From contig JBBTWD010000002.1 of assembly GCA_038062915.1 (NCBI GenBank), positions 5,189-69,188 on the forward strand: DNA of 64,000 nt, given 5' to 3'. The stretch is from Patescibacteria group bacterium (GTDB lineage Bacteria; Patescibacteriota; Microgenomatia; UBA8517). The translations under genes were made by a program, and so were the position numbers. Positions 1 to 64,000 of the stretch are shown in pieces. The notes beneath the pieces were generated by a model. The model was not told the origin of the DNA and searched no databases. It was given only the letters and a program-made list of their open reading frames with translations. The stretch's first letter is position 1. Every line of letters starts with the position of its first letter.

Positions 1-1577
1 TGTGGCTCACGAAGAGTGACAAGCATTACAAATTTAGGTTTGTCATATGGTGCAAATCCAATAAAACTTGCGTTTGTTTTTTCATCGTCATAATGGCCTG
101 CAATTGGAATTTGTGCAGTACCTGTTTTACCTGCCACTTTAAAACCTCTTAAATTTGTCCATTTAGCTTCTCCATTTTTCGCGGCTTGTGCCATCATTGC
201 CGTAATTTCGTCAGCAGATTCAGCGCTTATCACTCTCACATTCTCCTCTTTTTGTGTAGTTGTGACGATTCTAGGTGTGGTCAAAATCCCGTCATTGGCA
301 ATAGCGCTAACCGCTCTAACGATTTGGATTGGGGTAGTTGCGACACCTTGTCCAAACGATGCGGTAGCTAGATCAACAATGTTCCATGTTCCCTTTTTTC
401 GCAGTCCGGGCGAAGCCTCACCTTGTAAATCAATTCCAGTGGGCTTGCCTATGCCAAATTTGTCTAAATAATCATATAAAACATCTGCCCCCAACTTTTG
501 ACCTACAAATGTCATACCGACATTGTCAGAATGAACGATGACGTCGGTCATCTCAGAATCAGGAAAATATTTTCTATCCCAAGTTTCTATTGAGTATTTA
601 TCTACTTTTACTGGCCCATCACAAATGTCACATTTAGAGTCAGGCTCTATAACACCAGCATCAAGTGCCGAGGACATTACAATAACTTTGAATATACTTC
701 CAGGTTCAAATGAATCTGAAATTGCGGGATTTTTAAAAAATAAGTCACCATATTCCCAATACTGACCCGGGTCATATGAAGGATAGGACTCCATTCCCAA
801 AATTGCTCCGCTGGCAGGATCCATAACAATAATACTACCCCCCTTAGCTCCATATTTTTCCATGCCTTCTTTTAATTTGTTATATAGCGTAATTTGTATT
901 CTCTTATCCAAACTTGTTACAAGTTCAGTACCTGAAACAACCTCGGTTTGCCTGGCGTTGCCAAGTAGAATCGGGGAACCAGCCGCTCCAGTTTCCCTTC
1001 CTAAAAATCCACTTTTTCCCGACAATGGTAAATCGTAATATCCCTCTAAACCAAAATAACCTACATTCTCACCTTCAATATTTTTTCCTACAAACCCCAA
1101 GAGTTGCCCGGCCACAGAAGCTTCTGGGTAAAATCTAGATTCCATGGACTCAAAACTAATTCCAACTAGACCCATAGCTTCAATGTTTCTTTTTTCATCT
1201 AAGGTTAACTTTTCTTTAAGCGAAACCCATACTAAATCTTTTTTTTCCAAAAGTTCAACAATCCTATCTTTTTCGACTGGGTCATCACTTAACACTCGAG
1301 CAATTTTAGATGGATCATCTTTGATCTTTGTGGGATTTGCTATTACTCGCCAAACTTCGGACCTTATAGCCCAAAAGCTTCCGTCTGGAGCCATAATTTG
1401 CCCCCTAGGGGCTTTTAAAATCTGAGTAGACCTATATTGAGATTTTGCCTGCATGCCCAATTCTTCGCCCTTAATAATTTGCCAATATGAAAGCCTCACA
1501 ATTAACCCAAAAAAAAGAATCAAAAAGACAACGGAGAGTACCTTAATTTTATCTAGCTGCCACTCCCTCATTTTCAT
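1..1577 (-). CDS. ftsI: Penicillin-binding protein (peptidoglycan D,D-transpeptidase, FtsI/PBP2-like); 3' end beyond window
   Basis: Not in the ORF track because no stop codon occurs before the window edge. Manual minus-strand translation from the ATG at 1577 gives MKMREWQLDKIKVLSVVFLILFFGLIVRLSYWQIIKGEELGMQAKSQ.... It has an N-terminal TM anchor and in-frame motifs SIFK (SxxK), SDN (SxN) and KTGT. It stays open to position 1. It sits after ftsL in the dcw cluster and overlaps ftsL by about 29 nt. Confidence 0.75.
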   Translation of the reverse strand, partial: MKMREWQLDKIKVLSVVFLILFFGLIVRLSYWQIIKGEELGMQAKSQYRSTQILKAPRGQIMAPDGSFWAIRSEVWRVIANPTKIKDDPSKIARVLSDDPVEKDRIVELLEKKDLVWVSLKEKLTLDEKRNIEAMGLVGISFESMESRFYPEASVAGQLLGFVGKNIEGENVGYFGLEGYYDLPLSGKSGFLGRETGAAGSPILLGNARQTEVVSGTELVTSLDKRIQITLYNKLKEGMEKYGAKGGSIIVMDPASGAILGMESYPSYDPGQYWEYGDLFFKNPAISDSFEPGSIFKVIVMSSALDAGVIEPDSKCDICDGPVKVDKYSIETWDRKYFPDSEMTDVIVHSDNVGMTFVGQKLGADVLYDYLDKFGIGKPTGIDLQGEASPGLRKKGTWNIVDLATASFGQGVATTPIQIVRAVSAIANDGILTTPRIVTTTQKEENVRVISAESADEITAMMAQAAKNGEAKWTNLRGFKVAGKTGTAQIPIAGHYDDEKTNASFIGFAPYDKPKFVMLVTLREP

Positions 1578-1821
1578 TTATATAAACAATCTCTGTAGCT
1601 GAAGTAAAACCCAGTTCTTTACTTTTTTCTTCAAGATTCGACATCGAAATTCCACGAACAATTGACTCTCTTAACTCTCCCTGTTTAGCCATTAACATCC
1701 CTTCTTCAAGGTTTAATTTTGATATCTGACTCCCCGTAGCCACAGCCTCGATCGTCAAAAATACCGAAGTTGCGGCAAATACGGCAAAAACTACTATTAA
1801 AATGTATTTAAATTTTTTCAT
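1549..1821 (-). CDS. ftsL: Cell division protein FtsL-like (small bitopic membrane protein)
   Basis: 90 aa with an N-terminal TM helix followed by a coiled-coil-like region; positioned between rsmH and the PBP gene. Confidence 0.5.
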   Translation of the reverse strand: MKKFKYILIVVFAVFAATSVFLTIEAVATGSQISKLNLEEGMLMAKQGELRESIVRGISMSNLEEKSKELGFTSATEIVYINENEGVAAR

Positions 1822-2635
1822 ATATTCTTAATTTTGCGCTCCTGGCCCTGGGATTGCGCCTAATTTCACCTGCTCCAGGCAATATAAGCCTATTTTTAGC
1901 AAATTCCTTGGCTATCCTATCCTCACCCGAATGGAAACTTATGACAATTAACTTTCCACCAGGTTTTAAAAGTTCAAAAGCCTTTGGTAAAACATCCCTT
2001 AAATTATCAAGCTCGCTATTAACTGCAATTCTAACTGCTAAAAAAGGTAATGTAGCAGGATTTAAACTTGACTTCGATTTTAATTCTCGACAAATTTTTA
2101 AAAGACCCCCTATGGTTGTTGGTTTCTCTAAAAATATTCTTCTGGCCAGCCATCTTGCATTGCCCATTTCCATTGTCGTTTCAAATAAGCTAATTAACTG
2201 ATCTTCTCTAAGGCCGTTAAGTAAATCGGCGGCTGTTACCCCCTGAACTTCGGGGTTGAGCCTCATATCCAAACCAGATTCGAGATTTGAGCTGCCGAAA
2301 GAGAAACCTCGATCGTCACCTGTCAAATGCAAATTTGTAACTCCCAAGTCAAAAAGTATCCCGGAAACTTTATTAAAATCATTTTCTTTGGCGATTTTAT
2401 CTATACCAATAAAGTTCCCTAAAATAAAATTGCCTCCAGGTACTCTTTTTTTTGCAATCGCCAACATCTTAGGATCTGCTTCAATCCCTAAAACTTCACC
2501 ACCAGCTTTAATAATTTCTAATGAATGGCCTCCAGTCCCTAGTGTTGCGTCTATATATTGCGAGCTTTTATTAATGTGCAAATTCTCTAAAACTTCTCGA
2601 ACCATTACTGATTCGTGGTATTTGTCATTTATCAT
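1808..2635 (-). CDS. rsmH: 16S rRNA (cytosine1402-N4)-methyltransferase RsmH/MraW
   Basis: Contains GTGGHS, an SFHSGEDRI-like motif and a SAM-MTase fold signature; located in the mraZ-rsmH-ftsL-ftsI order. Confidence 0.9.
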   Translation of the reverse strand: MINDKYHESVMVREVLENLHINKSSQYIDATLGTGGHSLEIIKAGGEVLGIEADPKMLAIAKKRVPGGNFILGNFIGIDKIAKENDFNKVSGILFDLGVTNLHLTGDDRGFSFGSSNLESGLDMRLNPEVQGVTAADLLNGLREDQLISLFETTMEMGNARWLARRIFLEKPTTIGGLLKICRELKSKSSLNPATLPFLAVRIAVNSELDNLRDVLPKAFELLKPGGKLIVISFHSGEDRIAKEFAKNRLILPGAGEIRRNPRARSAKLRIYEKI

Positions 2636-3059
2636 TCTTTGACAATTCTTCTATATATCCTGGCGCTTCTTTTATAATTAATTTCTCTCTTTCTTCCCAA
2701 ACCTGACTATTCCAAATTTCTACTCTGTCTCCTACACCTAAAAAATATATATCTTCACCTAAATGACCGTATAAAACTAAATTTTCAGGTATAACTATTC
2801 GTCCTTGATCATCAGGAATTACTTCGTAGGCTGAACTAAAAATAAAATGTTCAGACCCTCTGACAGGATTAGTTATCAAGTTCGTTCTTCCTGTAATTCT
2901 TGTTAAAAGTGCGTTTAGTAAACTTTTAGCTACTAATACTAAACATTCCTCGTACCATTTGGCGACAATAATTGCTTCCCCTAATTCGTGACGAAGTGGA
3001 GCAGGAATAGAAGTTCTGTGATTGACTGCAAGCTTTGCCGGATATGTTCCTAAAAGCAT
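2625..3059 (-). CDS. mraZ: Transcriptional regulator MraZ
   Basis: Two MraZ half-domains including DDQGRIVIPENL. The ORF is open up to 3095, but the start is probably the internal Met (MLLGTYPAKL...) at 3059. Confidence 0.75.
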   Translation of the reverse strand: MLLGTYPAKLAVNHRTSIPAPLRHELGEAIIVAKWYEECLVLVAKSLLNALLTRITGRTNLITNPVRGSEHFIFSSAYEVIPDDQGRIVIPENLVLYGHLGEDIYFLGVGDRVEIWNSQVWEEREKLIIKEAPGYIEELSKNDK

Positions 3060-3090
3060 ATAAATTACTAGTGGAGCCGGGCAGGCTCTC

Positions 3091-3117
3091 TCCATTTCTC
3101 ACCATTACTAACCATTA
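3091..3117 (-). promoter_or_regulatory. Three direct repeats (TAATGGT/AAATGGA on the coding strand) at 10-bp spacing upstream of mraZ; candidate MraZ operator
   Basis: Plus-strand sequence is tccattt(c) / accatta(c) / accatta(t), starting at 3091, 3101 and 3111. Confidence 0.3.
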
Positions 3118-3182
3118 TTCATCTTCTTTCACGAACTGTCAACCCCAATTTTCACCGAACAAAATATATCATCCGAGGCTAT

Positions 3183-3704
3183 TTATTTTGAAGAGAAAGT
3201 TTTGGTACCGTCGGCAAATGTGTCCATTGTAACCTCAAAGGCACCTTTTTTAGGAGAAGTCAAGGTAAACTGTGTCGAAAGTTTGCCGATTAATTTACCC
3301 TTACTATCCCTAAATCTAATTGTGATTGTTCCTCCAGTTACCCCTTCATCATATCTAAATTTACCTGATGATTCTGAACCCAATAGTAAATCTCGGGTAA
3401 CATCATTCCCATCTAATTTAACCGTCCCAGGAACACCTTGTGTTCTACCATCAGGCAGAGAATATAGAAGTTCATAATCGAGCGAAGTGGCTCCAGAAAC
3501 TTTGATTTTTTCGATCATAAGTTTTAACCAATGACCATCGGAGGTAGGGATCAACGATACTAGTGGTCTCTCACCTACGGGGATCTCTTTTACAGTTTCT
3601 TCTTCCTCTTCCCCATTATTACGGGAGTTTTTAACAAAAACAAAAGCACCAACAACTACAAAAAGCCCAACCCCAAGAAGTATTAATGGCAGATACTTTT
3701 TCAT
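3183..3704 (-). CDS. Hypothetical membrane-anchored protein
   Basis: N-terminal TM helix, a Glu-rich linker and a soluble domain; no family recognised. Confidence 0.45.
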   Translation of the reverse strand: MKKYLPLILLGVGLFVVVGAFVFVKNSRNNGEEEEETVKEIPVGERPLVSLIPTSDGHWLKLMIEKIKVSGATSLDYELLYSLPDGRTQGVPGTVKLDGNDVTRDLLLGSESSGKFRYDEGVTGGTITIRFRDSKGKLIGKLSTQFTLTSPKKGAFEVTMDTFADGTKTFSSK

Positions 3705-3717
3705 TTATCTAGTTTAT

Positions 3718-4980
3718 TTATATCCCAATTTTATTGTGAAAGTAATCAGAAAGTTTGTCAATGGCGATTCTTTCTTGTTTAGCGGTATCTCGGTCGCGGA
3801 CGGTTACAGAATCGTCATCAAGTGTTTGAAAATCAACGGTGACACACCATGGTGTTCCTATCTCGTCCTGCGCAAAATAACGTTTGCCAATATTTCCTCT
3901 ATCATCCCAAGCTACTGACAAAAATCGAGATTTGAGTAAGAGATAGAGATCACGTGCCTTCGAAACTAATTCTAATTTGTTAGATAGAAGTGGAAAAATG
4001 GCAACTTTATAGGGGGCTAATTTGGGATTAAGTTTAAGATAAACCCTTTTTTCGTCCTCATGGTAAGCATTGATTAGGAAAAACAAAGTGGCACGGTCAA
4101 CACCACCCGAAGTCTCTATTACCCAAGGAGTGTATTCTTCATTAGTTAGTTCATCTTTATATGTTAGATTATGATTTTTAAGATCAAATTCTCCCCTATG
4201 GTGTATTCCTTCAAATTCGCTCCAACCAAAAGGGGCATCGTATTCGATGTCTGTGGCATATTTGGCATAGTGTGCCCTTTTTTCTGGTTCGTGGTCTTTA
4301 AATCTTAATTTATTTTTATCCATTCCCAAACTTTCGTACCATTTAACTCTTTTATCCTTCCAATATTCAAAAGTTTCTTTTGAACCTTGATCATCAGGCT
4401 TCATAAAATACTCAAGTTCCATCTGTTCGAATTCGCGTGATCTAAAAGTTAGGTTCCCTGGTGTAATTTCATTTCTAAAAGCTTTACCAATCTGGGCAAT
4501 TCCAAATGGGATTTTAATTCTTGTAGAATCTGTAATATTTTTAAAATTAACAAATACACCTTGAGTTATTTCTCCTCGTAAGTAAGATTTTTCTTTCGGT
4601 TCCGTAGTTCCTAAAAAAACCTCTGTCATCAAATTAAAAGTTTTTTCTTTCGTCCATGAATCATGCTCATGAGAAGCTTTTTGATCGTCTCTAAACCGTT
4701 TGTGGCAAATCTTGCATTCAATCAGTGGGTCACTAAGGGCTTTAAGATGCCCAGACTTTTCCCAAACTTGAGGGTTCATAATAATTGCAGCATCAAGCCC
4801 CACAACGTCTTCGCGGGAGTAAACTATACTTTTCCACCACTCACGCTTTATGTTATTTTTGAGTTCAACCCCAAGTGGTCCATAATCCCAAAAACCTTGA
4901 TAACCACCATATATTTCGCTTCCTTGAAAAATAAATCCCCGTCTTTTAACCAAACTCGCAATCTTCTCCATAATGTCCAT
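3718..4980 (-). CDS. glyQS: Glycine--tRNA ligase (dimeric class II GlyRS)
   Basis: RRGFIFQGSEIYGGYQGFWDYGPLGVELKNNIKREWW matches the conserved GlyRS N-terminus; class II motifs are present. Confidence 0.9.
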   Translation of the reverse strand: MDIMEKIASLVKRRGFIFQGSEIYGGYQGFWDYGPLGVELKNNIKREWWKSIVYSREDVVGLDAAIIMNPQVWEKSGHLKALSDPLIECKICHKRFRDDQKASHEHDSWTKEKTFNLMTEVFLGTTEPKEKSYLRGEITQGVFVNFKNITDSTRIKIPFGIAQIGKAFRNEITPGNLTFRSREFEQMELEYFMKPDDQGSKETFEYWKDKRVKWYESLGMDKNKLRFKDHEPEKRAHYAKYATDIEYDAPFGWSEFEGIHHRGEFDLKNHNLTYKDELTNEEYTPWVIETSGGVDRATLFFLINAYHEDEKRVYLKLNPKLAPYKVAIFPLLSNKLELVSKARDLYLLLKSRFLSVAWDDRGNIGKRYFAQDEIGTPWCVTVDFQTLDDDSVTVRDRDTAKQERIAIDKLSDYFHNKIGI

Positions 4981-5016
4981 GCCTTGATTATAACCTTGTG
5001 TATAATGATTATCTAG

Positions 5017-6033
5017 ATGTTTAACAAATACAAATTTGTCATTATATCCATCCTAGTGTTTTTAATTGGATTTTTCGGGAGCTATTTTGTTCTTTCATTA
5101 ACTCAAAAACCAAAGACGATAGACAAAACAATAACCGCTAGTGGAACAGATGAAGATATCCAAGCTCCTTTTGAGCCCATTAACAACCTGGAGTCATACA
5201 ATCTGGCACTACTTGGTTCTGGTGGTGAGGGACACTCTGGAGGAACTTTGACTGACAGTATTATCGTCGTAAGTATTAACTCTAAAAATAATATAGTCAG
5301 CCTCATTTCCATCCCTCGGGATCTATGGGTTCCTGGTAACCGTAAAATTAATGCCGAGATATCAGCTAACGGTTTCGGAGGATTAAAAAGCACGCTCCAG
5401 GGAATAACAGGGCTTGAAGTGCAAAATTATATTTCAGTAGACTTCACAGGACTAACTAGAATCATTGATGACTTGAGAGGAATAGAAGTTAATATTCCCA
5501 AAACTTTTGATGATTATTTTTATCCTGTCAAAGGTCGTGAAAATGAAACTTGTGGAATGTCTAATGAAAAGATTGCCGAGTTTCATCAGAAATATTCTGG
5601 TTTTGAATTAGAAAAGCAATTTACTTGCAGATATGAGACTATCCATTTTGAAAAAGGATTAACCAAAATTACAGGGGAAGAAGCGCTAAAGCTTGCCAGG
5701 TCCAGACACGGAGATAGCGATTTTGGCAGAAGTGCCCGTCAATTTGCAATTCTAAAAGGGGTGTTGGGTAAATTAATTTCGACAGACGCTCTAAACAATA
5801 TCGACGATATTTATAAATCTATGGGAAAAATTGTAAAAACCGACATTGATCTAAAAACAACAAAAGACCTTGTTAAAACGTTTGGGGACCCAAATTCCTA
5901 CAAAATAACAGAAATTCAACTTTCCACAACTAATGTATTAAATGAAGGAAAAAGCTCTGCTGGTGCATATATACTTTTCCCCAAAGCTGGAAATTTTAAT
6001 TTTTCGGAAATTAAAAGTTACTTAGCAAAATAA
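5017..6033 (+). CDS. LytR-CpsA-Psr (LCP) family cell-wall polymer ligase
   Basis: N-terminal TM helix; LCP core reads LLGSGGEGHSGGTLTDSIIVVSIN...ISIPRDLWVP...ARSRHGDSDFGRSARQ. Confidence 0.85.
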   Translation: MFNKYKFVIISILVFLIGFFGSYFVLSLTQKPKTIDKTITASGTDEDIQAPFEPINNLESYNLALLGSGGEGHSGGTLTDSIIVVSINSKNNIVSLISIPRDLWVPGNRKINAEISANGFGGLKSTLQGITGLEVQNYISVDFTGLTRIIDDLRGIEVNIPKTFDDYFYPVKGRENETCGMSNEKIAEFHQKYSGFELEKQFTCRYETIHFEKGLTKITGEEALKLARSRHGDSDFGRSARQFAILKGVLGKLISTDALNNIDDIYKSMGKIVKTDIDLKTTKDLVKTFGDPNSYKITEIQLSTTNVLNEGKSSAGAYILFPKAGNFNFSEIKSYLAK

Positions 6034-6064
6034 AGGAAACATATTGTACTGTTCTGGTGTTAAA

Positions 6065-6646
6065 TTAGAAAAGGCTTGCTTGTTTTTCATCTTCTTTTTT
6101 GGGATAGTTAAAATCTACTTTTACTTCATGCGTCTCATTCCAAAAATCAATATATTTTAAATATCCGTTTTTCATTCCAAAGTCGTAGATATCTTTTGTA
6201 ATAGCTACATCCATTTCACAATATTTTTTAAGCTTAGCTAGACTTTCGCTGTCTCCCTTATTCCAATACTTAATAGCATTCTCACCACTATCATTTTTGG
6301 TTAAATTAAGAGTGGCCCTAGCAAGAGCATCAAGTGAAACTCTTTTACCCAAGTATTCCTTAATTTTAGCTAAAATATCAAAATGTGGAAGTTTGGACCA
6401 ATGACTAGGTAAATAGAGAGAAAGTGCTGGAACATCAAAGGTAATTGAGTTAAAACCGATAATCCTATCTGCTTTTTCAAAAATCTTGAACATTTCAGGA
6501 AAATCTTTTTCCCAAAAGCTCATCATTTTACCTTCAACATAAAGTGAGACTATTGATACACCCAAGTCAGCTGGGTCGCTCCCCGCAATCTCATCAAAAA
6601 ACTTCTTCGTCTCACAATCAAAAACAACTTCAATTTTTGTATTCAT
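6065..6646 (-). CDS. 3'-5' exonuclease, DnaQ-like DEDDy family
   Basis: Exo I VVFDCETK (DxE), Exo II GFNSITFD, Exo III YCEMDVAITKDIY (Yx3D). Confidence 0.6.
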   Translation of the reverse strand: MNTKIEVVFDCETKKFFDEIAGSDPADLGVSIVSLYVEGKMMSFWEKDFPEMFKIFEKADRIIGFNSITFDVPALSLYLPSHWSKLPHFDILAKIKEYLGKRVSLDALARATLNLTKNDSGENAIKYWNKGDSESLAKLKKYCEMDVAITKDIYDFGMKNGYLKYIDFWNETHEVKVDFNYPKKEDEKQASLF

Positions 6647-7131
6647 GAAATTAGTTTTCTCTTGAAATTTTCTCCAGTAATAATTTTCTTTCCTGTTCTT
6701 TTTTCAAGCGCCAATCGCGCATTTTTTGCAATCCTACCACCTTTTTTGGCCGGAATCTTATTCTCTTTTAATCCCTTCGCTTGTTCTGTTTCCGCAATTT
6801 GTCTAATTGATTGTATAATTCTAAAAAGAGTTTCTGTGTCTGCTGTATCTGTTAAATACCTTTTTCCGTCTTGAGAAACCATTTTCAGTTGTACGATTTT
6901 TTCGTACAACTTACTTCCATCTTGTTTTAACTTCAGCTTTAAATCGGTCCAATATCTTCTTGGTATTGTGCTCCCTGTCAACACTTCAATAATATCAATC
7001 ACTGAGAAATACCATTTCTCTTTTTTATCGTCCCATAATCTCCGGACAGTTTTACCCTGAAATGAAATGATTTTATCTTCCATAACCATTATGGATATAT
7101 TGTATCTGAAGTTGATAACGGTGTTAAGCAA
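6643..7131 (-). CDS. Bro-N domain protein (DinD/antirepressor-like)
   Basis: FQGKTVRRLWDDKKEKWYFSVIDIIEVLTGS...RRYWTDLK...DGKRYLTDTADTETLFRII resembles the Bro-N fold; the start is possibly an internal Met. Confidence 0.5.
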   Translation of the reverse strand: MLNTVINFRYNISIMVMEDKIISFQGKTVRRLWDDKKEKWYFSVIDIIEVLTGSTIPRRYWTDLKLKLKQDGSKLYEKIVQLKMVSQDGKRYLTDTADTETLFRIIQSIRQIAETEQAKGLKENKIPAKKGGRIAKNARLALEKRTGKKIITGENFKRKLIS

Positions 7132-7166
7132 CTCTATTTTACCAAAAAAACTTCAAACATATCAAT

Positions 7167-7910
7167 TTAACCTTCTGGAAGAATAAATGAAAGACTGTAC
7201 ATTACAAAAACTCCAGCAATTACAAGTAGGGCTTTTATGAATGTTCTTTTTTTAGTATCGTTTTCACCTATTTCTGGTAAAAAATCAGATGCCCCTAGAT
7301 ACAAAAATACTCCTGCAGCAACTGCCAATACAATTGCTAAAGTGTCGCTATTTATATCGGGAACCAAAAAGTAAACTAAAAAGGCGCCGGGTATTGTTGC
7401 CAGTGCCGAAAAAAAATTCGCAAAAAATGCCTTTTTAGTGGACCAACCCCTGGATATCAAAACTCCAAAGTCCCCGATTTCGTGTGGAGTTTCATGTAAA
7501 AAAGTGGAAAGGGCAACGACAAGGCCTAGATTAGGGTTTGCTACAAATGCCGCCCCAATTGCGATTCCATCAATCAAATTGTGAATTGTGTCTCCAAAAA
7601 GAACCAAAGGAATTGAAGATTTTTTCTCTCCTCCATCGTGACCTTCATGGTGATGCATTAAAGCAAAATATTTTTCAAAAAGAAATGATGCCAAAAAAGC
7701 TATTAAAATGTAAAAAAATCCTGTCTCTCCAAGTATTTCGGTTGTTTCAGGCATCAAATGAAGCATCGAGACAGAAAGAAGTACCCCAGCAGCAAATGGG
7801 ATTGCATAGATAGAAAGTGTTTTAGCCCAAGATTCTTTAAAAAGAAAAACTACTCCACCAATAAGTCCAGCTACGCTACCCAGAATAGTCAAACCCAAAA
7901 GCATTAACAT
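7167..7910 (-). CDS. zupT: ZIP family metal (zinc) transporter
   Basis: Multi-TM protein with HHHEGHDGGE loop, HNLIDGIAIG and HETPHEIGDFGVL motifs. Confidence 0.85.
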   Translation of the reverse strand: MLMLLGLTILGSVAGLIGGVVFLFKESWAKTLSIYAIPFAAGVLLSVSMLHLMPETTEILGETGFFYILIAFLASFLFEKYFALMHHHEGHDGGEKKSSIPLVLFGDTIHNLIDGIAIGAAFVANPNLGLVVALSTFLHETPHEIGDFGVLISRGWSTKKAFFANFFSALATIPGAFLVYFLVPDINSDTLAIVLAVAAGVFLYLGASDFLPEIGENDTKKRTFIKALLVIAGVFVMYSLSFILPEG

Positions 7911-7913
7911 AAA

Positions 7914-8462
7914 TTATTCTAACATTGATTTACCTACTCGGATACTCGAAAGTTGTCTTTCGATTACCTCTTCTAATTTTTCATCGTGATTAGATAAAAC
8001 ATTTCCTTTTGGCCAATAACCCAAGATAGTTAGAAGTCTTAAAACAAAATCTAATCGAAGCGCTTTTAACTCAACAGTGGATTTAAGTTTTCCAAGATTT
8101 TCAATAATTAAATTGTAAACTTCTAGATTGACTTCGTTGCCATGAGTAATTTTTCCGATTACTTCGCAAAAATAATAAGCGAGGGAAACTTTCTTTAAAT
8201 TATTCCGAATTTCTTTAAAGTCATCAATAACATCAGCTTCGGTCATTAAATCTAGACCATGGCCACTAACAGCTTGATAGTTAACTAAATTAAATATTTC
8301 AATATGCCCCCTTTTATGACTTTTGGGGCGTCTCACACCCTTTGCTATTAATGAGGTTTTACCATGATTTTTTGAATAAATAACTAAAATTCTATCTGCT
8401 TCTCCAAAATTCCGTCTAGCTAAAACAACACCGATATCAGAATAAGAATGTGGTTTCGTCAA
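7914..8462 (-). CDS. recO: DNA repair protein RecO (short form)
   Basis: N-terminal OB-fold pattern GVVLARRNFGEADRILVIYSKNHGKTSLIAKGVRRPKS. Confidence 0.75.
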   Translation of the reverse strand: MTKPHSYSDIGVVLARRNFGEADRILVIYSKNHGKTSLIAKGVRRPKSHKRGHIEIFNLVNYQAVSGHGLDLMTEADVIDDFKEIRNNLKKVSLAYYFCEVIGKITHGNEVNLEVYNLIIENLGKLKSTVELKALRLDFVLRLLTILGYWPKGNVLSNHDEKLEEVIERQLSSIRVGKSMLE

Positions 8463-10429
8463 ATTTTGATTTTGATTTCCTTGTCAGTTGTGAGGAAGAA
8501 CTCTTCTTCAAATTTACCTAAATTAATTGTATAAAGAGGGCCATCAGTTCCTGGTTGTTTTTGGATTAAAATATTATAGCTTTTACTAAATTTCATAGGA
8601 AGTCGATATTTAAAAGTAACTTTAACTACCCCCTCGGGTCGCAGTTTATATAAACCTGCAAAAACAGTTTTACCTAAATCTTCATAGGATTGGGCTTTAT
8701 CTTCTAACCCTGTAGCCTCAATAAGCTCACTGCCTTTAGGTACATAAACCCTGACCCAACTTGGAAGTACAGAATTAAGCCAACCGTCGTGCTTTTCCGG
8801 ATTATTATAGGTAAGTGTAATGGTTTTAACAATACCTCCACCCTTTTCTATCTCAATCTCCTGGCCCACCTCGTGCTTTACATATAAATTTGATTTTCTG
8901 CCACCCAAATTCGAGTCGTTTATATGAAGATAGTCACCCTGATATTCCTCGATTTTACCTGCAATTCCAAAATCACTTACAGCTTTTTGAACTTTTTCAT
9001 CAAATAGGTAAAACAGAACATGTTTCTCGGTAACAGATTTATATGCCGCCCCAAATAACGCTGGTAATTTTTCTTTAGGTTGACCCAGAGCATTGGCTAG
9101 TACCGAATTCATTAAGGGTCCGATAATTTTTTTACGGTTGTCATAATTTGGAGGTGTAAAGACAATTTTGCCAGACACAGGATCCCAAACAATGGGTCCT
9201 TCGGTATCTGCAAAGCTCTCAAGCTCGTAAATTACTTGAGGGCAATTACATTTGGGCTCAACTAGCGTGCTAAAATTCCCAAATCCAGGGACGCCAATAG
9301 GTCCGATTGCGTTTAATAAATTAACAAGAAGCTGGGTATCTACTCCGATTATTCCATCAAACTCTTCAATCCCCACACTTTTAGCTTCCTGACTAAAAAG
9401 CTTCATACTCTCCTCAAAATCGGGGGACCAATTCATATCTCTCAAGCGCCAATTTTTCGAAAGAACGTAAGGACCCTTAATATAAGCGATGATAGGGTCG
9501 GGTGCTGGGATATTTGGTTTGTATTTTGCATCCAAATTATAAATATCATTAGAAGAAACTGGCTCGAATTTTGCATTTTCTACTTTTGTAACTGAATATG
9601 CTGTAAGAAATCCTCCGGTGGGACGAAGTTCTTTATCATTCTGGAAAAGGACCAGATATTTACGTGGTCCATCAATCCCTAAAATGTACGGGGCTATTTC
9701 TAAAAGTGGTTTGCCTTCAGTCACAAAGTCCGTTCCCTGATCAATGAAGAATTGAGCTTTAATAATAATTTTCTTAATTTCTTTTCCTTTGAATTTGTCC
9801 GGATATCTTTCAGGGTCAATTTCGTCAATTTCTGTTTTTACTATCTTAAGTTTTGACGAGATCTCATCAAGCTTAGGTATGATGTCAGGGATTGCTTTAA
9901 CTATAAAATCGATTCTCTCTTGTGTTGTTTTTGCTCCATCTACTTCTGATGTATATCCTAAAACGTCAGCGTACGGTAGCGCAGTTGTGACAACAATGTC
10001 AAAAGCGTCAAGGCCAGCATCGCCCGCCTTTATAATATGGCCCAAGTCTTTAGTGTAACCACCTAAAAAGGGTATTATTCTAGTCCAAGAAAAAATAAAA
10101 TAGCTCGTTCTAACCCTGCTTAAGTCTTTTTTAACATTTGGAATTTCATTTTTAACTGCAGATAAATTCCCAGTATCAGCAAGAGTGGCAAGTTTTTGGG
10201 ATGAAACTAACAAATTTTGTCCACTTTGATAAACAAAAAAAGCAGGAATAATAATTCCTAAAAGGAGAATACCTAAAACTACAGCAATAACTTGTAGAGT
10301 TTTTTTTGAAACTCTGGGTTTAACCTCAAGTTCTGGTTGAGGTTGAGGGCTACTTCCTAAATCAATTTTCGGAATTAAGACAGATTCTTCCATACTTATA
10401 AATATAATATCACACTGCTCCCTTACCAC
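8459..10429 (-). CDS. DUF4012-like membrane-anchored extracytoplasmic protein
   Basis: N-terminal TM helix; QNDKELRPTGGF motif recalled as the DUF4012 signature. The family is often linked to LCP and capsule loci. Confidence 0.45.
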   Translation of the reverse strand: MVREQCDIIFISMEESVLIPKIDLGSSPQPQPELEVKPRVSKKTLQVIAVVLGILLLGIIIPAFFVYQSGQNLLVSSQKLATLADTGNLSAVKNEIPNVKKDLSRVRTSYFIFSWTRIIPFLGGYTKDLGHIIKAGDAGLDAFDIVVTTALPYADVLGYTSEVDGAKTTQERIDFIVKAIPDIIPKLDEISSKLKIVKTEIDEIDPERYPDKFKGKEIKKIIIKAQFFIDQGTDFVTEGKPLLEIAPYILGIDGPRKYLVLFQNDKELRPTGGFLTAYSVTKVENAKFEPVSSNDIYNLDAKYKPNIPAPDPIIAYIKGPYVLSKNWRLRDMNWSPDFEESMKLFSQEAKSVGIEEFDGIIGVDTQLLVNLLNAIGPIGVPGFGNFSTLVEPKCNCPQVIYELESFADTEGPIVWDPVSGKIVFTPPNYDNRKKIIGPLMNSVLANALGQPKEKLPALFGAAYKSVTEKHVLFYLFDEKVQKAVSDFGIAGKIEEYQGDYLHINDSNLGGRKSNLYVKHEVGQEIEIEKGGGIVKTITLTYNNPEKHDGWLNSVLPSWVRVYVPKGSELIEATGLEDKAQSYEDLGKTVFAGLYKLRPEGVVKVTFKYRLPMKFSKSYNILIQKQPGTDGPLYTINLGKFEEEFFLTTDKEIKIKI

Positions 10430-11060
10430 TTATCATTATAAATGGAGTTTTGACTATTATTAGGATATCTAAAAGTAGAGATTTTTTTCTAGCGTAGTAT
10501 GCATCCATTTCGATTCGCTTATCAAAATTGATCTCACTTCTTCCTGAAACTTGCCAAAAACCCGTAACTCCGGGTTTGACAGTCTGCGTTTCTTTAATAG
10601 ACCCCTCTGTACCAGGATATTGCATTTTCTGCTCTGTAAGCTCATCGGCATGATAAGGTCTTGGCCCCACAAGGCTCATCTCACCCCTTAAAACGTTAAA
10701 AAGTTGCGGCATCTCATCAATAGAATACTTTCTCATAAATTTACCAAATCTTGTAACTCTTGGGTCATTGTGCAATTTAAAACTAGATTTCTTATACTCT
10801 TTATAAAGTTTTTTAAATCGTGGGTCCTTTGTTATCAACCGATCCGAATTAACCGGCATTGATCGAAATTTATACAACCTAAATATTTTGCCATCCTTCC
10901 CAATCCTTCTCATATGGGCATTGTTCTTTTCTACAAGCACAGGACCAGGAGCGGTCAACTTTGTTATCATCGAAGCCACAAGCATTACAGGAGAAAATAA
11001 AACAATTAAAAAAATCGAGGATAAAATATCTATTATTCTTTTAACTATTTCGTAGTACAT
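10410..11060 (-). CDS. Polyprenyl-phosphate sugar-1-phosphate transferase (Bac_transf family, WbaP/CpsE-like initiating enzyme)
   Basis: KRIIDILSSIFLIVLFSPVMLV...GKDGKIFRLYKFRSM...DEMPQLFNVLRGEMSLVGPRP. Confidence 0.85.
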   Translation of the reverse strand: MYYEIVKRIIDILSSIFLIVLFSPVMLVASMITKLTAPGPVLVEKNNAHMRRIGKDGKIFRLYKFRSMPVNSDRLITKDPRFKKLYKEYKKSSFKLHNDPRVTRFGKFMRKYSIDEMPQLFNVLRGEMSLVGPRPYHADELTEQKMQYPGTEGSIKETQTVKPGVTGFWQVSGRSEINFDKRIEMDAYYARKKSLLLDILIIVKTPFIMISGKGAV

Positions 11061-11061
11061 T

Positions 11062-12204
11062 TTATAGAAGCTCTTTTCTGTTTTCCTCTTTTAGTTTTTC
11101 AACTATTTTCTTAACACTTTGTGCGCGACTTTTGGTTGTTACCAACAGTGCGTCTTCGGTATCGACTATAACGAGATTGTCCACGTCAACTACTGCAATG
11201 AGCCTTCTATCTGTATATATCAAAGCGTCAGTTGTGTCGATATTTATAACTTCAGCTTTATTTTCTTCTTTAGTTATTATCACATTGCCACCATGATCCT
11301 TTGGGATATTTTCCCAAACTTCTTTCCAATCACCTATATCAGTCCATCCATAATCAGCAATTGCCATAATAAAATTCTTGGCTTTTTCGCTTACCGCATA
11401 ATCAACTGATATGTCAGGTAAGTCCTCATATACAGATTTTGTCGTTTCTGATTCATTTTTTTGCCCTAAAGCATCGGCTATTTTCTGCATGCCATTTGCT
11501 ATTTTAGGAGCGTGTAGATTCAAGGCATTAAGGAAACTCTGTGCTCCCCAAACATATTGATTGGCATTCCAAAAATATTTTCCTGATTGCAAATATTCCT
11601 TTGCAACACTCAATTCTGGCTTTTCTGTAAACCCTTCTAATTTAAATATATGTTTACCGTCGGATTCACTTAATTTGTCTCCCAATTTAATATACCCGTA
11701 ACCAACATTTGGATATGTCGGTTTAATACCAATAGCCAACAATAAATCCTTTTCATATACTGCCCCAGCACAGGAAAGTAAATTTTTTAAATACTCTCTT
11801 TGGGGGTCAACTAGATGATCCGCTGCTTCGTTTAGAATAACTGCCTTAGAATCTTTTTTTAAAATATAGACAGCTCCTAGCGCGTGCGCAGCCGCAGTAT
11901 TTCTTTTCATCGGTTCAACAATAATATTTTCGGCTAGAAATTCGGGTACCTCATCTATAATTTCTTTTTTATATTGGCTAGAAGTCGTCACTGCAAAAAT
12001 TTTCTCCCAGGGAAGAATTTTGTTAAAACGATACGAAGTGATCTGGGTTAAAGTTTTATTATCAAAAAGCTTTAAAAATTGTTTTGGAGAGTTAACTCTT
12101 GAAACCGGCCATAGACGCGTTCCGCCACCCCCAACCACCAACAAAGCGAATAAGTGCTTTTTGTAGTCGTCTCTTGAAAACTTCTTTAGAAAATTTTTGA
12201 GCAT
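11062..12204 (-). CDS. manC: Mannose-1-phosphate guanylyltransferase (GDP-mannose pyrophosphorylase)
   Basis: LVVGGGGTRLWPVSR...PKQF N-terminus. The annotated ATG overlaps the upstream ORF by 113 nt; an internal TTG/GTG start at LLVV is possible. Confidence 0.8.
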   Translation of the reverse strand: MLKNFLKKFSRDDYKKHLFALLVVGGGGTRLWPVSRVNSPKQFLKLFDNKTLTQITSYRFNKILPWEKIFAVTTSSQYKKEIIDEVPEFLAENIIVEPMKRNTAAAHALGAVYILKKDSKAVILNEAADHLVDPQREYLKNLLSCAGAVYEKDLLLAIGIKPTYPNVGYGYIKLGDKLSESDGKHIFKLEGFTEKPELSVAKEYLQSGKYFWNANQYVWGAQSFLNALNLHAPKIANGMQKIADALGQKNESETTKSVYEDLPDISVDYAVSEKAKNFIMAIADYGWTDIGDWKEVWENIPKDHGGNVIITKEENKAEVINIDTTDALIYTDRRLIAVVDVDNLVIVDTEDALLVTTKSRAQSVKKIVEKLKEENRKELL

Positions 12205-12640
12205 TGGCTATTAGCGTTCTTCTATTAAAGCTCATTTTATCAAACTTTTCAATTGCACGAGTCAAACTCTCTTCATTTTGTTCATCAAATAAAATCCCAG
12301 TCTGATTATCTATAACAGTGTCAAGAGCTCCGCCTTTCTTGTGTGCAATTACTGGAACACCCAAGCTCTGTGCTTCAACTGCAACAATTCCAAAATCCTC
12401 CTCTTGTGGCATTATCAAAGCTTTGGCATTTTTATAATAATCTATTAATACTTCATCGCTAACTTGACCAACAAATTTAATATTGCTATATGCCATATGC
12501 TTTAAGCTATATGTACGACTTCCAGTGCCAATAATTACTAGTTTTTTATTTAGTTTATTAAAAGTTTTAACCAAAAGTTCAACTTTTTTATAATTTACCA
12601 GTCGACCCACATATAAATAATACTCTTTCAGGTTTTGCAT
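12092..12640 (-). CDS. GT4 glycosyltransferase, C-terminal (Glycos_transf_1) half only
   Basis: YYLYVGRLVNYKKVELLV...EDFGIVAVEAQSLGVPVIA. No N-domain; overlaps the N-half ORF by 13 nt in another frame. Confidence 0.6.
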   Translation of the reverse strand: MQNLKEYYLYVGRLVNYKKVELLVKTFNKLNKKLVIIGTGSRTYSLKHMAYSNIKFVGQVSDEVLIDYYKNAKALIMPQEEDFGIVAVEAQSLGVPVIAHKKGGALDTVIDNQTGILFDEQNEESLTRAIEKFDKMSFNRRTLIANAQKFSKEVFKRRLQKALIRFVGGWGWRNASMAGFKS

Positions 12641-13182
12641 GATGGAAATATTACTTCAGAATCTCGATCGTAATATTTTTTAATTCTTCTTTTTACTTCA
12701 GTTGATATTGCAATTATTTTATCAGGACGAGTAGACGCAATTTTGTCCCAAGCTCTCAGATAGTTGATAACTGGTTTTGAAATAAACCGCAAAATCGGAT
12801 TTTTAAAATACAAATCATAATGACTCCATAAATAACGAGTAGGTGTCAACATGTAGCAAATGTGTTTTGTACCCGGTTTTGTAATAATTCCTTTTGCCGC
12901 CTCACTAGTAACCGAAATTGCCAAATCATACTCATTAAAATTAAATTGCTCAAAAGCTAGGGGCATTAGCCATCCCAATCCCTCATGCCAACTTTTGGCA
13001 AAAGGAATTTTTTGTATAAATGAAGTGTGGATTTTGGGGAAAATCTTTGCCCAAGCCGCATTTTTTTGATCATAAACAGAAGTATAAAGTGGTGCGTCAG
13101 GGAACATTTCATGGAGAGTTAAAAGTACCCTCTCCGCCCCACCCCACTTATTTACCCTGTCATACACAATAGCCGTTTTCAT
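12628..13182 (-). CDS. GT4 glycosyltransferase, N-terminal (Glyco_trans_4-like) half only
   Basis: IVYDRVNKWGGAERVLLTLHEMF...; ends ...SEVIFPSCKT immediately before the YYLYVGRL of the next ORF. Confidence 0.6.
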   Translation of the reverse strand: MKTAIVYDRVNKWGGAERVLLTLHEMFPDAPLYTSVYDQKNAAWAKIFPKIHTSFIQKIPFAKSWHEGLGWLMPLAFEQFNFNEYDLAISVTSEAAKGIITKPGTKHICYMLTPTRYLWSHYDLYFKNPILRFISKPVINYLRAWDKIASTRPDKIIAISTEVKRRIKKYYDRDSEVIFPSCKT

Positions 13183-13185
13183 CGT

Positions 13186-13215
13186 TTGAATTTTACACCA
13201 AAAACCGTTTATACT
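13186..13215 (+). promoter_or_regulatory. Candidate sigma70-like promoter for the TrpR-like gene (TTGAAT, 18-bp spacer, TATACT)
   Basis: Hexamers read directly at 13186-13191 and 13210-13215. Confidence 0.3.
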
Positions 13216-13243
13216 AAACTTATATCCGTATACTAGTACATAG
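13205..13243. promoter_or_regulatory. Operator-like repeats CCGTTTATACTA / CCGTATACTAGTACA overlapping the putative +1 region
   Basis: Near-palindrome ccgtatactagtacatag (13226-13243); 14 of 15 positions match the perfect palindrome downstream of the same gene. Confidence 0.35.
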
Positions 13244-13249
13244 ATTTAA

Positions 13250-13660
13250 ATGAGAAGATATAAATTTCTACTTAAAGAGGAAGTGTTTGAGGCTTTAAAT
13301 AAGTTAAGGGCTGCGTTTTTGGCAGCAAAAGATGGCAATGAAGTTGAAGAAATCATAAGAGGAATACTAACCAGCGACGAAAGAATTAAAATCGGAAGAA
13401 GAATTTTGATTTCTCAACTTCTAGATGAAGGGCTTACTTTTGAAGCTATTAGTAAAGATTATAGAATCGGGAAGCAAACTGCACTCCAAGTGCAAAAATT
13501 AAAAGATAGATACCCAAAGTGCTTTGAATTAATTAGTCAAAGGGTGGAAAAGGTAGAAATAGAATTTGGTAAAAAAGCTTATATTAAAACAGGTAATCCC
13601 AAATATCTCAAAAAATTTATTGAGTATACAGGGTTTAAAAGAACAGATGTTAAAAGGTAG
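13250..13660 (+). CDS. Small helix-turn-helix protein, TrpR/YerC-YecD-like
   Basis: 136 aa; the pattern DERIKIGRRILISQLLDEGLTFEAISKDYRIGKQTALQVQK resembles the Trp-repressor-like fold family; the only plus-strand gene in a minus-strand block. Confidence 0.5.
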   Translation: MRRYKFLLKEEVFEALNKLRAAFLAAKDGNEVEEIIRGILTSDERIKIGRRILISQLLDEGLTFEAISKDYRIGKQTALQVQKLKDRYPKCFELISQRVEKVEIEFGKKAYIKTGNPKYLKKFIEYTGFKRTDVKR

Positions 13661-13666
13661 TTTGTA

Positions 13667-13686
13667 TCCGTGTACTAGTACACGGA
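13667..13686 (+). terminator. Perfect 20-bp palindrome tccgtgtactagtacacgga followed by TTTTT; intrinsic terminator and/or second operator copy
   Basis: Read directly from the sequence; it overlaps the stop codon of the convergent GT4 C-half ORF. Confidence 0.45.
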
Positions 13687-14187
13687 TTTTTCATAAACAT
13701 TTAACGTTTCTTTGACCATTTTGTGCCAGCTGTAGCGCTTGACGAATTTTTGAGCGTAGGTGATTTTAGATTTTCTCTCGAATTCAGACAAATTTAGTGC
13801 CATCTTTAAAACCTTTATAATTGAATTTGAATCAAGCGGATTAAAATATATAGCTGCATTTTTGTAAACTTCTCGGAATACTGGAATATCACTACATAAA
13901 ACCAGGGTCCCTGCTTTCATCGCTTCAATTCCAGGAAGTCCAAAACCTTCTGAAAGAGACGGAAACACAAAAGCAATTGAATTTTTATAAAGACTTTTAA
14001 GTTTGTTATCTGGTACAAATCCCAAAAGTTTTACGTATTTGTTTTTATTTACTTCGAGTCTTTTAGTGAATACATCTCTACTTGAAGCTATACATAAATT
14101 TACCTTTAGTAAATTAATTGCACTAATTAATCTATCAAGGTTTTTATGTGGATAGGCACTACCCACATATAAAAAATAACTATTCAT
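13675..14187 (-). CDS. GT4 glycosyltransferase, C-terminal half only
   Basis: YFLYVGSAYPHKNLDRLISAIN...FPSLSEGFGLPGIEAMKAGTLVLCS; overlaps the N-half ORF by 8 nt. Confidence 0.6.
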   Translation of the reverse strand: MNSYFLYVGSAYPHKNLDRLISAINLLKVNLCIASSRDVFTKRLEVNKNKYVKLLGFVPDNKLKSLYKNSIAFVFPSLSEGFGLPGIEAMKAGTLVLCSDIPVFREVYKNAAIYFNPLDSNSIIKVLKMALNLSEFERKSKITYAQKFVKRYSWHKMVKETLNVYEKSVY

Positions 14188-14698
14188 ATATTACCTCCAC
14201 TTTTTCATTTTTTATTTTGTAACAGTTAACTAGTTCGTTTTTAATGACACTACTTGGAACTATTATTCTGACCGAACCCATAACAGCTTTTGCAAATGAT
14301 ATGTAATAACCAAGTCGCCAAATTTGGTAAATAGGAAACGGTCTGGTTGTGGCCTCCCCGCCAATAAACTTATGCATAATAAGATCATGAATTGTTACAA
14401 TAAATCTTCCAAAGTAAAAAAGTGGTACGTTGAAATGGGGAAAGTGAACAATATCTGGTTTATATTTTGAGATAAGAAAAGGAAGATAAAGTTGCTCTGA
14501 AAAACTATAATGTCTAAAATCTGCTTTAACTTTTTGCCAACTTTTAGGTAAATTTATACCAAGTTTATCTTTTCTTAGCAATATTACATATTTATTCACT
14601 TTGTCAATTTTTGCCAGATTTTCTACTAAATTCATTGTATATCTACCGTTGCCTGCATGTTCTGGGCCGTAAATTCTGGCGTCGATCAATATTTTCAA
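14180..14698 (-). CDS. GT4 glycosyltransferase, N-terminal half only
   Basis: MKILIDARIYGPEHAGNGRYTMNLVENL... GT-B N-domain; ends ...KVEVIYE. Confidence 0.6.
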   Translation of the reverse strand: MKILIDARIYGPEHAGNGRYTMNLVENLAKIDKVNKYVILLRKDKLGINLPKSWQKVKADFRHYSFSEQLYLPFLISKYKPDIVHFPHFNVPLFYFGRFIVTIHDLIMHKFIGGEATTRPFPIYQIWRLGYYISFAKAVMGSVRIIVPSSVIKNELVNCYKIKNEKVEVIYE

Positions 14699-15567
14699 TG
14701 AAGTATGGTTCTAACAAAACGACCCAATTTCAATAACTTTATTCCAGTTAAAACAAGAAGATTTATAGGTAACGGGTAACGTTTCCATAGAAACTTCTTG
14801 TAAAAAATTTCCATTGAATTAACTGAAGCCATCCGAAACTTTAGACGTGAAGTTAGTGGGACTTTTTTCTTTGTTTCATTTTTTCCTTTAGAAGCTCCTT
14901 TAAGATGAAGTATGGAAACTTTTGGAAAGTAATAAATTTTATAACCCTTTTCTTTAATTTTCCAACAAAGATCAATATCCTCTCCATCAAGAAAATATTC
15001 TTCAGAAAACCAGTTAACTTCATCTAAAATTTTCTTACGCGTTAGAAAAAATGCCCCCTGGATAACTTCCACTTCGTGTGTCAAATTTTCATTTACATCC
15101 CTATACCAATATAATTTGCCGTTCCCCAAAATCAACCTATTAAAGGAAATCAAAGGTGTAGGAAATCTCCGTCTTGAATCGGGATCCAGCTTCCCATTAA
15201 CCAAAACTGTTTTACAAGTCACAGCCCCAATGTTTTTATTGCTGTTTAAATATTTGATCGTTTCTCTAATTGTGTTTTTATATACAACTGTATCGGAATT
15301 AAGAAAAAGGATGTTTTTGCCCATGGCGACTTTTCTTGCAGCGTTATTACCCTTAGCAAATCCCAGGTTATCATCGTTTTTAATAAGCTTGACGTTTGAG
15401 AAATCGCTTTCAACCATTTCAATACTTCCGTCAATTGAACCATTATCGGCAACAATAACCTCAAATAAAGCCTCACCCTTTACCTTTTTTAATGAATTAA
15501 GACAATCACGAAGAAGGTCTTTTGTATTAAAACTAAGAATTATTATTGAGAGTTCGAGTTTGTTCAT
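14695..15567 (-). CDS. GT2 family glycosyltransferase
   Basis: LSIIILSFNTKDLL...VIVADNGSIDGS...LFLNSDTVV (DXD). Confidence 0.85.
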   Translation of the reverse strand: MNKLELSIIILSFNTKDLLRDCLNSLKKVKGEALFEVIVADNGSIDGSIEMVESDFSNVKLIKNDDNLGFAKGNNAARKVAMGKNILFLNSDTVVYKNTIRETIKYLNSNKNIGAVTCKTVLVNGKLDPDSRRRFPTPLISFNRLILGNGKLYWYRDVNENLTHEVEVIQGAFFLTRKKILDEVNWFSEEYFLDGEDIDLCWKIKEKGYKIYYFPKVSILHLKGASKGKNETKKKVPLTSRLKFRMASVNSMEIFYKKFLWKRYPLPINLLVLTGIKLLKLGRFVRTILH

Positions 15568-15576
15568 AATCGCAGA

Positions 15577-16776
15577 TTATATCAAACTATGTTTGTTATA
15601 GATTTGATCTAGATATTGGCTCATTTTATACCAACTATACTTTTCTTCAACCAGCTTCCTGGCATTTGTTGAAATTTTTTTCGCAAACTTTTCATCCGAA
15701 AGAATATTAACAGTCGCCTCCGCCATTGATTCTGGATCATCCTTGATGATAATATTAACTCCGTCAGTCGCACCCAATCCTTCAGATCCCACAGAGGTTG
15801 TAATAAGGGGAAGCTTGGCTGCCATTGCCCCGAAATGCTTCAGTCTGGTTCCCCCCGGCCCCTTTAGAGGGGAAACAAAAGCCGAGGCTTTATAATAAGC
15901 ATTCCTTATACCTTCCTGGTCATCTTCTTTTAAATTATCTACGAATATTCTTTTAGATTTTCTCGATAAAATATTTTTCGGGATATATTGACCAACAATC
16001 CATATTTTAACTTTTGGATTTTTGGACCATATGAAAGGGGCAACATCATTTAATAAAAGTTCTGCGGCTTCGATATTTTGCAGCCACTTGAAGTTTGCTA
16101 CAAACAATACTTTTTGTTCATTTTCATTCCATGATGTTTTTAATTTAAAAAAATCTAAATTCACTCCATTGGGTACAAGACCCACTTCAAGTTTTGGGGC
16201 TAGGTCAAGCATTACTCTTTTATCCTCTTGCGACACAGCAACAACTCCATCAGCTTTCTTCCAAAACTTAGTTTCCCAAAATCTAAGCTTTGCCACATCT
16301 ATAGAAAGAAGCAATCTTAACAAGAGATTTTTAAGTCCCTCTACATAATGCTTATAAACAAGGTATTCGATAGTCTGTTCTACTAAAAGAATAGGAACTT
16401 TAGTACTAGGAATATGGGGCATAACATAAAAAGTCTCTGCATGAATCAAGTCATACTTATTTTTTTGGATTTCTTCTTTAACGGCAGATCTTTCTTTCGA
16501 TGAAAGATTTCTAATAACTAAAAATGGATAAGGACCAAAACCAGTTAATAGAATATTACGTAGAGTCCAGGGAGATTTTGACCTTTTAAAGACTTTAACC
16601 TTTTTACAATATTTTTCTAGTTCAGGAATAAACCTTTTTTCTGAATCATCCTTGATTAATGAAAATAATGTAATCTCATGTTTTTTACTTAAGTGCTTTA
16701 TTAGATTATACGATCTAATTTGCCCACCAGAAGATGGAGGAAAGGGTAAATACGGCGTGAGCATTAATATTTTCAT
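15577..16776 (-). CDS. GT4 family glycosyltransferase
   Basis: MKILMLTPYLPFPPSSGGQIRSYNL... N-terminus and a Glycos_transf_1 C-domain. Confidence 0.85.
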   Translation of the reverse strand: MKILMLTPYLPFPPSSGGQIRSYNLIKHLSKKHEITLFSLIKDDSEKRFIPELEKYCKKVKVFKRSKSPWTLRNILLTGFGPYPFLVIRNLSSKERSAVKEEIQKNKYDLIHAETFYVMPHIPSTKVPILLVEQTIEYLVYKHYVEGLKNLLLRLLLSIDVAKLRFWETKFWKKADGVVAVSQEDKRVMLDLAPKLEVGLVPNGVNLDFFKLKTSWNENEQKVLFVANFKWLQNIEAAELLLNDVAPFIWSKNPKVKIWIVGQYIPKNILSRKSKRIFVDNLKEDDQEGIRNAYYKASAFVSPLKGPGGTRLKHFGAMAAKLPLITTSVGSEGLGATDGVNIIIKDDPESMAEATVNILSDEKFAKKISTNARKLVEEKYSWYKMSQYLDQIYNKHSLI

Positions 16777-18140
16777 AATTTTGCGTGAAGGTCGAGGATA
16801 ATGTATTTGTCGGTTTTAACTAATGTTTTAAATTTTTTGGCAAAGTTAACTGAATCTATACCTCCTATATCAAGAGAGACATAATAATCTGCACCTTTTT
16901 TAATAATATTTTCTATAGAATCATCAACGGCTGGCCAACCACGTCTTTTAGTTTGATATAAAAATGCCGTATCTCCGTTATATGGGATTATAATTTCAGC
17001 ATCTTTTGGTAATTTTTCATCAACTATCTTGCCCACTTCCATTAACTCTGGATGATTAATTTGATAAAAAGGCTTGATTCTATCCCATCCAATCAAAAAC
17101 ATCACCAAAATTGATGTTAACAATATTATTTTTGATCGTTTCCAAAGTGAAATTGATCCCAGGGCAAGGGTCATGGCAATCATTGGTATTATTAATATTT
17201 GGTAATAATCGTGTCGAACGTTGGCAGTTGCAACCACCGTCAGGTAGGTAATCGCACCAATTACAAAATATAAATTAAATTTATTCTTCAGTTTTATAGT
17301 AAGCCCAAAAACAAATGGAGCAACTCCCCCAGCGCCTAAAATCAAAATTCCAATTCGCTCTCCAAATAACCATCTGAAAAAGGCGGGGTGAAATCTAATT
17401 CTATCCCCATTAAAAGCCCATTTATAAAATGGGATACCTTCAGGAAATTGACTAATCCACAATCTCCAAAAAATAAAGGGGCTAAATACCAAAAAACCAA
17501 ATGCTAAATTTTTTTTGAAATTTTCTTTTTTTAATAATTCAGGTATCAGTGGAAATAAATATACAGCAAAAAATGGCTTTTGAAGAAAAGCTAGTCCAAA
17601 AAGCATTCCTGATAAGAACGTATTAATTCCGAAAAAATAAAGGCCAGAAATAGCAAAAAGTACCCCCAAAGGATCTGGTAAAACTACTCTGGTAAAATAA
17701 ATGTTAAAAGGCAAAAACATATAAAAAAAGGAGACAACTAACCCGACCTTAACTGAATAATGTTTTTTTCCTAATAAAAATAAAAAGAGACCTGTGATGG
17801 TTGATATAAATGCAGTCAATATCCTACCCCATTTTTCTAGACTGAATCTGCCAAACAAGTTAAAAAGGGACGCATGAACTGCGTTATAAATAGGGAGTTC
17901 TACCATCCGATATCCATTTGGGTTAAAAATACCCGTTTGTATACTTGATATATCGTCATATTTGGGACGCAACATATCAATTCCATTTTGAGCAAAGTTT
18001 CGTGACACAGAAGCGGTATCAGCCTGACGCCACGAATGCCAATCTGCAATTGGACTATCTACTTTGTAAAGTCTCACTAAAAAGCCCAAAATTATTATTA
18101 CTGATAATATTATATACTCAAGTCTAAATATTTTGTTCAT
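16773..18140 (-). CDS. Polytopic membrane protein, GT-C-like glycosyltransferase (ArnT/PMT-like)
   Basis: About 11 TM helices; charged first loop HSWRQADTASVSRNF; about 100-aa C-terminal soluble domain. Confidence 0.45.
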   Translation of the reverse strand: MNKIFRLEYIILSVIIILGFLVRLYKVDSPIADWHSWRQADTASVSRNFAQNGIDMLRPKYDDISSIQTGIFNPNGYRMVELPIYNAVHASLFNLFGRFSLEKWGRILTAFISTITGLFLFLLGKKHYSVKVGLVVSFFYMFLPFNIYFTRVVLPDPLGVLFAISGLYFFGINTFLSGMLFGLAFLQKPFFAVYLFPLIPELLKKENFKKNLAFGFLVFSPFIFWRLWISQFPEGIPFYKWAFNGDRIRFHPAFFRWLFGERIGILILGAGGVAPFVFGLTIKLKNKFNLYFVIGAITYLTVVATANVRHDYYQILIIPMIAMTLALGSISLWKRSKIILLTSILVMFLIGWDRIKPFYQINHPELMEVGKIVDEKLPKDAEIIIPYNGDTAFLYQTKRRGWPAVDDSIENIIKKGADYYVSLDIGGIDSVNFAKKFKTLVKTDKYIILDLHAKL

Positions 18141-19455
18141 TTAGTTTCTTTTGTATCAAATACACGGACATTCCTATCATAAGCCAAAAGGTTGTAACAA
18201 ATTTTGATGCCTCAAAGACATCAATAAATAACGCATTTAAAAGTGTTCCTAAAATTCCTCCCGCAGTTCCTGTTATAACAGCTTGTTCTATCTTTGAAAA
18301 ACTGCTAATCAAGGGTCTTATTCTAATAAAAAGATGGCCGACTCGTACGATTATTAAAACAAAAGCTGAAAAACCCAATATTCCCACCTCTCCCAAAAGT
18401 CTTAAATAATCATTGTCTGTTGCTAGACTTATAGAAGAATACCCGGTTCCTAGAAGCGGATTTTTCAAAAATGCTCGAATTGCCCTTGGCCACTCTGCAT
18501 TAAGTCTTATTGAGGTTGATCTATCTTCAATGACTGGCGGTTTTTGTGTAGACACCAATAGCTCTTGAGCCTTAACCGTTGGGGTTAAGTAAGAAAAAAT
18601 ATTTCTTAAATTTGAATATCGTCCTAAAAGATTCATGCTCGACCCAAACAAAATAATACTTAAAATAAACACGAAAATGATTTCTTTGTATTTTTTGATA
18701 AAAAAAAGGGCAAATGCGGTTGATAAAAAATAGGATAGAATTGAAATTCTAGATAGTGTTCCAGCTAAAAGCCACAATCCCATTATAACCACAGAACCTA
18801 ATATAATTTTTTGAGTTTTTCCCCCAAGAGTAAAAAAAAGGACTACAAAAGTAGGCAGGATTAACACTAAATAGCTCGCCAAATCATAATGTCCTGCAAA
18901 TGTTGAGCTTAAATGGCTACCAGAAGTCCATTTTAATGCTACACCTTTTGAATATTCTTGATCTTGTGTAATTATAACTGGCCAACCAAAATATCTTTGC
19001 CCGAATCCATAGATAAATGCAACAATAATAACAATTATTAATGACTTAAACAAAAATGACAAAGTATTTTTATAATTTTTATCATCTCTAAAAATTAAGT
19101 AACCCAAGAAGAATGGGATAAAATACTCAATTCTTCGTATAAAATGTAAAAGACTAATGTGGAGCGTTACAGTTCCTGTAACTAAGTTGGCCGAAAGAAG
19201 AGAGATAAAACCAACTGCAAGAAATAAAAATATCGAGTTTACTATATTATTTTTAAAATGAATTTTTAAGTTTGAGACAAATTTAATAAATACATAAATA
19301 GCCACAAGAACAATCAAAAAGTCCTCGACCCTGACAGAAACATATGTCCCAGGGATATGAATAAAGGGAAACTTTGGATAAAGCGGGATAATAATAATTA
19401 AAGCCGCACCTAAATATTTAACAATTTTGTCAAGCAATCCTAAAAGCTTTTGCAT
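18124..19455 (-). CDS. O-antigen ligase/polymerase-like (Wzy_C/WaaL family) membrane protein
   Basis: Multi-TM protein; LNAEWPRAIRAFLKNPLLGTGYSS...DNDYLRLLGEVGILGF resembles the Wzy_C signature. Confidence 0.55.
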   Translation of the reverse strand: MQKLLGLLDKIVKYLGAALIIIIPLYPKFPFIHIPGTYVSVRVEDFLIVLVAIYVFIKFVSNLKIHFKNNIVNSIFLFLAVGFISLLSANLVTGTVTLHISLLHFIRRIEYFIPFFLGYLIFRDDKNYKNTLSFLFKSLIIVIIVAFIYGFGQRYFGWPVIITQDQEYSKGVALKWTSGSHLSSTFAGHYDLASYLVLILPTFVVLFFTLGGKTQKIILGSVVIMGLWLLAGTLSRISILSYFLSTAFALFFIKKYKEIIFVFILSIILFGSSMNLLGRYSNLRNIFSYLTPTVKAQELLVSTQKPPVIEDRSTSIRLNAEWPRAIRAFLKNPLLGTGYSSISLATDNDYLRLLGEVGILGFSAFVLIIVRVGHLFIRIRPLISSFSKIEQAVITGTAGGILGTLLNALFIDVFEASKFVTTFWLMIGMSVYLIQKKLNEQNI

Positions 19456-20371
19456 AAATTTTTACCGAATCCAACCCCTCGAGAATACCAAAAAGAATAA
19501 TTCTACCCAGTGCTCCCACCTTAAGAAACATTCTCAAAACCGGATATTGCCAACGTGGATAATGTTTGGAATAAAATTTTTTAACTCCTTCGTACTCCTT
19601 AAGTAGGGCAAATTCGCTGGTTTTAGAACTTGCACCTCCCAAATGTGTAATCTTCCATTTAGGTAAATACCAAACCTCATATCCAAGATTTTTTATTCTA
19701 AAACATAAATCGACCTCTTCAACATACATAAAAAAAGTCTCATCCCATCCATTAGTTTGCTTTAAAATTTCTTTTCGAGTTAAAAGATAGGCTCCAGTTA
19801 CCCAATCAAGTTGTTTTTTGGATCCGTAAAAATCAGTCCCTTTTGAAAAAAATGATTTTGAATGAAGTGGGTGGAATGGCTTAATCAGTTTATCCACAAA
19901 TGGAAAGTCTTGAATTATCATCCAAGAAAAAACTCGTAGTAAAGTCGGAAAATATCCACCTGTAGCTTGAAGACTACCATCTTTATTTTTTAACCCACTG
20001 CTTGATACCCCAACCTTTGGGTTTTTCTTCATATGGTCAACCATCTCACCCAAAACATTATCGTGTATCAAGGTATCTGAATTTAAAAACAAGATGTATT
20101 CCCCACTGGAATTTTTGGTACCAATATTATTACCTGTAGCAAAACCTAAATTTTTTGAATTTCTAATTACTTTCGCTCCCAAACTCATAGATATTTTTAC
20201 AGAATCATCGGCTGATGCATTATCAACAACTATAATTTCATAAGTTACACCCTTTGTGTATTTTTTAACTGATTTAATACAAGAAGCTAAAATGCTACTT
20301 GTATTAAAGCTTACAATTACAATTGAGAGATCCATTATATCCAAAGTTTCCTTTTTGATGTTTTTACCCAT
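19430..20371 (-). CDS. GT2 family glycosyltransferase
   Basis: LSIVIVSFNTSSIL...IIVVDNASADDS...LFLNSDT. Confidence 0.85.
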   Translation of the reverse strand: MGKNIKKETLDIMDLSIVIVSFNTSSILASCIKSVKKYTKGVTYEIIVVDNASADDSVKISMSLGAKVIRNSKNLGFATGNNIGTKNSSGEYILFLNSDTLIHDNVLGEMVDHMKKNPKVGVSSSGLKNKDGSLQATGGYFPTLLRVFSWMIIQDFPFVDKLIKPFHPLHSKSFFSKGTDFYGSKKQLDWVTGAYLLTRKEILKQTNGWDETFFMYVEEVDLCFRIKNLGYEVWYLPKWKITHLGGASSKTSEFALLKEYEGVKKFYSKHYPRWQYPVLRMFLKVGALGRIILFGILEGLDSVKIYAKAFRIA

Positions 20372-20847
20372 TCATTAATCAAAACCCACATAACAAACAT
20401 TGTGGCAATGCCAATAAAAATCCTGATAAAAATATTAGACCCAACATATTTAATTATGGTTTTTTGCTTGTAACCAACGCCGTTTGCTGTCAGGATTTCT
20501 TTGTCAGGTGTAGGTTCATAACCGTTAATATATAAAGATTCACGCATAGGGTGGACTATTTCTTCTAAAAACGAGCTACTTGTTTGGTCACGGACTAAAG
20601 TTTTTGCCATCTCTGGAGGATAATTAAGGCGTACCCCCCATTTAAACTCTTTAGAATAATGGCTTATAAGCTGGTCACGTGTCACATTTGTATAATAGCC
20701 ACGCCTTAATGGAGTTTCTCTGTCTGCCGGTTGATCCGACGGCATAAAATCCCATAATGCTGTAGGGAACTTGGGTTCTGGGAGTGATAAATAAATCAAA
20801 AAAAGTAGGCTAAATACTATATACAATATACTAAATACATTCTTCAT
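20335..20847 (-). CDS. Hypothetical membrane protein (TM helices at N- and C-termini)
   Basis: ORF with hydrophobic termini; no family recognised. Confidence 0.4.
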   Translation of the reverse strand: MKNVFSILYIVFSLLFLIYLSLPEPKFPTALWDFMPSDQPADRETPLRRGYYTNVTRDQLISHYSKEFKWGVRLNYPPEMAKTLVRDQTSSSFLEEIVHPMRESLYINGYEPTPDKEILTANGVGYKQKTIIKYVGSNIFIRIFIGIATMFVMWVLINEWVKTSKRKLWI

Positions 20848-21401
20848 TGGAATAATCTAGCCCTGCCTAGTTTATATTGAGGATTTTTGTTTGTGCGCTC
20901 ACCAATAATTTTTGCTGGAACCCCTCCGACTATTGCAAAATCGGCAACATCTTTGGTTACAACCGCCCCAGCCGCAATAATTGCCCCGCGGCCAATTTTA
21001 ACCCCAGGCAAAATTGTTACCCTGGGACCTATAAAAACGAAGTCCCCTATTTCGACACTTCCATAGCTAGCAGAAAAATTATCACTGTTAACGTCATGTT
21101 CAGAGTTATAAATCATCACACTTGAAGCTATGTCAACATGACTACCTATGGTGAGTTTTTCTCTACCGTCCAAAAATGCATGGTCACCAATAATAGTATC
21201 TTCGCCTATTTCAATGTTTTCCGGTTGAAAAAAATTAGCCCACATATGAATAGTTGAGCCTTTTCCTATTTTCATCCCAAAAAATCTGTATTTAAATTTG
21301 CGGATGGTATGTGACGGAATATGTCCTACCCATCTTAAATACATAAGCTCTGTGTCAAGCCAATAATTGTATAGACGGTTAATTATTTTTTGTATTAACA
21401 T
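20844..21401 (-). CDS. Hexapeptide-repeat (LbH) sugar O-acetyltransferase
   Basis: IGDHAFLDG...IGSHVDIASSVMIYNSEHD...IGDFVFIGPRVTILPGVKIGRGAIIAAGAVV. Confidence 0.8.
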   Translation of the reverse strand: MLIQKIINRLYNYWLDTELMYLRWVGHIPSHTIRKFKYRFFGMKIGKGSTIHMWANFFQPENIEIGEDTIIGDHAFLDGREKLTIGSHVDIASSVMIYNSEHDVNSDNFSASYGSVEIGDFVFIGPRVTILPGVKIGRGAIIAAGAVVTKDVADFAIVGGVPAKIIGERTNKNPQYKLGRARLFQ

Positions 21402-22518
21402 TTTTTAAAATATCTAATGTTTGCCTTGCCGTCTTCTCCCAAGAAAACTCTCTGGCCTGCAATACTCCAGCAGCAGATATACCATTATACTTTTTTTTAT
21501 CGGCCGAGAGAACTTCTATTAAACCTTTACCAATACTATCAATACTATTAGGGTCAACTAAAATTCCGGCATTGCCAACCACTTCGGGAAGCGAACCAAC
21601 ATTTGAGACAACTACAGGTACCCCACAAGCCATAGCATATAAGGCATCAAGACCAAACCCTTCCCAAAATGACGGAAGGACAAAAACTTTAGCACCAGCA
21701 ATAAGTGCCGGTTTATCTTTTTCTGGAATAAAGCCTGTTTGTACGGTCCAGGGCCATAAGCCCAATTTTTTGACCTTTGCATAAATTGAATCATAAAGCC
21801 AACCCTTTTTTCCAGCTATTACTAGCCTCAAAGTCGGATAGTTGACCCTAATCTTATCGAATGTATCTATAAGGCCTTCGACATTCTTGCTTGGCTTGAG
21901 TGTGCCCAAATATAAGATATAGTCATCAACTATGGAGTACTTATTTCTAATACGTCGCACATCTTCATCCGAAATATTACTATTAAATCTTTTTGAATCA
22001 TATCCTAGATATGTAACGTAAACTTTCTGTTTGGAGAATGGATAGTGTCGTACAATGTCACTTTTTGTGCTATTTGATATCGTAATAATTCTTTTTGACG
22101 CTAAAATTGAGACAGCACTCCACCATTTCAACTGCCAAAACACTTTTTTCTCAAATTGTTCCGTATATTTGAGGTATCCGAGATCCATAATTGCGCAAAC
22201 TCTAGGCATCGGTGTTATGATCGGCGTATAGTGGCTTGGTGAGAATAAAATGTCTATCTTATCTGGATTTTTAAATAGATATGGCATTAAGTTTTTGATA
22301 ATCCAAAAGTTACTTCCATGAATAATTTTATATTTGAATTTTTGCGTTTCTTTCGGAAGATCAGATAGAGGTTTATCTTTAAGATATACTATAAGACAAT
22401 CTTGGCACTCACCCTTTTCCTGTAGTTTCCTAAGATTACGGATAATTTGAAAGGCATATTCATTTACCCCCACACGCCCCTTAACATTAGCCTCATTTCC
22501 ATCAATTCCAATAACCAT
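21379..22518 (-). CDS. GT4 family glycosyltransferase
   Basis: Glycos_transf_1 C-domain with EGFGLDALYAMACGVPVVVSNVGSLPEV. Confidence 0.85.
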   Translation of the reverse strand: MVIGIDGNEANVKGRVGVNEYAFQIIRNLRKLQEKGECQDCLIVYLKDKPLSDLPKETQKFKYKIIHGSNFWIIKNLMPYLFKNPDKIDILFSPSHYTPIITPMPRVCAIMDLGYLKYTEQFEKKVFWQLKWWSAVSILASKRIITISNSTKSDIVRHYPFSKQKVYVTYLGYDSKRFNSNISDEDVRRIRNKYSIVDDYILYLGTLKPSKNVEGLIDTFDKIRVNYPTLRLVIAGKKGWLYDSIYAKVKKLGLWPWTVQTGFIPEKDKPALIAGAKVFVLPSFWEGFGLDALYAMACGVPVVVSNVGSLPEVVGNAGILVDPNSIDSIGKGLIEVLSADKKKYNGISAAGVLQAREFSWEKTARQTLDILKNVNTKNN

Positions 22519-22570
22519 GATCTGATTATATCTCGTTGACAGGTTATCTGAAACAAGAATATTATGTATT

Positions 22571-22804
22571 ATGAATAAGAAGGATAAACAAGATTTCTAT
22601 GATCTTTTCGGAGAAAGTTTTAGAGAGGTAGTTCTTCCTGAACTAGAAAAAATTGATAATAGATTAGATGTGATTGAAAGTGACTTAAAGGGTGTAAAAA
22701 TGACCACTGAATCACTCGATCGGAAATCTGAAGCCCAACAAACAAGGCTTGATAGACACGGAAAAAACATCGAAACCCTCAAACACAAATTCGTCACTGC
22801 TTAG
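22571..22804 (+). CDS. Small hypothetical coiled-coil protein
   Basis: 77-aa ORF filling the only gap between two minus-strand GT4 genes; charged and helical; weak support. Confidence 0.3.
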   Translation: MNKKDKQDFYDLFGESFREVVLPELEKIDNRLDVIESDLKGVKMTTESLDRKSEAQQTRLDRHGKNIETLKHKFVTA

Positions 22805-23852
22805 CTTCATTATATACATCCAGAGTCATTTTTGCAGTTTTAGTCCAGGAGAAGTCTTTGACACGAGCAAGACCTTTTTTGATAAGGCCCTTGGGGCCAC
22901 GAAGTGCTTTCTCGATCCCGTCTGCAATTGAATTTATATTATATGGATCAACTAAGATTGCCGCATCTCCTGATACTTCAGGCATGGAAGAAAGGTTGGA
23001 AGTAACCACAGGTACACAGCAATTAAAAGCATCAAGTATTGGAATCCCAAAGCCTTCATAAAGTGAAGGAAATACTAAAACTTGAGATCCTGTTAGTAGG
23101 GCAGATAAATCATTATTTTCAATATGACCCAAAAATCTAACTCCCCGCTCATCTTGAAAACTCGTTCCTTTTTTTTCACCAATAATTATTAATTTTAAAT
23201 TTTTTCCGAATTTTGAAAGATGGTAAGCCTCAATTATTCTTTGTGTATTTTTCCAGGGCTTGGTTCCAATCGAAATTATGTAGTCCTCACGAATTCCATA
23301 TTTTGTTTTTATTCTAACTACATCATCACTTGAAGCTTTTATTAGGTTGGGAGCTTCTGGAATAACTCTTATTATATGTTCAGAAAAACCTAAATCAATC
23401 AAATCGTTTTTAGTACTCTCGCTGGGAACGATTATCTTTTTGGATTCTTTAGCTACCCACTCAAGTCTTTTTTTATGAGTAGATATAATAATAGATGGTG
23501 TAAGCTTTGGGAATTTAATGGGGATAATGTCATGAACTGTTGTAACTTTGATAGCACTAGAGGGTGGCTCAGCCCAATCAGAAGTGTGAACTATATCAAC
23601 TCTTCCTATTAACCTTTCAATGGGTAGAATGTGTAATTTGTTCCAAACAATATCTGCTAGAATTGGGGGGATTGGAAAAATTTTTGTTTGAGGAAAAAAA
23701 TTCAAAACATCACGTTTTCTCCTTAATGATCCAGCATAAAGTACGTATTCGTTTTTACCGTCAATTTGAAGCAAACTCTTAACAAGGTTTTCTCGGTAAT
23801 GAGAAACACCTGTTCCATAAACAATCTGACTAATATCAATCGCAATAATCAT
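22794..23852 (-). CDS. GT4 family glycosyltransferase
   Basis: EGFGIPILDAFNCCVPVVTSNLSSMPEV. Confidence 0.85.
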   Translation of the reverse strand: MIIAIDISQIVYGTGVSHYRENLVKSLLQIDGKNEYVLYAGSLRRKRDVLNFFPQTKIFPIPPILADIVWNKLHILPIERLIGRVDIVHTSDWAEPPSSAIKVTTVHDIIPIKFPKLTPSIIISTHKKRLEWVAKESKKIIVPSESTKNDLIDLGFSEHIIRVIPEAPNLIKASSDDVVRIKTKYGIREDYIISIGTKPWKNTQRIIEAYHLSKFGKNLKLIIIGEKKGTSFQDERGVRFLGHIENNDLSALLTGSQVLVFPSLYEGFGIPILDAFNCCVPVVTSNLSSMPEVSGDAAILVDPYNINSIADGIEKALRGPKGLIKKGLARVKDFSWTKTAKMTLDVYNEAKQ

Positions 23853-25210
23853 TTAACTACCATAATTTCTATATTTTCAATTCTTTCTACTGTTTTATAT
23901 TTATCTTCAATATATTTATTAATTTTTGGCATAAAGGAAATAAGTTTGTGACCCTCCACTTCTGATGTTAAATCTCTAATAACTACTCTGGGAGAGTCAC
24001 TAATTACAGCCTCGAGTATTCTATCCTCCACCTCAATCATAAACCAAGGGAACTGAAAAACAAAGATATTACCTGGTGGGAGCCTGTCTGCCAATTGATA
24101 AATATGCGGAAGGGTTCCCAAAGCAAATATCTTTTCATCAGCAGATGATAATCTTTGAATTTCAGCTACAACTTTATTTTCTGAACTACCAAAAAATAAA
24201 ACTCTATCTCCCATATTTCCCCTATAGAATTGAGTTAAAAGAAATATTGAAGTTAAAGCATAAACAGCTATCAACATTTTCAAGTACTTCTTTTTGATAA
24301 GCCGATTAATTGAAATAGCACTCAAAAGTGCAACAAATGGCAAGCTTGGCTGAAGATGAATAAAATCAAATCTTGCATAAATAGAAGCCATGGACCCCAT
24401 TAAAAATATACCAATCAAAATTACATCATTCCTATACTTACCGCTAAAGAGAGAAAAAATGGCAAATCCATAGACTCCAATCACGCGAACCCACTGGCTA
24501 AAAATTCCAAACTTCCTACCCATCTCGGCAAATGTAGTTAGATTAAATGTAATTGTCCAAAATATAAAGTCTTTCCAAACCCCCAAGTTAGTTATATATA
24601 AAGACAAAAAAGTCACAGGTAAAATCACCCCAAACCCAAAAATAACTAACGACCTAAACTTTTTCTCTTTAAATAAAATGTAAATTCCAACTAAAACAAT
24701 TAGAGGCAATATTATTTGTTTAAATAAAAGTGCTAACCCTAAGAAAAATCCTGACCAAAAAACCCTCTTTACTTTAAAGAGGTAAAGCGAAGTAAGTGTA
24801 AAAATAGGTAAAAAGGAATCAATCCAGAGTACCCAGCCTTCAAAATATGGTTGCCAGGTCAGGAAAAAGAGATTGGGGATAAATAACCAGCTTTGCTGTA
24901 AAGATTTGAGATTGGATTTAAAAATTTGTTTTCCGACTAGAAATAAAAGGATGTGGATAATGGCTACAGTTCCATACTGCCAAAGTCTTGCAGATCCCGG
25001 CGTATTCATTCCTAGGCTACCCAAATTAATAGGGAAAAACATAAGCCCCTGGAAATGCTGATCTAATATATCCCTATAGGGAACAAGGCCATGGTTGGTT
25101 AAATAGGGATAAACAAAAAGCTCAGGATAAGGAAGAAAATTAAGTTTACTTAAAATTAAAACATTAGCCAAAATTATTAATATTAAAAAAATCATATTTG
25201 CCTCTCCCAC
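23849..25210 (-). CDS. Polytopic membrane protein, putative GT-C-like glycosyltransferase
   Basis: About 11 TM helices plus an approximately 120-aa C-terminal soluble domain. Confidence 0.4.
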   Translation of the reverse strand: MGEANMIFLILIILANVLILSKLNFLPYPELFVYPYLTNHGLVPYRDILDQHFQGLMFFPINLGSLGMNTPGSARLWQYGTVAIIHILLFLVGKQIFKSNLKSLQQSWLFIPNLFFLTWQPYFEGWVLWIDSFLPIFTLTSLYLFKVKRVFWSGFFLGLALLFKQIILPLIVLVGIYILFKEKKFRSLVIFGFGVILPVTFLSLYITNLGVWKDFIFWTITFNLTTFAEMGRKFGIFSQWVRVIGVYGFAIFSLFSGKYRNDVILIGIFLMGSMASIYARFDFIHLQPSLPFVALLSAISINRLIKKKYLKMLIAVYALTSIFLLTQFYRGNMGDRVLFFGSSENKVVAEIQRLSSADEKIFALGTLPHIYQLADRLPPGNIFVFQFPWFMIEVEDRILEAVISDSPRVVIRDLTSEVEGHKLISFMPKINKYIEDKYKTVERIENIEIMVVK

Positions 25211-25893
25211 TTTTTAACCCAGATTTCGAGATAATAAATAGCCATAAGATATGAAAGTACAAAACCTCTCCAACCATCAAGAAATCCAAGCCTATAGAAA
25301 TATCTAACCAAAAAATGGTAAATAGGGTTTTCGTTTTTTGTTTCCAAGCTTGAATATTTATTCATCATTGTTAAAAATTCTGAAACAGTATCGTATTGGT
25401 AATGAATTTTGGGATTTTTTAATTTTCCTATCTTTCCACGAACCTCAAGCTCTTCATGAACTTCCCCCACCCATTTCCCCATTCCTTTTTTCCAAAGCCA
25501 AACATGTCTATCTAATTCCGGTTGCCAACGAGTATATTTAATAAATTTCCCAAAAATAATATTTTTCCTAGGTATAGAATATGCGCTATATATAGTACTT
25601 TTAGTGACTTCCTCTATCTCGGGTGCAAGTTCCTGCGTTATTTCTTCATCACCGTCTATTGATAAAATCCAATCTCCACCGGTTTTTTCTAAGGCAAAAT
25701 TTTTCTGATTGGCATAATTATCGAACTTTCGAAAAAAAACTCGCGCGCCAAATTTTTTAGCGATTTTAACAGTTTCATCAGTGCTTCCCGAGTCAATCAC
25801 TATAATTTCATCTGCAATATTTTTTACAGATTCTAAACATTTAGTTAAGTTTTTTTCTTCGTTTAAGGTAATTATTGTAACTGAGAGTTTCAT
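25192..25893 (-). CDS. GT2 family glycosyltransferase (WaaE/KdtX-like)
   Basis: LSVTIITLNEEKNLTKCLESV...IIVIDSGSTDET...SIDGDEE. Confidence 0.8.
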   Translation of the reverse strand: MKLSVTIITLNEEKNLTKCLESVKNIADEIIVIDSGSTDETVKIAKKFGARVFFRKFDNYANQKNFALEKTGGDWILSIDGDEEITQELAPEIEEVTKSTIYSAYSIPRKNIIFGKFIKYTRWQPELDRHVWLWKKGMGKWVGEVHEELEVRGKIGKLKNPKIHYQYDTVSEFLTMMNKYSSLETKNENPIYHFLVRYFYRLGFLDGWRGFVLSYLMAIYYLEIWVKKWERQI

Positions 25894-26774
25894 ATTAAGC
25901 TTTTAAATAATTCCTCATATTTTATTCTAATTTTATCCCAAGAAAAATTTTCTGCCTGACCTCTTGGCTTGTCACTCCAATTAATTTTCAAAGCTTTTCT
26001 AATAGCTTCCGAAAGTTCTTTTGGATTTTTCGGACTATCGACAAAGATTCCGGCATCTGCCACTATCTCGCGCCGGATTGGATCGTCAGTTGTAACCACA
26101 GGAAGATTGGATGCCATTGCTTCCAGAAATACCAAACCAAACGCTTCCCAGGGATGTGGCACAAAACAAAACACATCTGCCTTTTTATAAATTTCAGGCA
26201 TTTTATTAAATGAGGTTTCAATTGGATTTCCTTTCCCAACAGCTAGAAATTCGGCATCTGGGATGAATTCAACAGCCTCTTTGACTAGTTCAATTCGTTT
26301 ACTTGGAGTGTTTGCTCCAACAAAAAGAATTATATTTTTACCACCCGAAAGGGGGGAACGCTTTGGTTTTGTCTTAGCTGGTGTAAACCTCTTAATGTCC
26401 ACCGCATGTGGAATCATAACTACTTTTGTCCAAGGTAATTTGAATTTTTCAGCCCACTGTTTTTGATATGTCGAAAATGCGACAAAAACATCAGGGGAAC
26501 ATAATAAATTCCATTTGTCATCAGCTCCAAGACCCGAATGACCAAAAACCACCATCGGCTTACCTTTAACCCATGTTACTAAACGACATAGAAAGACCTG
26601 CCAGTGGCCATTAGTTGGAATAACTACATCAAAATTAGTCCAGTATTTTAATGAGTCCCAAAATTTAGTAAATATCTCTACTTCACTATTCAAATTATTT
26701 TTTACTTCTTCCGCCCAGGTTTCAGCTCCCCTGTTATTAATTCCACTATAAAAACTTAGAATTGCTATTTTCAT
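25890..26774 (-). CDS. GT4 family glycosyltransferase (compact)
   Basis: FVPHPWEAFGLVFLEAMASNLPVVTTDD. Confidence 0.75.
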   Translation of the reverse strand: MKIAILSFYSGINNRGAETWAEEVKNNLNSEVEIFTKFWDSLKYWTNFDVVIPTNGHWQVFLCRLVTWVKGKPMVVFGHSGLGADDKWNLLCSPDVFVAFSTYQKQWAEKFKLPWTKVVMIPHAVDIKRFTPAKTKPKRSPLSGGKNIILFVGANTPSKRIELVKEAVEFIPDAEFLAVGKGNPIETSFNKMPEIYKKADVFCFVPHPWEAFGLVFLEAMASNLPVVTTDDPIRREIVADAGIFVDSPKNPKELSEAIRKALKINWSDKPRGQAENFSWDKIRIKYEELFKSLI

Positions 26775-26801
26775 GATATTCTAACAAGCTCTGCTTATAT
26801 A

Positions 26802-27494
26802 TCAGTTAATAAATCTATATTTAATTAAAGTCCAGATGGCTTTAAAACCATCTTTCCATGTTATCTTCTTCCCCTCATCATAACCCCTGGGGTTTACTTT
26901 TATGGGAACTTCATAAATTTTATATCCGGCTTTTAAAATTTTTGCTGTGATTTCTGGTTCAAATTCAAATCTATTTGATTCTAACTTAATATTTTTTAGA
27001 ACATCTTTCCTAAAGACCTTATAACCTGTTTCCATATCTGTTAGATTATTGCTGTATAAAATTCTTGTTGCGAAACTTAATAGTTTATTTCCAAAATAAT
27101 GTGTCAAGAATGGCGTATGTTTCTTTCCAAAAATTTTAACAGGGTAATTTTTAAGTCTCGTTCCATAAACTATACTAGCTTCGCCGTTTAAAATTGGTTG
27201 AAGGAGCTTGAGGTAGTCATTTGGATCATATTCCAGATCAGCATCCTGAATGAGAATTATTTCTCCAACGGATTTCTTAATACCAGTTCTAACCGCTGCC
27301 CCCTTACCCAAGTTAACGTTGTGGCGCAAAAGCTTAATTCCCGATAGCTTACTTAAAATTTCAAAGCTATTATCACTTGATGCATCATCAATAACAACAA
27401 TTTCCTTTTGAATCTTTATTTTTTTAACTCTTCGGATAATTTCCTTTATGGTTGCTTCTTCGTTAAAAACGGGGATAACAATTGTTAATATCAC
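26802..27494 (-). CDS. GT2 polyprenyl-phosphate hexose synthase (Dpm1/GtrB/ArnC-like)
   Basis: LTIVIPVFNEEATIKEIIRRV...IVVIDDASSDNS...LIQDADLEYDP. Confidence 0.8.
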   Translation of the reverse strand: MILTIVIPVFNEEATIKEIIRRVKKIKIQKEIVVIDDASSDNSFEILSKLSGIKLLRHNVNLGKGAAVRTGIKKSVGEIILIQDADLEYDPNDYLKLLQPILNGEASIVYGTRLKNYPVKIFGKKHTPFLTHYFGNKLLSFATRILYSNNLTDMETGYKVFRKDVLKNIKLESNRFEFEPEITAKILKAGYKIYEVPIKVNPRGYDEGKKITWKDGFKAIWTLIKYRFIN

Positions 27495-28144
27495 TTTTTT
27501 TCTCCTATAACCAAAACAGACAATCCAAATGGTGGTCTGACAAATTTTTCAACAAACAAAAACAATTTTGCAATTTTATCAAAAAAATTTAGCTGTCCTT
27601 GGGAAATAATTCTTTTCTTTAAAACTTTTCCGTTTATGAACCAACCAAGTAGGCCTAACCAGTTTAAATGGCGAATAACCATTAGCGAATAACCATTAGC
27701 TATTAGTAAATCAGACACTGATTTTTTGGAATATCGCCGGAAGTGGCCAAGCTCTTTATCTATTTGTCCATATGCCCAATTATGTGCAGGGACTAGTAAA
27801 ATTAATTTGCCTCCAATATTTAACAGTTCATACATATTCTTAAGCGCTTTTTTATCATTCTTTATATGTTCCAGGACATTCATGCAAACAATTGTGTCAA
27901 AAGTTCTTTTACCAAAAAAATACTTTCCTTTTTCTATGTCGCCATAATTTGCGTTTTTGTAGCTAGAGTCATAATCGATCGCAGTAACTTTTCCATACTT
28001 ACTTAATTTTGAAGTAAAGTTCCCAATTCCGGCTCCTACTTCCAAAATTTCTCCCCTCAAATATGTTGATATTTGTTTTAAAAGCCAATTATTGTACCAA
28101 ACAGCGGAACTCATAATTTCAAGTGTTTTTTCTCCCGTTTCCAT
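27491..28144 (-). CDS. Class I SAM-dependent methyltransferase
   Basis: ILEVGAGIGNFTS motif I; LNVLEHI. Confidence 0.75.
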   Translation of the reverse strand: METGEKTLEIMSSAVWYNNWLLKQISTYLRGEILEVGAGIGNFTSKLSKYGKVTAIDYDSSYKNANYGDIEKGKYFFGKRTFDTIVCMNVLEHIKNDKKALKNMYELLNIGGKLILLVPAHNWAYGQIDKELGHFRRYSKKSVSDLLIANGYSLMVIRHLNWLGLLGWFINGKVLKKRIISQGQLNFFDKIAKLFLFVEKFVRPPFGLSVLVIGEKK

Positions 28145-28174
28145 TTAAGTAACCTCTAGATTATACTAGATTCG

Positions 28175-29992
28175 ATGTGCGGCATCGCAGGTAAAATTCA
28201 ATTTGGAAATAAAGTTGTTGAAAAAAAGGATCTTTTATTGATGTCTCAAAAAATCATACATAGAGGTCCAGATGATGAGGGGTTATATGTATCAGACGAT
28301 AAAAAAGTGGGATTGGTTAATAGGAGACTTGCAATAATTGATCTATCTAAAAATGGACATATGCCGATGGTCTACAAAAATAAGTATGTAATTACATATA
28401 ATGGTGAGGTATATAACTTTCAAAGCGAAAGAAGGTTATTAGAAAAACAGGGATACAGGTTTAATTCTAATTCAGATACAGAAGTAATTCTTGCTCTTTA
28501 TGACAAATATGGAGTTTCATGTCTTGAGCATCTAAGGGGAATGTTTGCTTTTGCAATTTACGACAAAGTAAATAATAAAGTTTTTATAGCTCGGGACAGA
28601 CTGGGTAAAAAACCGGTAAAATATTACCTCTCCTCCGAAGTTTTTATTTTTGCTTCAGAGCTTAAAGCGATTCTTACACAAGATGAGGTTAAAAAAGAAC
28701 CTGATTACGAAGCCATTGGCAATTACCTAACTTTTGGATACGTTCCATCTCCCCTCACGGGATTTGTCGGAATAAAAAAACTTGAACCTGGTCATTATTT
28801 AATAATAGATCTTAAGAACCCAAAATTAAAAAAAGAAAAATATTGGAAACCTAACTTTTCAAAAAAGCTATCTCTATCAGAGAACGATTGGAAAGAAAAA
28901 ATTTTAACCACACTTGAGGAATCTACCAAGCTTCGTATGATTTCTGATGTTCCTATTGGTGTTTTTCTTTCAGGGGGAGTCGACTCAAGCGCCGTAACTG
29001 CCATGATGGCCAAAAATTCAAATACGCCTGTTAAAACTTTTACAATTGGGTTTAAAGAGAAATCACATGATGAAAGGGGGTATGCAAAAAAAATTTCAGA
29101 GATGTATCAAACAGACCACACGGAGTTCATGGTTGAACCAGAGTCTATTGAGATTTTGCCGAAATTAATCCGTCAGTTCGAAGAACCTTATGCCAATTCA
29201 AGCTTTATCATTTCTTACCTTGTAGCAAAAGCTGCGAGGCAAAAAGTGACTGTAATTTTAAATGGTGACGGAGGGGATGAAAATTTTGCTGGGTACGATT
29301 CAAGGATGGTTAGATTAAATAGAGATGTCAGTGCAGACAGATTTGGCCCCCTTCTTAATACAATCGGGCTACAACTTGCCAAACTTTTGGGTAAAAATCA
29401 AATAATTAAGTTTTTAGAAAAACGAAAAACCCCCTTAGCCGACAGATACTTGTCCTATAATTGCTACTTCGATGGAGATATTCAATCACACATTCTGGTT
29501 AGAAATAAATTTGATGAATCAGGTGCCTCTGATCTTCGGGATAGAGCTTTATATTATGACCTAACTCAATATTTCCCCGACGATCTTTTGGCAAAATCTG
29601 ATTTAAGCAATATGTTGGTTTCACTCGAAGGAAGATCCCCATTTGCTGACCATAAAATGGTTGAGCTTGCCTGTCAAATTCCTTTTGATTTAAAATATAA
29701 AAATGGGATTACAAAATATATTCTCAAAAAATCTCTTGAAGATATCGTTCCAAAAGAAAATATGTATAGGCAGAAGAAAGGGTTTTCAATTCCTCTCGGA
29801 AATTGGTTTTCAGGAAATCTTAAAAAATACGCCGAGGATAAATTATTAAAAAAGAACACTTTTGTATCAAAATTGATTGGAACTGAAAAAATTAAAGTTC
29901 TACTTGAATCTCATAGCAGTAAAAATGATATGGGGCTAAAACTTTGGAATTTACTGGCATTGCAGCTTTGGTTTGATGATTATTTTAATTAA
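28175..29992 (+). CDS. asnB: Asparagine synthase (glutamine-hydrolysing)-like amidotransferase (AsnB/WbpS-like)
   Basis: MCGIAGKIQF Ntn-Cys2; SGGVDSS PP-loop. Confidence 0.85.
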   Translation: MCGIAGKIQFGNKVVEKKDLLLMSQKIIHRGPDDEGLYVSDDKKVGLVNRRLAIIDLSKNGHMPMVYKNKYVITYNGEVYNFQSERRLLEKQGYRFNSNSDTEVILALYDKYGVSCLEHLRGMFAFAIYDKVNNKVFIARDRLGKKPVKYYLSSEVFIFASELKAILTQDEVKKEPDYEAIGNYLTFGYVPSPLTGFVGIKKLEPGHYLIIDLKNPKLKKEKYWKPNFSKKLSLSENDWKEKILTTLEESTKLRMISDVPIGVFLSGGVDSSAVTAMMAKNSNTPVKTFTIGFKEKSHDERGYAKKISEMYQTDHTEFMVEPESIEILPKLIRQFEEPYANSSFIISYLVAKAARQKVTVILNGDGGDENFAGYDSRMVRLNRDVSADRFGPLLNTIGLQLAKLLGKNQIIKFLEKRKTPLADRYLSYNCYFDGDIQSHILVRNKFDESGASDLRDRALYYDLTQYFPDDLLAKSDLSNMLVSLEGRSPFADHKMVELACQIPFDLKYKNGITKYILKKSLEDIVPKENMYRQKKGFSIPLGNWFSGNLKKYAEDKLLKKNTFVSKLIGTEKIKVLLESHSSKNDMGLKLWNLLALQLWFDDYFN

Positions 29993-30864
29993 TATCCAGA
30001 TTTGCTTACTCTAAGCAATTTACGTTTAATTAATTTAAGTGGCGTCTCAATACTCGCCCTAGCCATATAAATACAACCTCTCCTTAACCATGGATTGCTA
30101 ACAATGTCCGGTTTTTCCCTAAAAAAAACCTCTGGATAGTAAAAATCGAGTGGAAATGATTTTCCCAATTCATATTTATACTTCAAATTTCGCTTCGGAA
30201 CATCAAAATCAAAATTTTTAGTAGATCTAGAAAGATTAGTAAAATGTAGATAAGAAGGTTTATTAATAAATTCTCTTCTTGCCTGCTCCATGTTTTGAAT
30301 CAAAACATTGTCCTTGTTGAAAAAACCCTGTTGACCGTGAGGTTTTGCAACGTTCAAACCATCAATTTTTCGATTGACCGCACGAGTATTAAAAAATCCT
30401 ATCTTACTATCAATCATGTACATACCTGCGGTTTCATCTTGAAAGTGATAAATATCTCCAATAAGATTTGTGTATTTATTGACAATCGTGTCCAAACCAT
30501 CTCCTTTAGCCTTAATGACAGAGACTAAATGGCGAATGCTATCCTGCCACCAAACTTCATCGCCATCAACTAGAATAAACCAATCAGTTTGGGTTTCTTC
30601 AAGCATTTTTTGTCTAACCAAAGTAAACTCATTCATATCAACTTTTCCTACTTCTTTAAAGTAAACCTTACCTGGCCTTGATTTTTCAATCTCCTTAATA
30701 ATTCCAATGGTTTTGTCGGTACTTCCAGTATCCCAAATAAAAATCTTGTCTACAAAATCGATTACACTCATAACACTAAACCATAAATATTTTTCTTCGT
30801 TTTGAACTAGTGTGTGAATTGTTATTGATTTGCTCATTTTTTGGATAGTTTGAAGAAATACCAA
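29989..30864 (-). CDS. GT2-like glycosyltransferase
   Basis: IWDTGSTDKT and a VDGDE DXD-like motif; weaker match. Confidence 0.5.
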   Translation of the reverse strand: MVFLQTIQKMSKSITIHTLVQNEEKYLWFSVMSVIDFVDKIFIWDTGSTDKTIGIIKEIEKSRPGKVYFKEVGKVDMNEFTLVRQKMLEETQTDWFILVDGDEVWWQDSIRHLVSVIKAKGDGLDTIVNKYTNLIGDIYHFQDETAGMYMIDSKIGFFNTRAVNRKIDGLNVAKPHGQQGFFNKDNVLIQNMEQARREFINKPSYLHFTNLSRSTKNFDFDVPKRNLKYKYELGKSFPLDFYYPEVFFREKPDIVSNPWLRRGCIYMARASIETPLKLIKRKLLRVSKSGY

Positions 30865-32105
30865 ATTGAAGATAGCGCTATAAATATTTGTCCAATTAAG
30901 ACAACCAAGCTTGTTCCCACGATTGAATATCGAGGAATAAAAATTATGCTGGTAACTAATATTATCACCATGTGAGCTATTCCCATGTAAAAGAAAAATT
31001 GAGGCTTGCTAAAATAAAATATTACACTGTCTCTGAATGGGGCGGTAGAAAAAAATATTGCCATTGCAACAACAAGGATTAGAAATGGCATAGTTGCGCT
31101 GTCAAAGTCACTCCCCGCAAACTTGAAAACAAAATGACCAATTATTACTAATGCTATTGAGCTGACTGTCGCAAGTCCCGATGTAAACAAAACGGATTTT
31201 ATGGTGTAGGCTAAATTCTTTTTGTTTGTGCTAAGTGAGGCAAATTTTGGTGCAGTAACCGCACCGATCGCTATCATTAACTGGGGAATGATTTGAGAGA
31301 TTTGGAGTGCCAGTCCATAAACTCCAAGTGAAGATAAGCTTAAATATCTTGCAGTAAAATACAACTCAATTCGAGACCCAATTGTTGAAACAATTACAAA
31401 AGCGGTTACCCATTTATTAAAACTAAAAAGATCGGGTAAATAAGCAAGAACTCCTTTTGAAAACAAAAATCTTTTACCCAAAAATATAAATGAAAACAAA
31501 AATCCTAAAAAGGGCAATACTAAATATATTACTGCCGCGGAGTAAGCACCAAGCGACTGAAACTTAAAAAGGAGAAGAATCATTAAAAGTCTTATCAGAT
31601 TTGTTCCAATAAAAAGTCCGCTCCATAAAAAATATTTTTCAAGAGACTGCGAAAGGGAGGTTGAAAAAGAGAAAAGAATTTGAGCCAAAACTCCAACGCC
31701 AATTAAAACAATAATCGAGGTTAACTCTGGTTTTTGTAAAACTAGCGATGAAATACTACCAGAGAAAATAAAAATTAACAAAAAAATAGTTAACCCTGAA
31801 ATAAATTTAATACCCAATGAAAGCTTAATAAGTTTATTTTGAATGTCAGGATTGTCTTTATATTTTGGGATAAATCTTACAATCCCTTGATCGCTTCCTA
31901 AATCTACAATCCCGGTCAGAAGTGCTATCGAAGTTGTAAAAATTGTAAATACACCAAACTCCGATGAACCTAAGAATTTAGCTAAAAGAAAATAAAAAAT
32001 AGCACCCAAAGCTCCATTAATCATCGTGCTAATCAGGGTAATTGAAGAGTTGCGAAAAGTACTAGTTAGGAAAATTTCTTTGAACATACTAAAAATATTA
32101 TACAA
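30834..32105 (-). CDS. wzx: Wzx-type oligosaccharide flippase (MOP superfamily, polysaccharide biosynthesis protein)
   Basis: About 12 TM helices; N-terminus ...MINGALGAIFYFLLAKFLGSSEFGVF... typical of Polysacc_synt. Confidence 0.75.
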   Translation of the reverse strand: MYNIFSMFKEIFLTSTFRNSSITLISTMINGALGAIFYFLLAKFLGSSEFGVFTIFTTSIALLTGIVDLGSDQGIVRFIPKYKDNPDIQNKLIKLSLGIKFISGLTIFLLIFIFSGSISSLVLQKPELTSIIVLIGVGVLAQILFSFSTSLSQSLEKYFLWSGLFIGTNLIRLLMILLLFKFQSLGAYSAAVIYLVLPFLGFLFSFIFLGKRFLFSKGVLAYLPDLFSFNKWVTAFVIVSTIGSRIELYFTARYLSLSSLGVYGLALQISQIIPQLMIAIGAVTAPKFASLSTNKKNLAYTIKSVLFTSGLATVSSIALVIIGHFVFKFAGSDFDSATMPFLILVVAMAIFFSTAPFRDSVIFYFSKPQFFFYMGIAHMVIILVTSIIFIPRYSIVGTSLVVLIGQIFIALSSIWYFFKLSKK

Positions 32106-34777
32106 GAAGTTAGTGTGGTAAGGCTTACAATTAACCCCGGAACAATATACTTCTGTGGGGCAAAGTAAAGATCGTATTCACCATCACCATCAATCCAAAA
32201 CCCATTAATCAAACTATATAGGCTATACCCTTTGTTGGAATTTAGTTCCCAGCCACTATCAAATATATCTGAAAAGAATAATGTGGTAGGACTTTTTAAT
32301 CCTTCAATTTTAATTTTGTAATGTGTAGGCGCAAGCGTCTCATAAATTACTTTGGCCTTGTTTTCACCTTTAAATAAGTCCGCACTAAACTTTATGATTT
32401 TTCCTTCGCTTTCTAGGCTTTTCACTTTTTGAATTAGTTCTTTTTCTTCTTTCAAAGAAAGTGTTACCAGAGAATTGACTATATTTATATCGCCTTTAGT
32501 TTTAATATCTAAATTGAAATCTTTCAAAACTTCGCCTATTCTTATCCAGTGAAAATCTGCTTTATCATAAATTGCTTTTTTTAATTTAATCTCTATCTTT
32601 TCAGGTTCCTTAATTTTAGTGTTAGCTTCCCCTATTTTCGTTTTTTCTTGCCAAAACTCAACTGTTTCCCCCCTACTACTTTCCATTACCCTTGCATACA
32701 GTACGCCGCCTTTCCTTAATTCGGGATTCATAATTCTTAATTCTAGGTTTCCCTCCGCAATAGCCCAACCACTTCCGTAATCAAAATCTAAATTATCAAT
32801 CCCATACTTCCCTTGCAAAAAATTCCGCAACCAAACCAGGTCAACCGCTTCCCTCTTCCACCAGCCTTCGCCAAAGCTTCGGCTGGCAGGCCATTCCGTT
32901 TGATTGGGGCTAAAATCCAAATCAGCACTTGGGGAAATAAATTTATCTTTATCAACCAAGGAAATGGCTAAATCGGTTAAGTTTTTATCGTATAAAATTA
33001 TCTTTGCGTCAAACAGATCATAGGTTCCAGATTTTTCTTCGATAAATATTAAGGCATTATTAGAAAATTTGGCTCCAAAATTTTTGATTTCTTGATAAAT
33101 CCTATCTGATCCAAGTATAAAATATGTGTTTTGGGAAAGGAAAAATTTGTCTTTATTTTCTTTTGTTTTAAATACTGGAACCGGAAAATCTGAAACCTTT
33201 CCTAAAATCCAAGGAAGGGTACTAATTTGATCATGAAAAGTATTGTAATAATCTACTTTCTCTTTACCCATGTCGTCGCGTTTTGGATCAAAATATGGAT
33301 AAGCTATATATTTTATACCTGATATATCAAACAACTCACCCATATAATTCCCTTCTCTTATAAAATTCTGTGTCTCATAGTTGCCGACCGTGCTAACTGC
33401 AAAGGGTCGAAGTGATTGCAGCCGACTTGCTTCAAGTGATGGGTGAAGGGGTGAGGCGTATCCCAACGGAGGTCTAGATGGGATCCAAAAAATTCGTCCG
33501 AAACTCTTATCATTTTCGAATATGGTAGTAAGTGTAGAATACCCACTTTCATATCGGGGAGTCGAAAATGTACCAGTCATTTTTCCTAAATAAACTGGTC
33601 GGATTAAATATAAAAAATATAATACAACTAAAAGCGGAAAAACCACCTTAAGTTTTAAATATTTTTTTGTTATTACGTCAACAGTAAATGCGATCAAAAC
33701 AGAGTAGGAAAGAGCAATTAAAAAGAAAAACTTAGTCGAATCTCTAAACAGAGAAAATCCAGGAATATTAGTAAATAGCCAAGTATAGGTACCTGCCAGT
33801 GGTGAATTTGCCCCTTTTGCTAAAAAAACAGAAATAAGTGCAACTACAGCCCAAAACCAAACTTCTTTAATCTTCCATCTTAAAACTGGGGCTAAAAATG
33901 CAAGAATTGGAATTAAAAGAAACTCCTTCCTGAATGGTGGGATTTTCCCAAATATATTTTCGTGCCAGTGGGGCTGGAGTAAGGTTAAAGAATGTTTAAG
34001 CTGTGTAAAATTTAAGTCTGAAGTTTTTGTAAGATCTGAAAATCTGGCACTTGAAAGTGGGTATTTAATAAACGGAGCTATCCAGTAAATGTTAAGGGCG
34101 ATAAAAATGATCGCTACGATGAATCCACTCTTTATCCACTCAAAATTCCATCCAAAAAAAATAAACCTTAATATTAATAAAATTGCCAAAATATATACAA
34201 ACCTAATATCTAAAATTCCCAAAACCCACATAGCAAGGCCAGAATATATTTTATATTTAAACTCACTTTTAATTGAATTTAAAAAAAGTAAATATGCTGT
34301 AGGAAACCATGCATAAGCTAATCCTATACCCAGTTGACCTCCATCAATTAAAAGTAGTATGTAAGTATTTGATAAATAAAAAAATACCGCTACAAACCTC
34401 CCTACTTGAGATAATTTTAATTTCTTAAGCAAGTTCCAAATGCTATATATACCCACTAAAAGTGTGGGGATAATAAACATTAACCGCTCTAAAATTTCAA
34501 ATGTAAACCCAAAATTGGTAAATATCCCTGCAGTAAAATCCATTAGCCACGACCAAAGCGTGAAAACTGAATAGCCACCGAAGCCTATTGAGCCTCTTAA
34601 AAACCAAAGCTGTGGAATATTAAGTTGGATTTTTAAATCAGGTGAAGAAACATTAGGAAAATCGGTAGCTACCCTGGGGCCAGATGGCCACCATTTCCAA
34701 TAAACCACCGCAAGTAAAATAATTAGCAAAATTAAATATTTACGCTCTTTGAGCCATGTGTATAATTGATTAATCAT
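32066..34777 (-). CDS. Giant polytopic membrane protein, GT-C-like (903 aa; paralog of 36537..40070 and 47338..49239)
   Basis: About 430-aa multi-TM N-terminal half, about 440-aa extracytoplasmic domain and a C-terminal TM anchor. Confidence 0.45.
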   Translation of the reverse strand: MINQLYTWLKERKYLILLIILLAVVYWKWWPSGPRVATDFPNVSSPDLKIQLNIPQLWFLRGSIGFGGYSVFTLWSWLMDFTAGIFTNFGFTFEILERLMFIIPTLLVGIYSIWNLLKKLKLSQVGRFVAVFFYLSNTYILLLIDGGQLGIGLAYAWFPTAYLLFLNSIKSEFKYKIYSGLAMWVLGILDIRFVYILAILLILRFIFFGWNFEWIKSGFIVAIIFIALNIYWIAPFIKYPLSSARFSDLTKTSDLNFTQLKHSLTLLQPHWHENIFGKIPPFRKEFLLIPILAFLAPVLRWKIKEVWFWAVVALISVFLAKGANSPLAGTYTWLFTNIPGFSLFRDSTKFFFLIALSYSVLIAFTVDVITKKYLKLKVVFPLLVVLYFLYLIRPVYLGKMTGTFSTPRYESGYSTLTTIFENDKSFGRIFWIPSRPPLGYASPLHPSLEASRLQSLRPFAVSTVGNYETQNFIREGNYMGELFDISGIKYIAYPYFDPKRDDMGKEKVDYYNTFHDQISTLPWILGKVSDFPVPVFKTKENKDKFFLSQNTYFILGSDRIYQEIKNFGAKFSNNALIFIEEKSGTYDLFDAKIILYDKNLTDLAISLVDKDKFISPSADLDFSPNQTEWPASRSFGEGWWKREAVDLVWLRNFLQGKYGIDNLDFDYGSGWAIAEGNLELRIMNPELRKGGVLYARVMESSRGETVEFWQEKTKIGEANTKIKEPEKIEIKLKKAIYDKADFHWIRIGEVLKDFNLDIKTKGDINIVNSLVTLSLKEEKELIQKVKSLESEGKIIKFSADLFKGENKAKVIYETLAPTHYKIKIEGLKSPTTLFFSDIFDSGWELNSNKGYSLYSLINGFWIDGDGEYDLYFAPQKYIVPGLIVSLTTLTSCIIFLVCSKKFS

Positions 34778-34778
34778 C

Positions 34779-36224
34779 GTGTTTAAAAAATATTTTCCTT
34801 TTATCCTTATTTATTCGATTGTAATTTTTTTGTACTATCCGGTCCTTTTTACATACTTCTCTCATGATGATTTTTTCCACTTTAAAGTTAGTATAACAGA
34901 CAGAGGTCTCGGGGAAATTATTAAGCTATTTGAGTTTTACCCATTTGACTCACGGGGGATTGCCTTTTATAGGCCGATATTTAGAGAGTTTTTGTATAAT
35001 AATTTTTATTATTTATTTGGGCTTAATCCACTACCTTTCAGGGTCTTTCAGTTTCTTATCCATTTCGTAAATATTTATCTTGTCTTTAGATTGGTACAAA
35101 AAATATACAAGAACAAAATTGTTTCATTTTTCACCTCTTTTTTCTTCGGGATTTGTACAGCAAATGTCGCTTCATTTTATTACTTGGCAGGGGGGATTCA
35201 AGTCCAAGGAGCTACGATGTTTATATTATCAACACTTATCTTGTTTGAAAAATATCCGGTTCTTTCGTTTATAACTTTCCTAGGAGCAATTTCCTCACAT
35301 GAGCTAGCTGCAACAGTCCCCATTCTCCTAATCGGCTTAATACTAATTAAGCATAAATTTAAAGATGGTTTAAAACAGATATGGATTCTTTGGCCCTATT
35401 TCATAGTTGTAGGAATTTATCTCTACATCAACCTAAAAATTATTGGTTATTCTACGAGTGAAACCCAATATAGTCCTGTCTTAAATCCAAAGACGACTAT
35501 TAACACTTTAGCCTGGTATGGTGGATGGGCGCTGGGGCTCCCTGAAACGCTTATAGACTTCGTTGGTCCCGGATTTAAATTAAATCCCAGTTTAATGAGA
35601 TTTTGGGGAAACTATTATAAAATAATTTTTCCTTCTTTTTTTGCCTCCGCTACCTTGATTGTTTTCTATTTAATTCAATCAGCACTATCGAAAAGTAGAA
35701 TATTTAAAGACAAACGATTTTGGTTTTTTATAATTTGGTTCCTGATAATTTTACTCCCCGTATTATTCCTTCCACAACATAAGTCAACATATTATTTATA
35801 TCCAGCATTACCGGCATTCTGGGCAGTACTAGGGATAATATCGTATAAAATGTCAAGGATATTGTTTGTAATTCTGGTTATATCTTTAGTTAGCTTATCT
35901 ACATCATCTGCAATTTTAGGCAGATCAACTTATTGGGCTTCTAGTCGGGGGAAACTGGCAGAAAAAATCATTAACAGCGTGAAGTTAAAATATCCTACTC
36001 TACCGGTAGGCTCGGGGGTTTACTTCATAAATGACTCAACATATCCATTCGTAGCCCAAGATTGGAAAGGCACATCCAAGCAGGCGTCATATGCGCTTAA
36101 CGGCGAAGACGGATTACAGCTTGTTTATAAGGATAAATTATTGAGGGTGTTTTATGAGGACAGTGGCGGAATACCTGACGAGTTTCCAATAGATAAAATA
36201 AAACCCATCGTTGCCATATATTAG
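34779..36224 (+). CDS. Polytopic membrane protein, GT-C-like
   Basis: About 12 TM helices; FSHDDFFHF in the first loop. Confidence 0.4.
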   Translation: MFKKYFPFILIYSIVIFLYYPVLFTYFSHDDFFHFKVSITDRGLGEIIKLFEFYPFDSRGIAFYRPIFREFLYNNFYYLFGLNPLPFRVFQFLIHFVNIYLVFRLVQKIYKNKIVSFFTSFFFGICTANVASFYYLAGGIQVQGATMFILSTLILFEKYPVLSFITFLGAISSHELAATVPILLIGLILIKHKFKDGLKQIWILWPYFIVVGIYLYINLKIIGYSTSETQYSPVLNPKTTINTLAWYGGWALGLPETLIDFVGPGFKLNPSLMRFWGNYYKIIFPSFFASATLIVFYLIQSALSKSRIFKDKRFWFFIIWFLIILLPVLFLPQHKSTYYLYPALPAFWAVLGIISYKMSRILFVILVISLVSLSTSSAILGRSTYWASSRGKLAEKIINSVKLKYPTLPVGSGVYFINDSTYPFVAQDWKGTSKQASYALNGEDGLQLVYKDKLLRVFYEDSGGIPDEFPIDKIKPIVAIY

Positions 36225-36544
36225 TCTTTCTTTAAAATCTGAAACAGTATGATTACAACCAATGTTCCAAAACCAGTACTTGCCGCCATTACAGCCATGT
36301 CGCGTAATTGAAAAATTTCTAATATTGAGGATGATATATAAAAAATCCCTACAGTTAAAAACCAAAAAAACAATTTAATTTTTGGATATTTATATATAAT
36401 AAAAATTAAAACCGTGAATAAACCTGCCTGTATTACTGGCCACAACGGATTAGTCAAAAAACCACTATTTAAAAACCAAAAGAAAGCAAAAACAAATAAA
36501 AGTAAGGCTATAGATTTTATATATTTTAGTATTTTCTTAATCAT
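36221..36544 (-). CDS. Small membrane protein (3 TM helices)
   Basis: ORF between two GT-C-like genes; hydrophobic. Confidence 0.35.
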   Translation of the reverse strand: MIKKILKYIKSIALLLFVFAFFWFLNSGFLTNPLWPVIQAGLFTVLIFIIYKYPKIKLFFWFLTVGIFYISSSILEIFQLRDMAVMAASTGFGTLVVIILFQILKKD

Positions 36545-39500
36545 TACGTTTTTTCCTTAAAAAGAATATTCCTACAACCACACTTGAAATAGTTGCAACT
36601 GCCGAAAACGTAATTCCCTTGTAAAATCTTTTTTGTGGAATAAATTCGATTTTTATTAAATATTCACCAGGATCTTCGTTTAGATACCATAGGTTACCAT
36701 ATCCGTTGGCTAAAAAATGGCGTTTTTCGGGTAAAACATATGACACCCCATCTTTAGTTAATGAAACTTTCCACTCTGGGTGAAAAGTTGTAAGAAAAAC
36801 CAGTGAAGTTGGACCATTCAATAATAGTCTACCCTCGTAGTAAGAAGGAGAAATCTGATTGATATCAATTTTTTGCCTATTTCTAACACCATCTTTTGCA
36901 ATATCAATAGATCTTAAAAACACATCATTAACCAAAAGTCGTTTAACAGATATATTTCGTATAGCGAAATCACTTTCTCTGTTGTAATCCTCACCGATTT
37001 CTTTGATTTTACATGCAACTTTATCGCCCAATATGGCCAAACAATTGTTCCAAGGCTCGCCATTAATTTTAACAACAGCTTCGGTAGTATTTAATCTAGG
37101 TTCAAAAAAGATTGACCCTGAATTCCAATAAAAGCTGTAATTATCCTTGTCATATATTTTATCTATCGACATATACCTTCTACCATTTACATCCCAGTCA
37201 GAGTCTTGCATCACTTGCAAAATGGGTCCCCGACCTTTTTTTATCCAATAATCAAAATCAACCCGATAAATACTATTTTTATCAAAGTCTTTTATATTAA
37301 ATGAGAGGCTTGAAGAATCAGTTTTAGAAGTATGAAAATCAAAAACTGGTTGAGTTGCATCACCAATCTGTTTAACCGATCCAGTTAATTGCCATTCTTG
37401 ACTGCCAATTTCAGGCGAAAGATTGACAGAGTCAACCATATTATAACTAATTTCGTGCAAACCCTTATCCAACTTAATAGTGCCAAACGAGAGAAACCCC
37501 ATTTTTAAATTTGCACTAAGCACTTTGACCTCGTTGTCAATTTGAAAGACTAGAGTTTTCAAACCACCTTGGTATTGAGAGTCACTTGGGGAATTTTTTA
37601 ATAATATCTCGTACTCAACATCTTTTTGGACATCAAATCTAAACACTTTTCGACCGTATTTACTCATTCCTATGTCTTCCTTTAATTCGTAAAACGGTAC
37701 GAATCCTAAATCGGACAACTTAATCTTCATATTCTCAAGTGCACTCAAATTATTCAGATCTTTTAAAACTATCTCATGCCTGGCGAGCATGGTTTTTAAT
37801 ATCAATTTTTCAGTTTTATCTACTAGTCCTCCCACCTGTCTTTGATTTATGATCTCGACTGCTTTATCAAACCTCTTGCTGTAATTAGCAATCATACGAT
37901 TGGCTAATTTAATATTCCCCTTTTCTGTTAACCGATGGGCTTCAGATAATCTTTTGCCGGCATGATCTAGTTCTACAAAATGCTTATTCATAGCAGGTGA
38001 TGAGACAAGTTGTACTTGTTCTTTTATCAAGATTAAGGAGTAAAAAAGAGAGTCGGGTAAAAAACGTGGCCTTGGAAGCTCTGCTAGCGCATTTTCTTTA
38101 TAAGCAAGGGGGGAAGACGGAGTTAGAATGGTATGAGTCGAGGTTATGGAATAATTCAAATTGCTTTGAGCTGACAACTCGTCTTGATTGTCATTTACTG
38201 GTGTTGCAAAAAACACGGGCCAAGATTCATTTTCATAAATCTCAGGCCAAATGGAAAAACCAATACTACCACCGGTTAAAACATTATAAACTTCTGCTGT
38301 AAACACCTTTGGTGTAAAAAAACTATCGTCAATTTCATAGATCACCAAATCACCAAAAGTTACTTTTTTCTGAATAAAACTTATTTGGAATAAAACTTTT
38401 TCGATAGCGTCCGGATTAACCAATACTCTTGCCTTCCAATCAATATCTTTATGCAAAACGATATATCTAATATTTAAATTTGAGAATACATTTGCCAGGC
38501 TTTTTTGATCAAAACTATTCGAAGTAAAAATGATATTTATAGAAGCTAGACTATGATCCACTTGTTCGAGTCCGAAACCATTTGAAACTGATGGAGTTGA
38601 GAATAGGAGTGAGCTTGGCTCAATTCCATTATATCCCTTTTCCCATGAATAAGTAACAGCGTCGCCAGTAACAAATGGCAAATGAAGAATTCTTCCAGAT
38701 TTATTTTCATCCTTAATCCAGGCGTTTGCTCTTATATAATCTTCAGGAACCTCAACCAATGCTGATTGTGATTTACTTCCAAAGATTTCTCCAAGCCACA
38801 TTGGCCAAGGGTAAATAATAAACTCAAGGACTAAAAGTGTGGAAATAAATACATAAGCCAAAATTCTCTTACCTGAAAATTTGGATTTTAGGAAAAAACA
38901 AATCTTTTCTATTCCTATTGGAAATATAAAGGCCGATGCAAAAGGAATCAATATCCCAAATTTTTCAAATGGATTACGAAACGCGCCCAAAAGAAATGAC
39001 TTACTGAAAGCCAAAAGAAAAGGATGTCCGAATGGGGCAGCTGTTCCTTTTGAGACAAAAATTGCTAACAAGAATAAGAAAATCCATACATAAAAATGTC
39101 TTTTTTTGCTAACTATAATCGAATAAATACCAATCAAAGTAACTAAAGGTATTGACCAGGAAATTAACTGCATTAAAAAATGACCATACCCACCAACCCA
39201 TATGTTTTCACCGAAAGTATAAAAGGAGTTGATACCACGCAGTACAACCGATATCGGGTTTTGATTGCTCAAAGAAAGAAGTGTCGCAATACTCGCATAA
39301 ATTGAATGTATTTGGGCAAATAATGTCGGACCGGTCGTCCAAAATGGATAAAGCCACCAAATATTGATAGCTAACCAGGAAACAAATACTAAAATAAGAA
39401 TTTTTAGATTTCTAAAAAAATTGTTCCAAATTGAATAAGTTAAAATAGGTATCCATATAATGACCATAAACGATAAACTGCCATATATATATGAGAAGGC

Positions 39501-40070
39501 GAATGATATGAAAAGAAAAACTAGATACCAAAAGAGACGTTTGGATTTTATCAATTTAATATAAACATAAGTTATAAGGGGCATCATTGCAGCTAAGAAA
39601 AATGAGGTATGAACAAACCTATGCCATATTTGAACTTCCATGTAGGGATTTAGCATGTAAAAAAGTGCGGCGATGAAAGATAAAACTCTTGATTTTGAAG
39701 ATGTTGCTTCAAAAAAAAGCAAATACATCCCTAAACCTGTAAGAAAGAGTAGTGTCGAAAAAAGAATCGCTTGAATCGCTACAGGAGACATACCTACGGT
39801 TTGCAATATGGCTAAAGTAGAATATAGGGGGATTGAAGTTAAAGCGCTAGGATAAGGAAATCCTGGGGCATGTACATCCCACCAGATATCTTTTACAATG
39901 GATGAAAGACGTATGGGATTGTAAGTAGGAAGACCAACATCCCCACCGCCATATAGAATACCTGTCCGAAACCAACTTAAAATCATAATGACAGTAATGG
40001 CTAAAAAAATACTTAATGGCCAAATATGGTAGCGTGCCTTAGAAAGAAGACTATTTACTTTTTTTAACAT
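36537..40070 (-). CDS. Giant polytopic membrane protein, GT-C-like (1177 aa)
   Basis: N-terminus IMILSWFRTGILYGGGDVGL...AIQAILFSTLLFLTGLGMYLLF is paralogous to 47338..49239; about 700-aa extracytoplasmic domain; C-terminal TM anchor. Confidence 0.45.
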   Translation of the reverse strand: MLKKVNSLLSKARYHIWPLSIFLAITVIMILSWFRTGILYGGGDVGLPTYNPIRLSSIVKDIWWDVHAPGFPYPSALTSIPLYSTLAILQTVGMSPVAIQAILFSTLLFLTGLGMYLLFFEATSSKSRVLSFIAALFYMLNPYMEVQIWHRFVHTSFFLAAMMPLITYVYIKLIKSKRLFWYLVFLFISFAFSYIYGSLSFMVIIWIPILTYSIWNNFFRNLKILILVFVSWLAINIWWLYPFWTTGPTLFAQIHSIYASIATLLSLSNQNPISVVLRGINSFYTFGENIWVGGYGHFLMQLISWSIPLVTLIGIYSIIVSKKRHFYVWIFLFLLAIFVSKGTAAPFGHPFLLAFSKSFLLGAFRNPFEKFGILIPFASAFIFPIGIEKICFFLKSKFSGKRILAYVFISTLLVLEFIIYPWPMWLGEIFGSKSQSALVEVPEDYIRANAWIKDENKSGRILHLPFVTGDAVTYSWEKGYNGIEPSSLLFSTPSVSNGFGLEQVDHSLASINIIFTSNSFDQKSLANVFSNLNIRYIVLHKDIDWKARVLVNPDAIEKVLFQISFIQKKVTFGDLVIYEIDDSFFTPKVFTAEVYNVLTGGSIGFSIWPEIYENESWPVFFATPVNDNQDELSAQSNLNYSITSTHTILTPSSPLAYKENALAELPRPRFLPDSLFYSLILIKEQVQLVSSPAMNKHFVELDHAGKRLSEAHRLTEKGNIKLANRMIANYSKRFDKAVEIINQRQVGGLVDKTEKLILKTMLARHEIVLKDLNNLSALENMKIKLSDLGFVPFYELKEDIGMSKYGRKVFRFDVQKDVEYEILLKNSPSDSQYQGGLKTLVFQIDNEVKVLSANLKMGFLSFGTIKLDKGLHEISYNMVDSVNLSPEIGSQEWQLTGSVKQIGDATQPVFDFHTSKTDSSSLSFNIKDFDKNSIYRVDFDYWIKKGRGPILQVMQDSDWDVNGRRYMSIDKIYDKDNYSFYWNSGSIFFEPRLNTTEAVVKINGEPWNNCLAILGDKVACKIKEIGEDYNRESDFAIRNISVKRLLVNDVFLRSIDIAKDGVRNRQKIDINQISPSYYEGRLLLNGPTSLVFLTTFHPEWKVSLTKDGVSYVLPEKRHFLANGYGNLWYLNEDPGEYLIKIEFIPQKRFYKGITFSAVATISSVVVGIFFLRKKRND

Positions 40071-40737
40071 TTATCTTTTTGTATGCCACAAAAACATAAT
40101 CTGCAAACGTCTGATCCCAATAATATAATGGGGAAATTACAATATTAAATAAAAACAATAATTTCTTTATTAAATCTGATTTTACTCTATGAACCAAACC
40201 GACCTCCCCAAGCAACCAACGGTTACCATACTTTAAGGTTTTATAACCCAGTCTCTTAAAATCTTTTGGAAAAAAGTGTGATAGATGCAATTGTAATTTA
40301 TTACCATCAACCGCGGGGTGGTACATTTCACCAATTGGAGTAGCTATAATAACTTGCTTTTTAGCTATCCGTTCTAAATCCTTTATAAATTTAGTTGCAT
40401 CATGGGGTGGGAGGTGTTCAATAACGTGTGAGGCAATAACAATGTCAAAACTTCTGGCAGGAAACTTCATTTTTCTAATATCGCTTAGGACATACTTATC
40501 ATGGAGCTTGCTTCTTCTGGCTTGGCTAATATATTTTTCAAATAAATCTACTCCCACAACATAATCGGGCTTTAATACCATTCTTATTAATCTCATTGGA
40601 TAACCCTGTCCACAACCAACGTCTAAGATACTCGACCCTGATCTATCTATAACTTTGCAAACAGGGTCTACAAGCATGTCCAACCAAAGTTTGATAGGGA
40701 ATAATGATTTATCGATTTTTTTATATATTTTTAACAT
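40051..40737 (-). CDS. Class I SAM-dependent methyltransferase (small, about 200 aa)
   Basis: ILDVGCGQGYPM...FDIVIASHVIEHL...QVIIATPIG...HPAVDGN. Confidence 0.75.
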   Translation of the reverse strand: MLKIYKKIDKSLFPIKLWLDMLVDPVCKVIDRSGSSILDVGCGQGYPMRLIRMVLKPDYVVGVDLFEKYISQARRSKLHDKYVLSDIRKMKFPARSFDIVIASHVIEHLPPHDATKFIKDLERIAKKQVIIATPIGEMYHPAVDGNKLQLHLSHFFPKDFKRLGYKTLKYGNRWLLGEVGLVHRVKSDLIKKLLFLFNIVISPLYYWDQTFADYVFVAYKKINVKKSK

Positions 40738-42250
40738 TTTTGTAAGCTACCATGTAGTAATTAGCCAGCGGTTGAATAAAATAGGTTAGCCAATTAACGA
40801 GGAGTATAAGTGAATAAATTAACTTTTTCCATACACCATTTTGGTATCTGTCTATTAATCCCCCAATACCTTCAATCTCGCTTCTACCCATTTTTATTAC
40901 TTTGTATCCCCTAGCTATCAACTCATCTGGCATAAATCCTGATTTATGTAGTTGAAGGCGATTACCATCAACAGCTGGGTGAAATGTCCTTCCAATTGGC
41001 ATAGATATAATAACTTGCTTTTTAGCTATCTTTTCTAAATTGTCTAGAACCCTTAAAGATTCATCTTTTCTTATGTGTTCTAAAACCTGCAGGGCAATAA
41101 CAATATCAAAAGACTTATTCTCAAACGGCAAATTCCTGACATCAGCTAGTGAATATGAATCATGTATTCCCTTTCTTCTACATTCATTGATATAGGGTTT
41201 AAAAAGATCAACTCCATGGACAAACTTAAATTTTATTTTTTCTTTTAAAACCTGCATTGGAAGTCCACCCCCGCAAGCTACATCTAAAATGGTTTTACCC
41301 GATGTATCAATAACCCTACAAACCGGGTCAACCAATGAAATCAAGAAAAGTTTTAATGGGAAAAAAGAATAATCGATTCCGGAAATAATTCCCTTCCAAT
41401 AATTAGACAAAACATCAAATCTTGCAGTCATTAAAATAATTAAAGAATGTAAAACGATGTAAATTGGCTCGTAAAAAAACATAAAGACTAGAAAGTTGTT
41501 TTTTTGTGCATGTTTTTTCATAAATATGATCTTATTTTTACTTACTCTAAATGATCTCTCGGGAGTTGTTATCCCCAACCATTGAAGCCAGGGGTTAATA
41601 AATGTTTTTTTAGCTCCCGTATGCCAAGCGCGAGATTTCGGAACATAAAATATTTTATACCCAGCTTTTCTAGCTCTTATGGAGAAGTCAGAATCTTCAT
41701 AGGGAATAAAGATTTCCTCATCGTAGTCTCCAATTTTATCAAACACATCCCGCCTTACCAACCAAGTACATCCGGCCATTGGAATTTCGATTACTTTCTC
41801 AAACTGACCTACATCTTTTTGGTGAACTCCAATGCCAAAAACTCTGCCGGTTTTAAGGTTAATGCCATGTCCAACTCCTTGAATAATATCTGGCTTTCCC
41901 ATTTCATAAATTTTAGGTTGGACTATTCCAATTTTAGAGTCAGTTGTTATAACTTTAATAAGTTCTTTAACCATCTGTCTGTCTGCAACAGCATCGTCAT
42001 CCATGAATAAAACAAATTGACCTTTAGTATGGAGTAGCCCTAAATTTCTTCCTCCCGCACCCCCCAGATTTGTTTCACTTCTAATAACATTAATGCTTGA
42101 GGTTTTCTTGACTCGTTGGCTTGAGGCATTGTCGACAACAACAATTTCATCAATTTTCTGTGACTGAGCTAATATTGATTTAAGACATAGTGAAAGTTCC
42201 TTGTTGCGGTTTCTTGTTACAATTACTACTGATATGGAAGGCTTGTTCAT
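40721..42250 (-). CDS. Bifunctional GT2 glycosyltransferase - SAM methyltransferase fusion
   Basis: N-terminal SVVIVTRNRNKELSLCL...IVVVDNASS...FMDDDAV; C-terminal ILDVACGGGLPM...FDIVIALQVLEHI...QVIISMPIG...HPAVDGN. Confidence 0.75.
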   Translation of the reverse strand: MNKPSISVVIVTRNRNKELSLCLKSILAQSQKIDEIVVVDNASSQRVKKTSSINVIRSETNLGGAGGRNLGLLHTKGQFVLFMDDDAVADRQMVKELIKVITTDSKIGIVQPKIYEMGKPDIIQGVGHGINLKTGRVFGIGVHQKDVGQFEKVIEIPMAGCTWLVRRDVFDKIGDYDEEIFIPYEDSDFSIRARKAGYKIFYVPKSRAWHTGAKKTFINPWLQWLGITTPERSFRVSKNKIIFMKKHAQKNNFLVFMFFYEPIYIVLHSLIILMTARFDVLSNYWKGIISGIDYSFFPLKLFLISLVDPVCRVIDTSGKTILDVACGGGLPMQVLKEKIKFKFVHGVDLFKPYINECRRKGIHDSYSLADVRNLPFENKSFDIVIALQVLEHIRKDESLRVLDNLEKIAKKQVIISMPIGRTFHPAVDGNRLQLHKSGFMPDELIARGYKVIKMGRSEIEGIGGLIDRYQNGVWKKLIYSLILLVNWLTYFIQPLANYYMVAYKNVKNI

Positions 42251-42267
42251 CTCGAAGGTATTATAAA

Positions 42268-43308
42268 CTACCAGCGTTTACTTGCCAAAAAAGTTTTAAA
42301 ACCTTGAAGTGTTTGCCCCTTTATTAGAAATGGTATAAACGCTTGACTGTCCGAAAGCTTTCTTTTCCCCTGAACAGATGACCTTTTGTTCATAAGTATG
42401 GAAAAATTCAGGATAGCCCAGACAATCGCCTTAAACCTGGCCAAACCAAATCTCCAAAGGCCTTTGTAAAATATTTCAAATAATCCGGAAGCGATATAAA
42501 TTAAAAAAATCACGGGTATTGACTTAATTGCATTCACGAAATTGTAATTTTTAATTACAGTAGAAATTCTATTTTTATTAAACCAGAATTTTATTTCAGC
42601 CTTTAATTTAGCGCTCACTCTCGATGTTGAAGACCCTCGCTTATGATAAACAATAGCTTCTGGGAAACAGTAAATCTTATAGCCAAGAAGTCGCAACCTC
42701 AAGGATAAATCCATATCTTCATAACCAATTCGATAATCGGGGTCAAGAATCCCAACTTCAGGAATAAGACTGGCTCTAAAAAGAGACGTAGATCCAGTAA
42801 CTGATAAAACCTCCCTCAACTTGTTATATTGCCCCATGTCTTCTTCCCCCCCACCCAAGGTTACGGGGTTACCAAATATATCCATCGACTCTCCAACACT
42901 ATCAATTTTTTTGTGGTCAAAATATGAAAGAACCTTTCCTTGAATTTGACCAGCTTCGGGGTGGCTGTCCATAAAATTTACCAATTTCTCAATTGCACCT
43001 TTTGCAAAATATATATCGTTATTCAAAAAGAAAATATATTTCCCACTGGATTTTTTAATTGCCATGTTAATACCTTTGGTCATATTATTTACCGGGTTTT
43101 GTATTATTTGAAGCCTTTTATCATGGCCAAAATGCTTTCTAACCTCTCTAACACTATCATCAGAGGAAACCATATCAACAAAAAAAATTTCAAAATCCTT
43201 AAAACTTCCATTTAAGAAATCCTTGAAGAAGTCACCCAAAAGTCCCAATTCCCAACCATTATAATTAGTTACAATCGCACTGACTAAGGGTGATTTTTTG
43301 TTTACCAT
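42268..43308 (-). CDS. GT2 family glycosyltransferase with C-terminal TM segment
   Basis: VSAIVTNYNG...FVDMVSSDDS...FFLNNDIY; paralog of the GT2 domain in 40721..42250. Confidence 0.8.
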   Translation of the reverse strand: MVNKKSPLVSAIVTNYNGWELGLLGDFFKDFLNGSFKDFEIFFVDMVSSDDSVREVRKHFGHDKRLQIIQNPVNNMTKGINMAIKKSSGKYIFFLNNDIYFAKGAIEKLVNFMDSHPEAGQIQGKVLSYFDHKKIDSVGESMDIFGNPVTLGGGEEDMGQYNKLREVLSVTGSTSLFRASLIPEVGILDPDYRIGYEDMDLSLRLRLLGYKIYCFPEAIVYHKRGSSTSRVSAKLKAEIKFWFNKNRISTVIKNYNFVNAIKSIPVIFLIYIASGLFEIFYKGLWRFGLARFKAIVWAILNFSILMNKRSSVQGKRKLSDSQAFIPFLIKGQTLQGFKTFLASKRW

Positions 43309-43365
43309 AACTTTAAAATATTGTATCTTACTATTGACAAAAAATCCTCTCTGCTGTAGTTTTAC

Positions 43366-44640
43366 GTGGTTATGAAAAATTTAAAGGTGCCAGGTAAGGT
43401 AAGACCAATTACTTCTTGTCAGGCTTGTCAGAGTAAAAACTTATACAAATTTATTAATTTTGGTCCTATGCCAAAACCAAATATTTATATGACAAGGGAG
43501 GAAGCTCTGGAACAAGGTTTACAAACTTTCCAACTTGACGCAAGTCTTTGTACCGACTGTGGATTGGTCCAATTGGGCGAGATCGTGCCTTCAGAGGAAC
43601 TATTCGCCGAAAATTATGCCTACCGAACCCCAGAGGCTATGAGGCCCGATTTTAAAGAAAGTGCAGAAGAAACTGCTTCACTTGCTGGAATAAAAAAAGG
43701 GGCAAAAGTACTTGAGATTGGCAGTAATATTGGTATCTGCCTTGATGAATACAGGAAAATGGGCATGAAGGTTCTTGGAGTAGACCCCGCCACAATATAT
43801 GCAAAACAAGCCAACAAATCAGGAATTGAAACAATTATTGAACCATTTACTCCATCCCTTGCCGACAACATCGTCAGAGAAAAAGGAAAAATGGATGTTG
43901 TAACCGCGGCTAATGTTCTTCAACATATCCCCGATCTTGTTGGAACAATTGAAGGAATCAGAAAGGTATTGGCCCCCAATGGGGTATTTTCTTTGGAATT
44001 CCCATACTTGGGAGATATATTAAATAATACCGACTTCGATACCTTCTATGCAGAACACTATTACTACCTTTCCCTAGCTCCACTCCAGAAAATATTCGAG
44101 TCGATGGGAATGACGATGGTTCATGCAAAAAAACTACCTCAAATCCATAATGGTTCCATGAGAATTTTTGTAAAACATGGCCGTGGATCAACAAATATGA
44201 GTAGAGACCTCTGGTTAATGATAAAGGATGAAGAAGACTCCGGATTTCTTAACCCAAAAAAGTTTTCAGATTTTAAGTCCCGAGTAGATAACATAGTTCA
44301 TCAAATAAACATGCATTTGTATGTTGCCAAAGCTAGAGGTGAACATGTGGTGGCCCATGGATGTTCTGCAAAGTTTGTAACACTTACCAACTATATGCAT
44401 ATTGGGGAAGATGTTATTTCTTACGTAGCCGATAACACAGATGTAAAACAAGGTAAGGTGACTCCGGGTATGGGCATCCCTGTAGTTTCGGAGGAAAAAT
44501 TAATGAATGACGCACCAGATATTATTTTTAATGGAATCAGAAACTTCTATAATTACAATAAAGAAAAGTACGACAAAATAAAAAAGAAAAATCCAAAAAC
44601 CAAAATCCTCATGCCGATTCCAGAGGTTTACTATCTTTAA
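43366..44640 (+). CDS. NDP-hexose C-methyltransferase-like (zinc-ribbon + MTase + C-MT C-terminal domain; TylCIII family)
   Basis: CQAC...x33...CTDCGLVQL zinc ribbon; VLEIGSNIGI motif I; C-terminal domain present. Confidence 0.7.
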   Translation: MVMKNLKVPGKVRPITSCQACQSKNLYKFINFGPMPKPNIYMTREEALEQGLQTFQLDASLCTDCGLVQLGEIVPSEELFAENYAYRTPEAMRPDFKESAEETASLAGIKKGAKVLEIGSNIGICLDEYRKMGMKVLGVDPATIYAKQANKSGIETIIEPFTPSLADNIVREKGKMDVVTAANVLQHIPDLVGTIEGIRKVLAPNGVFSLEFPYLGDILNNTDFDTFYAEHYYYLSLAPLQKIFESMGMTMVHAKKLPQIHNGSMRIFVKHGRGSTNMSRDLWLMIKDEEDSGFLNPKKFSDFKSRVDNIVHQINMHLYVAKARGEHVVAHGCSAKFVTLTNYMHIGEDVISYVADNTDVKQGKVTPGMGIPVVSEEKLMNDAPDIIFNGIRNFYNYNKEKYDKIKKKNPKTKILMPIPEVYYL

Positions 44641-45553
44641 AATTATTACTGATGTAATCGGTGACCGCCTCTTTCCATGTAGGAAACTCCATATCTAATA
44701 GCTCTTCTGTCTTTTTGACCTTTAGGCCTCCATTGGGGTTATATGGAGATTTTTTACCTATTAACTTTTCATAATCTAGTATTGAACCGGGTTTTACTTC
44801 ATTGTCAATTTTTATTTGCTTAGCTAAAAATGTACCGATTTCGAAAGGCGTGGTAATTTCACGACAAGCTACATGGAACTTACCGACTAACTTATTTGAG
44901 ATAATATTTTTTAAAGCATCACCTAAAACCGATATGTAGGTGGGGCTAAACTTTTGATCATTAAAAAGTGGTCTGTCTTTTTTAATGCCTTCAATAAGTT
45001 TTAAAACATAATCTTTATTCATATCCCTACTGCCAAAAGGATAAGCGATTCTAACAATTGAAAATTTGTCGCAATATTTTTCTACTACTTCCTCTGCTTT
45101 TCTTTTAGTAAATCCGTACCAATCCACCGTCCCATCATTAACGAGTTTGTCGTACTCATCAAATGGGCCATTCCCGCCGTAAAAAACATTGTCTGTCGAT
45201 ATATAACTTAAATAGAGACCACCTTGTCTACAAACTTTTGCAACATTAGATGTTCCTTCAACATTCAATTTCCAAGCGAGACCATCTTTATTACCAATTT
45301 CAGCCAATGAACCCTTAACATCCGTGTAGGCGGCTAAATTTAAGACAACGTCTATCCCGCTTTGCCTAATAAAATTTTGGAGCGATTCGAAGTCTAAAAT
45401 GTCAACGTCGTTAGAAGAAACAAATAATAAATTCTGTGCAAGGTCCACGTATAATTCCTTGAGCCTGCTTCCTATAAAACCAGATCCACCCAAGACCAAT
45501 GTTTTAGGATATGGTAGGGTCGTCATATTTATAAATTGTAATCCTTGACACAA
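44609..45553 (-). CDS. RmlD-like NAD(P)H-dependent 4-ketosugar reductase (dTDP-4-dehydrorhamnose reductase family)
   Basis: LVLGGSGFIGS...YISTDNVFYG...YGFTKRKAEE; RmlD substrate-binding pattern. Confidence 0.7.
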   Translation of the reverse strand: MCQGLQFINMTTLPYPKTLVLGGSGFIGSRLKELYVDLAQNLLFVSSNDVDILDFESLQNFIRQSGIDVVLNLAAYTDVKGSLAEIGNKDGLAWKLNVEGTSNVAKVCRQGGLYLSYISTDNVFYGGNGPFDEYDKLVNDGTVDWYGFTKRKAEEVVEKYCDKFSIVRIAYPFGSRDMNKDYVLKLIEGIKKDRPLFNDQKFSPTYISVLGDALKNIISNKLVGKFHVACREITTPFEIGTFLAKQIKIDNEVKPGSILDYEKLIGKKSPYNPNGGLKVKKTEELLDMEFPTWKEAVTDYISNNFKDSKPLESA

Positions 45554-46161
45554 AAAAGACCACCACTAATTTTTGGGATAAAATAACTAACAGGTGTAAA
45601 TAAATAATATAATGCCTGCTTTATTCGAAGAAATTTATCTTCAAGAAGCAATGGGATTTTTAAACCAAGCCCATAAACACTATAACCAAACTTTTTAAAA
45701 TCAGAGACCTTCCATATTGATTTATGTTCATCTTCTTTTTCTCCATGGAGTGTGTCAAAAAAAAGATTTGGTGTAGAAACAATTGCCCTGCCCTTGCATA
45801 CCCTATCTATTTCTCTTAATAATATTAGTCCGTCTTTCTTTTTAAGGTGTTCTATAACCTCTGTACAAATCAGAAAATCAATACTTTTATCCTTAAATGG
45901 AAGTTTTGGTAAACCTGCATGAACAAGCTTGTCGTAAATATTGAAATGACGGCAAAAATCAAGACATGCAGTGTTAATATCCATCCCGATAAGTTTTGCC
46001 CCACTCCAATCCCTTGTGGCACGAATAAGCGATCCATTTAGTCCCCTTCCGCAACCGACATCAAGTATTGTCTTTCCAATGAGAATAGGCGTAAAGTAAG
46101 AAATAAATGGGTGTAAAAAAAGGGGGTGGGTTCCTCCGGGGGCATAATTAATCTTTAACAT
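45529..46161 (-). CDS. Class I SAM-dependent methyltransferase (third paralog of the small MTase family)
   Basis: ILDVGCGRGLNG...IDFLICTEVIEHL...AIVSTPN. Confidence 0.75.
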   Translation of the reverse strand: MLKINYAPGGTHPLFLHPFISYFTPILIGKTILDVGCGRGLNGSLIRATRDWSGAKLIGMDINTACLDFCRHFNIYDKLVHAGLPKLPFKDKSIDFLICTEVIEHLKKKDGLILLREIDRVCKGRAIVSTPNLFFDTLHGEKEDEHKSIWKVSDFKKFGYSVYGLGLKIPLLLEDKFLRIKQALYYLFTPVSYFIPKISGGLFCVKDYNL

Positions 46162-47353
46162 GTTCCAATACCTCCCTTGCTCGCAGGTCCCATGACCAAT
46201 TTTTGCTAATCATCTCTAACGCCTCTTTGCCAATCTTTTCTCTGATTTTATTATTAGATAGCAAATTTAAAATTTCCTTTGCAAATTCATCCAAATCTCC
46301 GATCTTTACTTTGACCATTCCTTTTGGATAATAGGAGGAATATGATTTAAGATCAAAGCCAATACAGGGTATGCCAAATGCCATAGCTTCAGCAGAAGCC
46401 ATACCACCACTATCATAAAGTGCGGGGTGAACTACAATTTTTGACTCTGAAAAAGTTTGATATTTTTTGTCCCCGTCAAAAACATAACCCAAGAGGTCAA
46501 TGTTATCCTCTAATTTTGCGTCTTTAATTTTTGATTTAACATTCTTCATTAATGGACCATCTCCGATCATTACCAGTTTGGCATTTTTATTTTTAACTAC
46601 AACCTTTTTCCAAATTTCTATAATCTCGACAACACCTTTTTGGGGATGGAACCTACCTTGAAAAACCGCATCATACACCTTGGGTAGATTTTTATTTATG
46701 AATTTCCAATTTTCAATCTTTTTTACGTCCACCGCACCAAGAACAACAATAGTTTTACCCTTTTTATCAAGCCCAGGGAACTCTTTTCTTTCTCCCTCGT
46801 TGTTAACTAAAACAAAATCTGAAAATTTGGAAATTATGGGTTTAATAGGAAACTGGCTTAACCAATAGAGAAGTGCTTTAAATCTATATTTCTCTTCTCT
46901 CGCTCCTTCGGCATATCCCCTAAAGGGGTTTGGGGCCGTCTGATACCAAGTTGCAACCCACTTAATATTTGGGTAACGAATTTTCAAAATAAAGCATGGT
47001 AAAGTGTCCATCCAAAAATCAGACGCGCTGTACAATATAGTCTCTTTTTTGTTTTGAAGTTTAATCGATAACCCAAGTCTAATTCCTTCTATAATTCTGG
47101 CAAAATAATTTACTACAAAACCTAGGTCACTCCATGGTTTCATTGAAGAAATTTTAAAAGCTATATTTTTACTTTTTAAATCTTGTCTTTTACACATTTG
47201 GTAACCTTCAGTCCAAAGATAAATATTAATTTTAGACTTTTTACTCCACCGTCTCGCAAATTCTATAAATATCCTGTCACTACCAGAAAGACCTACTCCA
47301 AGGGCCCCCAATGCGAAAATTTTTATATTTTGAGTTTTTATTGCCATGGCCAT
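46148..47353 (-). CDS. GT4 family glycosyltransferase
   Basis: Glycos_transf_1 C-domain with GGMASAEAMAFGIPCIGFD. Confidence 0.8.
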   Translation of the reverse strand: MAMAIKTQNIKIFALGALGVGLSGSDRIFIEFARRWSKKSKINIYLWTEGYQMCKRQDLKSKNIAFKISSMKPWSDLGFVVNYFARIIEGIRLGLSIKLQNKKETILYSASDFWMDTLPCFILKIRYPNIKWVATWYQTAPNPFRGYAEGAREEKYRFKALLYWLSQFPIKPIISKFSDFVLVNNEGERKEFPGLDKKGKTIVVLGAVDVKKIENWKFINKNLPKVYDAVFQGRFHPQKGVVEIIEIWKKVVVKNKNAKLVMIGDGPLMKNVKSKIKDAKLEDNIDLLGYVFDGDKKYQTFSESKIVVHPALYDSGGMASAEAMAFGIPCIGFDLKSYSSYYPKGMVKVKIGDLDEFAKEILNLLSNNKIREKIGKEALEMISKNWSWDLRAREVLEHVKD

Positions 47354-49239
47354 ATTTTAAAAATCAAGTCTACTCTATAACTCCCGGCCTTATCAATATC
47401 CCAAGCATTAGCATAGCCGTAAGCTACGAAATGGTCAAATATGACCTCCTTATTAATTCTTGCTATCCATAAAGGGCTGAATGAGTTCCTAAGTATTATT
47501 TTAAATGGTTTATTTGCATTGGTTACATTAACGACATAATGACCCGGACTAATTTTCTGATAATTGTTGGGGGTGTAATTTAAGTTTTTATAAATATCTA
47601 AAAATCCTATAGATTTTAAAAATTTAATTTGGCTATATTTCTTTAAATTTTCTTTTATTTCCGCGGACGAGCTAGCATTACTATATTTGGGATCAATCTC
47701 ATTATGCAAAATGAAATATTCTATATCCATTTCTGAAAGCAGGTTGTCAATATTTTTATTTTGGGTAAATGTATTATATAGAGACATATATTTATCATCA
47801 GCAAGATTATAGCGAACAGTTTTTGAAACTACTGGATCTGAAAACAATATATCACTAGGCTCAAGGCCGTAATATGAAGTTTCTCCCCAATCATACTTGA
47901 CACCCTCCCCTGGAATCATTGGCAAGGATAATATCCGCCCAGTAATACCCAGGGCTTTGACATAATCATCAGCGACTTTGTAATCATTTGGAACCCTAAC
48001 CGATGCGGCTGGAGAGAAAGGCCCTTGTCCCCACATTGGCCAAACCAAAACTATAAGAGTAAGGGGGATAAAAAATCCAACCAATATAAATTTCCAAATG
48101 TGCGTCGCTTTCTGATATATAAATCCAAAACCGTAAGCAAAAAATAAACTATAAACCATAAGCCATACCGTTCCAAACTTTTCATATGAACTTCTAAAAG
48201 CTCTAGCAAACGAAACGTTCTCAAATAAAAATCCAAATAAAGCGTTTCCAAGTGGCGGATTTGTTCCCTTACAAATAAAAAGTCCAATAATTGCCAAGGT
48301 CATTAAGTATTTATATTCTTTTAAAATCCTAGCTTTGACAAAACCGAAAATAGTGATTGCTAAAATTGCAAAACTAACAAAATAAGATAAACTTCCTTTA
48401 TAAAAGTTGCCCCAATAATTTAAGCGCTCAAAAAAGAATTTGTGCCTAAGAAGTAATACATCACTTATTTTTGAATCCACACTCACCCCACCCAAACTCG
48501 CCAAATCATATTTCCAATCATGAATGTTTGAAATTACAGTAGATTGCAATTTAAAGTATGGATAAATCCACCAAATGTTAAATAAAGTCCAAATAAAAAT
48601 TCCTAAAACAATCCTTGGTATATAAGTTTTTTTGAAACGAAATATTGAAAATAACAATGAGACTGACCAAAAAGATATTATAAAGGCAGGATGTGAATAT
48701 GCCGAAGAAAACAGAACTGAAAAAATGCCAAACAAAAATAGATGTTTACATTTTCCCTCACTAAACCATTTAATCCATAAAAACAAAAGTAGAGGCAGTG
48801 AGGCCCAAGCGAAAAAACCAGCAAATACAAACCTGGCCCAAACCTGTGACTGCGTGTATAAGTTTAGTATGTAAAATAAACCAGCAAGTAAAGATATAGT
48901 TTTTCGATTTTCACCGAAAAAATATTTAGCCAAAAAATACATTCCAATTCCAGCGCTTGATGTTAGTACCCAAAATAAGATAGCTTGAATAGTTGAAGGA
49001 TTAAAAAAATAACTTAGTAAATAAGTAAAAAAGTAAACGGGAATTCTAGGTAACCAAAAAGGGCTTGGGTAACCCAGGCCCATATCAATCCAACTAGATC
49101 CATATGTAGAAGCCATCTTAATCGAATTCCAGGTAGATAAACTTTCTTCTCCACCTGCGAAAAAGTTTCCATTTCTAAACCAAGAGAAAATAACTATCGA
49201 AGAAATAAAAAGTAAAACAAAAATATATTTTTTATTCAT
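47338..49239 (-). CDS. Large polytopic membrane protein, GT-C-like (633 aa)
   Basis: IVIFSWFRNGNFFAGGEESL...TIQAILFWVLTSSAGIGMYFLAKYFF and the loop VPNDYKVADDYVKALGITGRILSLPMIPGEG parallel the 1177-aa protein. Confidence 0.45.
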   Translation of the reverse strand: MNKKYIFVLLFISSIVIFSWFRNGNFFAGGEESLSTWNSIKMASTYGSSWIDMGLGYPSPFWLPRIPVYFFTYLLSYFFNPSTIQAILFWVLTSSAGIGMYFLAKYFFGENRKTISLLAGLFYILNLYTQSQVWARFVFAGFFAWASLPLLLFLWIKWFSEGKCKHLFLFGIFSVLFSSAYSHPAFIISFWSVSLLFSIFRFKKTYIPRIVLGIFIWTLFNIWWIYPYFKLQSTVISNIHDWKYDLASLGGVSVDSKISDVLLLRHKFFFERLNYWGNFYKGSLSYFVSFAILAITIFGFVKARILKEYKYLMTLAIIGLFICKGTNPPLGNALFGFLFENVSFARAFRSSYEKFGTVWLMVYSLFFAYGFGFIYQKATHIWKFILVGFFIPLTLIVLVWPMWGQGPFSPAASVRVPNDYKVADDYVKALGITGRILSLPMIPGEGVKYDWGETSYYGLEPSDILFSDPVVSKTVRYNLADDKYMSLYNTFTQNKNIDNLLSEMDIEYFILHNEIDPKYSNASSSAEIKENLKKYSQIKFLKSIGFLDIYKNLNYTPNNYQKISPGHYVVNVTNANKPFKIILRNSFSPLWIARINKEVIFDHFVAYGYANAWDIDKAGSYRVDLIFKIWPWQ

Positions 49240-49242
49240 TCT

Positions 49243-50268
49243 CTAAAAAAGATTTTTAAGCGAATCCGACATCATTCTCCTTCCGGTTTTATTGTTAATA
49301 AAACTCCAAAGAAGTGTGTCTGTTACGGCTATTGTAATAATTGGTTCAGTGAGAAGCACCCAATCCCTATGCTTTAAAAAACGAATAAACCCACGAATTA
49401 ACGCTGGAAAAAATAAATTTGCATAAACTACAAATAACATCAATCGAAAAACTTCCCATTTATTCTTAGTGTTTAAAATTGTGTAATGATATTTTCCATA
49501 GGCTGGGAAAAAATGCATTCCCAAATTTCGCGTTCTTTTTTGAAGTAAATGTTTAAAGTTCTTAACGTGATAATGATAATAGCCAGCATCCGGGACATAG
49601 CCAAAATAAGGGTACCCGGATCTAACACAATTAATTAAAAAATCATGATCAAAATAATTTTTAGTAGTCCAATTTGGCGTTTTCTTTAAATATTTTATAC
49701 GATAAAACATACGAGCTGCCGGCGGAATTTTTTTATCTTCGAACTTACAGACTATATAATCGTTTTTCTTTTCTATAAAAGACTTTTCCACTTTCAAAAA
49801 AAGAAATTCCAAAAGTGGATCACACTGCGAATAATGATAAGAAAGATATCTACAGACCCAATGCATATCACTTTTTGGATACTCTTTTGTAAAAGTTGCC
49901 ACCAATCTAGAATCGTCTAAAAGTGGTTTAATCATTTCTTTAATGAAGTTTTTATTTCTTAAAACAATATCCTGTTCTAGATAAAACACAAATTCACCTT
50001 TTACTTTATGCAGGCCCTTAACCCAATTTGAATATAAATTACCTTCTGGATGAAGTAGAACACCAACATCATATTTTTTTGCAATTTTGACACTTTCATC
50101 TTGAGAGCCATTATCGACAACGACTACATCAATAAGGTTTTTAGGGTAATCTAATTTTTTAACAGACTCCAGGCATTTGCCTACACCACTCCCCCCATTA
50201 AATGTCAGAAGAATAAAGGATACTTTCGGCCATTTAGTTTGTTTTTGCATATTTAATAAAATTATCAA
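49243..50268 (-). CDS. GT2 family glycosyltransferase
   Basis: VSFILLTFNGGSGVGKCLESV...VVVVDNGSQDES. Confidence 0.8.
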   Translation of the reverse strand: MIILLNMQKQTKWPKVSFILLTFNGGSGVGKCLESVKKLDYPKNLIDVVVVDNGSQDESVKIAKKYDVGVLLHPEGNLYSNWVKGLHKVKGEFVFYLEQDIVLRNKNFIKEMIKPLLDDSRLVATFTKEYPKSDMHWVCRYLSYHYSQCDPLLEFLFLKVEKSFIEKKNDYIVCKFEDKKIPPAARMFYRIKYLKKTPNWTTKNYFDHDFLINCVRSGYPYFGYVPDAGYYHYHVKNFKHLLQKRTRNLGMHFFPAYGKYHYTILNTKNKWEVFRLMLFVVYANLFFPALIRGFIRFLKHRDWVLLTEPIITIAVTDTLLWSFINNKTGRRMMSDSLKNLF

Positions 50269-51166
50269 CTACATCACGCCAACTTCCAAACTTTATTCCC
50301 AACCTTTTTTGGGTTTCCCCAATTTTTAGGCCACCATATTTTGGATAACGATTTGAATTTTGCATAAGATACCCATCAATACTGGTTCTTTCTACCACCC
50401 CGCTTTTAGAACGAGATTTTAAAATTAAATACTCTGCCATTTTAAAGGGAGTTGTTAAGTCGCGACTTGCGGCATGGAAAATCCCACTAATTTTCTTTTC
50501 CAACAATTTTTCAATTACCAAAGTAATTTCCGGGATGTAAGATAATGTAATAAACTGATCTTCAAAAAGCGGATAAAGCTTATTTCTATCATATAGCCAC
50601 AACACCTTCCCCACGTAATCTAGTTTGGGATCATATACCGGCCTAACTACGTTACCAATTCTAACAACACAGCTGTTTGGGTTGTCCTTTAGAACAATTT
50701 TCTCTGCTAGGTTCTTGGTCCAACCGTACCAGGACAGACTTTTCATATTTGATTCAGTTAAATCATTTTCTGAATATGGACCTTTTTTGGGTCCTTCGCC
50801 ACTAAAAACATAATCTGTAGATATATGTATTAGACGAATCTTTGAAGATTTACAAATTTTAACAATATTCTTTATTCCAATTACGTTTGTAACCCATGCA
50901 CTCCCTTTTTTATCCCCCCGTTGTTCTTCAGCTGTATTTGCGTTTCTGTGGGCTGCAAAATTTATAATTACCTCTGGCTTATTTACTTCGACATACCTTT
51001 TTAGGGCCATAAAATCTGCAACATCAAGATCATTGTGAGGTGGGCACAATAAATCAATCATTTTTTTATCTCTTATAAGTTTATCTACAAACGCAGATCC
51101 AACAAGCCCCGTGGCCCCCGTAATTAATACTGTTTGCCTTTTCATATGCTTTTGTCTAATATTCAC
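50234..51166 (-). CDS. RmlD-like 4-ketosugar reductase (second paralog)
   Basis: VLITGATGLVGS...HISTDYVFSGEG...YGWTKNLAE. Confidence 0.7.
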   Translation of the reverse strand: MNIRQKHMKRQTVLITGATGLVGSAFVDKLIRDKKMIDLLCPPHNDLDVADFMALKRYVEVNKPEVIINFAAHRNANTAEEQRGDKKGSAWVTNVIGIKNIVKICKSSKIRLIHISTDYVFSGEGPKKGPYSENDLTESNMKSLSWYGWTKNLAEKIVLKDNPNSCVVRIGNVVRPVYDPKLDYVGKVLWLYDRNKLYPLFEDQFITLSYIPEITLVIEKLLEKKISGIFHAASRDLTTPFKMAEYLILKSRSKSGVVERTSIDGYLMQNSNRYPKYGGLKIGETQKRLGIKFGSWRDVVDNFIKYAKTN

Positions 51167-51182
51167 ATATTATAGAGGAAAT

Positions 51183-52355
51183 ATGAAAATTAAAAACAAA
51201 GAAAAAACAATTATTTATGTAAACTTTGCGCCATACGAAAATGCCGGTGGAATATTAGATTTCCTAAAAAAGAAATTTAAATATGTAGCACTTTTTTCAT
51301 TTAGTTTTCATCGTCTAAACAAGAGGCTGGAAAATAACAAATTGAAAGTTTATTTTTCAGGAAAAAAAGTAGATTCAAAAAATTTGTTTGATTTCCAAGT
51401 CCCTGAAAAACTAATATTCCTTTTTTTACCTATCCGTTCTATTCTTATTTTCCTTCAGATAATTTTTTACACTATCTATCTAACCTATACATATGGAGGA
51501 TTCGAAAACTATTTTACAGTCAACGCTTTTACTGCATGGACAGGAAATATTCTTAAGAAAACAGGTTTTGTTAAAAAAACTATTTTCTGGGTTTATGACT
51601 ACTATCCCCCGTTTCATGAAAATAAAACCATTGTTTTTATGCGGTGGCTTTATTGGCAGTTCGATAAATGGGCAACCAAATCAGACATGTTGGTCTTTTT
51701 AAATAGTCGGATTGTAAAACTTAGAAAAGAGATTGGAGTACTTAGTGATAGGGATAGGTATAAAATAATTCCGATAGGAACAACCAATAAATCAAAAAGG
51801 GGGTCAAGAAATTTGAAACCAAACTCAAAAATTAAATTAGTTTTTTTAGGCGTAATGAAAAAGAGTCAAGGTCTTAATCTCATTTTCGAATGTTCAAATC
51901 AAATCGCCACAACTTTTCCTAATTTAGAAATTAATATTATCGGAGACGGCCCGGATTTAGAATATTTTAAAAGTAATGGCGAAAAAACGAATCTCAAAAT
52001 AAAATATCATGGATATCCATCAGATAATGATATCGATGAAATACTGGGCAAAAGCCATATTGGAATTGCTACATATATCCCGAACCAAGAGAACGTTTCC
52101 TATTACGGCGATCCATCGAAAATTAAAGGGTATTTAAGCTTTGGTCTACCCGTGATAACAACAAACGTCTTTGAATTTTCTAAAGAAATAAAAAGTTTCA
52201 ATGCTGGAGTACTAATTGGTTATAAAAAAGAAAATATGATTAAAGCAATTACTAAAATTGTTAATAATTATAGCTTTTATAGGTCGGGTGCTAAAAAACT
52301 GGCTAAAAAATACTATTATAAAAATCTCTACCCCAATATGTTTAAACCCTACTAG
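51183..52355 (+). CDS. GT4/GT-B family glycosyltransferase
   Basis: C-domain NIIGDGPDLEYF...SFGLPVITTNV. Start set at MKIKNKEK (51183); the longer ORF from 51111 would overlap the divergent rmlD-like gene. Confidence 0.6.
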   Translation: MKIKNKEKTIIYVNFAPYENAGGILDFLKKKFKYVALFSFSFHRLNKRLENNKLKVYFSGKKVDSKNLFDFQVPEKLIFLFLPIRSILIFLQIIFYTIYLTYTYGGFENYFTVNAFTAWTGNILKKTGFVKKTIFWVYDYYPPFHENKTIVFMRWLYWQFDKWATKSDMLVFLNSRIVKLRKEIGVLSDRDRYKIIPIGTTNKSKRGSRNLKPNSKIKLVFLGVMKKSQGLNLIFECSNQIATTFPNLEINIIGDGPDLEYFKSNGEKTNLKIKYHGYPSDNDIDEILGKSHIGIATYIPNQENVSYYGDPSKIKGYLSFGLPVITTNVFEFSKEIKSFNAGVLIGYKKENMIKAITKIVNNYSFYRSGAKKLAKKYYYKNLYPNMFKPY

Positions 52356-53448
52356 TGTAGCTCGAAATTATTGCCTCAATATTTTTGTCACCATATCTTT
52401 TAATAACAAACTTTCGAGTATTTTTAGATAATTCTTTAAGTTTATCAGGTTTATTGTAAAAGTATTCGATAGCCCTTTTAATATTTATTGGAGTTACATC
52501 AATTAATTTACCAACAGTTTCATCTATCACACCTGGGATTGCTCCCCTATTTGAAGCAATAATAGGTGTACCACAAGCCAACGCTTCAAGAATAACCCTG
52601 CCAAATCCTTCGTCATGAGTAGAGGGAACTATAACTATATCTGCGCCGGAATAATAAATGGATAAATCGTCTTGAGAAATTTTACCAATATAATATTTTT
52701 GCACTTTTGATTCTAACGGGCCAGAACCTGCAATTTTAAGTTTAATACCTTTACTTAATAATTTAGCTGCGGAAAGAAGTTCTGATATTCCCTTTTCGGG
52801 AACTAAACGGCCGACAAAAAGAACTATAAATTGTTTTCCCCACCCAAGTTTTTTCTTAGATTCACCTTTATCAAGAGGTTTAAATTTTTTAAGATTTACC
52901 CAACTTACAAAAATACTGATTTTATTTTTATCTTTAACTATTTTTTTTATCTCACCCATTGATTGATGTGATAAGCAAAGAATATGATCAGTTTTGTTTA
53001 AGACCCAATTAATAAATTTAGAATAAAACCCCGACTTTGGAAAATTATATATATTATGTGTGGAGATTACAGTTCTTATACCAAATATTTTTCCCCAAAT
53101 TACAGCTGTGGTTCCTGCTACTAAACCATGTGCGTGAATTACATCTGGCCGATCAAATAAAATTATGAGTGAACTTACAACAAATATGCCTGGAAAAAGA
53201 TATAAGAATTCTAATATTGGCTTATCTACAAATGTATAAAATAATCCAGGCAACCAGGGAATTCGTAAAATTTTCAGACGTTTATGCCTCTCTAATACAC
53301 TTGATGCAATCTTGGTTTGTAGTGCCTTGTAGGCAAGAACAAAAACTTTATGCTTTTTATCTACCAAACCCAAAACAAGATCATTGATATGAGTTTCCAC
53401 TCCACCAATATTCGGACTAAAATGTGGGCTAATTTGTAGTATCTTCAT
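52342..53448 (-). CDS. GT4 family glycosyltransferase
   Basis: HDEGFGRVILEALACGTPIIASNRGAIPGV. Confidence 0.85.
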   Translation of the reverse strand: MKILQISPHFSPNIGGVETHINDLVLGLVDKKHKVFVLAYKALQTKIASSVLERHKRLKILRIPWLPGLFYTFVDKPILEFLYLFPGIFVVSSLIILFDRPDVIHAHGLVAGTTAVIWGKIFGIRTVISTHNIYNFPKSGFYSKFINWVLNKTDHILCLSHQSMGEIKKIVKDKNKISIFVSWVNLKKFKPLDKGESKKKLGWGKQFIVLFVGRLVPEKGISELLSAAKLLSKGIKLKIAGSGPLESKVQKYYIGKISQDDLSIYYSGADIVIVPSTHDEGFGRVILEALACGTPIIASNRGAIPGVIDETVGKLIDVTPINIKRAIEYFYNKPDKLKELSKNTRKFVIKRYGDKNIEAIISSYTSRV

Positions 53449-53468
53449 GATATTCTAACAAGCTTTGC

Positions 53469-54305
53469 TTATTTTTTGAAATATTTACCAACAATATACC
53501 CAATTCCCCCACCCAAAAGTTCAAAAGAAAACATTATAAACATTCCCATGCCCAAAACCGGATGAAAAATAACTTTTTTCCAATTCTTATAAAATACAGG
53601 TCTAAAAAAATATATCGTTTTGGGAGAAAATGGAGAAATGTTTTGTTTTTTTAAATATTTGTGAGCATTAACGGCATAATAATATTTTTTTCTTATTAAA
53701 CTTGCTAAACCCAGTATTTGTTCATTGTGAATTATTTCTGATTTAATTCTTCCAATTTTATATCCCCGTTTTTTTATTGATTCAGCCAAATCCCAATCTT
53801 CGGGGCCTATAATTGCTTCATCAAAACCACCAACTTTTTCAAAAACTGCTCGATTAAAAAATCTTGCCGCATCTGTAATTTGATCTCCAGCGGAATTATA
53901 AAACGATCTCTCGTAAGCTTTAATCTTTTCCCAAAAAGTTTTACCGACTGATTTTTCAGGTATTACAATTCCCCCTATCTTTTTATCTATTTTTATCTCT
54001 TTAACGCAATCTGCAATTACATTGGTTGTTAATTCCATATCGGAGTCAAGAAAAAGAAGAAATTCTCCTTTTGCTTTATTTGCGCCAAAATTTCGCTGGG
54101 TACTTCTTTCCAAATGTTTTCTTGTGTAAACACCTGGGGAATATTTTTTAGCGACTTTTAGCGTATCATCGGTTGAAGCGTCGTCTATAACAATAGTTTC
54201 TATTTTTTTATATTTTTGTTTTGAAATTGAAATTAATAGTTTTTTTATTAAATCGGGGCGATTGTATACCGGGATTATTACAGAAACTAAGGATTTATTT
54301 TTCAT
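53469..54305 (-). CDS. GT2 family glycosyltransferase
   Basis: VSVIIPVYNRPDLIKKLL...IVIDDASTDDT...LFLDSDM. Confidence 0.85.
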   Translation of the reverse strand: MKNKSLVSVIIPVYNRPDLIKKLLISISKQKYKKIETIVIDDASTDDTLKVAKKYSPGVYTRKHLERSTQRNFGANKAKGEFLLFLDSDMELTTNVIADCVKEIKIDKKIGGIVIPEKSVGKTFWEKIKAYERSFYNSAGDQITDAARFFNRAVFEKVGGFDEAIIGPEDWDLAESIKKRGYKIGRIKSEIIHNEQILGLASLIRKKYYYAVNAHKYLKKQNISPFSPKTIYFFRPVFYKNWKKVIFHPVLGMGMFIMFSFELLGGGIGYIVGKYFKK

Positions 54306-54309
54306 ATTT

Positions 54310-55245
54310 TCATTTATTAGCTAAGTACCAATCAATTGTTTTATTAAGTCCCGTTTCAAATGACATCTTTGATTCAAAACCAAACTCACGCCTTGCACGA
54401 GTTGTGTCTAACTTTCGTCTGGGCTGGCCATCAGGTTTTGTTTTATCCCAAACAATCTTACCTTTAAATCCAATTAGCCTTTTTATGGTTTTTGCCAAGT
54501 CTTTGACCGAAATTTCAAAACCAGCCCCTAAATTTACAGGCTCTGATTTATTATATTTTTCTGTTGCAAGTAAAATTCCATTAACAACATCGTCTATAAA
54601 TAAAAATTCTCGAGTTGCTTCTCCAGTCCCCCAAACTACAACTTCCTTCTTATTATTTTCTTTGGCTTCTAAAAATTTACGTATTAATGCGGGTATGACG
54701 TGAGAAGAGGCTAAATCAAAATTTTCCCCAGGACCATATAAATTTACAGGTAAAAGAAAAATGGCATTAAATCCATATTGTTGCCTATAGGTCTGGGCTT
54801 GAACCAACTGCATTAATTTAGCAAGACCATAGGGTGCATTGGTTTCTTCTGGATAGCCCTGCCACAAACTTTCCTCTTTAAAGGGAATCTGTGTAAATTT
54901 GGGATACGAACAAATCGTACCTATCGCTACAAACTTTTTAACACCAGCTAAACGCGCGGCTTTCATCATATTTACACCCATTAAAATATTGTCTTCAAAC
55001 AAATCCGCGGGAAATTCCCTATTAAATCCGATTCCTCCAACTTTGGCGGCTAAATGTATAACAATATCTTGATTTTTACAGACCTTTAGGCATGTTTTAA
55101 AATTCCTAAGATCATTTTTTGAATTTTTGGTAACTGAAATATCAACACCCTCAATATCCTTCAATTTTAATACCAAATGTTTCCCAACAAATCCGGATGC
55201 GCCAGTCACAAGTACCTTTTTGTTTCTCCAGAAACCTTTATTCAT
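54310..55245 (-). CDS. fcl: GDP-L-fucose synthase (GDP-4-keto-6-deoxymannose 3,5-epimerase/4-reductase)
   Basis: Matches E. coli Fcl blocks: LAAKVGGI..N..FPADF, VNLYGPGENFDLASSHVIPALIRKF, VVWGTGEATREFLFIDD, KPDGQPRRKLDTTRA. Confidence 0.8.
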   Translation of the reverse strand: MNKGFWRNKKVLVTGASGFVGKHLVLKLKDIEGVDISVTKNSKNDLRNFKTCLKVCKNQDIVIHLAAKVGGIGFNREFPADLFEDNILMGVNMMKAARLAGVKKFVAIGTICSYPKFTQIPFKEESLWQGYPEETNAPYGLAKLMQLVQAQTYRQQYGFNAIFLLPVNLYGPGENFDLASSHVIPALIRKFLEAKENNKKEVVVWGTGEATREFLFIDDVVNGILLATEKYNKSEPVNLGAGFEISVKDLAKTIKRLIGFKGKIVWDKTKPDGQPRRKLDTTRARREFGFESKMSFETGLNKTIDWYLANK

Positions 55246-57011
55246 TTTTGTTTAATAATACTTTTTCGTATTTCTTGAGTTATATCTAATAAATCTCCGT
55301 TTTTAGTAAACTTGAAAGCAAAAACTTGATTTAAGCTAATTTTTTCTTGAGGATAACCAAGACGTAAAAAGGCTTTACCGTCTGTGACTGTTGAAACTAC
55401 TTCAGTGTAAATATTTGTAAATGTCGGTATTAGACTTGCATCTTTAATTTTATACTCCAAAGCCATTCGAGGGGGGAAGCCAAAAAGAATGGTGTTGTTT
55501 GCAAGGCCTGGATTTTCCTTGTCATCAAAATAAAAGACAAGCAATTTATTTGGATATTCCCTTGGTAAATATCTAAATAGTTTACTCCACATTAAGTCAG
55601 TTACCGCTACGTTCCTCGTAGCGTAGAGGTTGTTCATATATTTTCTATCGTTTTTAATGTTAAAAGTGAGCATCGTTAATAAAATAACTGTTGTTAAAAA
55701 AGCAACTCTTATATTGATTTTTGAGGCGATTACAAGAAGTGAGGAAAGTGTTATTGCTACCCCTGCCAAACTTAATGTTAAATATCGGCCATCAGAACCC
55801 ATAATCGCTCCGGGATTAAAAACTAATGGTACGATAAATGATGTGAGTATAAGAATTGGCCCAGAAGCCATGCCGACCCATTCAATGTTTTTTTTCTCTA
55901 ACTTTGATATAAAAAGGATATATATAGCCCAAATAAGAAAAGTGATAAAAAATATTCCGATAAAAGTATTTATTAAGATTAAATACATTCCTTGATCGTG
56001 TGGGAATTGCTTGAACACAAAAAAAGTAAGCGTAAAATTGGTAATCAAAATTAATAGTATAAAAAGATAGTTTTTTAGTTTTTGGATAGTTATGCTTGAA
56101 AATATAAAAAATATTATTGATTCAACGATGAGGCCAATTGCGATAAACCACTTATACCAATTAGCCCCAATAAGTAGCGTGATAGATCCAAGATTAGGAG
56201 TAAATAGATCCGGCAAAAAAGCTTTACCTAGATTGGTTATAAAGGCGCTAATAAAAGTGTAGTCCCCCGTCTGAAACATACGAGTAATTACCGTTAAGTT
56301 GATAATATTTGTTGCATGCACTTCGCCAAAAAAACCCATTCTATAAACTGCAAGTGCAGACAATGACAGACAAATCTGTCTAATCAATGTTGTTTTAAGG
56401 GTAGCCTGGGCTATCGCCACTGCAAAAATAAAATCAAAAAATAATACAAACGGTAAAAGACCGTGACTTCTAATTGGATTGACTGCCAAGCTTACTGCAA
56501 ATAAAACACAACCAATGGCAAACTTCCAATAAGTACCTTTGAAGGAACCTATCAGAAAAGTCAGAGAGATAAATAAAAACAAGGTTACCAAATAAACATT
56601 CATATGAAGTACATAGTTGGAGGATTCAATACCGCTATATCCAATTGCGATAAATAAACTTCCAATTAACGCAGCCGCCTTAGATTTGATAAATTTGGAT
56701 AAAAATATATATCCTGCAAATGCAGTCAATACCCTTAAGCCCATGGAAACAAGAAAGTATCCATAACTAGCATACTCAAAAAAATGTCGAATAATAATCA
56801 AGCAAAGATTCATCACTCCCCACGGTTGGGTATAACCGCTCAAGGAAAAGAAGGGAAACTGATTTCCAGGACCATAATGCTTATCAATTACATAAAACAT
56901 GAACCAATCGTCACCAAAAAGTGAAAATTGGAGCGATTTACCAAAAGCAATGTAAATTAATAACGAAAATAATAATGTAACTGATAAATAGATAAACAAT
57001 TTAATCTTCAT
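55242..57011 (-). CDS. Polytopic membrane protein, GT-C-like glycosyltransferase
   Basis: About 13 TM helices; DDW in the first loop; about 130-aa C-terminal soluble domain. Confidence 0.4.
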   Translation of the reverse strand: MKIKLFIYLSVTLLFSLLIYIAFGKSLQFSLFGDDWFMFYVIDKHYGPGNQFPFFSLSGYTQPWGVMNLCLIIIRHFFEYASYGYFLVSMGLRVLTAFAGYIFLSKFIKSKAAALIGSLFIAIGYSGIESSNYVLHMNVYLVTLFLFISLTFLIGSFKGTYWKFAIGCVLFAVSLAVNPIRSHGLLPFVLFFDFIFAVAIAQATLKTTLIRQICLSLSALAVYRMGFFGEVHATNIINLTVITRMFQTGDYTFISAFITNLGKAFLPDLFTPNLGSITLLIGANWYKWFIAIGLIVESIIFFIFSSITIQKLKNYLFILLILITNFTLTFFVFKQFPHDQGMYLILINTFIGIFFITFLIWAIYILFISKLEKKNIEWVGMASGPILILTSFIVPLVFNPGAIMGSDGRYLTLSLAGVAITLSSLLVIASKINIRVAFLTTVILLTMLTFNIKNDRKYMNNLYATRNVAVTDLMWSKLFRYLPREYPNKLLVFYFDDKENPGLANNTILFGFPPRMALEYKIKDASLIPTFTNIYTEVVSTVTDGKAFLRLGYPQEKISLNQVFAFKFTKNGDLLDITQEIRKSIIKQK

Positions 57012-58054
57012 TTTATAATTCTATATAAAACATCAAAAAACCAGCTTTGAATAGGATGTGGAGATCGGGAATTTATAACCTTCCAGCTTTTTGGGATCGG
57101 GTAATTTTCTTTCCTAATGAATTGATTGTCTGAAACTCTTGATCTTATCCACTGTTTTGTGTAAAAAAAACTTTTTGTTATTCTTTCTATCTCTTGAAGA
57201 TAATTTTTTATTTGAGGCCTTCTCATCTCATGTAGAGAGCTAATATTGACTATCAAATCAACATAATTTTTGGGCAACAAATGTATTTGATTGGCCATTA
57301 AAAATCGTATTCTACTAGCCTTAAATTCTTTCTCAATTTTATTAAATGATTCAAATTTTCTGTAATAAAAAATCTTTTCGTTAGGAAAAACTTTAGATAA
57401 GTACCACTGTGACACAAAAAGAGCTGGGGGGATGTCTATCACGGTATAATTTATTTTTCTCATAAACTTAAGAAATATATATGCCGTTCTACCATATCCT
57501 GCACCCAATTCAGCAACTTCCTTCACTGTATTTTTGTCAATTTGATCCATAATGGTGTAAAACTCATACACAGAATTGCAAAGATCTTGTGAAATAGTTT
57601 TACCTTTATAAAATATGGTAAAGGGATTGCCGACAGTCGGTTCTTTAATTTTTTCAAAAATATTTAAGTGATCAAATTTAGAAACAAAATCAAATAAACA
57701 CGCGACATAAATTTTATAAAAATAGGCAAAAATTGGATGAAACTTTTTTATTCCGTCTTGCTTTTGAGCAAAATCATTAAATTCAACTGAAGTAAACGGC
57801 TTTAGGTTAACTTTTAAAATCTGTGAGACTATAACAGGAAATTCATGAATATAGATTCCAAAAATATTCCAGCCAAAACCAAAATATTTTCCATTTATAG
57901 ACCGCTTAAAATTCTTAAGGCCCGATTTATTAATTTGATTATTATGCACCATATTAAGACCTTCCCAAAAACTAGATGGGTGAAAGATTTTAGGGCTAGA
58001 TTTTAAATCACTTAACATTTCGTTTAAACCTATGCCTTTTAGCTTGTCATTCAT
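57008..58054 (-). CDS. Putative sugar O-methyltransferase (class I SAM-MTase)
   Basis: N-terminal FHPSSFWE; motif I VAELGAGYGRTAY; size and pattern recalled from the 'putative sugar O-methyltransferase' family. Confidence 0.45.
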   Translation of the reverse strand: MNDKLKGIGLNEMLSDLKSSPKIFHPSSFWEGLNMVHNNQINKSGLKNFKRSINGKYFGFGWNIFGIYIHEFPVIVSQILKVNLKPFTSVEFNDFAQKQDGIKKFHPIFAYFYKIYVACLFDFVSKFDHLNIFEKIKEPTVGNPFTIFYKGKTISQDLCNSVYEFYTIMDQIDKNTVKEVAELGAGYGRTAYIFLKFMRKINYTVIDIPPALFVSQWYLSKVFPNEKIFYYRKFESFNKIEKEFKASRIRFLMANQIHLLPKNYVDLIVNISSLHEMRRPQIKNYLQEIERITKSFFYTKQWIRSRVSDNQFIRKENYPIPKSWKVINSRSPHPIQSWFFDVLYRIIK

Positions 58055-58083
58055 TAGTAGTATAATAACACAGCCTTCTTAAG

Positions 58084-58842
58084 ATGCCCAAAATGATGAA
58101 TAGAAACAAAAAAATATTTGCAATACTAATTTCGTATAACGCCGAAAAGACCTTGGAAAAATTTTATAAAAACTTTCCTAAACATTTATTTAGTAAGATC
58201 ATTCTAGTTGATGATGCATCGCATGATAGAACTTACTATCTAGCCAAAAAACTTGGCATCAAATCATATCGAAATCCGAAAAATTTAGGCTATGGTGGAA
58301 ATATGAAAAGGGCAATGTCTATTGGCCTTAAATTGGGCGGAGATGTTTTGGTTGATATCCACCCAGATGGAGAATATAAGCCATCTGCAATAGTACCCGC
58401 ATTAAAAAAGATTGAGAAGGGTGCTTTACTTGTATTGGGTAACAGATTCCATTCATCTAATGATCCCCTCAAAAGCGGTATGTATGTTTGGAAATATTTT
58501 CCCATTAAAATCTTGAATTTTATTAGCCGGCTAATTCTAGGATTAAAAATCAATGATTATCATCAAGGATTTAGGGTCTATACCAGAGAATTGCTGAATA
58601 AAATTAATTATGGGGATGATTCGACTGGATTCCTTTTTAGTTTTGAATTAATAGCTCAAGCTGCATTTTGGAAAATTTCAGTAGCACAGGTTCCTGTTGA
58701 TACAAAATATACGGGTAAAAAAAGAGGTGCTACTCTTAAAAAGAGTATCGCTTACTCTTTAGAAATCTTTTGGGTATTACTACTTTATATACTTGCTAAA
58801 ATCGGACTAAAAAATAAAATATTCCTCAAACCAAACTCTTAA
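58084..58842 (+). CDS. GT2 polyprenyl-phosphate hexose synthase-like (Dpm1/GtrB-like)
   Basis: FAILISYNAEKTLEKF...ILVDDASHDRT...C-terminal TM helix. Confidence 0.7.
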   Translation: MPKMMNRNKKIFAILISYNAEKTLEKFYKNFPKHLFSKIILVDDASHDRTYYLAKKLGIKSYRNPKNLGYGGNMKRAMSIGLKLGGDVLVDIHPDGEYKPSAIVPALKKIEKGALLVLGNRFHSSNDPLKSGMYVWKYFPIKILNFISRLILGLKINDYHQGFRVYTRELLNKINYGDDSTGFLFSFELIAQAAFWKISVAQVPVDTKYTGKKRGATLKKSIAYSLEIFWVLLLYILAKIGLKNKIFLKPNS

Positions 58843-59950
58843 TTAAAATTAAACTCTGTCTTATTGATTTTCCCCAGGTAAACTTCTTACTCCAGGAAAT
58901 TGCATTTTTTGACATCCTTTCCCAAGATTTGGAATCTTTGCATAATTTTATTGCATTTTCCGCCAAGCTTTTAAAGTCCCCCAATGGAGACAGTAAACCA
59001 GTTTTTTCATTAACCACAGAGTCCTTGATACCAGAAACAAGGTAACCAATCGCTGGGGTACCAACAGAATTTGCCTCAATGTTAACTAGTCCCCATCCTT
59101 CTCTTATCGAGGGATTTATAAAAACATGGGCGCCAGATAAAAGTTCAAACTTTTTTTTGTCATTAACATATCCCCAAAATTTTATATCTTCACTTATATT
59201 TAATTTATTACTAATGGTTTTAAGTTCAGTTAAATAATTTTTAGTCCCCCAGCCCACTACCCAAAACTGCCATCCAGCTTCTTTAATGTTTATTAAACTA
59301 AAGGCCTTGAGGGCATCTTCTATCCCCTTATCTTTTGCTAGGGCACCTAAAAAAATGGCCGTTTTTCTTGTCTGCCTATTTCGATCAACTTTGATTGGAT
59401 TGACACCGTTATAAACTATCTTTATATTCTCTTTTGGCACACCCCAATTTACTAAATCTGTTTTTGTTGACTCGGAAACTGTCATAAATGGAATGTTTTT
59501 ATATAAAAAATTAAACATTATTGGTTCAAAAACAGTGCCAATAATTCCTGGTATATAATTTAATGGCCTTGGCCAAGGGTTAAACCACCAAACTTCTTTA
59601 GCCACTTCGTGAATAAGGGCAAGTTTTTTTGTCCTTACATAGATTGGAGTAAAAAATGGAATCCCATGAAATTCATCGACAACTAAATCATATTTGGGAT
59701 GTTTGTTAAATAAATACCAATAAAACGCTTTAATTTTAACCCCAAAGACATCTCCCCCTTTTCGTATTATTTCGACGCCATCAATAAACTCAGTTTCTTT
59801 CGCATTCTTAAAATACGATGTGAAGAGTGTAACTTTATTACCAGCCTTAACCCACCCTTTTGCATGCTCAAAGGTGGCAATTTCAGCGCCACCAGACAAG
59901 GGATGTTTTAGTCCCCTCCATGAAAATATTAAAATCTTTAGTTTTCTCAT
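58826..59950 (-). CDS. GT4 family glycosyltransferase
   Basis: REGWGLVNIEANSVGTPAIGYLVSGIKD. Confidence 0.85.
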   Translation of the reverse strand: MRKLKILIFSWRGLKHPLSGGAEIATFEHAKGWVKAGNKVTLFTSYFKNAKETEFIDGVEIIRKGGDVFGVKIKAFYWYLFNKHPKYDLVVDEFHGIPFFTPIYVRTKKLALIHEVAKEVWWFNPWPRPLNYIPGIIGTVFEPIMFNFLYKNIPFMTVSESTKTDLVNWGVPKENIKIVYNGVNPIKVDRNRQTRKTAIFLGALAKDKGIEDALKAFSLINIKEAGWQFWVVGWGTKNYLTELKTISNKLNISEDIKFWGYVNDKKKFELLSGAHVFINPSIREGWGLVNIEANSVGTPAIGYLVSGIKDSVVNEKTGLLSPLGDFKSLAENAIKLCKDSKSWERMSKNAISWSKKFTWGKSIRQSLILIKSLV

Positions 59951-59969
59951 GTCCCTTAATAATTCCTAA

Positions 59970-59977
59970 TGTATAAT
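59970..59977 (+). promoter_or_regulatory. Candidate -10 element TGTATAAT 18 nt upstream of the 59995 ATG
   Basis: Hexamer TATAAT with an upstream TG, read directly from the sequence; no clear -35. Confidence 0.3.
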
Positions 59978-59994
59978 AGCCTAGATAACAGTAA

Positions 59995-61752
59995 ATGAAA
60001 AATTTTCTTTCTGCAAACAGGGCATGGATTCTTGTTTTAGCGCTTGCCTTTCTTTTGCGGACTATTGGGATACATCTAAATCCAGTTGGCCTAAGCCACG
60101 ATGACGAGCTTAATGAATTAATCAACGCTAAATCACTTGCCATAGCCGGAGTTCACGCTCCTGGCCATGTAGCAGGAGTATTTACTCCTAACGATGAATG
60201 CCCGGGTAACTGTATTCACGGAGAACTGGGTCCATTTATTCTTATTCCTTGGATGAGAATTTTTCCCCTAGATATATTTTGGTCAAAAATACCATTCATT
60301 GCAGTAGCGTCGCTTATCGTTTTCTCAACTGGTAAACTCTTCGAAAATCTATCTAAAAATCGCGCTATTGGTCTATTTGTAGGTACTCTTGTCGCAATCA
60401 ATCCATGGGCAATACACTTTGGAAGAACTGCCTATTTTACAACATTTTCATATGCTTTTTATCTTTTAGCTGCATATTTTTTTACACGGAAAAAGTCCTA
60501 TAGGGCCAATCTTTTTTACGGCGCATTGCTCTCCATAATTGCCTCTCTTTTCTACTTTGGTACCAAACCAATCCTTCCATTAATTATTATCTGGGGGATT
60601 TGCTACAATCTTTTCCAATTTAAAAAACATTATCTAAAGTTTACGGCTTTAATTATTTCCCTGACTTTAATTGCAATTGTTACATACTCCATAATACTTT
60701 CAAATTCATTTGCTGGAAGACGTATTGGTGAAATAAATATCGAAAATACAGCAACAATTGTAAACCAACAAAGGCGAGTCTCACTTGAAATTCCGTTAGT
60801 AAGGGATTTATTTATCAATAAATATATTGTGCATGTCGGGATTAGAATTGAGAAATTTATTGGTTTTTTCTCGCCAACATTTTTATATGTAAAAAGCGAA
60901 GGTAGTACTGATCTTTATTATGATTCTAACCACGCTTATAATTATTTAGCCGATTTTGCATTTTTGATATTTGGGGTAATGGCACTTGCCACCAGCTTTC
61001 CAACCGCCATTTTTGTATTGTCCCTGCTTTTAATATCGGTCGTCCCCGCCGCCATAAAGATTACGGGAGATACTATTTACACACTTCGAGCTGGGCTTGC
61101 ATATCCAATACTGACAGGAGTTTCTGGCTGGGGAATCTATTATCTATTTATAAAGTTTTCTGGCTGGTCAAGAAAAATAGTTATCTTTGTGATTATCCTA
61201 ATTTACACCGTCTCACTTAGTTACTTCTTAACTATGTATTGGTATAGAACCCCATTTGATAAAAGTATGGGCTGGTATTTTCATAAGCGGGCAGTGGCAA
61301 ATTACATTACAAGAATTAGAGAAAAAAGTGATAAAAAAATAATAGTTGTTACAGCCCAACCCGCCGACACCTTTAATGAGTATGTATTTTTTGGCGATCT
61401 TTATAACACCAAGGCTGATATTTTAGATGTTAATAAGGTCTATGATTCACAAAAATACGAATATAAAAATACCAAATTTGTAAATAACTGTGATGAACTT
61501 ACCCAAAAAGAAATAATAAGTGGATCGATCATTTTCATCGAACAAGGCGTTGACTGTCTTATTAATCAAAAGGGTACTGCAAAAATTGCAAATCCAAGGG
61601 ATGGAGGGGGAATATATGATATTGTTAATGAAAATCTGTGTGCCGGCTATCCTAAAGCAAGATTTCCTTATCCTCGAAAAATTTCTGACTTCAGTATCGA
61701 AAGATTATCCGACAGCGAGTTTTGCAAACTGTGGATCACTAACCCCGATTAA
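59995..61752 (+). CDS. GT-C glycosyltransferase, PMT/ArnT (GT39/GT83)-like
   Basis: About 12 TM helices; LSHDDELNEL acidic motif in the first extracytoplasmic loop; about 150-aa C-terminal soluble domain. Confidence 0.5.
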   Translation: MKNFLSANRAWILVLALAFLLRTIGIHLNPVGLSHDDELNELINAKSLAIAGVHAPGHVAGVFTPNDECPGNCIHGELGPFILIPWMRIFPLDIFWSKIPFIAVASLIVFSTGKLFENLSKNRAIGLFVGTLVAINPWAIHFGRTAYFTTFSYAFYLLAAYFFTRKKSYRANLFYGALLSIIASLFYFGTKPILPLIIIWGICYNLFQFKKHYLKFTALIISLTLIAIVTYSIILSNSFAGRRIGEINIENTATIVNQQRRVSLEIPLVRDLFINKYIVHVGIRIEKFIGFFSPTFLYVKSEGSTDLYYDSNHAYNYLADFAFLIFGVMALATSFPTAIFVLSLLLISVVPAAIKITGDTIYTLRAGLAYPILTGVSGWGIYYLFIKFSGWSRKIVIFVIILIYTVSLSYFLTMYWYRTPFDKSMGWYFHKRAVANYITRIREKSDKKIIVVTAQPADTFNEYVFFGDLYNTKADILDVNKVYDSQKYEYKNTKFVNNCDELTQKEIISGSIIFIEQGVDCLINQKGTAKIANPRDGGGIYDIVNENLCAGYPKARFPYPRKISDFSIERLSDSEFCKLWITNPD

Positions 61753-62539
61753 TCCAGTTTTTTTTGTTCGAATAACTGTAAAAGCGCAATATTTTGAGTC
61801 TATAAAAAACTGCTAGAGTGTCGATAAATGTAAACCAGATTGTTCTTACAAACCCTTTATTGATAATGGTAGATGTACCAAAATCCATTTTTAGTTCTAT
61901 TGGGGCCTCAAATATTCTACCAAAACCCAGGGACCTGGCAACAGAAAGCATTTCTATATCAAAAGCAAATTCTTTGACGAGAAGTCTCGGTAAAATTTTT
62001 TCTACGACCTCTCTTCTAAAAAATTTCATACCCACTTGAGTGTCTCTCACATTCAACCCAAAAAGAACCTTGACCATTATTTGATAGCCAAAGGACAAAA
62101 TTTTTCTTTGCCACGGGTAAACGACTTTAGAGGCGGGATGTCTCTTTGAACCGATGATAATATCTGCGCCGTACCACTCAAAATGTTCTAGAAGCATTGA
62201 GATACTGTTTGGGTCAATATCAAGACCTTCATCTACAAAACCCACAATCTGCCCCTTGGCTTTCGACATACCAAACCTAACAGCCTCTCCCTTGCCACGA
62301 TTTTGTAGGTAGCCAACAATTCTAATTTGTTTAGGAAATCTCCTAGCTATCTTATTGGCTTTTTTAAATGTTCCGTCAACCTCGATACCGTCTATAACAC
62401 AAATAATTTCATAATTGTACCTTATCTCATCTAAAACTTTCTTGATCTTAAGAAGACTCTTGGCAATAGATTTTTCTGCCCTATAGGCTGGAATTACGAT
62501 TGAGACTACTTTTACTAAAGTTGTAGGTTTCATATCCAA
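61739..62539 (-). CDS. GT2 polyprenyl-phosphate hexose synthase-like (Dpm1/GtrB-like)
   Basis: VVSIVIPAYRAEKSI...IICVIDGIEVDGT...GFVDEGLDIDP. Confidence 0.75.
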   Translation of the reverse strand: MDMKPTTLVKVVSIVIPAYRAEKSIAKSLLKIKKVLDEIRYNYEIICVIDGIEVDGTFKKANKIARRFPKQIRIVGYLQNRGKGEAVRFGMSKAKGQIVGFVDEGLDIDPNSISMLLEHFEWYGADIIIGSKRHPASKVVYPWQRKILSFGYQIMVKVLFGLNVRDTQVGMKFFRREVVEKILPRLLVKEFAFDIEMLSVARSLGFGRIFEAPIELKMDFGTSTIINKGFVRTIWFTFIDTLAVFYRLKILRFYSYSNKKNWINRG

Positions 62540-63761
62540 AGTATATTAACAAACTAACTAGCAAAAGAATAGCTGAAAGCAAGGAAACTTTAATTATAGT
62601 AAGTATAGAATCATGAAAGATAAAAATTCCAATTATCTGAAAAATTGAGAAAATAAGCGGTAAAATTACAACCTTTACTTTATTTATAGACAGGTAAAAT
62701 GAACAAATTAAACTAGTTAGACTATAAATTGCAGCGAAAAGACCAAACCAAATTAGATATTTATCTCCCCCCAAAAATCCATTGCCATAAAGTGTTTTTA
62801 TAGCAACGTCTGGTAAAAACTTATAAAAAACCAGTACAACTATTGAAGCTACAAAAGTCAAAAGTAAACTAACAAAAAAAATGCCCAAATACTTTTGACC
62901 CCTTGAGAATTTTTTTGATATCATGGGAAACATAACGGCACCGATTGGAGCAGTTCCAAAAAGTATTATTCTGCCCAATGTCGAAAGTGAAGCATATATA
63001 CCAGCATCATGTGGACCAATAAAATGTTTTGCCAATAGAATATCTGTGGTTAAAAACGATGTTGAGGTTAATGAAAAAATAAAAGCCGGTAATGTGTATG
63101 AAAATATTTCTCTGTTAATGTTAATTTTTTTATCTTTGGAAAAAAATGTATAACCCTTCAAAAAATATAGAGTAATAAAAAAACCAATTATTCCAGAAAT
63201 AACTATTCCCAAAACTGCGCCAAAAACAGAAAATCCTAAATAAACCAAAAGTACTCCCAAAATTAATCTTAATAGCAATTCAACATTTAAAGAAACCACC
63301 ATTTGATTAAATTTTAAGATACCTTGAAGAAACGCTCTTAAAACTAAAGATAGCAATGAGAAAAATAAAAAAAACGGAACTACGAATATGCTTTTCAGTT
63401 CGACGTTCAAAAATCTAGAAAATACAGGTGAGAGAATTAAAGTTAAAACAAGAAGGGTGGAAGCTATTGCAAAACTTTTTCGGTTAAACCAAGAGAAAAT
63501 GTAATTTTCTTCGTTTTTACTTTTAGCACTAGACGCAAACTTTATAACTACCATGCTTAAAAATGTAAATATTGCAGAGAACATGGTGGCCAGTGAAATT
63601 ACCGCAGCAAGTTCCCCATAATGAATGGGTCCCAAGAGCCTTCCTATGATAAGGTGGTAAACAAATGCCAAAAAGTTAGCAAAATTACTGCCTATTACCA
63701 TGACTGCGCTACTTGTAAAAAATGGATGGGAGGTTATGTATTTAATTTTTTTCATCATCAT
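62481..63761 (-). CDS. wzx: Wzx-type flippase (MOP superfamily), second copy
   Basis: About 12 TM helices; Polysacc_synt-like N-terminus; overlaps the downstream GT2 by 59 nt. Confidence 0.7.
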   Translation of the reverse strand: MMMKKIKYITSHPFFTSSAVMVIGSNFANFLAFVYHLIIGRLLGPIHYGELAAVISLATMFSAIFTFLSMVVIKFASSAKSKNEENYIFSWFNRKSFAIASTLLVLTLILSPVFSRFLNVELKSIFVVPFFLFFSLLSLVLRAFLQGILKFNQMVVSLNVELLLRLILGVLLVYLGFSVFGAVLGIVISGIIGFFITLYFLKGYTFFSKDKKININREIFSYTLPAFIFSLTSTSFLTTDILLAKHFIGPHDAGIYASLSTLGRIILFGTAPIGAVMFPMISKKFSRGQKYLGIFFVSLLLTFVASIVVLVFYKFLPDVAIKTLYGNGFLGGDKYLIWFGLFAAIYSLTSLICSFYLSINKVKVVILPLIFSIFQIIGIFIFHDSILTIIKVSLLSAILLLVSLLIYFGYETYNFSKSSLNRNSSL

Positions 63762-63776
63762 ATGTAAAAACGCATA

Positions 63777-64000
63777 TCAAGCAACCCAATAGCCCCTAAT
63801 AAAAAGCATTTCTAATAAAATACCCAACATTGCTGAAAAAAGAATAGCAGGCCGCAGGTATTTCTTATATTGTCTAATTAAATGGGGAAAAAGTAGAAAA
63901 ATTGAGATTAAAACATATCTAGGCATTGAGGAAAATGTCCCTGTGAATGTTGGTAGTAAAAGTGCACCAATTGAAAAAACCCAGTAACTTAATCTCATTT
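63777..64000 (-). CDS. Membrane protein, C-terminal fragment (5' part probably upstream of the window)
   Basis: Hydrophobic 73-aa ORF ending at 63777; the reading frame is open to the window edge. Confidence 0.3.
   Translation of the reverse strand, partial: MRLSYWVFSIGALLLPTFTGTFSSMPRYVLISIFLLFPHLIRQYKKYLRPAILFSAMLGILLEMLFIRGYWVA

Follow-up and report, generated by a model that had tools for sequence, protein, structure and literature searches.

What kind of envelope glycan would be built by a gene island in which nearly every gene belongs to glycan assembly, and on which side of the membrane would its sugars be added? The question is raised by a chromosomal island of at least 53-59 kb in a tiny-genome Patescibacteria/CPR bacterium, a Microgenomates-like MAG from Hainich groundwater. 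The window, i.e., the whole stretch of 64,000 nucleotides that was analysed, was annotated by Pfam and NCBIfam profile searches, and transmembrane (TM) segments were assigned by hydropathy. Genes given with coordinates below are on the minus strand unless marked (+).

The region 10410-63761 contained 49 tightly packed ORFs, of which 42 were on the minus strand and many overlapped. Its coding density was approximately 100%, with a sole gap of more than 100 bp (22519-22793). This arrangement suggests co-transcription, and the packing and glycan gene density are far beyond chance. The initial annotation had called this region uninterrupted; 46 of the 49 ORFs indeed received a glycan-related assignment, whereas three did not, and the locus runs past 63761. 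These three were a small Trp-repressor-like HTH protein that may be a regulator (13250-13660, +; Trp_repressor 3.3e-7), a 170-aa protein with an N-terminal TM that had no Pfam or NCBIfam match (20335-20847), and a 107-aa protein with four TM segments predicted by hydropathy (36221-36544), for which a 104-aa ortholog occupies the same position in L008. The last protein matched no Pfam or NCBIfam model even at E<=10, GtrA and SMR models included, and is a candidate small flippase or partner subunit. On the right side, the window cuts through another GT-C gene, a Mannosyl_trans2/PIG-V-like one, whose 3' end (63777-64000) was recognised by translation. L002 contains it as a full 381-aa gene with PF04188, followed by a GT4, a GT2, and a PMT_2 gene; the island is thereby extended by at least 5.7 kb, and the two further GT-C genes beyond the window end bring the whole island to at least ten.

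The cytoplasmic assembly, export, sugar-nucleotide, and modification genes matched the inventory of the initial annotation almost item for item. An initiating phosphoglycosyltransferase of the small Bac_transf type was encoded at 10410-11060 (2.9e-59). Ten GT4 enzymes were counted, eight of which were intact: 15577-16776 (Glyco_trans_1_4 7.1e-17, Glyco_transf_4 8.6e-12) and, with Glycos_transf_1 matches, 21379-22518 (2.3e-34), 22794-23852 (8.8e-26), 25890-26774 (6.8e-23), 46148-47353 (2.1e-27), 51111-52355 (+; 7.3e-13), 52342-53448 (9.5e-33), and 58826-59950 (1.4e-33). The other two were split into N- and C-terminal halves. In the first, the C-terminal half (12092-12640; Glycos_transf_1 4.4e-33) was an identical ORF in independent assemblies, and the N-terminal half (12628-13182; Glyco_transf_4 2e-4, below cutoff) complemented it in position and length. 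The second (C-terminal half 13675-14187, Glycos_transf_1 1.2e-24; N-terminal half 14180-14698, Glyco_transf_4 2.5e-11) was also split in L039. Both splits fell at the domain linker with no sequence lost and were stable across independent assemblies. Eleven GT2 enzymes were found, including three Dpm1/GtrB-like proteins described below and a GT2-methyltransferase fusion (40721-42250; Glycos_transf_2 2e-23, Methyltransf_11 3.6e-14). The others, all with Glycos_transf_2 matches, were 14695-15567 (3.1e-22), 19430-20371 (3.3e-26) and 49243-50268 (3e-17), both with a C-terminal TM, 25192-25893 (4.2e-22), 29989-30864 (8e-10), 42268-43308 (2.2e-19), and 53469-54305 (2.5e-26). Export was represented by two Wzx-type MOP flippases (30834-32105, Polysacc_synt 1.1e-22; 62481-63761, 2.6e-20) and a Wzy_C polytopic protein of the polymerase, ligase, or O-oligosaccharyltransferase type (18124-19455; 1.6e-11, about 10 TM). 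Neither a chain-length regulator (Wzz/PCP) nor an ABC exporter was detected among the genes of the window.

Four genes for sugar-nucleotide enzymes were detected: a ManC-like mannose-1-phosphate guanylyltransferase (11062-12204; NTP_transferase 1.7e-33, ManC_GMP_beta-helix 5.7e-17), a GDP-L-fucose synthase (Fcl)-like epimerase/reductase (54310-55245; GDPFucSynFcl 2.4e-89, below the curated cutoff), an RmlD-like NDP-4-keto-sugar reductase (44609-45553; RmlD_sub_bind 5.8e-41), and a second RmlD-like reductase (50234-51166; 1e-42). Gmd and RmlA-C were absent from the window, so that the sugar pathways are incomplete locally. Besides the fusion, the six methyltransferases comprised three SAM methyltransferases (27491-28144, Methyltransf_23 1.3e-15; 40051-40737, Methyltransf_11 8.8e-17; 45529-46161, Methyltransf_11 3.3e-14), a TylC3-type NDP-sugar C-methyltransferase with Zn-binding, methyltransferase, and C-terminal domains (43366-44640, +; Methyltransf_14 3.3e-30, Methyltransf_13 5.3e-14), and a NanM-type sugar O-methyltransferase (57008-58054; TIGR04371 3e-43, above cutoff). 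A left-handed beta-helix acyl/acetyltransferase (20844-21401; Hexapep 1.4e-17) and an AsnB-like glutamine amidotransferase (28175-29992, +; Asn_synthase 3e-92, GATase_7 2.6e-41) were also present, the latter without a match in the syntenic relative L008.

Eight polytopic proteins had been called GT-C-like, and each contained 7-13 hydrophobic segments. Pfam assignment, set beforehand as the test of this call, placed one of the eight above threshold in a GT-C family, whereas the remaining seven fell short and were recovered through paralogs, alignment of profiles, Pfam scans of whole families, and AlphaFold models, all of which indicated GT-C. This evidence from sequence and models supports GT-C identity for all eight, of which five are PMT_2-like and three AftD/MmpA-like. 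The protein above threshold was 36537-40070 (1177 aa; GT-C_AftD 6e-17, above the gathering score), which also carried DUF5667 (3.9e-11) and a C-terminal TM. Its 633-aa paralog 47338-49239 (33% identity over 564 aa, E 5.7e-70) reached GT-C_AftD at 0.005. The 903-aa protein 32066-34777 joins an AftD/MmpA-like GT-C membrane domain to a sizeable extracytoplasmic part and a TM at the C terminus; it partially matched NCBIfam MmpA (1e-10) and was aligned with those two proteins by hhalign (95.4% over 338 columns). MmpA itself has no known catalytic activity and no recognised catalytic motif (PMC8698533).

Among the others, 16773-18140 (455 aa, about 9 TM) matched PMT_2 below cutoff (3.8e-4) and AZOBR_p60025 (3.6e-6), and was linked by hhalign to the 59995-61752 family (92.8% over 309 columns). 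The 481-aa PMT_2/GT39-like protein 34779-36224 (+) had orthologs at 50-64% identity with PF13231, one of them named GT family 39; D30-D31 was conserved at >=95% in its 118-sequence family, which hhalign related to that of 23849-25210 (96.4%). The 585-aa PMT-like protein 59995-61752 (+) had 81 homologs, the most distant of which carried PMT or PMT_2, and D37-E38 after TM1 was invariant. Two confident AlphaFold models gave Pmt4, STT3, PglB, ArnT, and AftA/D as best PDB matches. For 23849-25210 (453 aa; PMT_2 match in 55 of 83 family members), the model (pLDDT 95.5) had STT3, ArnT, DPY19, AftA, PglB, and ALG9 as top Foldseek PDB matches. For 55242-57011 (589 aa), which belongs to a rare family without a Pfam model, only GT-Cs were among the top matches, the best being Pmt4, Pmt2, STT3/STT3B, and PglB, which are protein-glycosylating enzymes. 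Acidic loop-1 residues were conserved across the GT-C families.

The three Dpm1/GtrB-like GT2 proteins are predicted polyprenyl-phosphate sugar synthases. The first (26802-27494; no TM, AglJ 8.3e-37, PpgS 2.3e-25) had Pyrococcus DPMS 5mlz as its top PDB sequence match (2.9e-17), followed by ArnC and GtrB. The second (58084-58842, +) matched PpgS (1.7e-16), AglJ (9.3e-15), and dolichyl-phosphate hexose transferase (3.1e-11), and the third (61739-62539) matched PgfS (5.9e-13) and ArnC (2.3e-11). The GT-C 23849-25210 lies near the first synthase, and the GT-C 59995-61752, the third synthase, and the Wzx 62481-63761 are neighbours; such clusters of GT-A, GT-C, and flippase genes are as in characterised systems (PMC8035078). 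GT-C enzymes with Dpm1/GtrB-type synthases and Wzx flippases beside them are what defines extracytoplasmic glycosylation from lipid-linked monosaccharides, in agreement with the proposal made from the initial annotation.

At the left end, the gene of a DUF4012 protein (8459-10429; 656 aa, one N-terminal TM, 5.2e-21) lies directly downstream of the phosphoglycosyltransferase gene. It overlaps that gene by 20 nt and probably belongs to the locus as its last gene. The island had been described as next to dcw and LCP genes, and MraZ, MraW, a PBP-like ORF, and an LCP (LytR-CpsA-Psr) gene (5017-6033, +; 3.1e-30, N-terminal TM at about residue 8) do flank it; however, the unrelated genes RecO, ZIP, and exonuclease intervene between the LCP gene and the island, so that this link is positional only. 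The LCP protein is a candidate ligase of a glycopolymer to peptidoglycan.

Gene order was compared across relatives as the initial annotation had advised. The island was largely syntenic in GCA_034680565.1 over at least 44.5 kb, with orthologs 43-87% identical, and partially syntenic in GCA_040960095.1, where one flank was replaced. The 59995-61752 GT-C and the AsnB-like gene had no match in GCA_034680565.1; such differences in gene content are typical of surface-glycan loci. The 59995-61752 family was widespread in Microgenomates (30 GTDB species loci), often as a stand-alone gene, and in 6 of these 30 loci several GT-C genes were arrayed together with a Dpm1-like gene. Gene families, GT-C fold or homology, gene order, and conservation in relatives are what the analysis shows.

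Taken together, we consider it somewhat probable that the island is a chromosomal envelope glycan super-locus in which one or more Wzx/Wzy glycopolymers are elaborated extracytoplasmically, with attachment to peptidoglycan by LCP as a possible last step. The donors, the acceptor, the step order, and the LCP attachment are those that family membership would predict. The phosphoglycosyltransferase would begin a lipid-linked oligosaccharide on undecaprenyl phosphate at the cytoplasmic side, and the GT4 and soluble GT2 enzymes would lengthen it. The ManC, Fcl, and RmlD-like enzymes would supply the sugars, to which O- or C-methyl groups, acetyl groups, and possibly amides would be added. The products would be flipped by the two Wzx proteins and polymerised or ligated by the Wzy_C protein. 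Meanwhile, the three Dpm1/GtrB-like enzymes would load single sugars onto polyprenyl phosphate, and these donors would be flipped by Wzx or the 4-TM protein as candidates. The eight GT-Cs of the window, and those beyond it, would then move the sugars to the exported glycan, forming branches or whole domains outside. The parts for both cytoplasmic assembly and extracytoplasmic elaboration are all present and contiguous. The MmpA resemblance of 32066-34777, the lack of Wzz/PCP or an ABC exporter in the window, the locally incomplete sugar pathways, the 4-TM protein without a GtrA/SMR match, the positional LCP link, and the protein-glycosylating structural matches of 55242-57011 tell against this mechanism, as does the possibility that the genes serve several separate glycans instead of a single pathway.

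Proteins as the main acceptors are an unlikely explanation, although one that deserves weight. PMT-like GT-Cs would O-glycosylate Ser/Thr of secreted proteins (S-layer proteins, pilins, large adhesins) from polyprenyl-phosphate sugars, cf. the actinobacterial Ppm1/Pmt system, and the Wzy_C protein, as a PglL/PilO-type O-oligosaccharyltransferase, would move the Wzx-flipped oligosaccharide onto proteins. Wzy_C domains occur in O-oligosaccharyltransferases too, and the structural matches of 55242-57011 fit protein acceptors equally well. The invariant D-E pair of 59995-61752 and its PMT-matching distant homologs also favour this reading, and the conservation of its family, often stand-alone, across Microgenomates is as expected of a housekeeping protein mannosyltransferase. 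Type IV pili are abundant on CPR cells, which also bear S-layer-like lattices (PMC7906910), and pilin O-glycosylation is a prediction in Saccharibacteria (PMC11623550). However, a search for nearby acceptor genes, as initially suggested, found no S-layer, pilin, or other candidate in the window, and no window protein reached the PMT (PF02366) model. Furthermore, the three AftD/MmpA-like GT-Cs belong to a family known from polysaccharide synthesis, and the LCP and DUF4012 neighbours indicate a polymer.

A membrane-anchored lipoglycan extended outside by GT-Cs without LCP attachment, cf. lipomannan/lipoarabinomannan or a glycosylated lipoteichoic-acid-like polymer, appears improbable. The combination of Dpm1-like synthases with AftD-like and PMT_2-like GT-Cs does resemble the logic of mycobacterial LM/LAM. 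In Firmicutes, LTA is glycosylated by GT-Cs of the PMT_2 or YfhO type (PMC8035078), and the LCP gene stands apart from the island; but the window contained no recognisable LtaS, PimA/B-like, or lipid-anchor-specific genes, and Bac_transf, Wzx, and Wzy_C together indicate an undecaprenyl-diphosphate-linked repeat-unit route. We likewise give little credence to a patchwork of independent, partly decaying loci in which some GT-C paralogs are non-catalytic, MmpA-like scaffold or transport proteins and the count overstates a single system. The two Wzx genes, the halved GT4 genes, the unmatched genes and replaced flank in the relatives, and the MmpA match without a recognised catalytic motif (PMC8698533) are consistent with it, whereas the coding density, shared strand, and overlaps, the acidic loop-1 residues kept across families, the orthologs retained over at least 44 kb, and the clean, stable GT4 splits argue against it.

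Since CPR cells are monoderm and carry a surface layer (PMC7906910), the preferred peptidoglycan-linked polymer is plausible. The GT-C density, proposed as far beyond typical, is so in comparison with O-antigen and capsule clusters, although other CPR genomes also contain arrays of several GT-C genes, of smaller size. Since the mycobacterial arabinogalactan cluster also groups several GT-C genes, as these CPR loci do, the island is extreme but not unique. In line with the suggestion that it may be undescribed for this lineage, no description of such a locus in CPR/Patescibacteria was found in the literature. The island is an enlarged form of multi-component glycosylation systems that are already known; with at least eight outside-acting, sugar-adding membrane enzymes, it would provide this bacterium with an unusually large version of known envelope glycosylation machinery.

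The window contained 59 ORFs, which were listed with their hydropathy and all scanned with Pfam, selected ones being searched in NCBIfam as well; there were 49 ORFs between 10410 and 63761, 42 of them on the minus strand, at a coding density of approximately 100%. The sole gap of more than 100 bp was 22519-22793 (275 bp), where promoter and terminator consensus matches were not commoner than in shuffled sequence. Only a Trp-repressor-like HTH gene (13250-13660), a 170-aa protein (20335-20847) with nothing useful in Pfam at E ≤ 10, and a 107-aa four-TM protein (36221-36544) lacked a glycan assignment; thus, the glycan density claimed in the initial annotation was borne out by 46 of the 49 ORFs. 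However, the island does not end at 63761 as had been proposed. It runs past the window with a Mannosyl_trans2 (PIG-V-like GT-C) gene, whose end lies at 63777, and beyond this gene the same MAG (locus L002, 1-5680) encodes a GT4, a GT2, a 516-aa PMT_2 protein, and one further ORF. The island size of at least 53-59 kb is a lower bound, as the sequence examined ends inside the island on the right.

The core of a Wzx/Wzy pathway was present in full, namely the phosphoglycosyltransferase (10410-11060; Bac_transf, 2.9e-59), two Wzx proteins (Polysacc_synt), and one Wzy_C protein (1.6e-11); no family match for the chain-length regulator Wzz/PCP was obtained with any of the 59 ORFs. Ten GT4 enzymes, two of them encoded as N-half and C-half ORFs, and eleven GT2 enzymes, one fused to a methyltransferase, were found, and about 31 genes of the island concern glycosyl transfer. 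The sugar-nucleotide enzymes were ManC (Pfam), Fcl, whose best NCBIfam match was GDP-L-fucose synthase (2.4e-89, under the equivalog cutoff), and two RmlD-like reductases. Modification enzymes comprised six methyltransferase domains, including a NanM-type sugar O-methyltransferase (above the cutoff) and a TylC3-type C-methyltransferase architecture, together with a hexapeptide acyltransferase and an AsnB-like amidotransferase. The inventory drawn up earlier was therefore essentially correct, and its GT2 and GT4 calls held in Pfam. The methyltransferase at 40051-40737 shared 48% identity with the methyltransferase domain of the adjoining GT2 fusion (40721-42250), suggesting a local duplication. 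Gmd and RmlA/B/C were not found in the window, though Fcl and the two RmlD-like reductases are encoded there; the missing steps of nucleotide-sugar synthesis must be encoded in another part of the genome, unless these pathways draw on other 4-keto intermediates, perhaps in conjunction with the C-methyltransferase at 43366-44640.

The left flank (1-10429) begins with a PBP-like ORF that is truncated by the window edge and carries SxxK, SxN, and KTG motifs in its translation, followed by genes for MraW, MraZ, HisRS, LCP (5017-6033, plus strand), an RNase-H-like exonuclease, a weak Bro-N match, a ZIP transporter, RecO, and DUF4012 (8459-10429). The location next to dcw and LCP genes was thus as initially described. 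The RNase-H-like exonuclease and weak Bro-N gene (6065-7131) lie between LCP and ZIP, and homologs of the Bro-N-like protein (33-63% identity) also occur near g57 homologs in two other Patescibacteria (CPR) loci (L009 and L028). A mobile island or recent transfer was rejected, because no tRNA gene was found in the window, no integrase or transposase family was detected among the ORFs by Pfam, and the GC content of the island (31-37%) was only slightly lower than that of the flank (34-39%).

The two split GT4 genes (12628-13182/12092-12640 and 14180-14698/13675-14187) are broken at the inter-domain linker, and their half-ORFs overlap by 13 and 8 nt with no sequence lost. The same split ORFs were observed in independent assemblies of several samples (loci L039-L042), indicating that the splits are real in the population; assembly errors were rejected on this ground. 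They represent either two-subunit GT-B enzymes or fixed frameshifts. The HTH gene, the sole regulator-like gene of the island, lies on the opposite strand between both split pairs.

Eight polytopic proteins had been called GT-C-like, and all eight showed 7-13 hydrophobic segments by hydropathy. With Pfam alone this call was nearly refuted, since only g38 (36537-40070) passed a GT-C model (GT-C_AftD, 6e-17). Matches of g20 (16773-18140; PMT_2, 3.8e-4) and g46 (47338-49239; AftD, 0.005) were under the threshold, and the other five had no GT-C family match in Pfam, with nothing useful at E ≤ 10 either. Deeper tests were positive for the other seven. Firstly, g46 was a clear paralog of g38 (33% identity over 564 aa, E 5.7e-70), the only pair found by phmmer among the polytopic proteins of the window (the eight candidates, two Wzx, and Wzy_C). 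In addition, g35 (32066-34777) had a partial NCBIfam match to MmpA (1e-10) and was aligned with the g38/g46 pair by hhalign (95.4% over 338 columns). For MmpA/Rv0226c, an alignment with the membrane portion of AftD and the lack of a recognised catalytic motif have been reported (PMC8698533); g35 may be non-catalytic.

The remaining proteins were placed mainly through their families. The g36 (34779-36224) family, with members in Woese-, Davies-, and Blackburnbacteria, comprised over 300 proteins; orthologs with 50-64% identity carried PF13231, and one of them was named GT family 39; the g36 family profile was aligned by hhalign (96.4%) with the g27 (23849-25210) family, in which 55 of 83 members matched PMT_2. 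Among the 81 homologs of g57 (59995-61752), those at the greatest distance matched PMT or PMT_2, and g20 was aligned with the g57 family (hhalign, 92.8% over 309 columns). The g53 (55242-57011) family consists of 24 known sequences without an existing model in profile libraries. Neither g38 as a single query nor the g53, g57, or g27 family profiles had a meaningful match in PDB sequence searches, and only fold comparison worked. The AF2 models of g53 and g27 were helical bundles: that of g27 (pLDDT 95.5) matched STT3, ArnT (TM-score 0.64), DPY19, AftA, PglB, and ALG9 with Foldseek, and the best structural matches of g53 were yeast Pmt4 and Pmt2, STT3, and PglB.

Acidic residues in the first extracytoplasmic loop were present in all eight proteins and conserved across the families of g53, g57, g36, and g27. 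D30-D31 of g36, just after TM1, was kept in at least 95% of 118 sequences, D37-E38 of g57, after TM1, was invariant in 37 sequences, D34-D35 of g53 was invariant in 23 sequences, and E30 of g27 was nearly invariant. For the others, the residues were read from single sequences (g20, D33 and D41; g38, D44; g46, E31-E32; g35, D39). Taken together, paralogy, hhalign, family-wide Pfam matches, and AF2/Foldseek comparison support a GT-C fold or homology for all eight, as initially proposed, five of them being PMT_2-superfamily-like and three AftD/MmpA-like. The weakest cases are g20, placed by sub-threshold and single-sequence evidence, and the possibly non-catalytic g35. With the Mannosyl_trans2 and PMT_2 genes beyond the window, the island of this MAG contains at least 10 GT-C genes.

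The three GT2 proteins called Dpm1/GtrB-like were recognised as such by PDB sequence or NCBIfam matches, the latter all below equivalog cutoffs. The best PDB sequence match of g30 (26802-27494) was the Pyrococcus dolichol-phosphate mannose synthase 5mlz (2.9e-17), followed by ArnC and GtrB, and its NCBIfam matches were AglJ and PpgS; g55 (58084-58842) matched PpgS, AglJ, and dolichyl-phosphate hexose transferase, and g58 (61739-62539) matched PgfS and ArnC. Their presence in the same locus indirectly supports polyprenyl-phosphate sugars as putative donors of the GT-Cs. One of the two Wzx genes (62481-63761) adjoins g58. The four-TM protein, which Pfam did not assign to GtrA or SMR even when matches up to E = 10 were admitted, is encoded between PMT_2-like and AftD-like GT-C genes, and an ortholog of 104 aa (43% identity) occupies the same position in a relative (GCA_034680565.1, locus L008). 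It could be a flippase or a partner subunit of a GT-C.

The locus fits a Wzx/Wzy-type route joined with multi-component transmembrane glycosylation. Read from the gene families, folds, and gene order observed, the donors, acceptor, and order of steps would be as follows. The Bac_transf enzyme would prime undecaprenyl phosphate, and the GT4 and GT2 enzymes would extend the unit with sugars derived from GDP-mannose (ManC), 6-deoxyhexoses (Fcl and RmlD-like), and methylated, acetylated, or amidated derivatives. Wzx would then flip the unit, and the Wzy_C protein would polymerise or ligate it; a Wzy_C domain does not tell a polymerase from a ligase or an O-oligosaccharyltransferase. The Dpm1/GtrB-like enzymes would form polyprenyl-phosphate monosaccharides, which a flippase would export and from which the GT-Cs would add sugars to the polymer on the outer side of the membrane. 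As there are three synthases for at least 10 GT-Cs, several GT-Cs must share a donor, just as mycobacterial Emb/Aft enzymes use a common one, decaprenyl-phosphate arabinose.

The flanking LCP, DUF4012, and dcw genes, together with the monoderm, S-layer-bearing CPR envelope (PMC7906910), favor a peptidoglycan-linked heteropolysaccharide, presumably attached by LCP, as the most likely product, a view that we hold with modest confidence. The D-E motif of g57, the Pmt4/STT3/PglB-like top structural matches of g53, and the occurrence of Wzy_C domains also in O-oligosaccharyltransferases instead support protein O-glycosylation of S-layer proteins or pilins. We regard this acceptor as rather unlikely: no neighbouring acceptor gene (S-layer, pilin, etc.) was found in the window, and none of its proteins reached the PMT (GT39) model, which was matched only by distant homologs such as P0104, although the D-E motif is invariant. 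That the product is a lipoglycan instead of a wall-linked polymer appears very unlikely. The tight spacing of the genes, the conserved motifs, and GT4 splits that recur without loss of sequence speak against decay, and we give little credence to the view that the island is a mosaic of loci, independent of one another or partly decaying, that include non-catalytic paralogs. The peptidoglycan-linked polymer and these alternatives are not fully exclusive.

Three-component systems (GtrA/B/C, CsbB-GtcA-YfhO, GtlA-GtlB, GacI/J/K/L, and CsdAB/CD/EF; PMC8035078; PMC11127046) likewise combine a GT2 polyprenyl-phosphate sugar synthase, a flippase (GtrA/Wzx; a candidate role for Wzx here), and a GT-C with an acidic outer-loop motif, often in adjacent genes as in g57-g58-Wzx here, and have the monoderm envelope and LCP setting in common with the island. 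However, each decoration there has a single GT-C, and a genome has one to three such pairs, whereas three synthases are accompanied here by eight GT-Cs within the window (at least 10 in the island as a whole), and the island has no recognisable GtrA. Actinobacterial protein O-mannosylation (Ppm1 + Pmt, GT39) also pairs a Dpm1-like synthase with a PMT-like GT-C bearing a loop-1 D-E as in g57, and the g53 model is nearest to yeast Pmt4 and Pmt2; that system has one Pmt, whereas the island has many paralogs, none reaching the PMT Pfam model.

Mycobacterial arabinogalactan/LAM synthesis (AftA-D, EmbA/B/C, and MmpA) resembles the island in its clustered GT-C genes, in LCP attachment, which is presumed for the island, and in the large number of GT-Cs, which would use polyprenyl-phosphate monosaccharides for polymer synthesis outside the membrane; among the three AftD/MmpA-like GT-Cs, g35 and g38 combine a large extracytoplasmic region with a C-terminal TM segment. 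However, the UbiA PRTase and DprE1/DprE2 (decaprenyl-phosphate arabinose) and the galactan enzymes Glf and GlfT of that system were not found among the window proteins by Pfam. A D-arabinofuranose (AG-like) pathway in the window was rejected for want of UbiA/DprE genes, and the donors are probably hexoses from Dpm1-like enzymes, unlike the arabinose of mycobacteria. Export is by ABC transport in mycobacteria and would be by a Wzx/Wzy-type route in this unrelated lineage. The island is not a member of the arabinogalactan system; what they have in common is the AftD-type GT-C domain and the many-GT-C logic.

Wzx/Wzy secondary cell wall polysaccharide, capsule, and O-antigen loci are alike in the phosphoglycosyltransferase, GT4/GT2 sets, Wzx, Wzy_C, sugar-nucleotide and modification genes, and variable content. 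Such loci typically span 10-30 kb, whereas the island spans at least 53-59 kb, is denser in GT-C genes (eight in the window), and lacks a recognised Wzz/PCP, in agreement with the earlier view that its number of GT-C genes goes far beyond a typical cluster. It takes up a large share of a genome that, judged from the contigs of relatives (0.5-0.84 Mb), is of the ~1-Mb class.

Genes identical to those of the window occurred in ENA contigs named Hain_H41/H51_01um, which we read from the names as the 0.1-μm fraction of Hainich groundwater, a Patescibacteria-dominated habitat (PMC12960796). The suggested comparison of gene order showed that synteny of the island extends over at least 44.5 kb in GCA_034680565.1 (493-kb contig), with orthologs of g26 to g59 (43-87% identity), an extra Methyltransf_21 gene, and no blastp match to g57 or AsnB. 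Synteny was partial in GCA_040960095.1 (840-kb contig), which keeps g56-g57-g58-Wzx-Mannosyl_trans2-GT4-GT2 with four consecutive PMT/PMT_2 genes after it (L003, 13823-21758), and has different sugar genes (DegT, Epimerase_2, and Hexapep) on the other side of the block. Island content thus varies between relatives as is usual for surface-glycan loci. A Woesebacteria genome has a solitary g57 homolog (46% identity) surrounded by housekeeping genes. This stand-alone homolog in Woesebacteria GW2011 (L005/L006, 14805-16067) lies about 3 kb from HisRS, and HisRS of the window (3718-4980) is just outside the island, 55 kb from g57, with differing orientations; the HisRS vicinity could be an ancestral anchor for island expansion or a coincidence.

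A g57-family scan of GTDB species genomes gave 30 loci from Woese-, Shapiro-, Levy-, and Gottesmanbacteria and others, and in six of these, blastp against the window proteins revealed 3-6 GT-C-like ORFs in a stretch of at most 20 kb, usually accompanied by a Dpm1-like gene, indicating that multi-GT-C arrays are recurrent in CPR. The present island is the largest example among the loci examined. A search of GTDB genomes with the g38+g46 alignment found no related loci. Many GTDB records titled 'uncultured Gammaproteobacteria' (binchicken, SRP co-assemblies; loci L009, L013, L017, L018, L024-L026, L035, L036, and L038) encode Microgenomates-type GT-C proteins, and their titles look like placeholders or wrong taxonomy.

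As far as the literature was searchable, nothing specific on GT-C arrays or glycan islands in CPR was found, in line with the suggestion that the system may be undescribed for the lineage. No new mechanism is implied; all parts belong to known enzyme classes, and their functions would follow from homology. The island is set apart by its scale, with at least 53-59 kb and about 31 glycosyltransfer genes, its GT-C:synthase ratio, a GT-C family outside profile libraries, and its lineage. The whole genome of a Parcubacterium was reported to have 20 glycosyltransferases, fewer than this one island, and its envelope formation, like the structure and assembly of the CPR envelope, was called unclear (PMC5220378); glycosylation in cultivated Saccharibacteria was called unexplored (PMC11623550). 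The island offers a concrete, testable parts list for CPR envelope biology and a well-delimited lead, adds GT-C families missed by profile libraries, and carries AftD/MmpA-like enzymes far from Mycobacteriales. Such an outlay on surface glycans from a strongly reduced genome speaks for a central role of the glycan in the lifestyle, e.g. in host attachment, phage evasion, or survival outside the host. We tentatively propose, as a possibility rather than an expectation, that Microgenomates-type CPR make a major undescribed envelope glycoconjugate, an AG/LAM-like wall polymer or dense surface-protein glycosylation, built largely outside the membrane from few polyprenyl-phosphate sugars by a dozen or so GT-Cs, including model-less families such as that of g53, and that this variable island may set host attachment or phage susceptibility of the episymbionts.

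Follow-up and report, generated by a model that had tools for sequence, protein, structure and literature searches.

Two glycosyltransferases of family GT4 in one surface-polysaccharide locus are each divided between two overlapping ORFs, one for each domain, and both splits are reproduced in independent assemblies; one of them is conserved in many related loci, the other is rare. We consider it likely that both are genuine two-gene enzymes, whose halves we infer to be translated separately, to assemble in trans and to be active. GT4 ranks among the largest families of glycosyltransferases, and the enzymes in it are regarded as two-domain proteins made of a single chain. That the halves are separate polypeptides forming a GT-B enzyme, one of the options raised in a preliminary description of this DNA, is strongly supported by sequence comparison for one pair (GT2), because its split is conserved in no fewer than 17 diverged loci and 120 protein clusters, and moderately supported for the other (GT1).

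The window, a stretch of 64,000 nucleotides, comes from the genome of a groundwater Patescibacteria and contains the following features:

14180..14698, minus strand: GT2_N, a 172-aa ORF ending KVEVIYE-stop, the N-terminal acceptor-side Rossmann domain of a GT4
13675..14187, minus strand: GT2_C, a 170-aa ORF starting MNSYFLYVGSAYPHKN = MNSYFLYVGSAY..., the C-terminal nucleotide-sugar-binding domain
14180..14187, minus strand: GT2 junction, an 8-nt overlap ATGAATAG with N-half stop TAG
14194..14198, minus strand: GGAGG, a motif of Shine-Dalgarno type, 6 nt before the start of GT2_C
12628..13182, minus strand: GT1_N, a 184-aa ORF ending SEVIFPSCKT-stop, the N-terminal domain of a WbaZ-like GT4
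12092..12640, minus strand: GT1_C, a 182-aa ORF starting MQNLKEYYLYVGRL..., the C-terminal domain
12628..12640, minus strand: GT1 junction, a 13-nt overlap ATGCAAAACCTGA

The four ORFs, both overlaps and the peptides at their ends and starts lie where the preliminary description had placed them, and its assignment of the two enzymes to different GT4 subfamilies agrees with their ~21% identity. Pfam detects Glyco_transf_4 (PF13439) in GT2_N (2.5e-11; 44.3 bits, the cut-off being 28.5) and Glycos_transf_1 (PF00534) far above cut-off in both GT1_C (4.4e-33) and GT2_C (1.2e-24), whose translations carry the E-x7-E motif as EDFGIVAVE and EGFGLPGIE, respectively. GT1_N matches Glyco_transf_4 only below the cut-off (21.9 against 28.5 bits); over its whole length, however, it can be aligned at 76-83% identity with the N-halves of complete single-chain homologs of 351-401 aa, several of which carry PF13439. 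An AF2 model of the isolated GT2_N is Rossmann-like at a moderate pLDDT of 78, with loop 105-114 below 50, and GT2_C of the window has a 5-aa deletion specific to its lineage. The GT1 pair adjoins manC, the start of which is overlapped in another frame by the final 113 nt of GT1_C, and the C-terminal tail of GT1_C is conserved among homologs. This WbaZ-like enzyme is a probable mannosyltransferase.

Both breaks map to the interdomain linker in alignments and in an AlphaFold model of a fused relative, as had been proposed at the outset. The segment missing from GT2 is equivalent to residues 171-191 in the fused sister P0132, which in the model of that protein (pLDDT 92) form the sole long coil, leading from the last strand of the N-domain to the first strand of the C-domain. 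Fused homologs of GT2 always have a linker of at least 16 aa, whereas split genes retain 2-7; intact homologs of GT1 always have at least 13 aa, and the split genes retain 6-7. The GT1 genes of the window and of L018, the second split lineage described below, have 6-9 or more linker residues fewer than the shortest intact homolog, and such residues are likewise lost in GT2. Judged against these homologs, both split pairs have lost the interdomain linker.

Elsewhere in the window ~55 genes are intact, and ORFs reach up to 1177 aa. The locus holds manC, an initiating sugar transferase, a Wzy-like polymerase and GT2-family enzymes, a typical context for polysaccharide assembly, and 3 unsplit GT4 genes occur elsewhere in the window. 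Short same-strand overlaps are the usual arrangement in this genome, which is poor in Shine-Dalgarno sequences: 51 of the 59 starts in the window are without any such motif, and GGAGG precedes only 2 of the 59. Scanning the window against Rfam and for tRNAs gave no matches. Two further adjacent ORF pairs, examined as possible split glycosyltransferases (20335..21401 and 6065..7131, ~170-190 aa each), proved to be unrelated genes.

The split of GT2 is old and conserved. With the 172-aa N-half as query, at least 120 N-half clusters were recovered, and the best 120 at full coverage are 64-75% identical to it, all 165-187 aa long and composed of the Glyco_transf_4 domain alone; 108 of them are 172-174 aa long with terminal YE or YEG, and many come from contigs of 50-840 kb. 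The N-half precedes the C-half, overlapping it by 8 or 11 nt, in the syntenic loci L004, L006 and L007 and in 13 GTDB species representatives, and every GT2 split locus has an adjoining C-half ORF. In the window the ATG of GT2_C sits within the Tyr-Glu codons that end GT2_N, and across 17 diverged loci it is always inside these terminal codons, with an overlap of 8 or 11 nt and TAA, TAG or TGA as the stop. The GGAGG before GT2_C is formed by Val-Glu-Val codons of GT2_N, and the codon that forms it specifies Glu in 101 of 120 split genes (84%) as against 19 of 114 fused homologs (17%); by this comparison, the putative internal ribosome-binding site is under selection. Both halves have dN of 0.18-0.36 with dS saturated above 1.1 (dN/dS ~0.1-0.2), a substitution pattern that shows purifying selection on the two predicted proteins. 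GT2 does not have the features of a pseudogene: its dN/dS is low, 17 diverged loci keep both reading frames open, and the start codon and Shine-Dalgarno motif are conserved. Its split is, on these sequence comparisons, taken to be ancestral to a Woesebacteria/Microgenomates clade; the neighbor-joining tree gives the split clade 27% bootstrap support and does not firmly recover a single origin. Fused sisters at ~68% identity persist, and the fused L012/L017 may be nested within the split clade.

The two splits are not equivalent events, that of GT2 being clade-ancestral and that of GT1 rare and lineage-restricted. The preliminary description had called for related loci to be checked for the same split, and GT1 is split in only 2 of 18 informative loci (this window and the L018/L097 lineage); 16 related loci and each of the 120 nearest database homologs have it as one uninterrupted ORF. 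In L018, GT1 consists of 189 + 173 aa with a 13-nt overlap and the stop TAA, and L097, from an independent metagenome, reproduces this split at 99.6% identity. The junction of L018 and L097 (ATGCAAAATTTAA, MQNLK, stop TAA) is homologous to that of the window, with which L018 shares the junction peptide while differing by synonymous changes and a different stop codon, both halves being open. The window and L018 are not sisters for GT1 (0 of 30 bootstraps), each having nearer intact relatives. Since a homologous junction occurs in two non-sister lineages, its distribution suggests spread by recombination within a mosaic locus, with convergence less likely. Sliding windows and a three-taxon site count gave no significant signal of GT1 recombination between the window and L018 (23 of 133 control outgroups equal or exceed the three-taxon skew). 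If both splits were independent and recent, the low dN/dS between the two would mostly reflect history before the split. A 6-aa indel in GT2_C was discarded as a synapomorphy of the window and L018, as many split-clade members carry it, and a species tree from neighboring genes was unusable because the locus is mosaic. A metagenome-wide scan for the GT1 junction pattern gave 70 matches, 69 of them due to chance and 1 (L097) from the L018 population, and no intact GT1 allele above 71% identity was found among 5.8 billion proteins.

A further possibility is that the splits are errors of assembly or sequencing, or signs of general genome decay; metagenome-assembled genomes may hold indel errors, and both junctions lie near short homopolymers. 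However, contigs of three other assemblies (Logan ERR3858118, ENA ERZ1292635 and ERZ1292643) match at 99.9% identity and are gapless across both junctions, so that four independent assemblies concur; L018 matches L097, unrelated studies supply 17 loci in which the GT2 junction is conserved, and the ~55 other genes of the window are intact. Because independent assemblies reproduce both junctions, we reject the sequencing indels that the preliminary description had allowed for, and regard this whole class of explanation as practically negligible. Programmed ribosomal frameshifting or transcriptional slippage, which would yield a single chain at each junction and had also been put forward, is very improbable. 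The frames do overlap and short runs are present (AAAA at GT1, and TTTTTT directly after the GT2 stop), but in GT1 the C-half lies in the -1 frame with respect to the N-half and in GT2 in the +1 frame, so opposite shifts would be required; no X XXY YYZ or prfB-like motif is present and no slippery motif is conserved. The GT2 junctions moreover vary by lineage, with two forms, three stop codons and a T run that is not conserved, and the C frame of GT2 contains a TAA just two codons ahead of its ATG, so that ~8 nt are left for a shift. A fused product would have a linker of 2-7 residues as against at least 13-16 in natural single chains, and the selected Shine-Dalgarno motif and ATG favor independent initiation. 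An alternative genetic code with readthrough of UGA or UAG was also rejected, as the C-halves are in other frames and stop readthrough yields no glycosyltransferase motif.

A mixed case, in which GT2 is a functional split enzyme and GT1 here a recently inactivated pseudogene, is unlikely but deserves to be weighed. Polysaccharide loci frequently lose glycosyltransferases by frameshift, with a change in the surface glycan. The single ORF in nearly all relatives of GT1 would fit such a loss, as would the lack, among 1.84 billion representatives, of any GT1_N family of uniform half length; the short matches there have irregular lengths, run into the C-domain and are contig-end fragments. Each GT1 split may be young, because the window and L018 have closer intact relatives than each other; no Shine-Dalgarno-like motif was found upstream of GT1_C, and the operon may have been disturbed by a TrpR-like cassette, seen in no other of these genomes, that is inserted directly upstream of GT1_N. 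Yet the split is fixed, being present in every contig sampled from this population (the exact GT1_N protein is on 7 contigs), and the gene looks well kept: among 111 positions at least 95% conserved across 135 intact homologs, the window retains 109 and L018 107, compared with a mean of 109.5 and a minimum of 105 in intact genes, and the 1.1 kb of the gene carry no second lesion. An in-frame ATG lies exactly at the domain boundary, overlapping the stop, and the linker is shortened in both lineages as in GT2. Two independent pseudogenes would also be hard pressed to produce the MQNLK junction in a second species with both halves open. The earlier judgment that random decay was less likely is supported for GT2, and for GT1 it is tempered by this case of a young pseudogene.

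The two-gene reading has precedents in other families. Alg14/Alg13 and EpsE/EpsF are split GT-B enzymes with an active site between two proteins; their genes are usually adjacent in prokaryotes, and their history includes fission, with fused relatives in existence (PMC8993221). Like Alg14/Alg13 of eukaryotes and the EpsE/EpsF or Cps14F-G-type pairs of bacteria and archaea, the GT4s described here have N- and C-domains in separate genes, and as with EpsE/EpsF these adjoin and are conserved across taxa, in 17 loci and at least 120 clusters for GT2 and in two lineages for GT1. In these MurG-like pairs, which are UDP-sugar transferases, the N-domain faces the acceptor and membrane and the C-domain the nucleotide sugar, as proposed here. 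The Alg13/Alg14 comparison made in the preliminary description is apt as an analogy but not as a family assignment, since those systems are GT1/GT28-related inverting enzymes (Pfam Alg14, Glyco_tran_28_C), whereas family GT4 is retaining, and a Pfam scan of all four halves found GT4-type families alone, with no Alg14 or Glyco_tran_28_C match. The fission here is also much younger than that of Alg14/Alg13 and confined to a Woesebacteria/Microgenomates clade, and the N-half, in contrast to that system, has no evident membrane anchor. In a Foldseek search with the fused-sister model, the fold matches are the GT4 enzymes MshA, BshA, WaaG, PimA and PglA (E 1e-15 to 1e-20). These and WbaZ-type mannosyltransferases have the same fold, the same domains and the E-x7-E motif found in both C-halves, but combine both domains in one polypeptide whose linker is at least 13-16 residues long; in the genes described here that linker is deleted and each domain has its own ORF. 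The best solved-structure sequence match of GT1_C (7e-20), and of both families, is PDB 2F9F, "first mannosyl transferase (wbaZ-1)", a Glycos_transf_1-only chain of 177 residues, about the size of the C-halves, which may represent either a naturally free-standing gene or a shortened construct. Our literature search found neither a paper describing 2F9F as half of a split enzyme nor a description of a split GT4.

If both are two-gene enzymes, a deletion in each gene would have taken out the flexible linker between the domains and put the two out of frame, with the result that the N-terminal Rossmann domain ends at a stop codon. The C-terminal domain would be translated from an ATG overlapping that stop by 8 or 13 nt, its translation coupled to that of the N-half and, for GT2_C, aided by the GGAGG embedded in the N-half coding sequence. 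By analogy with known split enzymes, the halves would associate non-covalently, with the catalytic cleft at their interface, and the C-half would probably pack its canonical C-terminal helix on the N-half. A further and quite unlikely reading is that N- and C-modules of different enzymes combine (GT1_N with GT2_C, for example) or are swapped singly by recombination in this mosaic locus, a combinatorial GT-B system. If this were true, surface glycans could diversify faster than by whole-gene replacement, and the recurring GT1 junction would represent lateral spread of a "split-ready" module boundary.

A conserved two-chain GT4 family would mean that the covalent interdomain linker is dispensable in GT4. 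These genes may also offer a snapshot of gene fission, in which a cryptic ATG in conserved codons is followed by linker loss and then by gain of a ribosome-binding site inside the upstream gene, and they could serve as natural templates for GT-B engineering, with acceptor and donor domains mixed in trans. The split also bears on annotation: hundreds of "half" glycosyltransferases of Patescibacteria now carry the label hypothetical, partial or pseudogene.

The four minus-strand ORFs and their overlaps are present as the preliminary description had them. They encode the N- and C-terminal domain halves of two GT4 glycosyltransferases, which we call GT1 (the pair beside manC) and GT2 (the second pair, a name unrelated to the GT2 glycosyltransferase family).

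12092..12640, minus strand: GT1_C, C-half of GT1, 182 aa, starting MQNLKEYYLYVGRL and overlapping GT1_N by 13 nt
12628..13182, minus strand: GT1_N, N-half of GT1, 184 aa, ending SEVIFPSCKT and stop
13675..14187, minus strand: GT2_C, C-half of GT2, 170 aa, starting MNSYFLYVGSAY and overlapping GT2_N by 8 nt (ATGAATAG)
14180..14698, minus strand: GT2_N, N-half of GT2, 172 aa, ending KVEVIYE and stop

Relative to its N-half, the C-half is read in frame -1 in GT1 and +1 in GT2, and the N-terminal peptides of the two C-halves are MNSYFLYVGSAYPHK and MQNLKEYYLYVGR. In Pfam, both C-halves belong to Glycos_transf_1 and both N-halves to Glyco_transf_4, with GT1_N scoring below the curated cut-off, and an NCBIfam search gave no specific equivalog at its cut-off for either enzyme. 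Since GT1 and GT2 are only about 21% identical, they represent distinct GT4 subfamilies. Their locus is a typical surface-polysaccharide cluster, with manC, an initiating Bac_transf sugar transferase, a DUF4012 protein, two GT2-family enzymes, a Wzy-like protein and three more GT4 genes, all unsplit. The remainder of the 64-kb window (GC about 34%) is intact, with longest ORFs of up to 1177 aa, and database names for the homologs' organisms are Patescibacteria, Microgenomates or Woesebacteria.

The splits are not artefacts. The preliminary description had left room for sequencing indels, but the window is matched at 99.9% identity, gap-free and with a single mismatch each, by three contigs from separate assemblies, one from Logan ERR3858118 and two from ENA assemblies of Hainich groundwater. 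One of the three spans both junctions. An identical GT1_N is found on 7 contigs.

When the halves were concatenated as queries, the best 120 matches listed were all single-chain proteins, for GT1 (351-401 aa, 61-71% identity) and GT2 (359-393 aa, 52-60% identity) alike, and in the alignments both breaks fall in the length-variable interdomain linker, which is largely absent from the window genes. With GT2_N alone as query, the best 120 clusters were all 165-187 aa, 64-75% identical at full coverage, and carried the Glyco_transf_4 domain only. Of these, 108 are 172-174 aa long and end in YE or YEG; many such half-length clusters sit on contigs of 50-840 kb, and the halves go by generic names in the databases ("glycosyltransferase", "hypothetical protein", "mannosyltransferase B-like"). 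The orthologous loci to which the preliminary description looked do carry the same GT2 split. Three distant relatives (L004, L006 and L007) have in common the gene order GT2-family enzyme, N-half, C-half, GT1, manC, Bac_transf, DUF4012, RecO, with a GT2 N-half of 173 aa and a C-half of 176-186 aa that begins 8 nt ahead of the N-half stop. Among GTDB species representatives, 80 GT2 loci were recovered: in the 13 species with N-half identity of at least 60%, GT2 is split in all except the fused, single-chain sisters L012 and L017 (368 aa), and in distant loci (<50% identity) it is fused in all 64 that could be scored, among them Saccharibacteria, Parcubacteria, Magasanikbacteria, Komeilibacteria and WWE3.

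The ATG of the GT2 C-half always lies within Tyr-Glu codons (T-ATG-AA) of the N-half, in two variants with an 8-nt (YE and stop) or 11-nt (YEG and stop) overlap. The N-half stop is fixed in position but may be TAA, TGA or TAG, a signature of selection to keep a stop, and both halves have a dN of 0.18-0.36 with saturated dS (>1.1), hence a dN/dS of roughly 0.1-0.2. Same-strand neighbouring genes in this genome commonly overlap by 4-40 nt. Shine-Dalgarno (SD) motifs are nearly absent from it: across the 59 gene starts of the window, an SD-like sequence is missing at 51 and GGAGG is found at only 2. One of these two is GT2_C, where the motif lies 6 nt upstream of the ATG and is formed by the Glu codon in K-V-E-V-x-Y-E. 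Glu occupies this SD-forming position in 101 of 120 split N-halves versus 19 of 114 fused homologs, in which the position otherwise varies freely. This bias reflects selection, acting on the nucleotides, for a ribosome-binding site within the coding sequence of the N-half, and so argues for independent, coupled initiation of GT2_C.

The C-half start itself is pre-adapted in fused genes, as 28 of 39 parsable fused GT2 genes have TATGAA, TATGAG or CATGAA at the Tyr-Glu (or His-Glu) position. The fused sister L012 reads TAT GAA GGT ATT GAT ... at the junction site, and the 11-nt form could be derived from an L012-like gene if 2 nt behind the Tyr-Glu-Gly codons and the rest of the linker were lost, a route that would keep the Asp of YEGxD as C-half residue 4 (MKxDYF). 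GT2_C of the window has a 5-aa deletion (RLE-----VNKNK) absent from other split or fused homologs and retains the ancestral GLPGIEA, which in most split-clade members is GLPP(M/K)EA. Judged from these comparisons the GT2 split is old and conserved, and we hold with high confidence that GT2 is a two-polypeptide GT4.

For P0132, a fused sister, the AlphaFold model is confident (pLDDT 92, pTM 0.88) and resembles the GT4 structures MshA, BshA, WaaG, PimA, PglA and others. Its only long coil, residues 171-191, links the final strand of the N-domain (168-170, VTYE) to the opening strand of the C-domain (192-196) and is exactly the segment missing from split genes. The model ends with a C-terminal helix (353-366); in GT-B enzymes the C-terminal helix packs against the N-domain. 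GT2_N alone has a Rossmann-like predicted fold (pLDDT 78). The GT2 linker has at least 16 residues in single-chain proteins (n = 97) and 2-7 in split genes, and the GT1 linker at least 13, with a mode of 16 (n = 111), and 6-7, respectively. If programmed frameshifting joined the two frames, as the preliminary description had considered, then the product would have a linker shorter than that of any natural single chain; on this ground, and because of the selection for separate GT2_C initiation, we reject it.

The GT1 split, by the same kind of comparison, is rare. Among the related loci compared, the gene is broken into two frames only here and in L018, a locus from a soil MAG that is wrongly called Alphaproteobacteria in its record title. 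There, GT1_N has 189 aa (ending IIFPPCKI and stop) and GT1_C 173 aa (starting MQNLKYYLIVSRL); the 13-nt overlap is as in the window, with the stop TAA instead of TGA and synonymous differences in the MQNLK codons. Scanning metagenomes with the GT1 junction pattern gave one further true case, L097, 99.6% identical to L018, and since it comes from a separate assembly the L018 split is also reproducible. No uniform half-length GT1_N family was found among cluster representatives.

The two split GT1 copies are not sisters (0 of 30 bootstraps): nearest to L018 is the intact L006/P0080, at about 80% identity, and nearest to the window are the intact P0001, P0003, P0006, P0016 and P0041. The N-half of the window is of another type than that of L018, which ranks 119th of 136. 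MQNLK has a clear counterpart in one type of intact linker only, that of L006/P0080 (VDIQSNIKNIESKRK), so the window junction looks L018/L006-like despite its different N-half type. The polysaccharide locus (10410..16776, compared with L004-L022 and L070) is a pronounced mosaic. Its manC shares 81% identity with L010, 36% with L018 and about 26% with L012, L015 and L017; for the upstream GT4 (15577..16776), identity reaches 75-79% in L016, L019 and L022 and about 45% in the rest. These identities indicate frequent gene-sized recombination or replacement. Given this mosaic and a junction shared by non-sisters, the simplest reading is one origin of the GT1 junction followed by spread through recombination. 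Convergence of the two junctions is a possible alternative, and a three-taxon test of the junction flanks gave no significant extra similarity between the window and L018.

The main rival to a functional GT1 pair is a young pseudogene. Recurrence in related loci bears on it both ways, as 16 of them have GT1 as a single ORF but L018 and L097 carry the same 13-nt junction. Neither the window copy nor that of L018 shows decay: of 111 positions with at least 95% conservation across 135 intact homologs, the window keeps 109 and L018 107, and intact proteins keep 109.5 on average and 105 at minimum. We consider GT1 a likely two-polypeptide GT4.

Between GT2_C and GT1_N lies a TrpR-like gene (13250..13660, plus strand, 136 aa; Pfam Trp_repressor, 3.3e-7), present at this place in this genome only; the GT genes abut or overlap in L004, L006 and L018. 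It is flanked by a 28-nt repeat (13220-13247 and 13662-13689, copies 86% identical), each copy palindromic around ACTAGT, and the right copy has a perfect palindrome of 22 nt, ATCCGTGTACTAGTACACGGAT, which doubles as coding sequence for the final residues and the stop of GT2_C. The rest of the 64 kb has no further occurrence of the motif (3 matches versus 0.02 expected). The whole stretch from 13220 to 13689 may be a regulator inserted as a cassette together with its operators, or else a small mobile element. At its 3' end, GT1_C runs for 113 nt (12092..12204) into the start of manC, which is read in another frame, so that the GT1_C tail (...LIRFVGGWGWRN...) shares DNA with the manC GGGGTRLWP nucleotide-binding motif. 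Many homologs conserve both this tail and the overlap, as do L004, L006, L007 and L018. After a hexapeptide acetyltransferase gene, ORF 20335..20847 (minus strand, 170 aa) has no Pfam or NCBIfam match; since a same-size Pfam-less ORF is kept at the equivalent position in L004, L006 and L007, it counts as a conserved, uncharacterised part of the locus. Several public MAG records with a clearly Patescibacteria locus (L011, L012, L016, L018, L021, L070 and others) have titles that read "uncultured Gammaproteobacteria", "Alphaproteobacteria bacterium" or "Woesearchaeota archaeon", which appear to be taxonomic mislabels.

GT1 is WbaZ-like, as the PDB sequence that it matches best is 2F9F, "first mannosyl transferase wbaZ-1" of A. 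fulgidus, and manC, directly downstream and overlapping, suggests a GDP-mannose-dependent transferase. Alg14/Alg13 and EpsE/EpsF are MurG-like split GT-B enzymes that offer a precedent for two-protein assembly (PMC8993221); they were the only described split GT-B enzymes found in the literature searched, and no report of a split GT4 was found in that library. The window halves are GT4-type and have no Pfam match to those families, so the pairs may work similarly, by analogy, yet are not family members. We propose that both halves of each pair would be transcribed together and that translation of the C-half would begin by coupling where its start overlaps the N-half stop, in GT2 additionally with an SD, after which the N- and C-domains would assemble non-covalently to form the catalytic cleft. 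The comparisons carry this mechanism as far as selection for separate initiation; beyond it, GT-B architecture and the precedent of Alg14/Alg13 and EpsE/EpsF suggest that the halves would assemble in trans and be active.

Follow-up and report, generated by a model that had tools for sequence, protein, structure and literature searches.

Introduction

Controller (C) proteins of restriction-modification (R-M) systems are small helix-turn-helix (HTH) autoregulators that act on palindromic boxes at their own promoter. In lambda CI, where OL and OR flank cI, and in lac with its operators O1 and O2, a promoter-borne operator is paired with a distal cognate one at a distance of a few hundred bp. The described regulators closest to the locus reported here are TrpR and HisR, both of which bind palindromes of ~20 bp and are often autoregulated (PMC9413887). 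TrpR, whose operators are palindromes containing CTAG, is a repressor of its own gene as well (PMC9413887). The YerC protein of Firmicutes goes by the name of HisR today; it is their histidine repressor and binds palindromes of 20 bp, of the operator type cacTTTAn6TAAAgtg, and about half of the hisR genes are preceded by a site of their own (PMC9413887). Our literature search returned no description of an operator-bracketed TrpR-type system, and none that links Patescibacteria with TrpR-type regulators. To our knowledge, how transcription is regulated in the Candidate Phyla Radiation (CPR) is almost entirely undescribed, and we know of no regulator there with a defined operator. Here we describe a TrpR-type gene of an uncultivated groundwater bacterium that is bracketed by two copies of a palindrome, and compare it with its relatives. 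The stretch of 64 kb in which it was found was analysed at its full length and is referred to as the window.

Results and Discussion

A Trp-repressor-fold protein of Patescibacteria

ORF 13250–13660 on the plus strand encodes a 136-aa protein with a Trp-repressor fold and is the sole plus-strand ORF between 6065 and 28144; within these limits the first-pass annotation was right to call it the only plus-strand gene in a long minus-strand block. Its description as a TrpR/YerC-like HTH protein was likewise borne out. The protein matches Pfam PF01371 (Trp_repressor) over residues 15–77 with 30.7 bits (cut-off 27), and a profile of 30 family members finds the PDB entries 3g1c, 3kor and 3frw with E = 1.9e-7 to 5.8e-7, and E. 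coli TrpR with E = 2.5e-3. The AlphaFold (AF2) model (pLDDT 90.4) shows a TrpR-like helical core (approximately residues 9–109), all-helical and with the HTH formed by helices D and E, followed by a C-terminal beta-hairpin (111–126) and a conserved basic tail. The best-ranked Foldseek hits are all TrpR-type structures, led by 3frw, 3g1c and 3kor, then 1zt9, 1tro and 1trr (probability 0.9–1.0; target TM 0.6–0.79 overall and 0.70–0.79 for 3g1c, 3kor and 3frw). The protein is best read as a dimeric repressor of this fold.

The regulator scores 16.7 bits against TIGR01321, the equivalog model of TrpR proper (cut-off 67.25), and 18.2 bits against TIGR02531, that of YerC/YecD and hence HisR (cut-off 42.2), so that it is a member of neither. 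We found 208 homologues, almost all of exactly 136 aa, whose hosts are Patescibacteria (Levy-, Woese- and Daviesbacteria, WWE3 and Microgenomatus). Related clusters at 50% identity number 16 with a limit of E <= 1e-30, rising to 53 with <= 1e-10 and to 778 with <= 1e-3. The family is classed as a subfamily specific to Patescibacteria (Microgenomates), apart from both TrpR proper and YerC/HisR. Searches of phage (PHROG) and defence (PADLOC) libraries and of viral contigs with the regulator gave no significant match.

Two matching palindromes bracket the gene

The upstream operator-like site (13222–13247) has as its core an imperfect 18-bp palindrome, CCGTATACTAGTACATAG (13226–13243), which stops 6 nt short of the regulator ATG and had been placed correctly in the first-pass annotation. 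The downstream operator-like site (13666–13691) begins 6 nt past the regulator stop codon and consists of the perfect palindrome ATCCGTGTACTAGTACACGGAT with a run of five T at 13687–13691. It had been reported as a perfect 20-bp palindrome at 13667–13686 followed by TTTTT; perfect symmetry and T-run both hold, and the length is really 22 bp (13666–13687), which makes it the longest loop-less perfect palindrome of the window, with a runner-up of 14 bp. Compared with each other, the sites are identical in 14 of 15 core positions, as had been noted, in 15 of 18 over the full core and in 23 of 27 with flanks included. As also claimed before, the downstream palindrome overlaps the end of the convergent ORF (13675–14187, minus strand): the stop codon at 13675–13677 lies inside the central CTAG, and the right arm and centre of the palindrome encode the last codons (SVY-stop).

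With up to three mismatches allowed, the degenerate motif has no copy in the whole 64 kb beyond these two places. The window thus yields no further member of a regulon, and the suggestion that the palindromes are generic terminators found genome-wide is left without a single additional copy. By chance 0.05 occurrences would be expected at this tolerance in 64 kb, and none of 100 shuffles contained four matches. The palindrome pair around the regulator gene is therefore real and far beyond chance.

Gene neighbourhood

The divergent neighbour of the regulator (12628–13182, minus strand, 184 aa) is the N-terminal half of a GT4 glycosyltransferase and starts 67 bp from the regulator ATG, while the convergent neighbour at 13675–14187 (170 aa) is the C-terminal half of a second GT4 glycosyltransferase. 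The view of these as split GT4 genes was corrected, each pair being one gene that is split in this lineage. The window shares with L001 (71% identity) and L004 (64%; a 744-kb Microgenomatus contig) a cluster made up of a large secreted protein, a sugar transferase, a ManC-like nucleotidyltransferase, GT4, the antisense regulator, GT4, GT2 and GT4. The regulator is thus kept antisense between the same two GT4 genes in both relatives, and its gene is not a recent insertion. Most family members adjoin unrelated housekeeping genes, and the other paralogue groups have conserved neighbours of their own, namely CCA-adding enzyme/YqeY, RecX and ribosome recycling factor (RRF), so that the association with glycosyltransferases is specific to the orthologue group of the window.

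The 67-bp divergent gap between regulator and GT4 N-terminal half contains the upstream operator, and no strong minus-strand promoter was scored in this gap, so that control of the GT4 genes or their operon by the regulator is plausible, although the unrelated neighbours of most family members call for caution. From the gap position and the kept place in the cluster, the regulator may act as a gate for the downstream half, which comprises GT4, the ManC-like nucleotidyltransferase and the sugar transferase, and the window would then hold a possible control point in cell-envelope glycosylation.

The site-gene-site layout is conserved and its sites diverge with the protein

We compared 59 fetched genomic loci that encode family members, counting sites with a score of at least 12 of 16. 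The family site has the consensus YCGTnnWCTAGWnnACGR (YCGT-nn-W-CTAG-W-nn-ACGR), and the palindrome frequently reaches 24–26 bp. An upstream copy is present in 48 of 59 family loci and a downstream copy in 45 of 60; about three-quarters of the relatives share the palindrome-gene-palindrome layout. Upstream copies typically end 1–30 nt before the ATG and downstream copies typically start 2–33 nt past the stop codon. At a threshold of 13 of 16 the motif density is 6.47 per kb in the two bracket windows, in comparison to 0.014 per kb in the remaining 439 kb of flanks. In a few loci (L016, L038 and L041) a pair of CTAG boxes is spaced by 8 bp, like that of the trp operator, and in L002 and L059 the units form site-gene-site-gene-site arrays. 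Within 413 kb of homologous loci (±4 kb around 59 homologues) we found only two extra cognate copies, L002@5035 and L059@5142, each of which follows the next gene. That so few targets turned up in the window and near the homologues counts against the operator reading, as a regulator with itself as the only target would be odd.

The two copies of a locus resemble each other far more than they resemble those of other loci, with a mean of 1.9 mismatches within a locus and 6.2 between loci (38 loci in which both copies could be scored; 0 of 10,000 permutations). Paralogues that share one genome, two to three in each, bear different sites, and even on one contig two paralogues have two sites (L031 CCGTTTACTGGACAACGG, L054 CCGTCAACTAGTTGACGG). 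Site distance follows protein identity (Mantel r = -0.215, reached in 3 of 2000 permutations, with phylogeny partly controlled), site mismatches amounting to 2.4–2.9 above 65% protein identity and to 5.3–6.0 below. When alignment columns were compared with half-site positions by mutual information, for which phylogeny was again controlled only in part, the variable 'nn' bases paired best with residues 75, 65 and 64, followed by residues 76, 79 and 80 for the first core base, i.e. position 5 of the 13-nt half-site. In the HMM alignment residues 75, 65, 64, 76, 79 and 80 correspond to E. coli TrpR I79, R69, Q68, A80, T83 and R84, respectively, and the list of TrpR DNA contacts includes R69, I79, A80, T83 and R84, with Q68 absent (PMC9413887).

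As this signal is concentrated in the HTH, it argues, within the partial control for phylogeny, that the adjacent protein reads the sites. With a conserved layout and site sequences that diverge as the protein does, the palindromes are best seen as binding sites of the regulator itself. We consider that the two are probably cognate double-stranded DNA operators of the regulator, of which the upstream one would confer autorepression.

The upstream copy and possible autoregulation

A promoter-like region (13186–13220, plus strand) precedes the upstream copy. The TTGAAT-N18-TATACT element named in the first-pass annotation is present (TTGAAT 13186–13191, TATACT 13210–13215) with 9 of 12 consensus matches in the promoter scan, and the overlapping TTTACA-N17-TAAACT (13192–13220) matches equally well (9 of 12); in a region this rich in AT, matches of that quality occur no more often than in shuffles, with 23 found and 18.7 expected. 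The two -10 candidates TATACT and TAAACT start 16 and 11 nt before the operator core, which are the two modes of the family. Across the family, -10-like hexamers at offsets -17 to -9 gave 21 hits among the 48 loci with an upstream copy, compared to 4 among the 45 with a downstream copy. Most loci leave no space for a Shine-Dalgarno sequence between upstream site and ATG, so the leader must be very short or unusual, and transcript start and mode of translation are uncertain.

The location of the upstream copies just downstream of a -10-like element fits autoregulation. In the window the operator would abut the ATG and occupy roughly positions +1 to +20 of the transcript, immediately past the -10 element, which is the classical geometry of autorepression; judged by this position, bound protein would block initiation or escape, and the gene would repress itself. 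The earlier proposal of an autoregulatory operator is in line with the conserved layout, the covariation with HTH residues and the -10-like element before upstream copies.

Possible roles of the downstream copy

The downstream copy would give the protein a second place to bind, next to the gene's 3' end and in the window the stronger of the two. We take it to be an auxiliary operator, which may act by looping or as a roadblock or insulator. As an auxiliary operator it could raise local repressor occupancy, possibly via a loop of ~440 bp around the gene; as a roadblock, the bound protein could insulate the lone plus-strand gene from the minus-strand glycosylation operons that cross it. Operator spacings of 436–500 bp show no helical phasing (Rayleigh p 0.25–0.69), and looping is therefore without positive support. 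A role as promoter operator of the next gene was rejected, as the downstream copy is present irrespective of that gene's orientation (14 of 20 convergent, 29 of 38 co-directional).

In the window the downstream operator is also shaped like an intrinsic terminator for the regulator mRNA. Read on the plus strand, where the terminator scan lists it, it gives a 9-bp stem with 4 GC pairs, a 4-nt loop and -11.5 kcal/mol, followed by T5; on the minus strand no U-run follows the hairpin. A stem-loop with a U-run at the gene's 3' end was found for the window's downstream copy only: in the family, a T-run, counted as 5 or more T in 8, comes after 13 of the 45 downstream copies, no excess over the 11 of 45 among antisense controls. 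The claim that the downstream copy doubles as a terminator thus applies to the window and fails as a family feature.

This raises the possibility that only the upstream copy is a functional operator, and that the downstream one is a terminator or a relic carried along by duplication, with no regulatory role of its own. The terminator-like shape in the window would be in line with this, as would the unphased spacing and the lack of a -10 element associated with downstream copies. We nevertheless regard it as rather unlikely, since downstream copies are kept in 45 of 60 loci over lineages that are only 40–70% identical and go on matching the upstream copy as the pair diverges, and even their asymmetries are kept across species (L010 and L029 are the same in this respect). 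A relic under no selection would be lost by decay, and a mere terminator has no need to track an operator sequence. Conservation of the downstream copy and its close match to the upstream one both exceed what a relic would show, and we keep to the auxiliary operator.

DNA sites or RNA hairpins

The terminator-like shape also bears on a second alternative, in which the palindromes would work at the RNA level, the first as a 5' stem-loop and the second as an intrinsic terminator, to delimit and stabilise the regulator mRNA, and the protein would not recognise the DNA. The window's downstream copy is a textbook terminator on the plus strand, and across the family the 'loop' CTAG is kept, with symmetrical variation in the mid-part of the stem, a pattern that a protein-recognised hairpin would fit as well. 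The upstream copy of the window, however, folds with a mere -1.3 kcal/mol, which indicates that sequence and not structure is conserved, and T-runs do not exceed the antisense level. Several loci have strongly asymmetric sites, such as L014 (10 of 18 positions unpaired), some of which would make very poor hairpins, and yet they are near-exact direct or reverse-complement copies of their partner. The asymmetry common to both copies is in direct orientation in 10 loci (e.g. L004, L010, L029 and L031) and in inverted orientation in 7 (e.g. L009, L014, L026 and L045). Copies in either orientation point to a duplex DNA site, as orientation is irrelevant to a symmetric dimer, which is not so for RNA. 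Mismatches compatible with G·U pairing on the sense strand are no more frequent than A·C mismatches (39 vs 38 and 40 vs 36), and an Rfam search of the window gave no match. The covariation of site bases with HTH residues further speaks against hairpins that the protein does not read. We therefore consider an RNA role quite improbable; the sites, to judge from their sequences, act as double-stranded DNA.

Solo sites, other factors and mobility

A metagenome scan with the pattern CCGTNNACTAGTNNACGG gave, among the matches listed, 65 perfect palindromes in 124 sites, and a family gene nearby in 11 of 120 loci. Unrelated palindromes dominate among these listed matches, including a repeat family of GC 0.44 and long inverted repeats in L144, so that they do not define a regulon. 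Contigs that carry the exact 18-mer of the window (L086 and others) are not close relatives, with 28–38% protein identity. Also among the matches listed are solo sites in low-GC, CPR-like contigs upstream of obg, of aspartate/ornithine carbamoyltransferase and of H+-pyrophosphatase. Such solo sites might belong to the regulons of family proteins whose genes lie elsewhere. For a scan of the whole MAG the site pattern is YCGTRTACTAGTAYACGR.

From the metagenome matches one might argue that the palindromes are bound by another factor, or are a generic repeated element of the genome, and lie next to the regulator by coincidence: perfect palindromes of the form CCGTnnACTAGTnnACGG are common there, a family gene is near only the small fraction of listed loci given above, and some of the sites belong to unrelated repeat families. 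The motif is, however, more than 400 times denser at the ends of family genes than elsewhere, it is absent from the other 63 kb of the window, and it covaries with the adjacent protein, which makes coincidence very improbable.

Least probable of all, to the point that we give it hardly any weight, is that a small mobile cassette has been inserted between the two GT4 genes, with the palindromes as its terminal inverted repeats or sites of recombination, an idea put forward in the first-pass annotation and suggested by a short gene between near-identical palindromes, by 2–3 paralogues per small genome, by the arrays in L002 and L059 and by solo palindromes of the same type in low-GC contigs, but contradicted by the position and orientation kept in the gene cluster of L001 and L004, by the housekeeping synteny of the other paralogue groups, by an orientation that is constant within each synteny group, by the lack of a relative on viral contigs and by the lack of a transposase or recombinase domain. 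An invertible element was rejected on the constant orientation of the regulator in every synteny group.

Implications

A more far-reaching reading of the cognate operator pair sees in site-gene-site a self-contained module, copied in one piece and free to diverge afterwards, with the bound operator pair acting as a protein-dependent transcriptional insulator or valve in long same-strand gene arrays. We hold this to be unlikely. If it were true, each tiny Patescibacteria genome would contain two or three mutually orthogonal repressor/operator pairs, and in the window the double-bound regulator would gate read-through from the upstream half (18140 to 13675) into the downstream half (13182 to 8459) of the envelope-glycosylation cluster, perhaps in response to a small ligand. 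The solo palindromes before housekeeping genes (obg, carbamoyltransferase and H+-pyrophosphatase) in CPR-like contigs would then represent a wider regulon.

The preferred reading, in which the palindromes are the regulator's own operators, has implications of its own. The architecture, with a regulator gene placed between two copies of its putative site, is unusual and conserved. For one CPR-specific family the analysis offers a candidate protein-DNA code, consisting of a consensus site, the likely specificity residues 64, 65, 75, 76, 79 and 80, and natural orthogonal pairs. If binding is confirmed, regulons could be predicted in hundreds of uncultivated genomes, and a set of small orthogonal repressor/operator pairs would become available.

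Comparison with known systems

Among the known systems, C proteins of R-M systems differ from the regulator in their fold family, and no R-M genes are adjacent to it; PADLOC and PHROG searches were negative. HisR/YerC-YecD of Firmicutes is the closest group both by sequence (E ~2e-7) and by structure (TM 0.70–0.79). The family site is nevertheless unrelated to the HisR motif cacTTTAnnnnnnTAAAgtg, and his genes were not found in any of the 60 family loci. HisR is single-copy in most genomes, whereas the family described here comprises several paralogues per genome with distinct sites, and its operators bracket the gene.

With E. coli TrpR the regulator has the fold and the HTH in common, a further likeness being that the site core of the window, GTACTAGTAC, consists of two GNACT half-sites. 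In comparison to TrpR the regulator carries ~30 extra residues, which form the beta-hairpin and the basic tail. Its site differs from the TrpR motif TGTAcTnGTnnACnAgTACA by a single central CTAG and by invariant outer CGT/ACG arms 11 bp apart. The regulator has glycosyltransferases and no trp genes nearby, and a second operator is situated past the stop codon. The likeness to lambda CI and lac is an analogy of architecture only, as the proteins are unrelated; the spacing in the regulator unit is without helical phasing, and the protein is proposed as a dimer. In contrast to both, the distal site is fixed right past the stop codon throughout the family. What is new, in comparison to all of these, is a TrpR-type subfamily whose proteins are extended at the C-terminus and whose sites follow a new consensus, differ between paralogues and form a conserved bracket of putative operators around the gene.

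Split glycosyltransferase genes flanking the regulator

Both glycosyltransferase family 4 (GT4) genes next to the TrpR-like regulator are split on the minus strand into an N-domain and a C-domain ORF, the first pair at 12092-13182 and the second at 13675-14698, with stop/start overlaps of 13 and 8 nt. In two relatives with the same cluster each pair corresponds to one intact gene (365 and 375 aa in L001, 392 and 368 aa in L004), and in the lineage of the window the interdomain linker of roughly 18-22 aa is gone from both genes. Assembly errors were ruled out as the origin of the splits, because identical ones are found in the independent Hainich assemblies L060 and L061. The split genes may encode functional two-chain GT-B enzymes, for which Alg13/Alg14 provides a precedent, or they may be two parallel pseudogenes.

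Candidate promoter and leader of the regulator gene

The first-pass annotation had listed an additional half-site-like element, CCGTTTATACTA, upstream of the regulator. The element, at 13206-13217, overlaps the -10 candidate TATACT. The corresponding stretches before the L001 and L004 orthologues lack it, so it is probably just part of the promoter. The gap that separates the upstream palindrome from the ATG contains no Shine-Dalgarno-like sequence, either in the window (13244-13249) or in most other loci of the family, and is often too short for one (1-12 nt), which suggests, from the sequence, that the regulator mRNA is leaderless or has a very short leader. AGGAGG is present in the family loci L006 and L033, where the upstream site sits farther from the ATG.

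CTAG in the window and palindromes in metagenome contigs

CTAG is rarer than expected from base composition in the whole window (127 observed versus 201 expected), and 2 of the 15 occurrences of ACTAGT are within predicted operators. Among the matches listed from the metagenome scan, isolated perfect palindromes of the kind seen at family genes were found in intergenic regions of low-GC contigs (0.33-0.38), at L119 4384, L085 2452, L073 4515, L150 5923, L122 3797 and L078 416, with no family gene in their vicinity on those contigs. One of them is 89 nt upstream of obg, another separates nusA from an H+-pyrophosphatase gene, and a third lies between rplU and a carbamoyltransferase gene; these palindromes may belong to a regulon or may be what is left after the loss of a regulator.

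Two palindromic sequences also occur in repeated elements. CCGTGAACTAGTTCACGG is part of an element with conserved flanks (cacaatcg...cgacctactt) in contigs with a GC content of 0.42-0.48 (among the matches listed L063, L064, L096, L105, L109, L112, L120, L145, L153, L165 and L173). This element resembles a REP-like repeat dispersed in the genome of some abundant organism; it has no relation to the TrpR-like family. The exact 18-mer of the window, CCGTGTACTAGTACACGG, occurs in contig L144 at 6689 and 10631, inside long tandem-repeat-rich inverted repeats that bound a segment of roughly 4 kb. This element recurs among the matches listed in L131, L158, L172 and L088, and no family gene accompanies it in any of the five contigs.

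Paralogues, a distant subfamily and additional cognate sites

Small Patescibacteria genomes carry two to three family paralogues, each with its own site sequence (L003/L010, L002/L030, L029/L034/L035, L031/L054, L026/L043, L020/L042, L044/L048, L045/L058 and L053/L055). Synteny groups recurring across the family are CCA-adding enzyme with YqeY, RecX, RRF and the glycosylation cluster.

Proteins of ~175 aa (PF01371 at 58 bits) form a subfamily of the TrpR family at a greater distance; among the matches listed, it was found in L091 (2791-3354), L107 (4622-4980), L140 and L177. A 26-bp perfect palindrome, ACACCCGTGCACTAGTGCACGGGTGT, precedes the gene, 11-21 nt before its start. In L091 an ~800-aa gene stands before the TrpR-family gene, which overlaps a PfkB-family kinase gene by its last base, and there is no space for a downstream palindrome copy; the other three contigs stop in or near the gene.

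Within the family, L002 (5035) and L059 (5142) carry a third, exact copy of the cognate site beyond the gene that follows the regulator. That gene encodes a 179-aa protein without annotation in L002 and ribosome recycling factor in L059, and the outcome is a site-gene-site-gene-site array. Two overlapping sites were found at L016 4429-4454, L038 399-424 and L041 3967-3992 and 5093-5118. Judged by their arrangement these double sites suggest tandem binding, their CTAG boxes lying 8 bp apart, just as the pair in the E. coli trp operator does.
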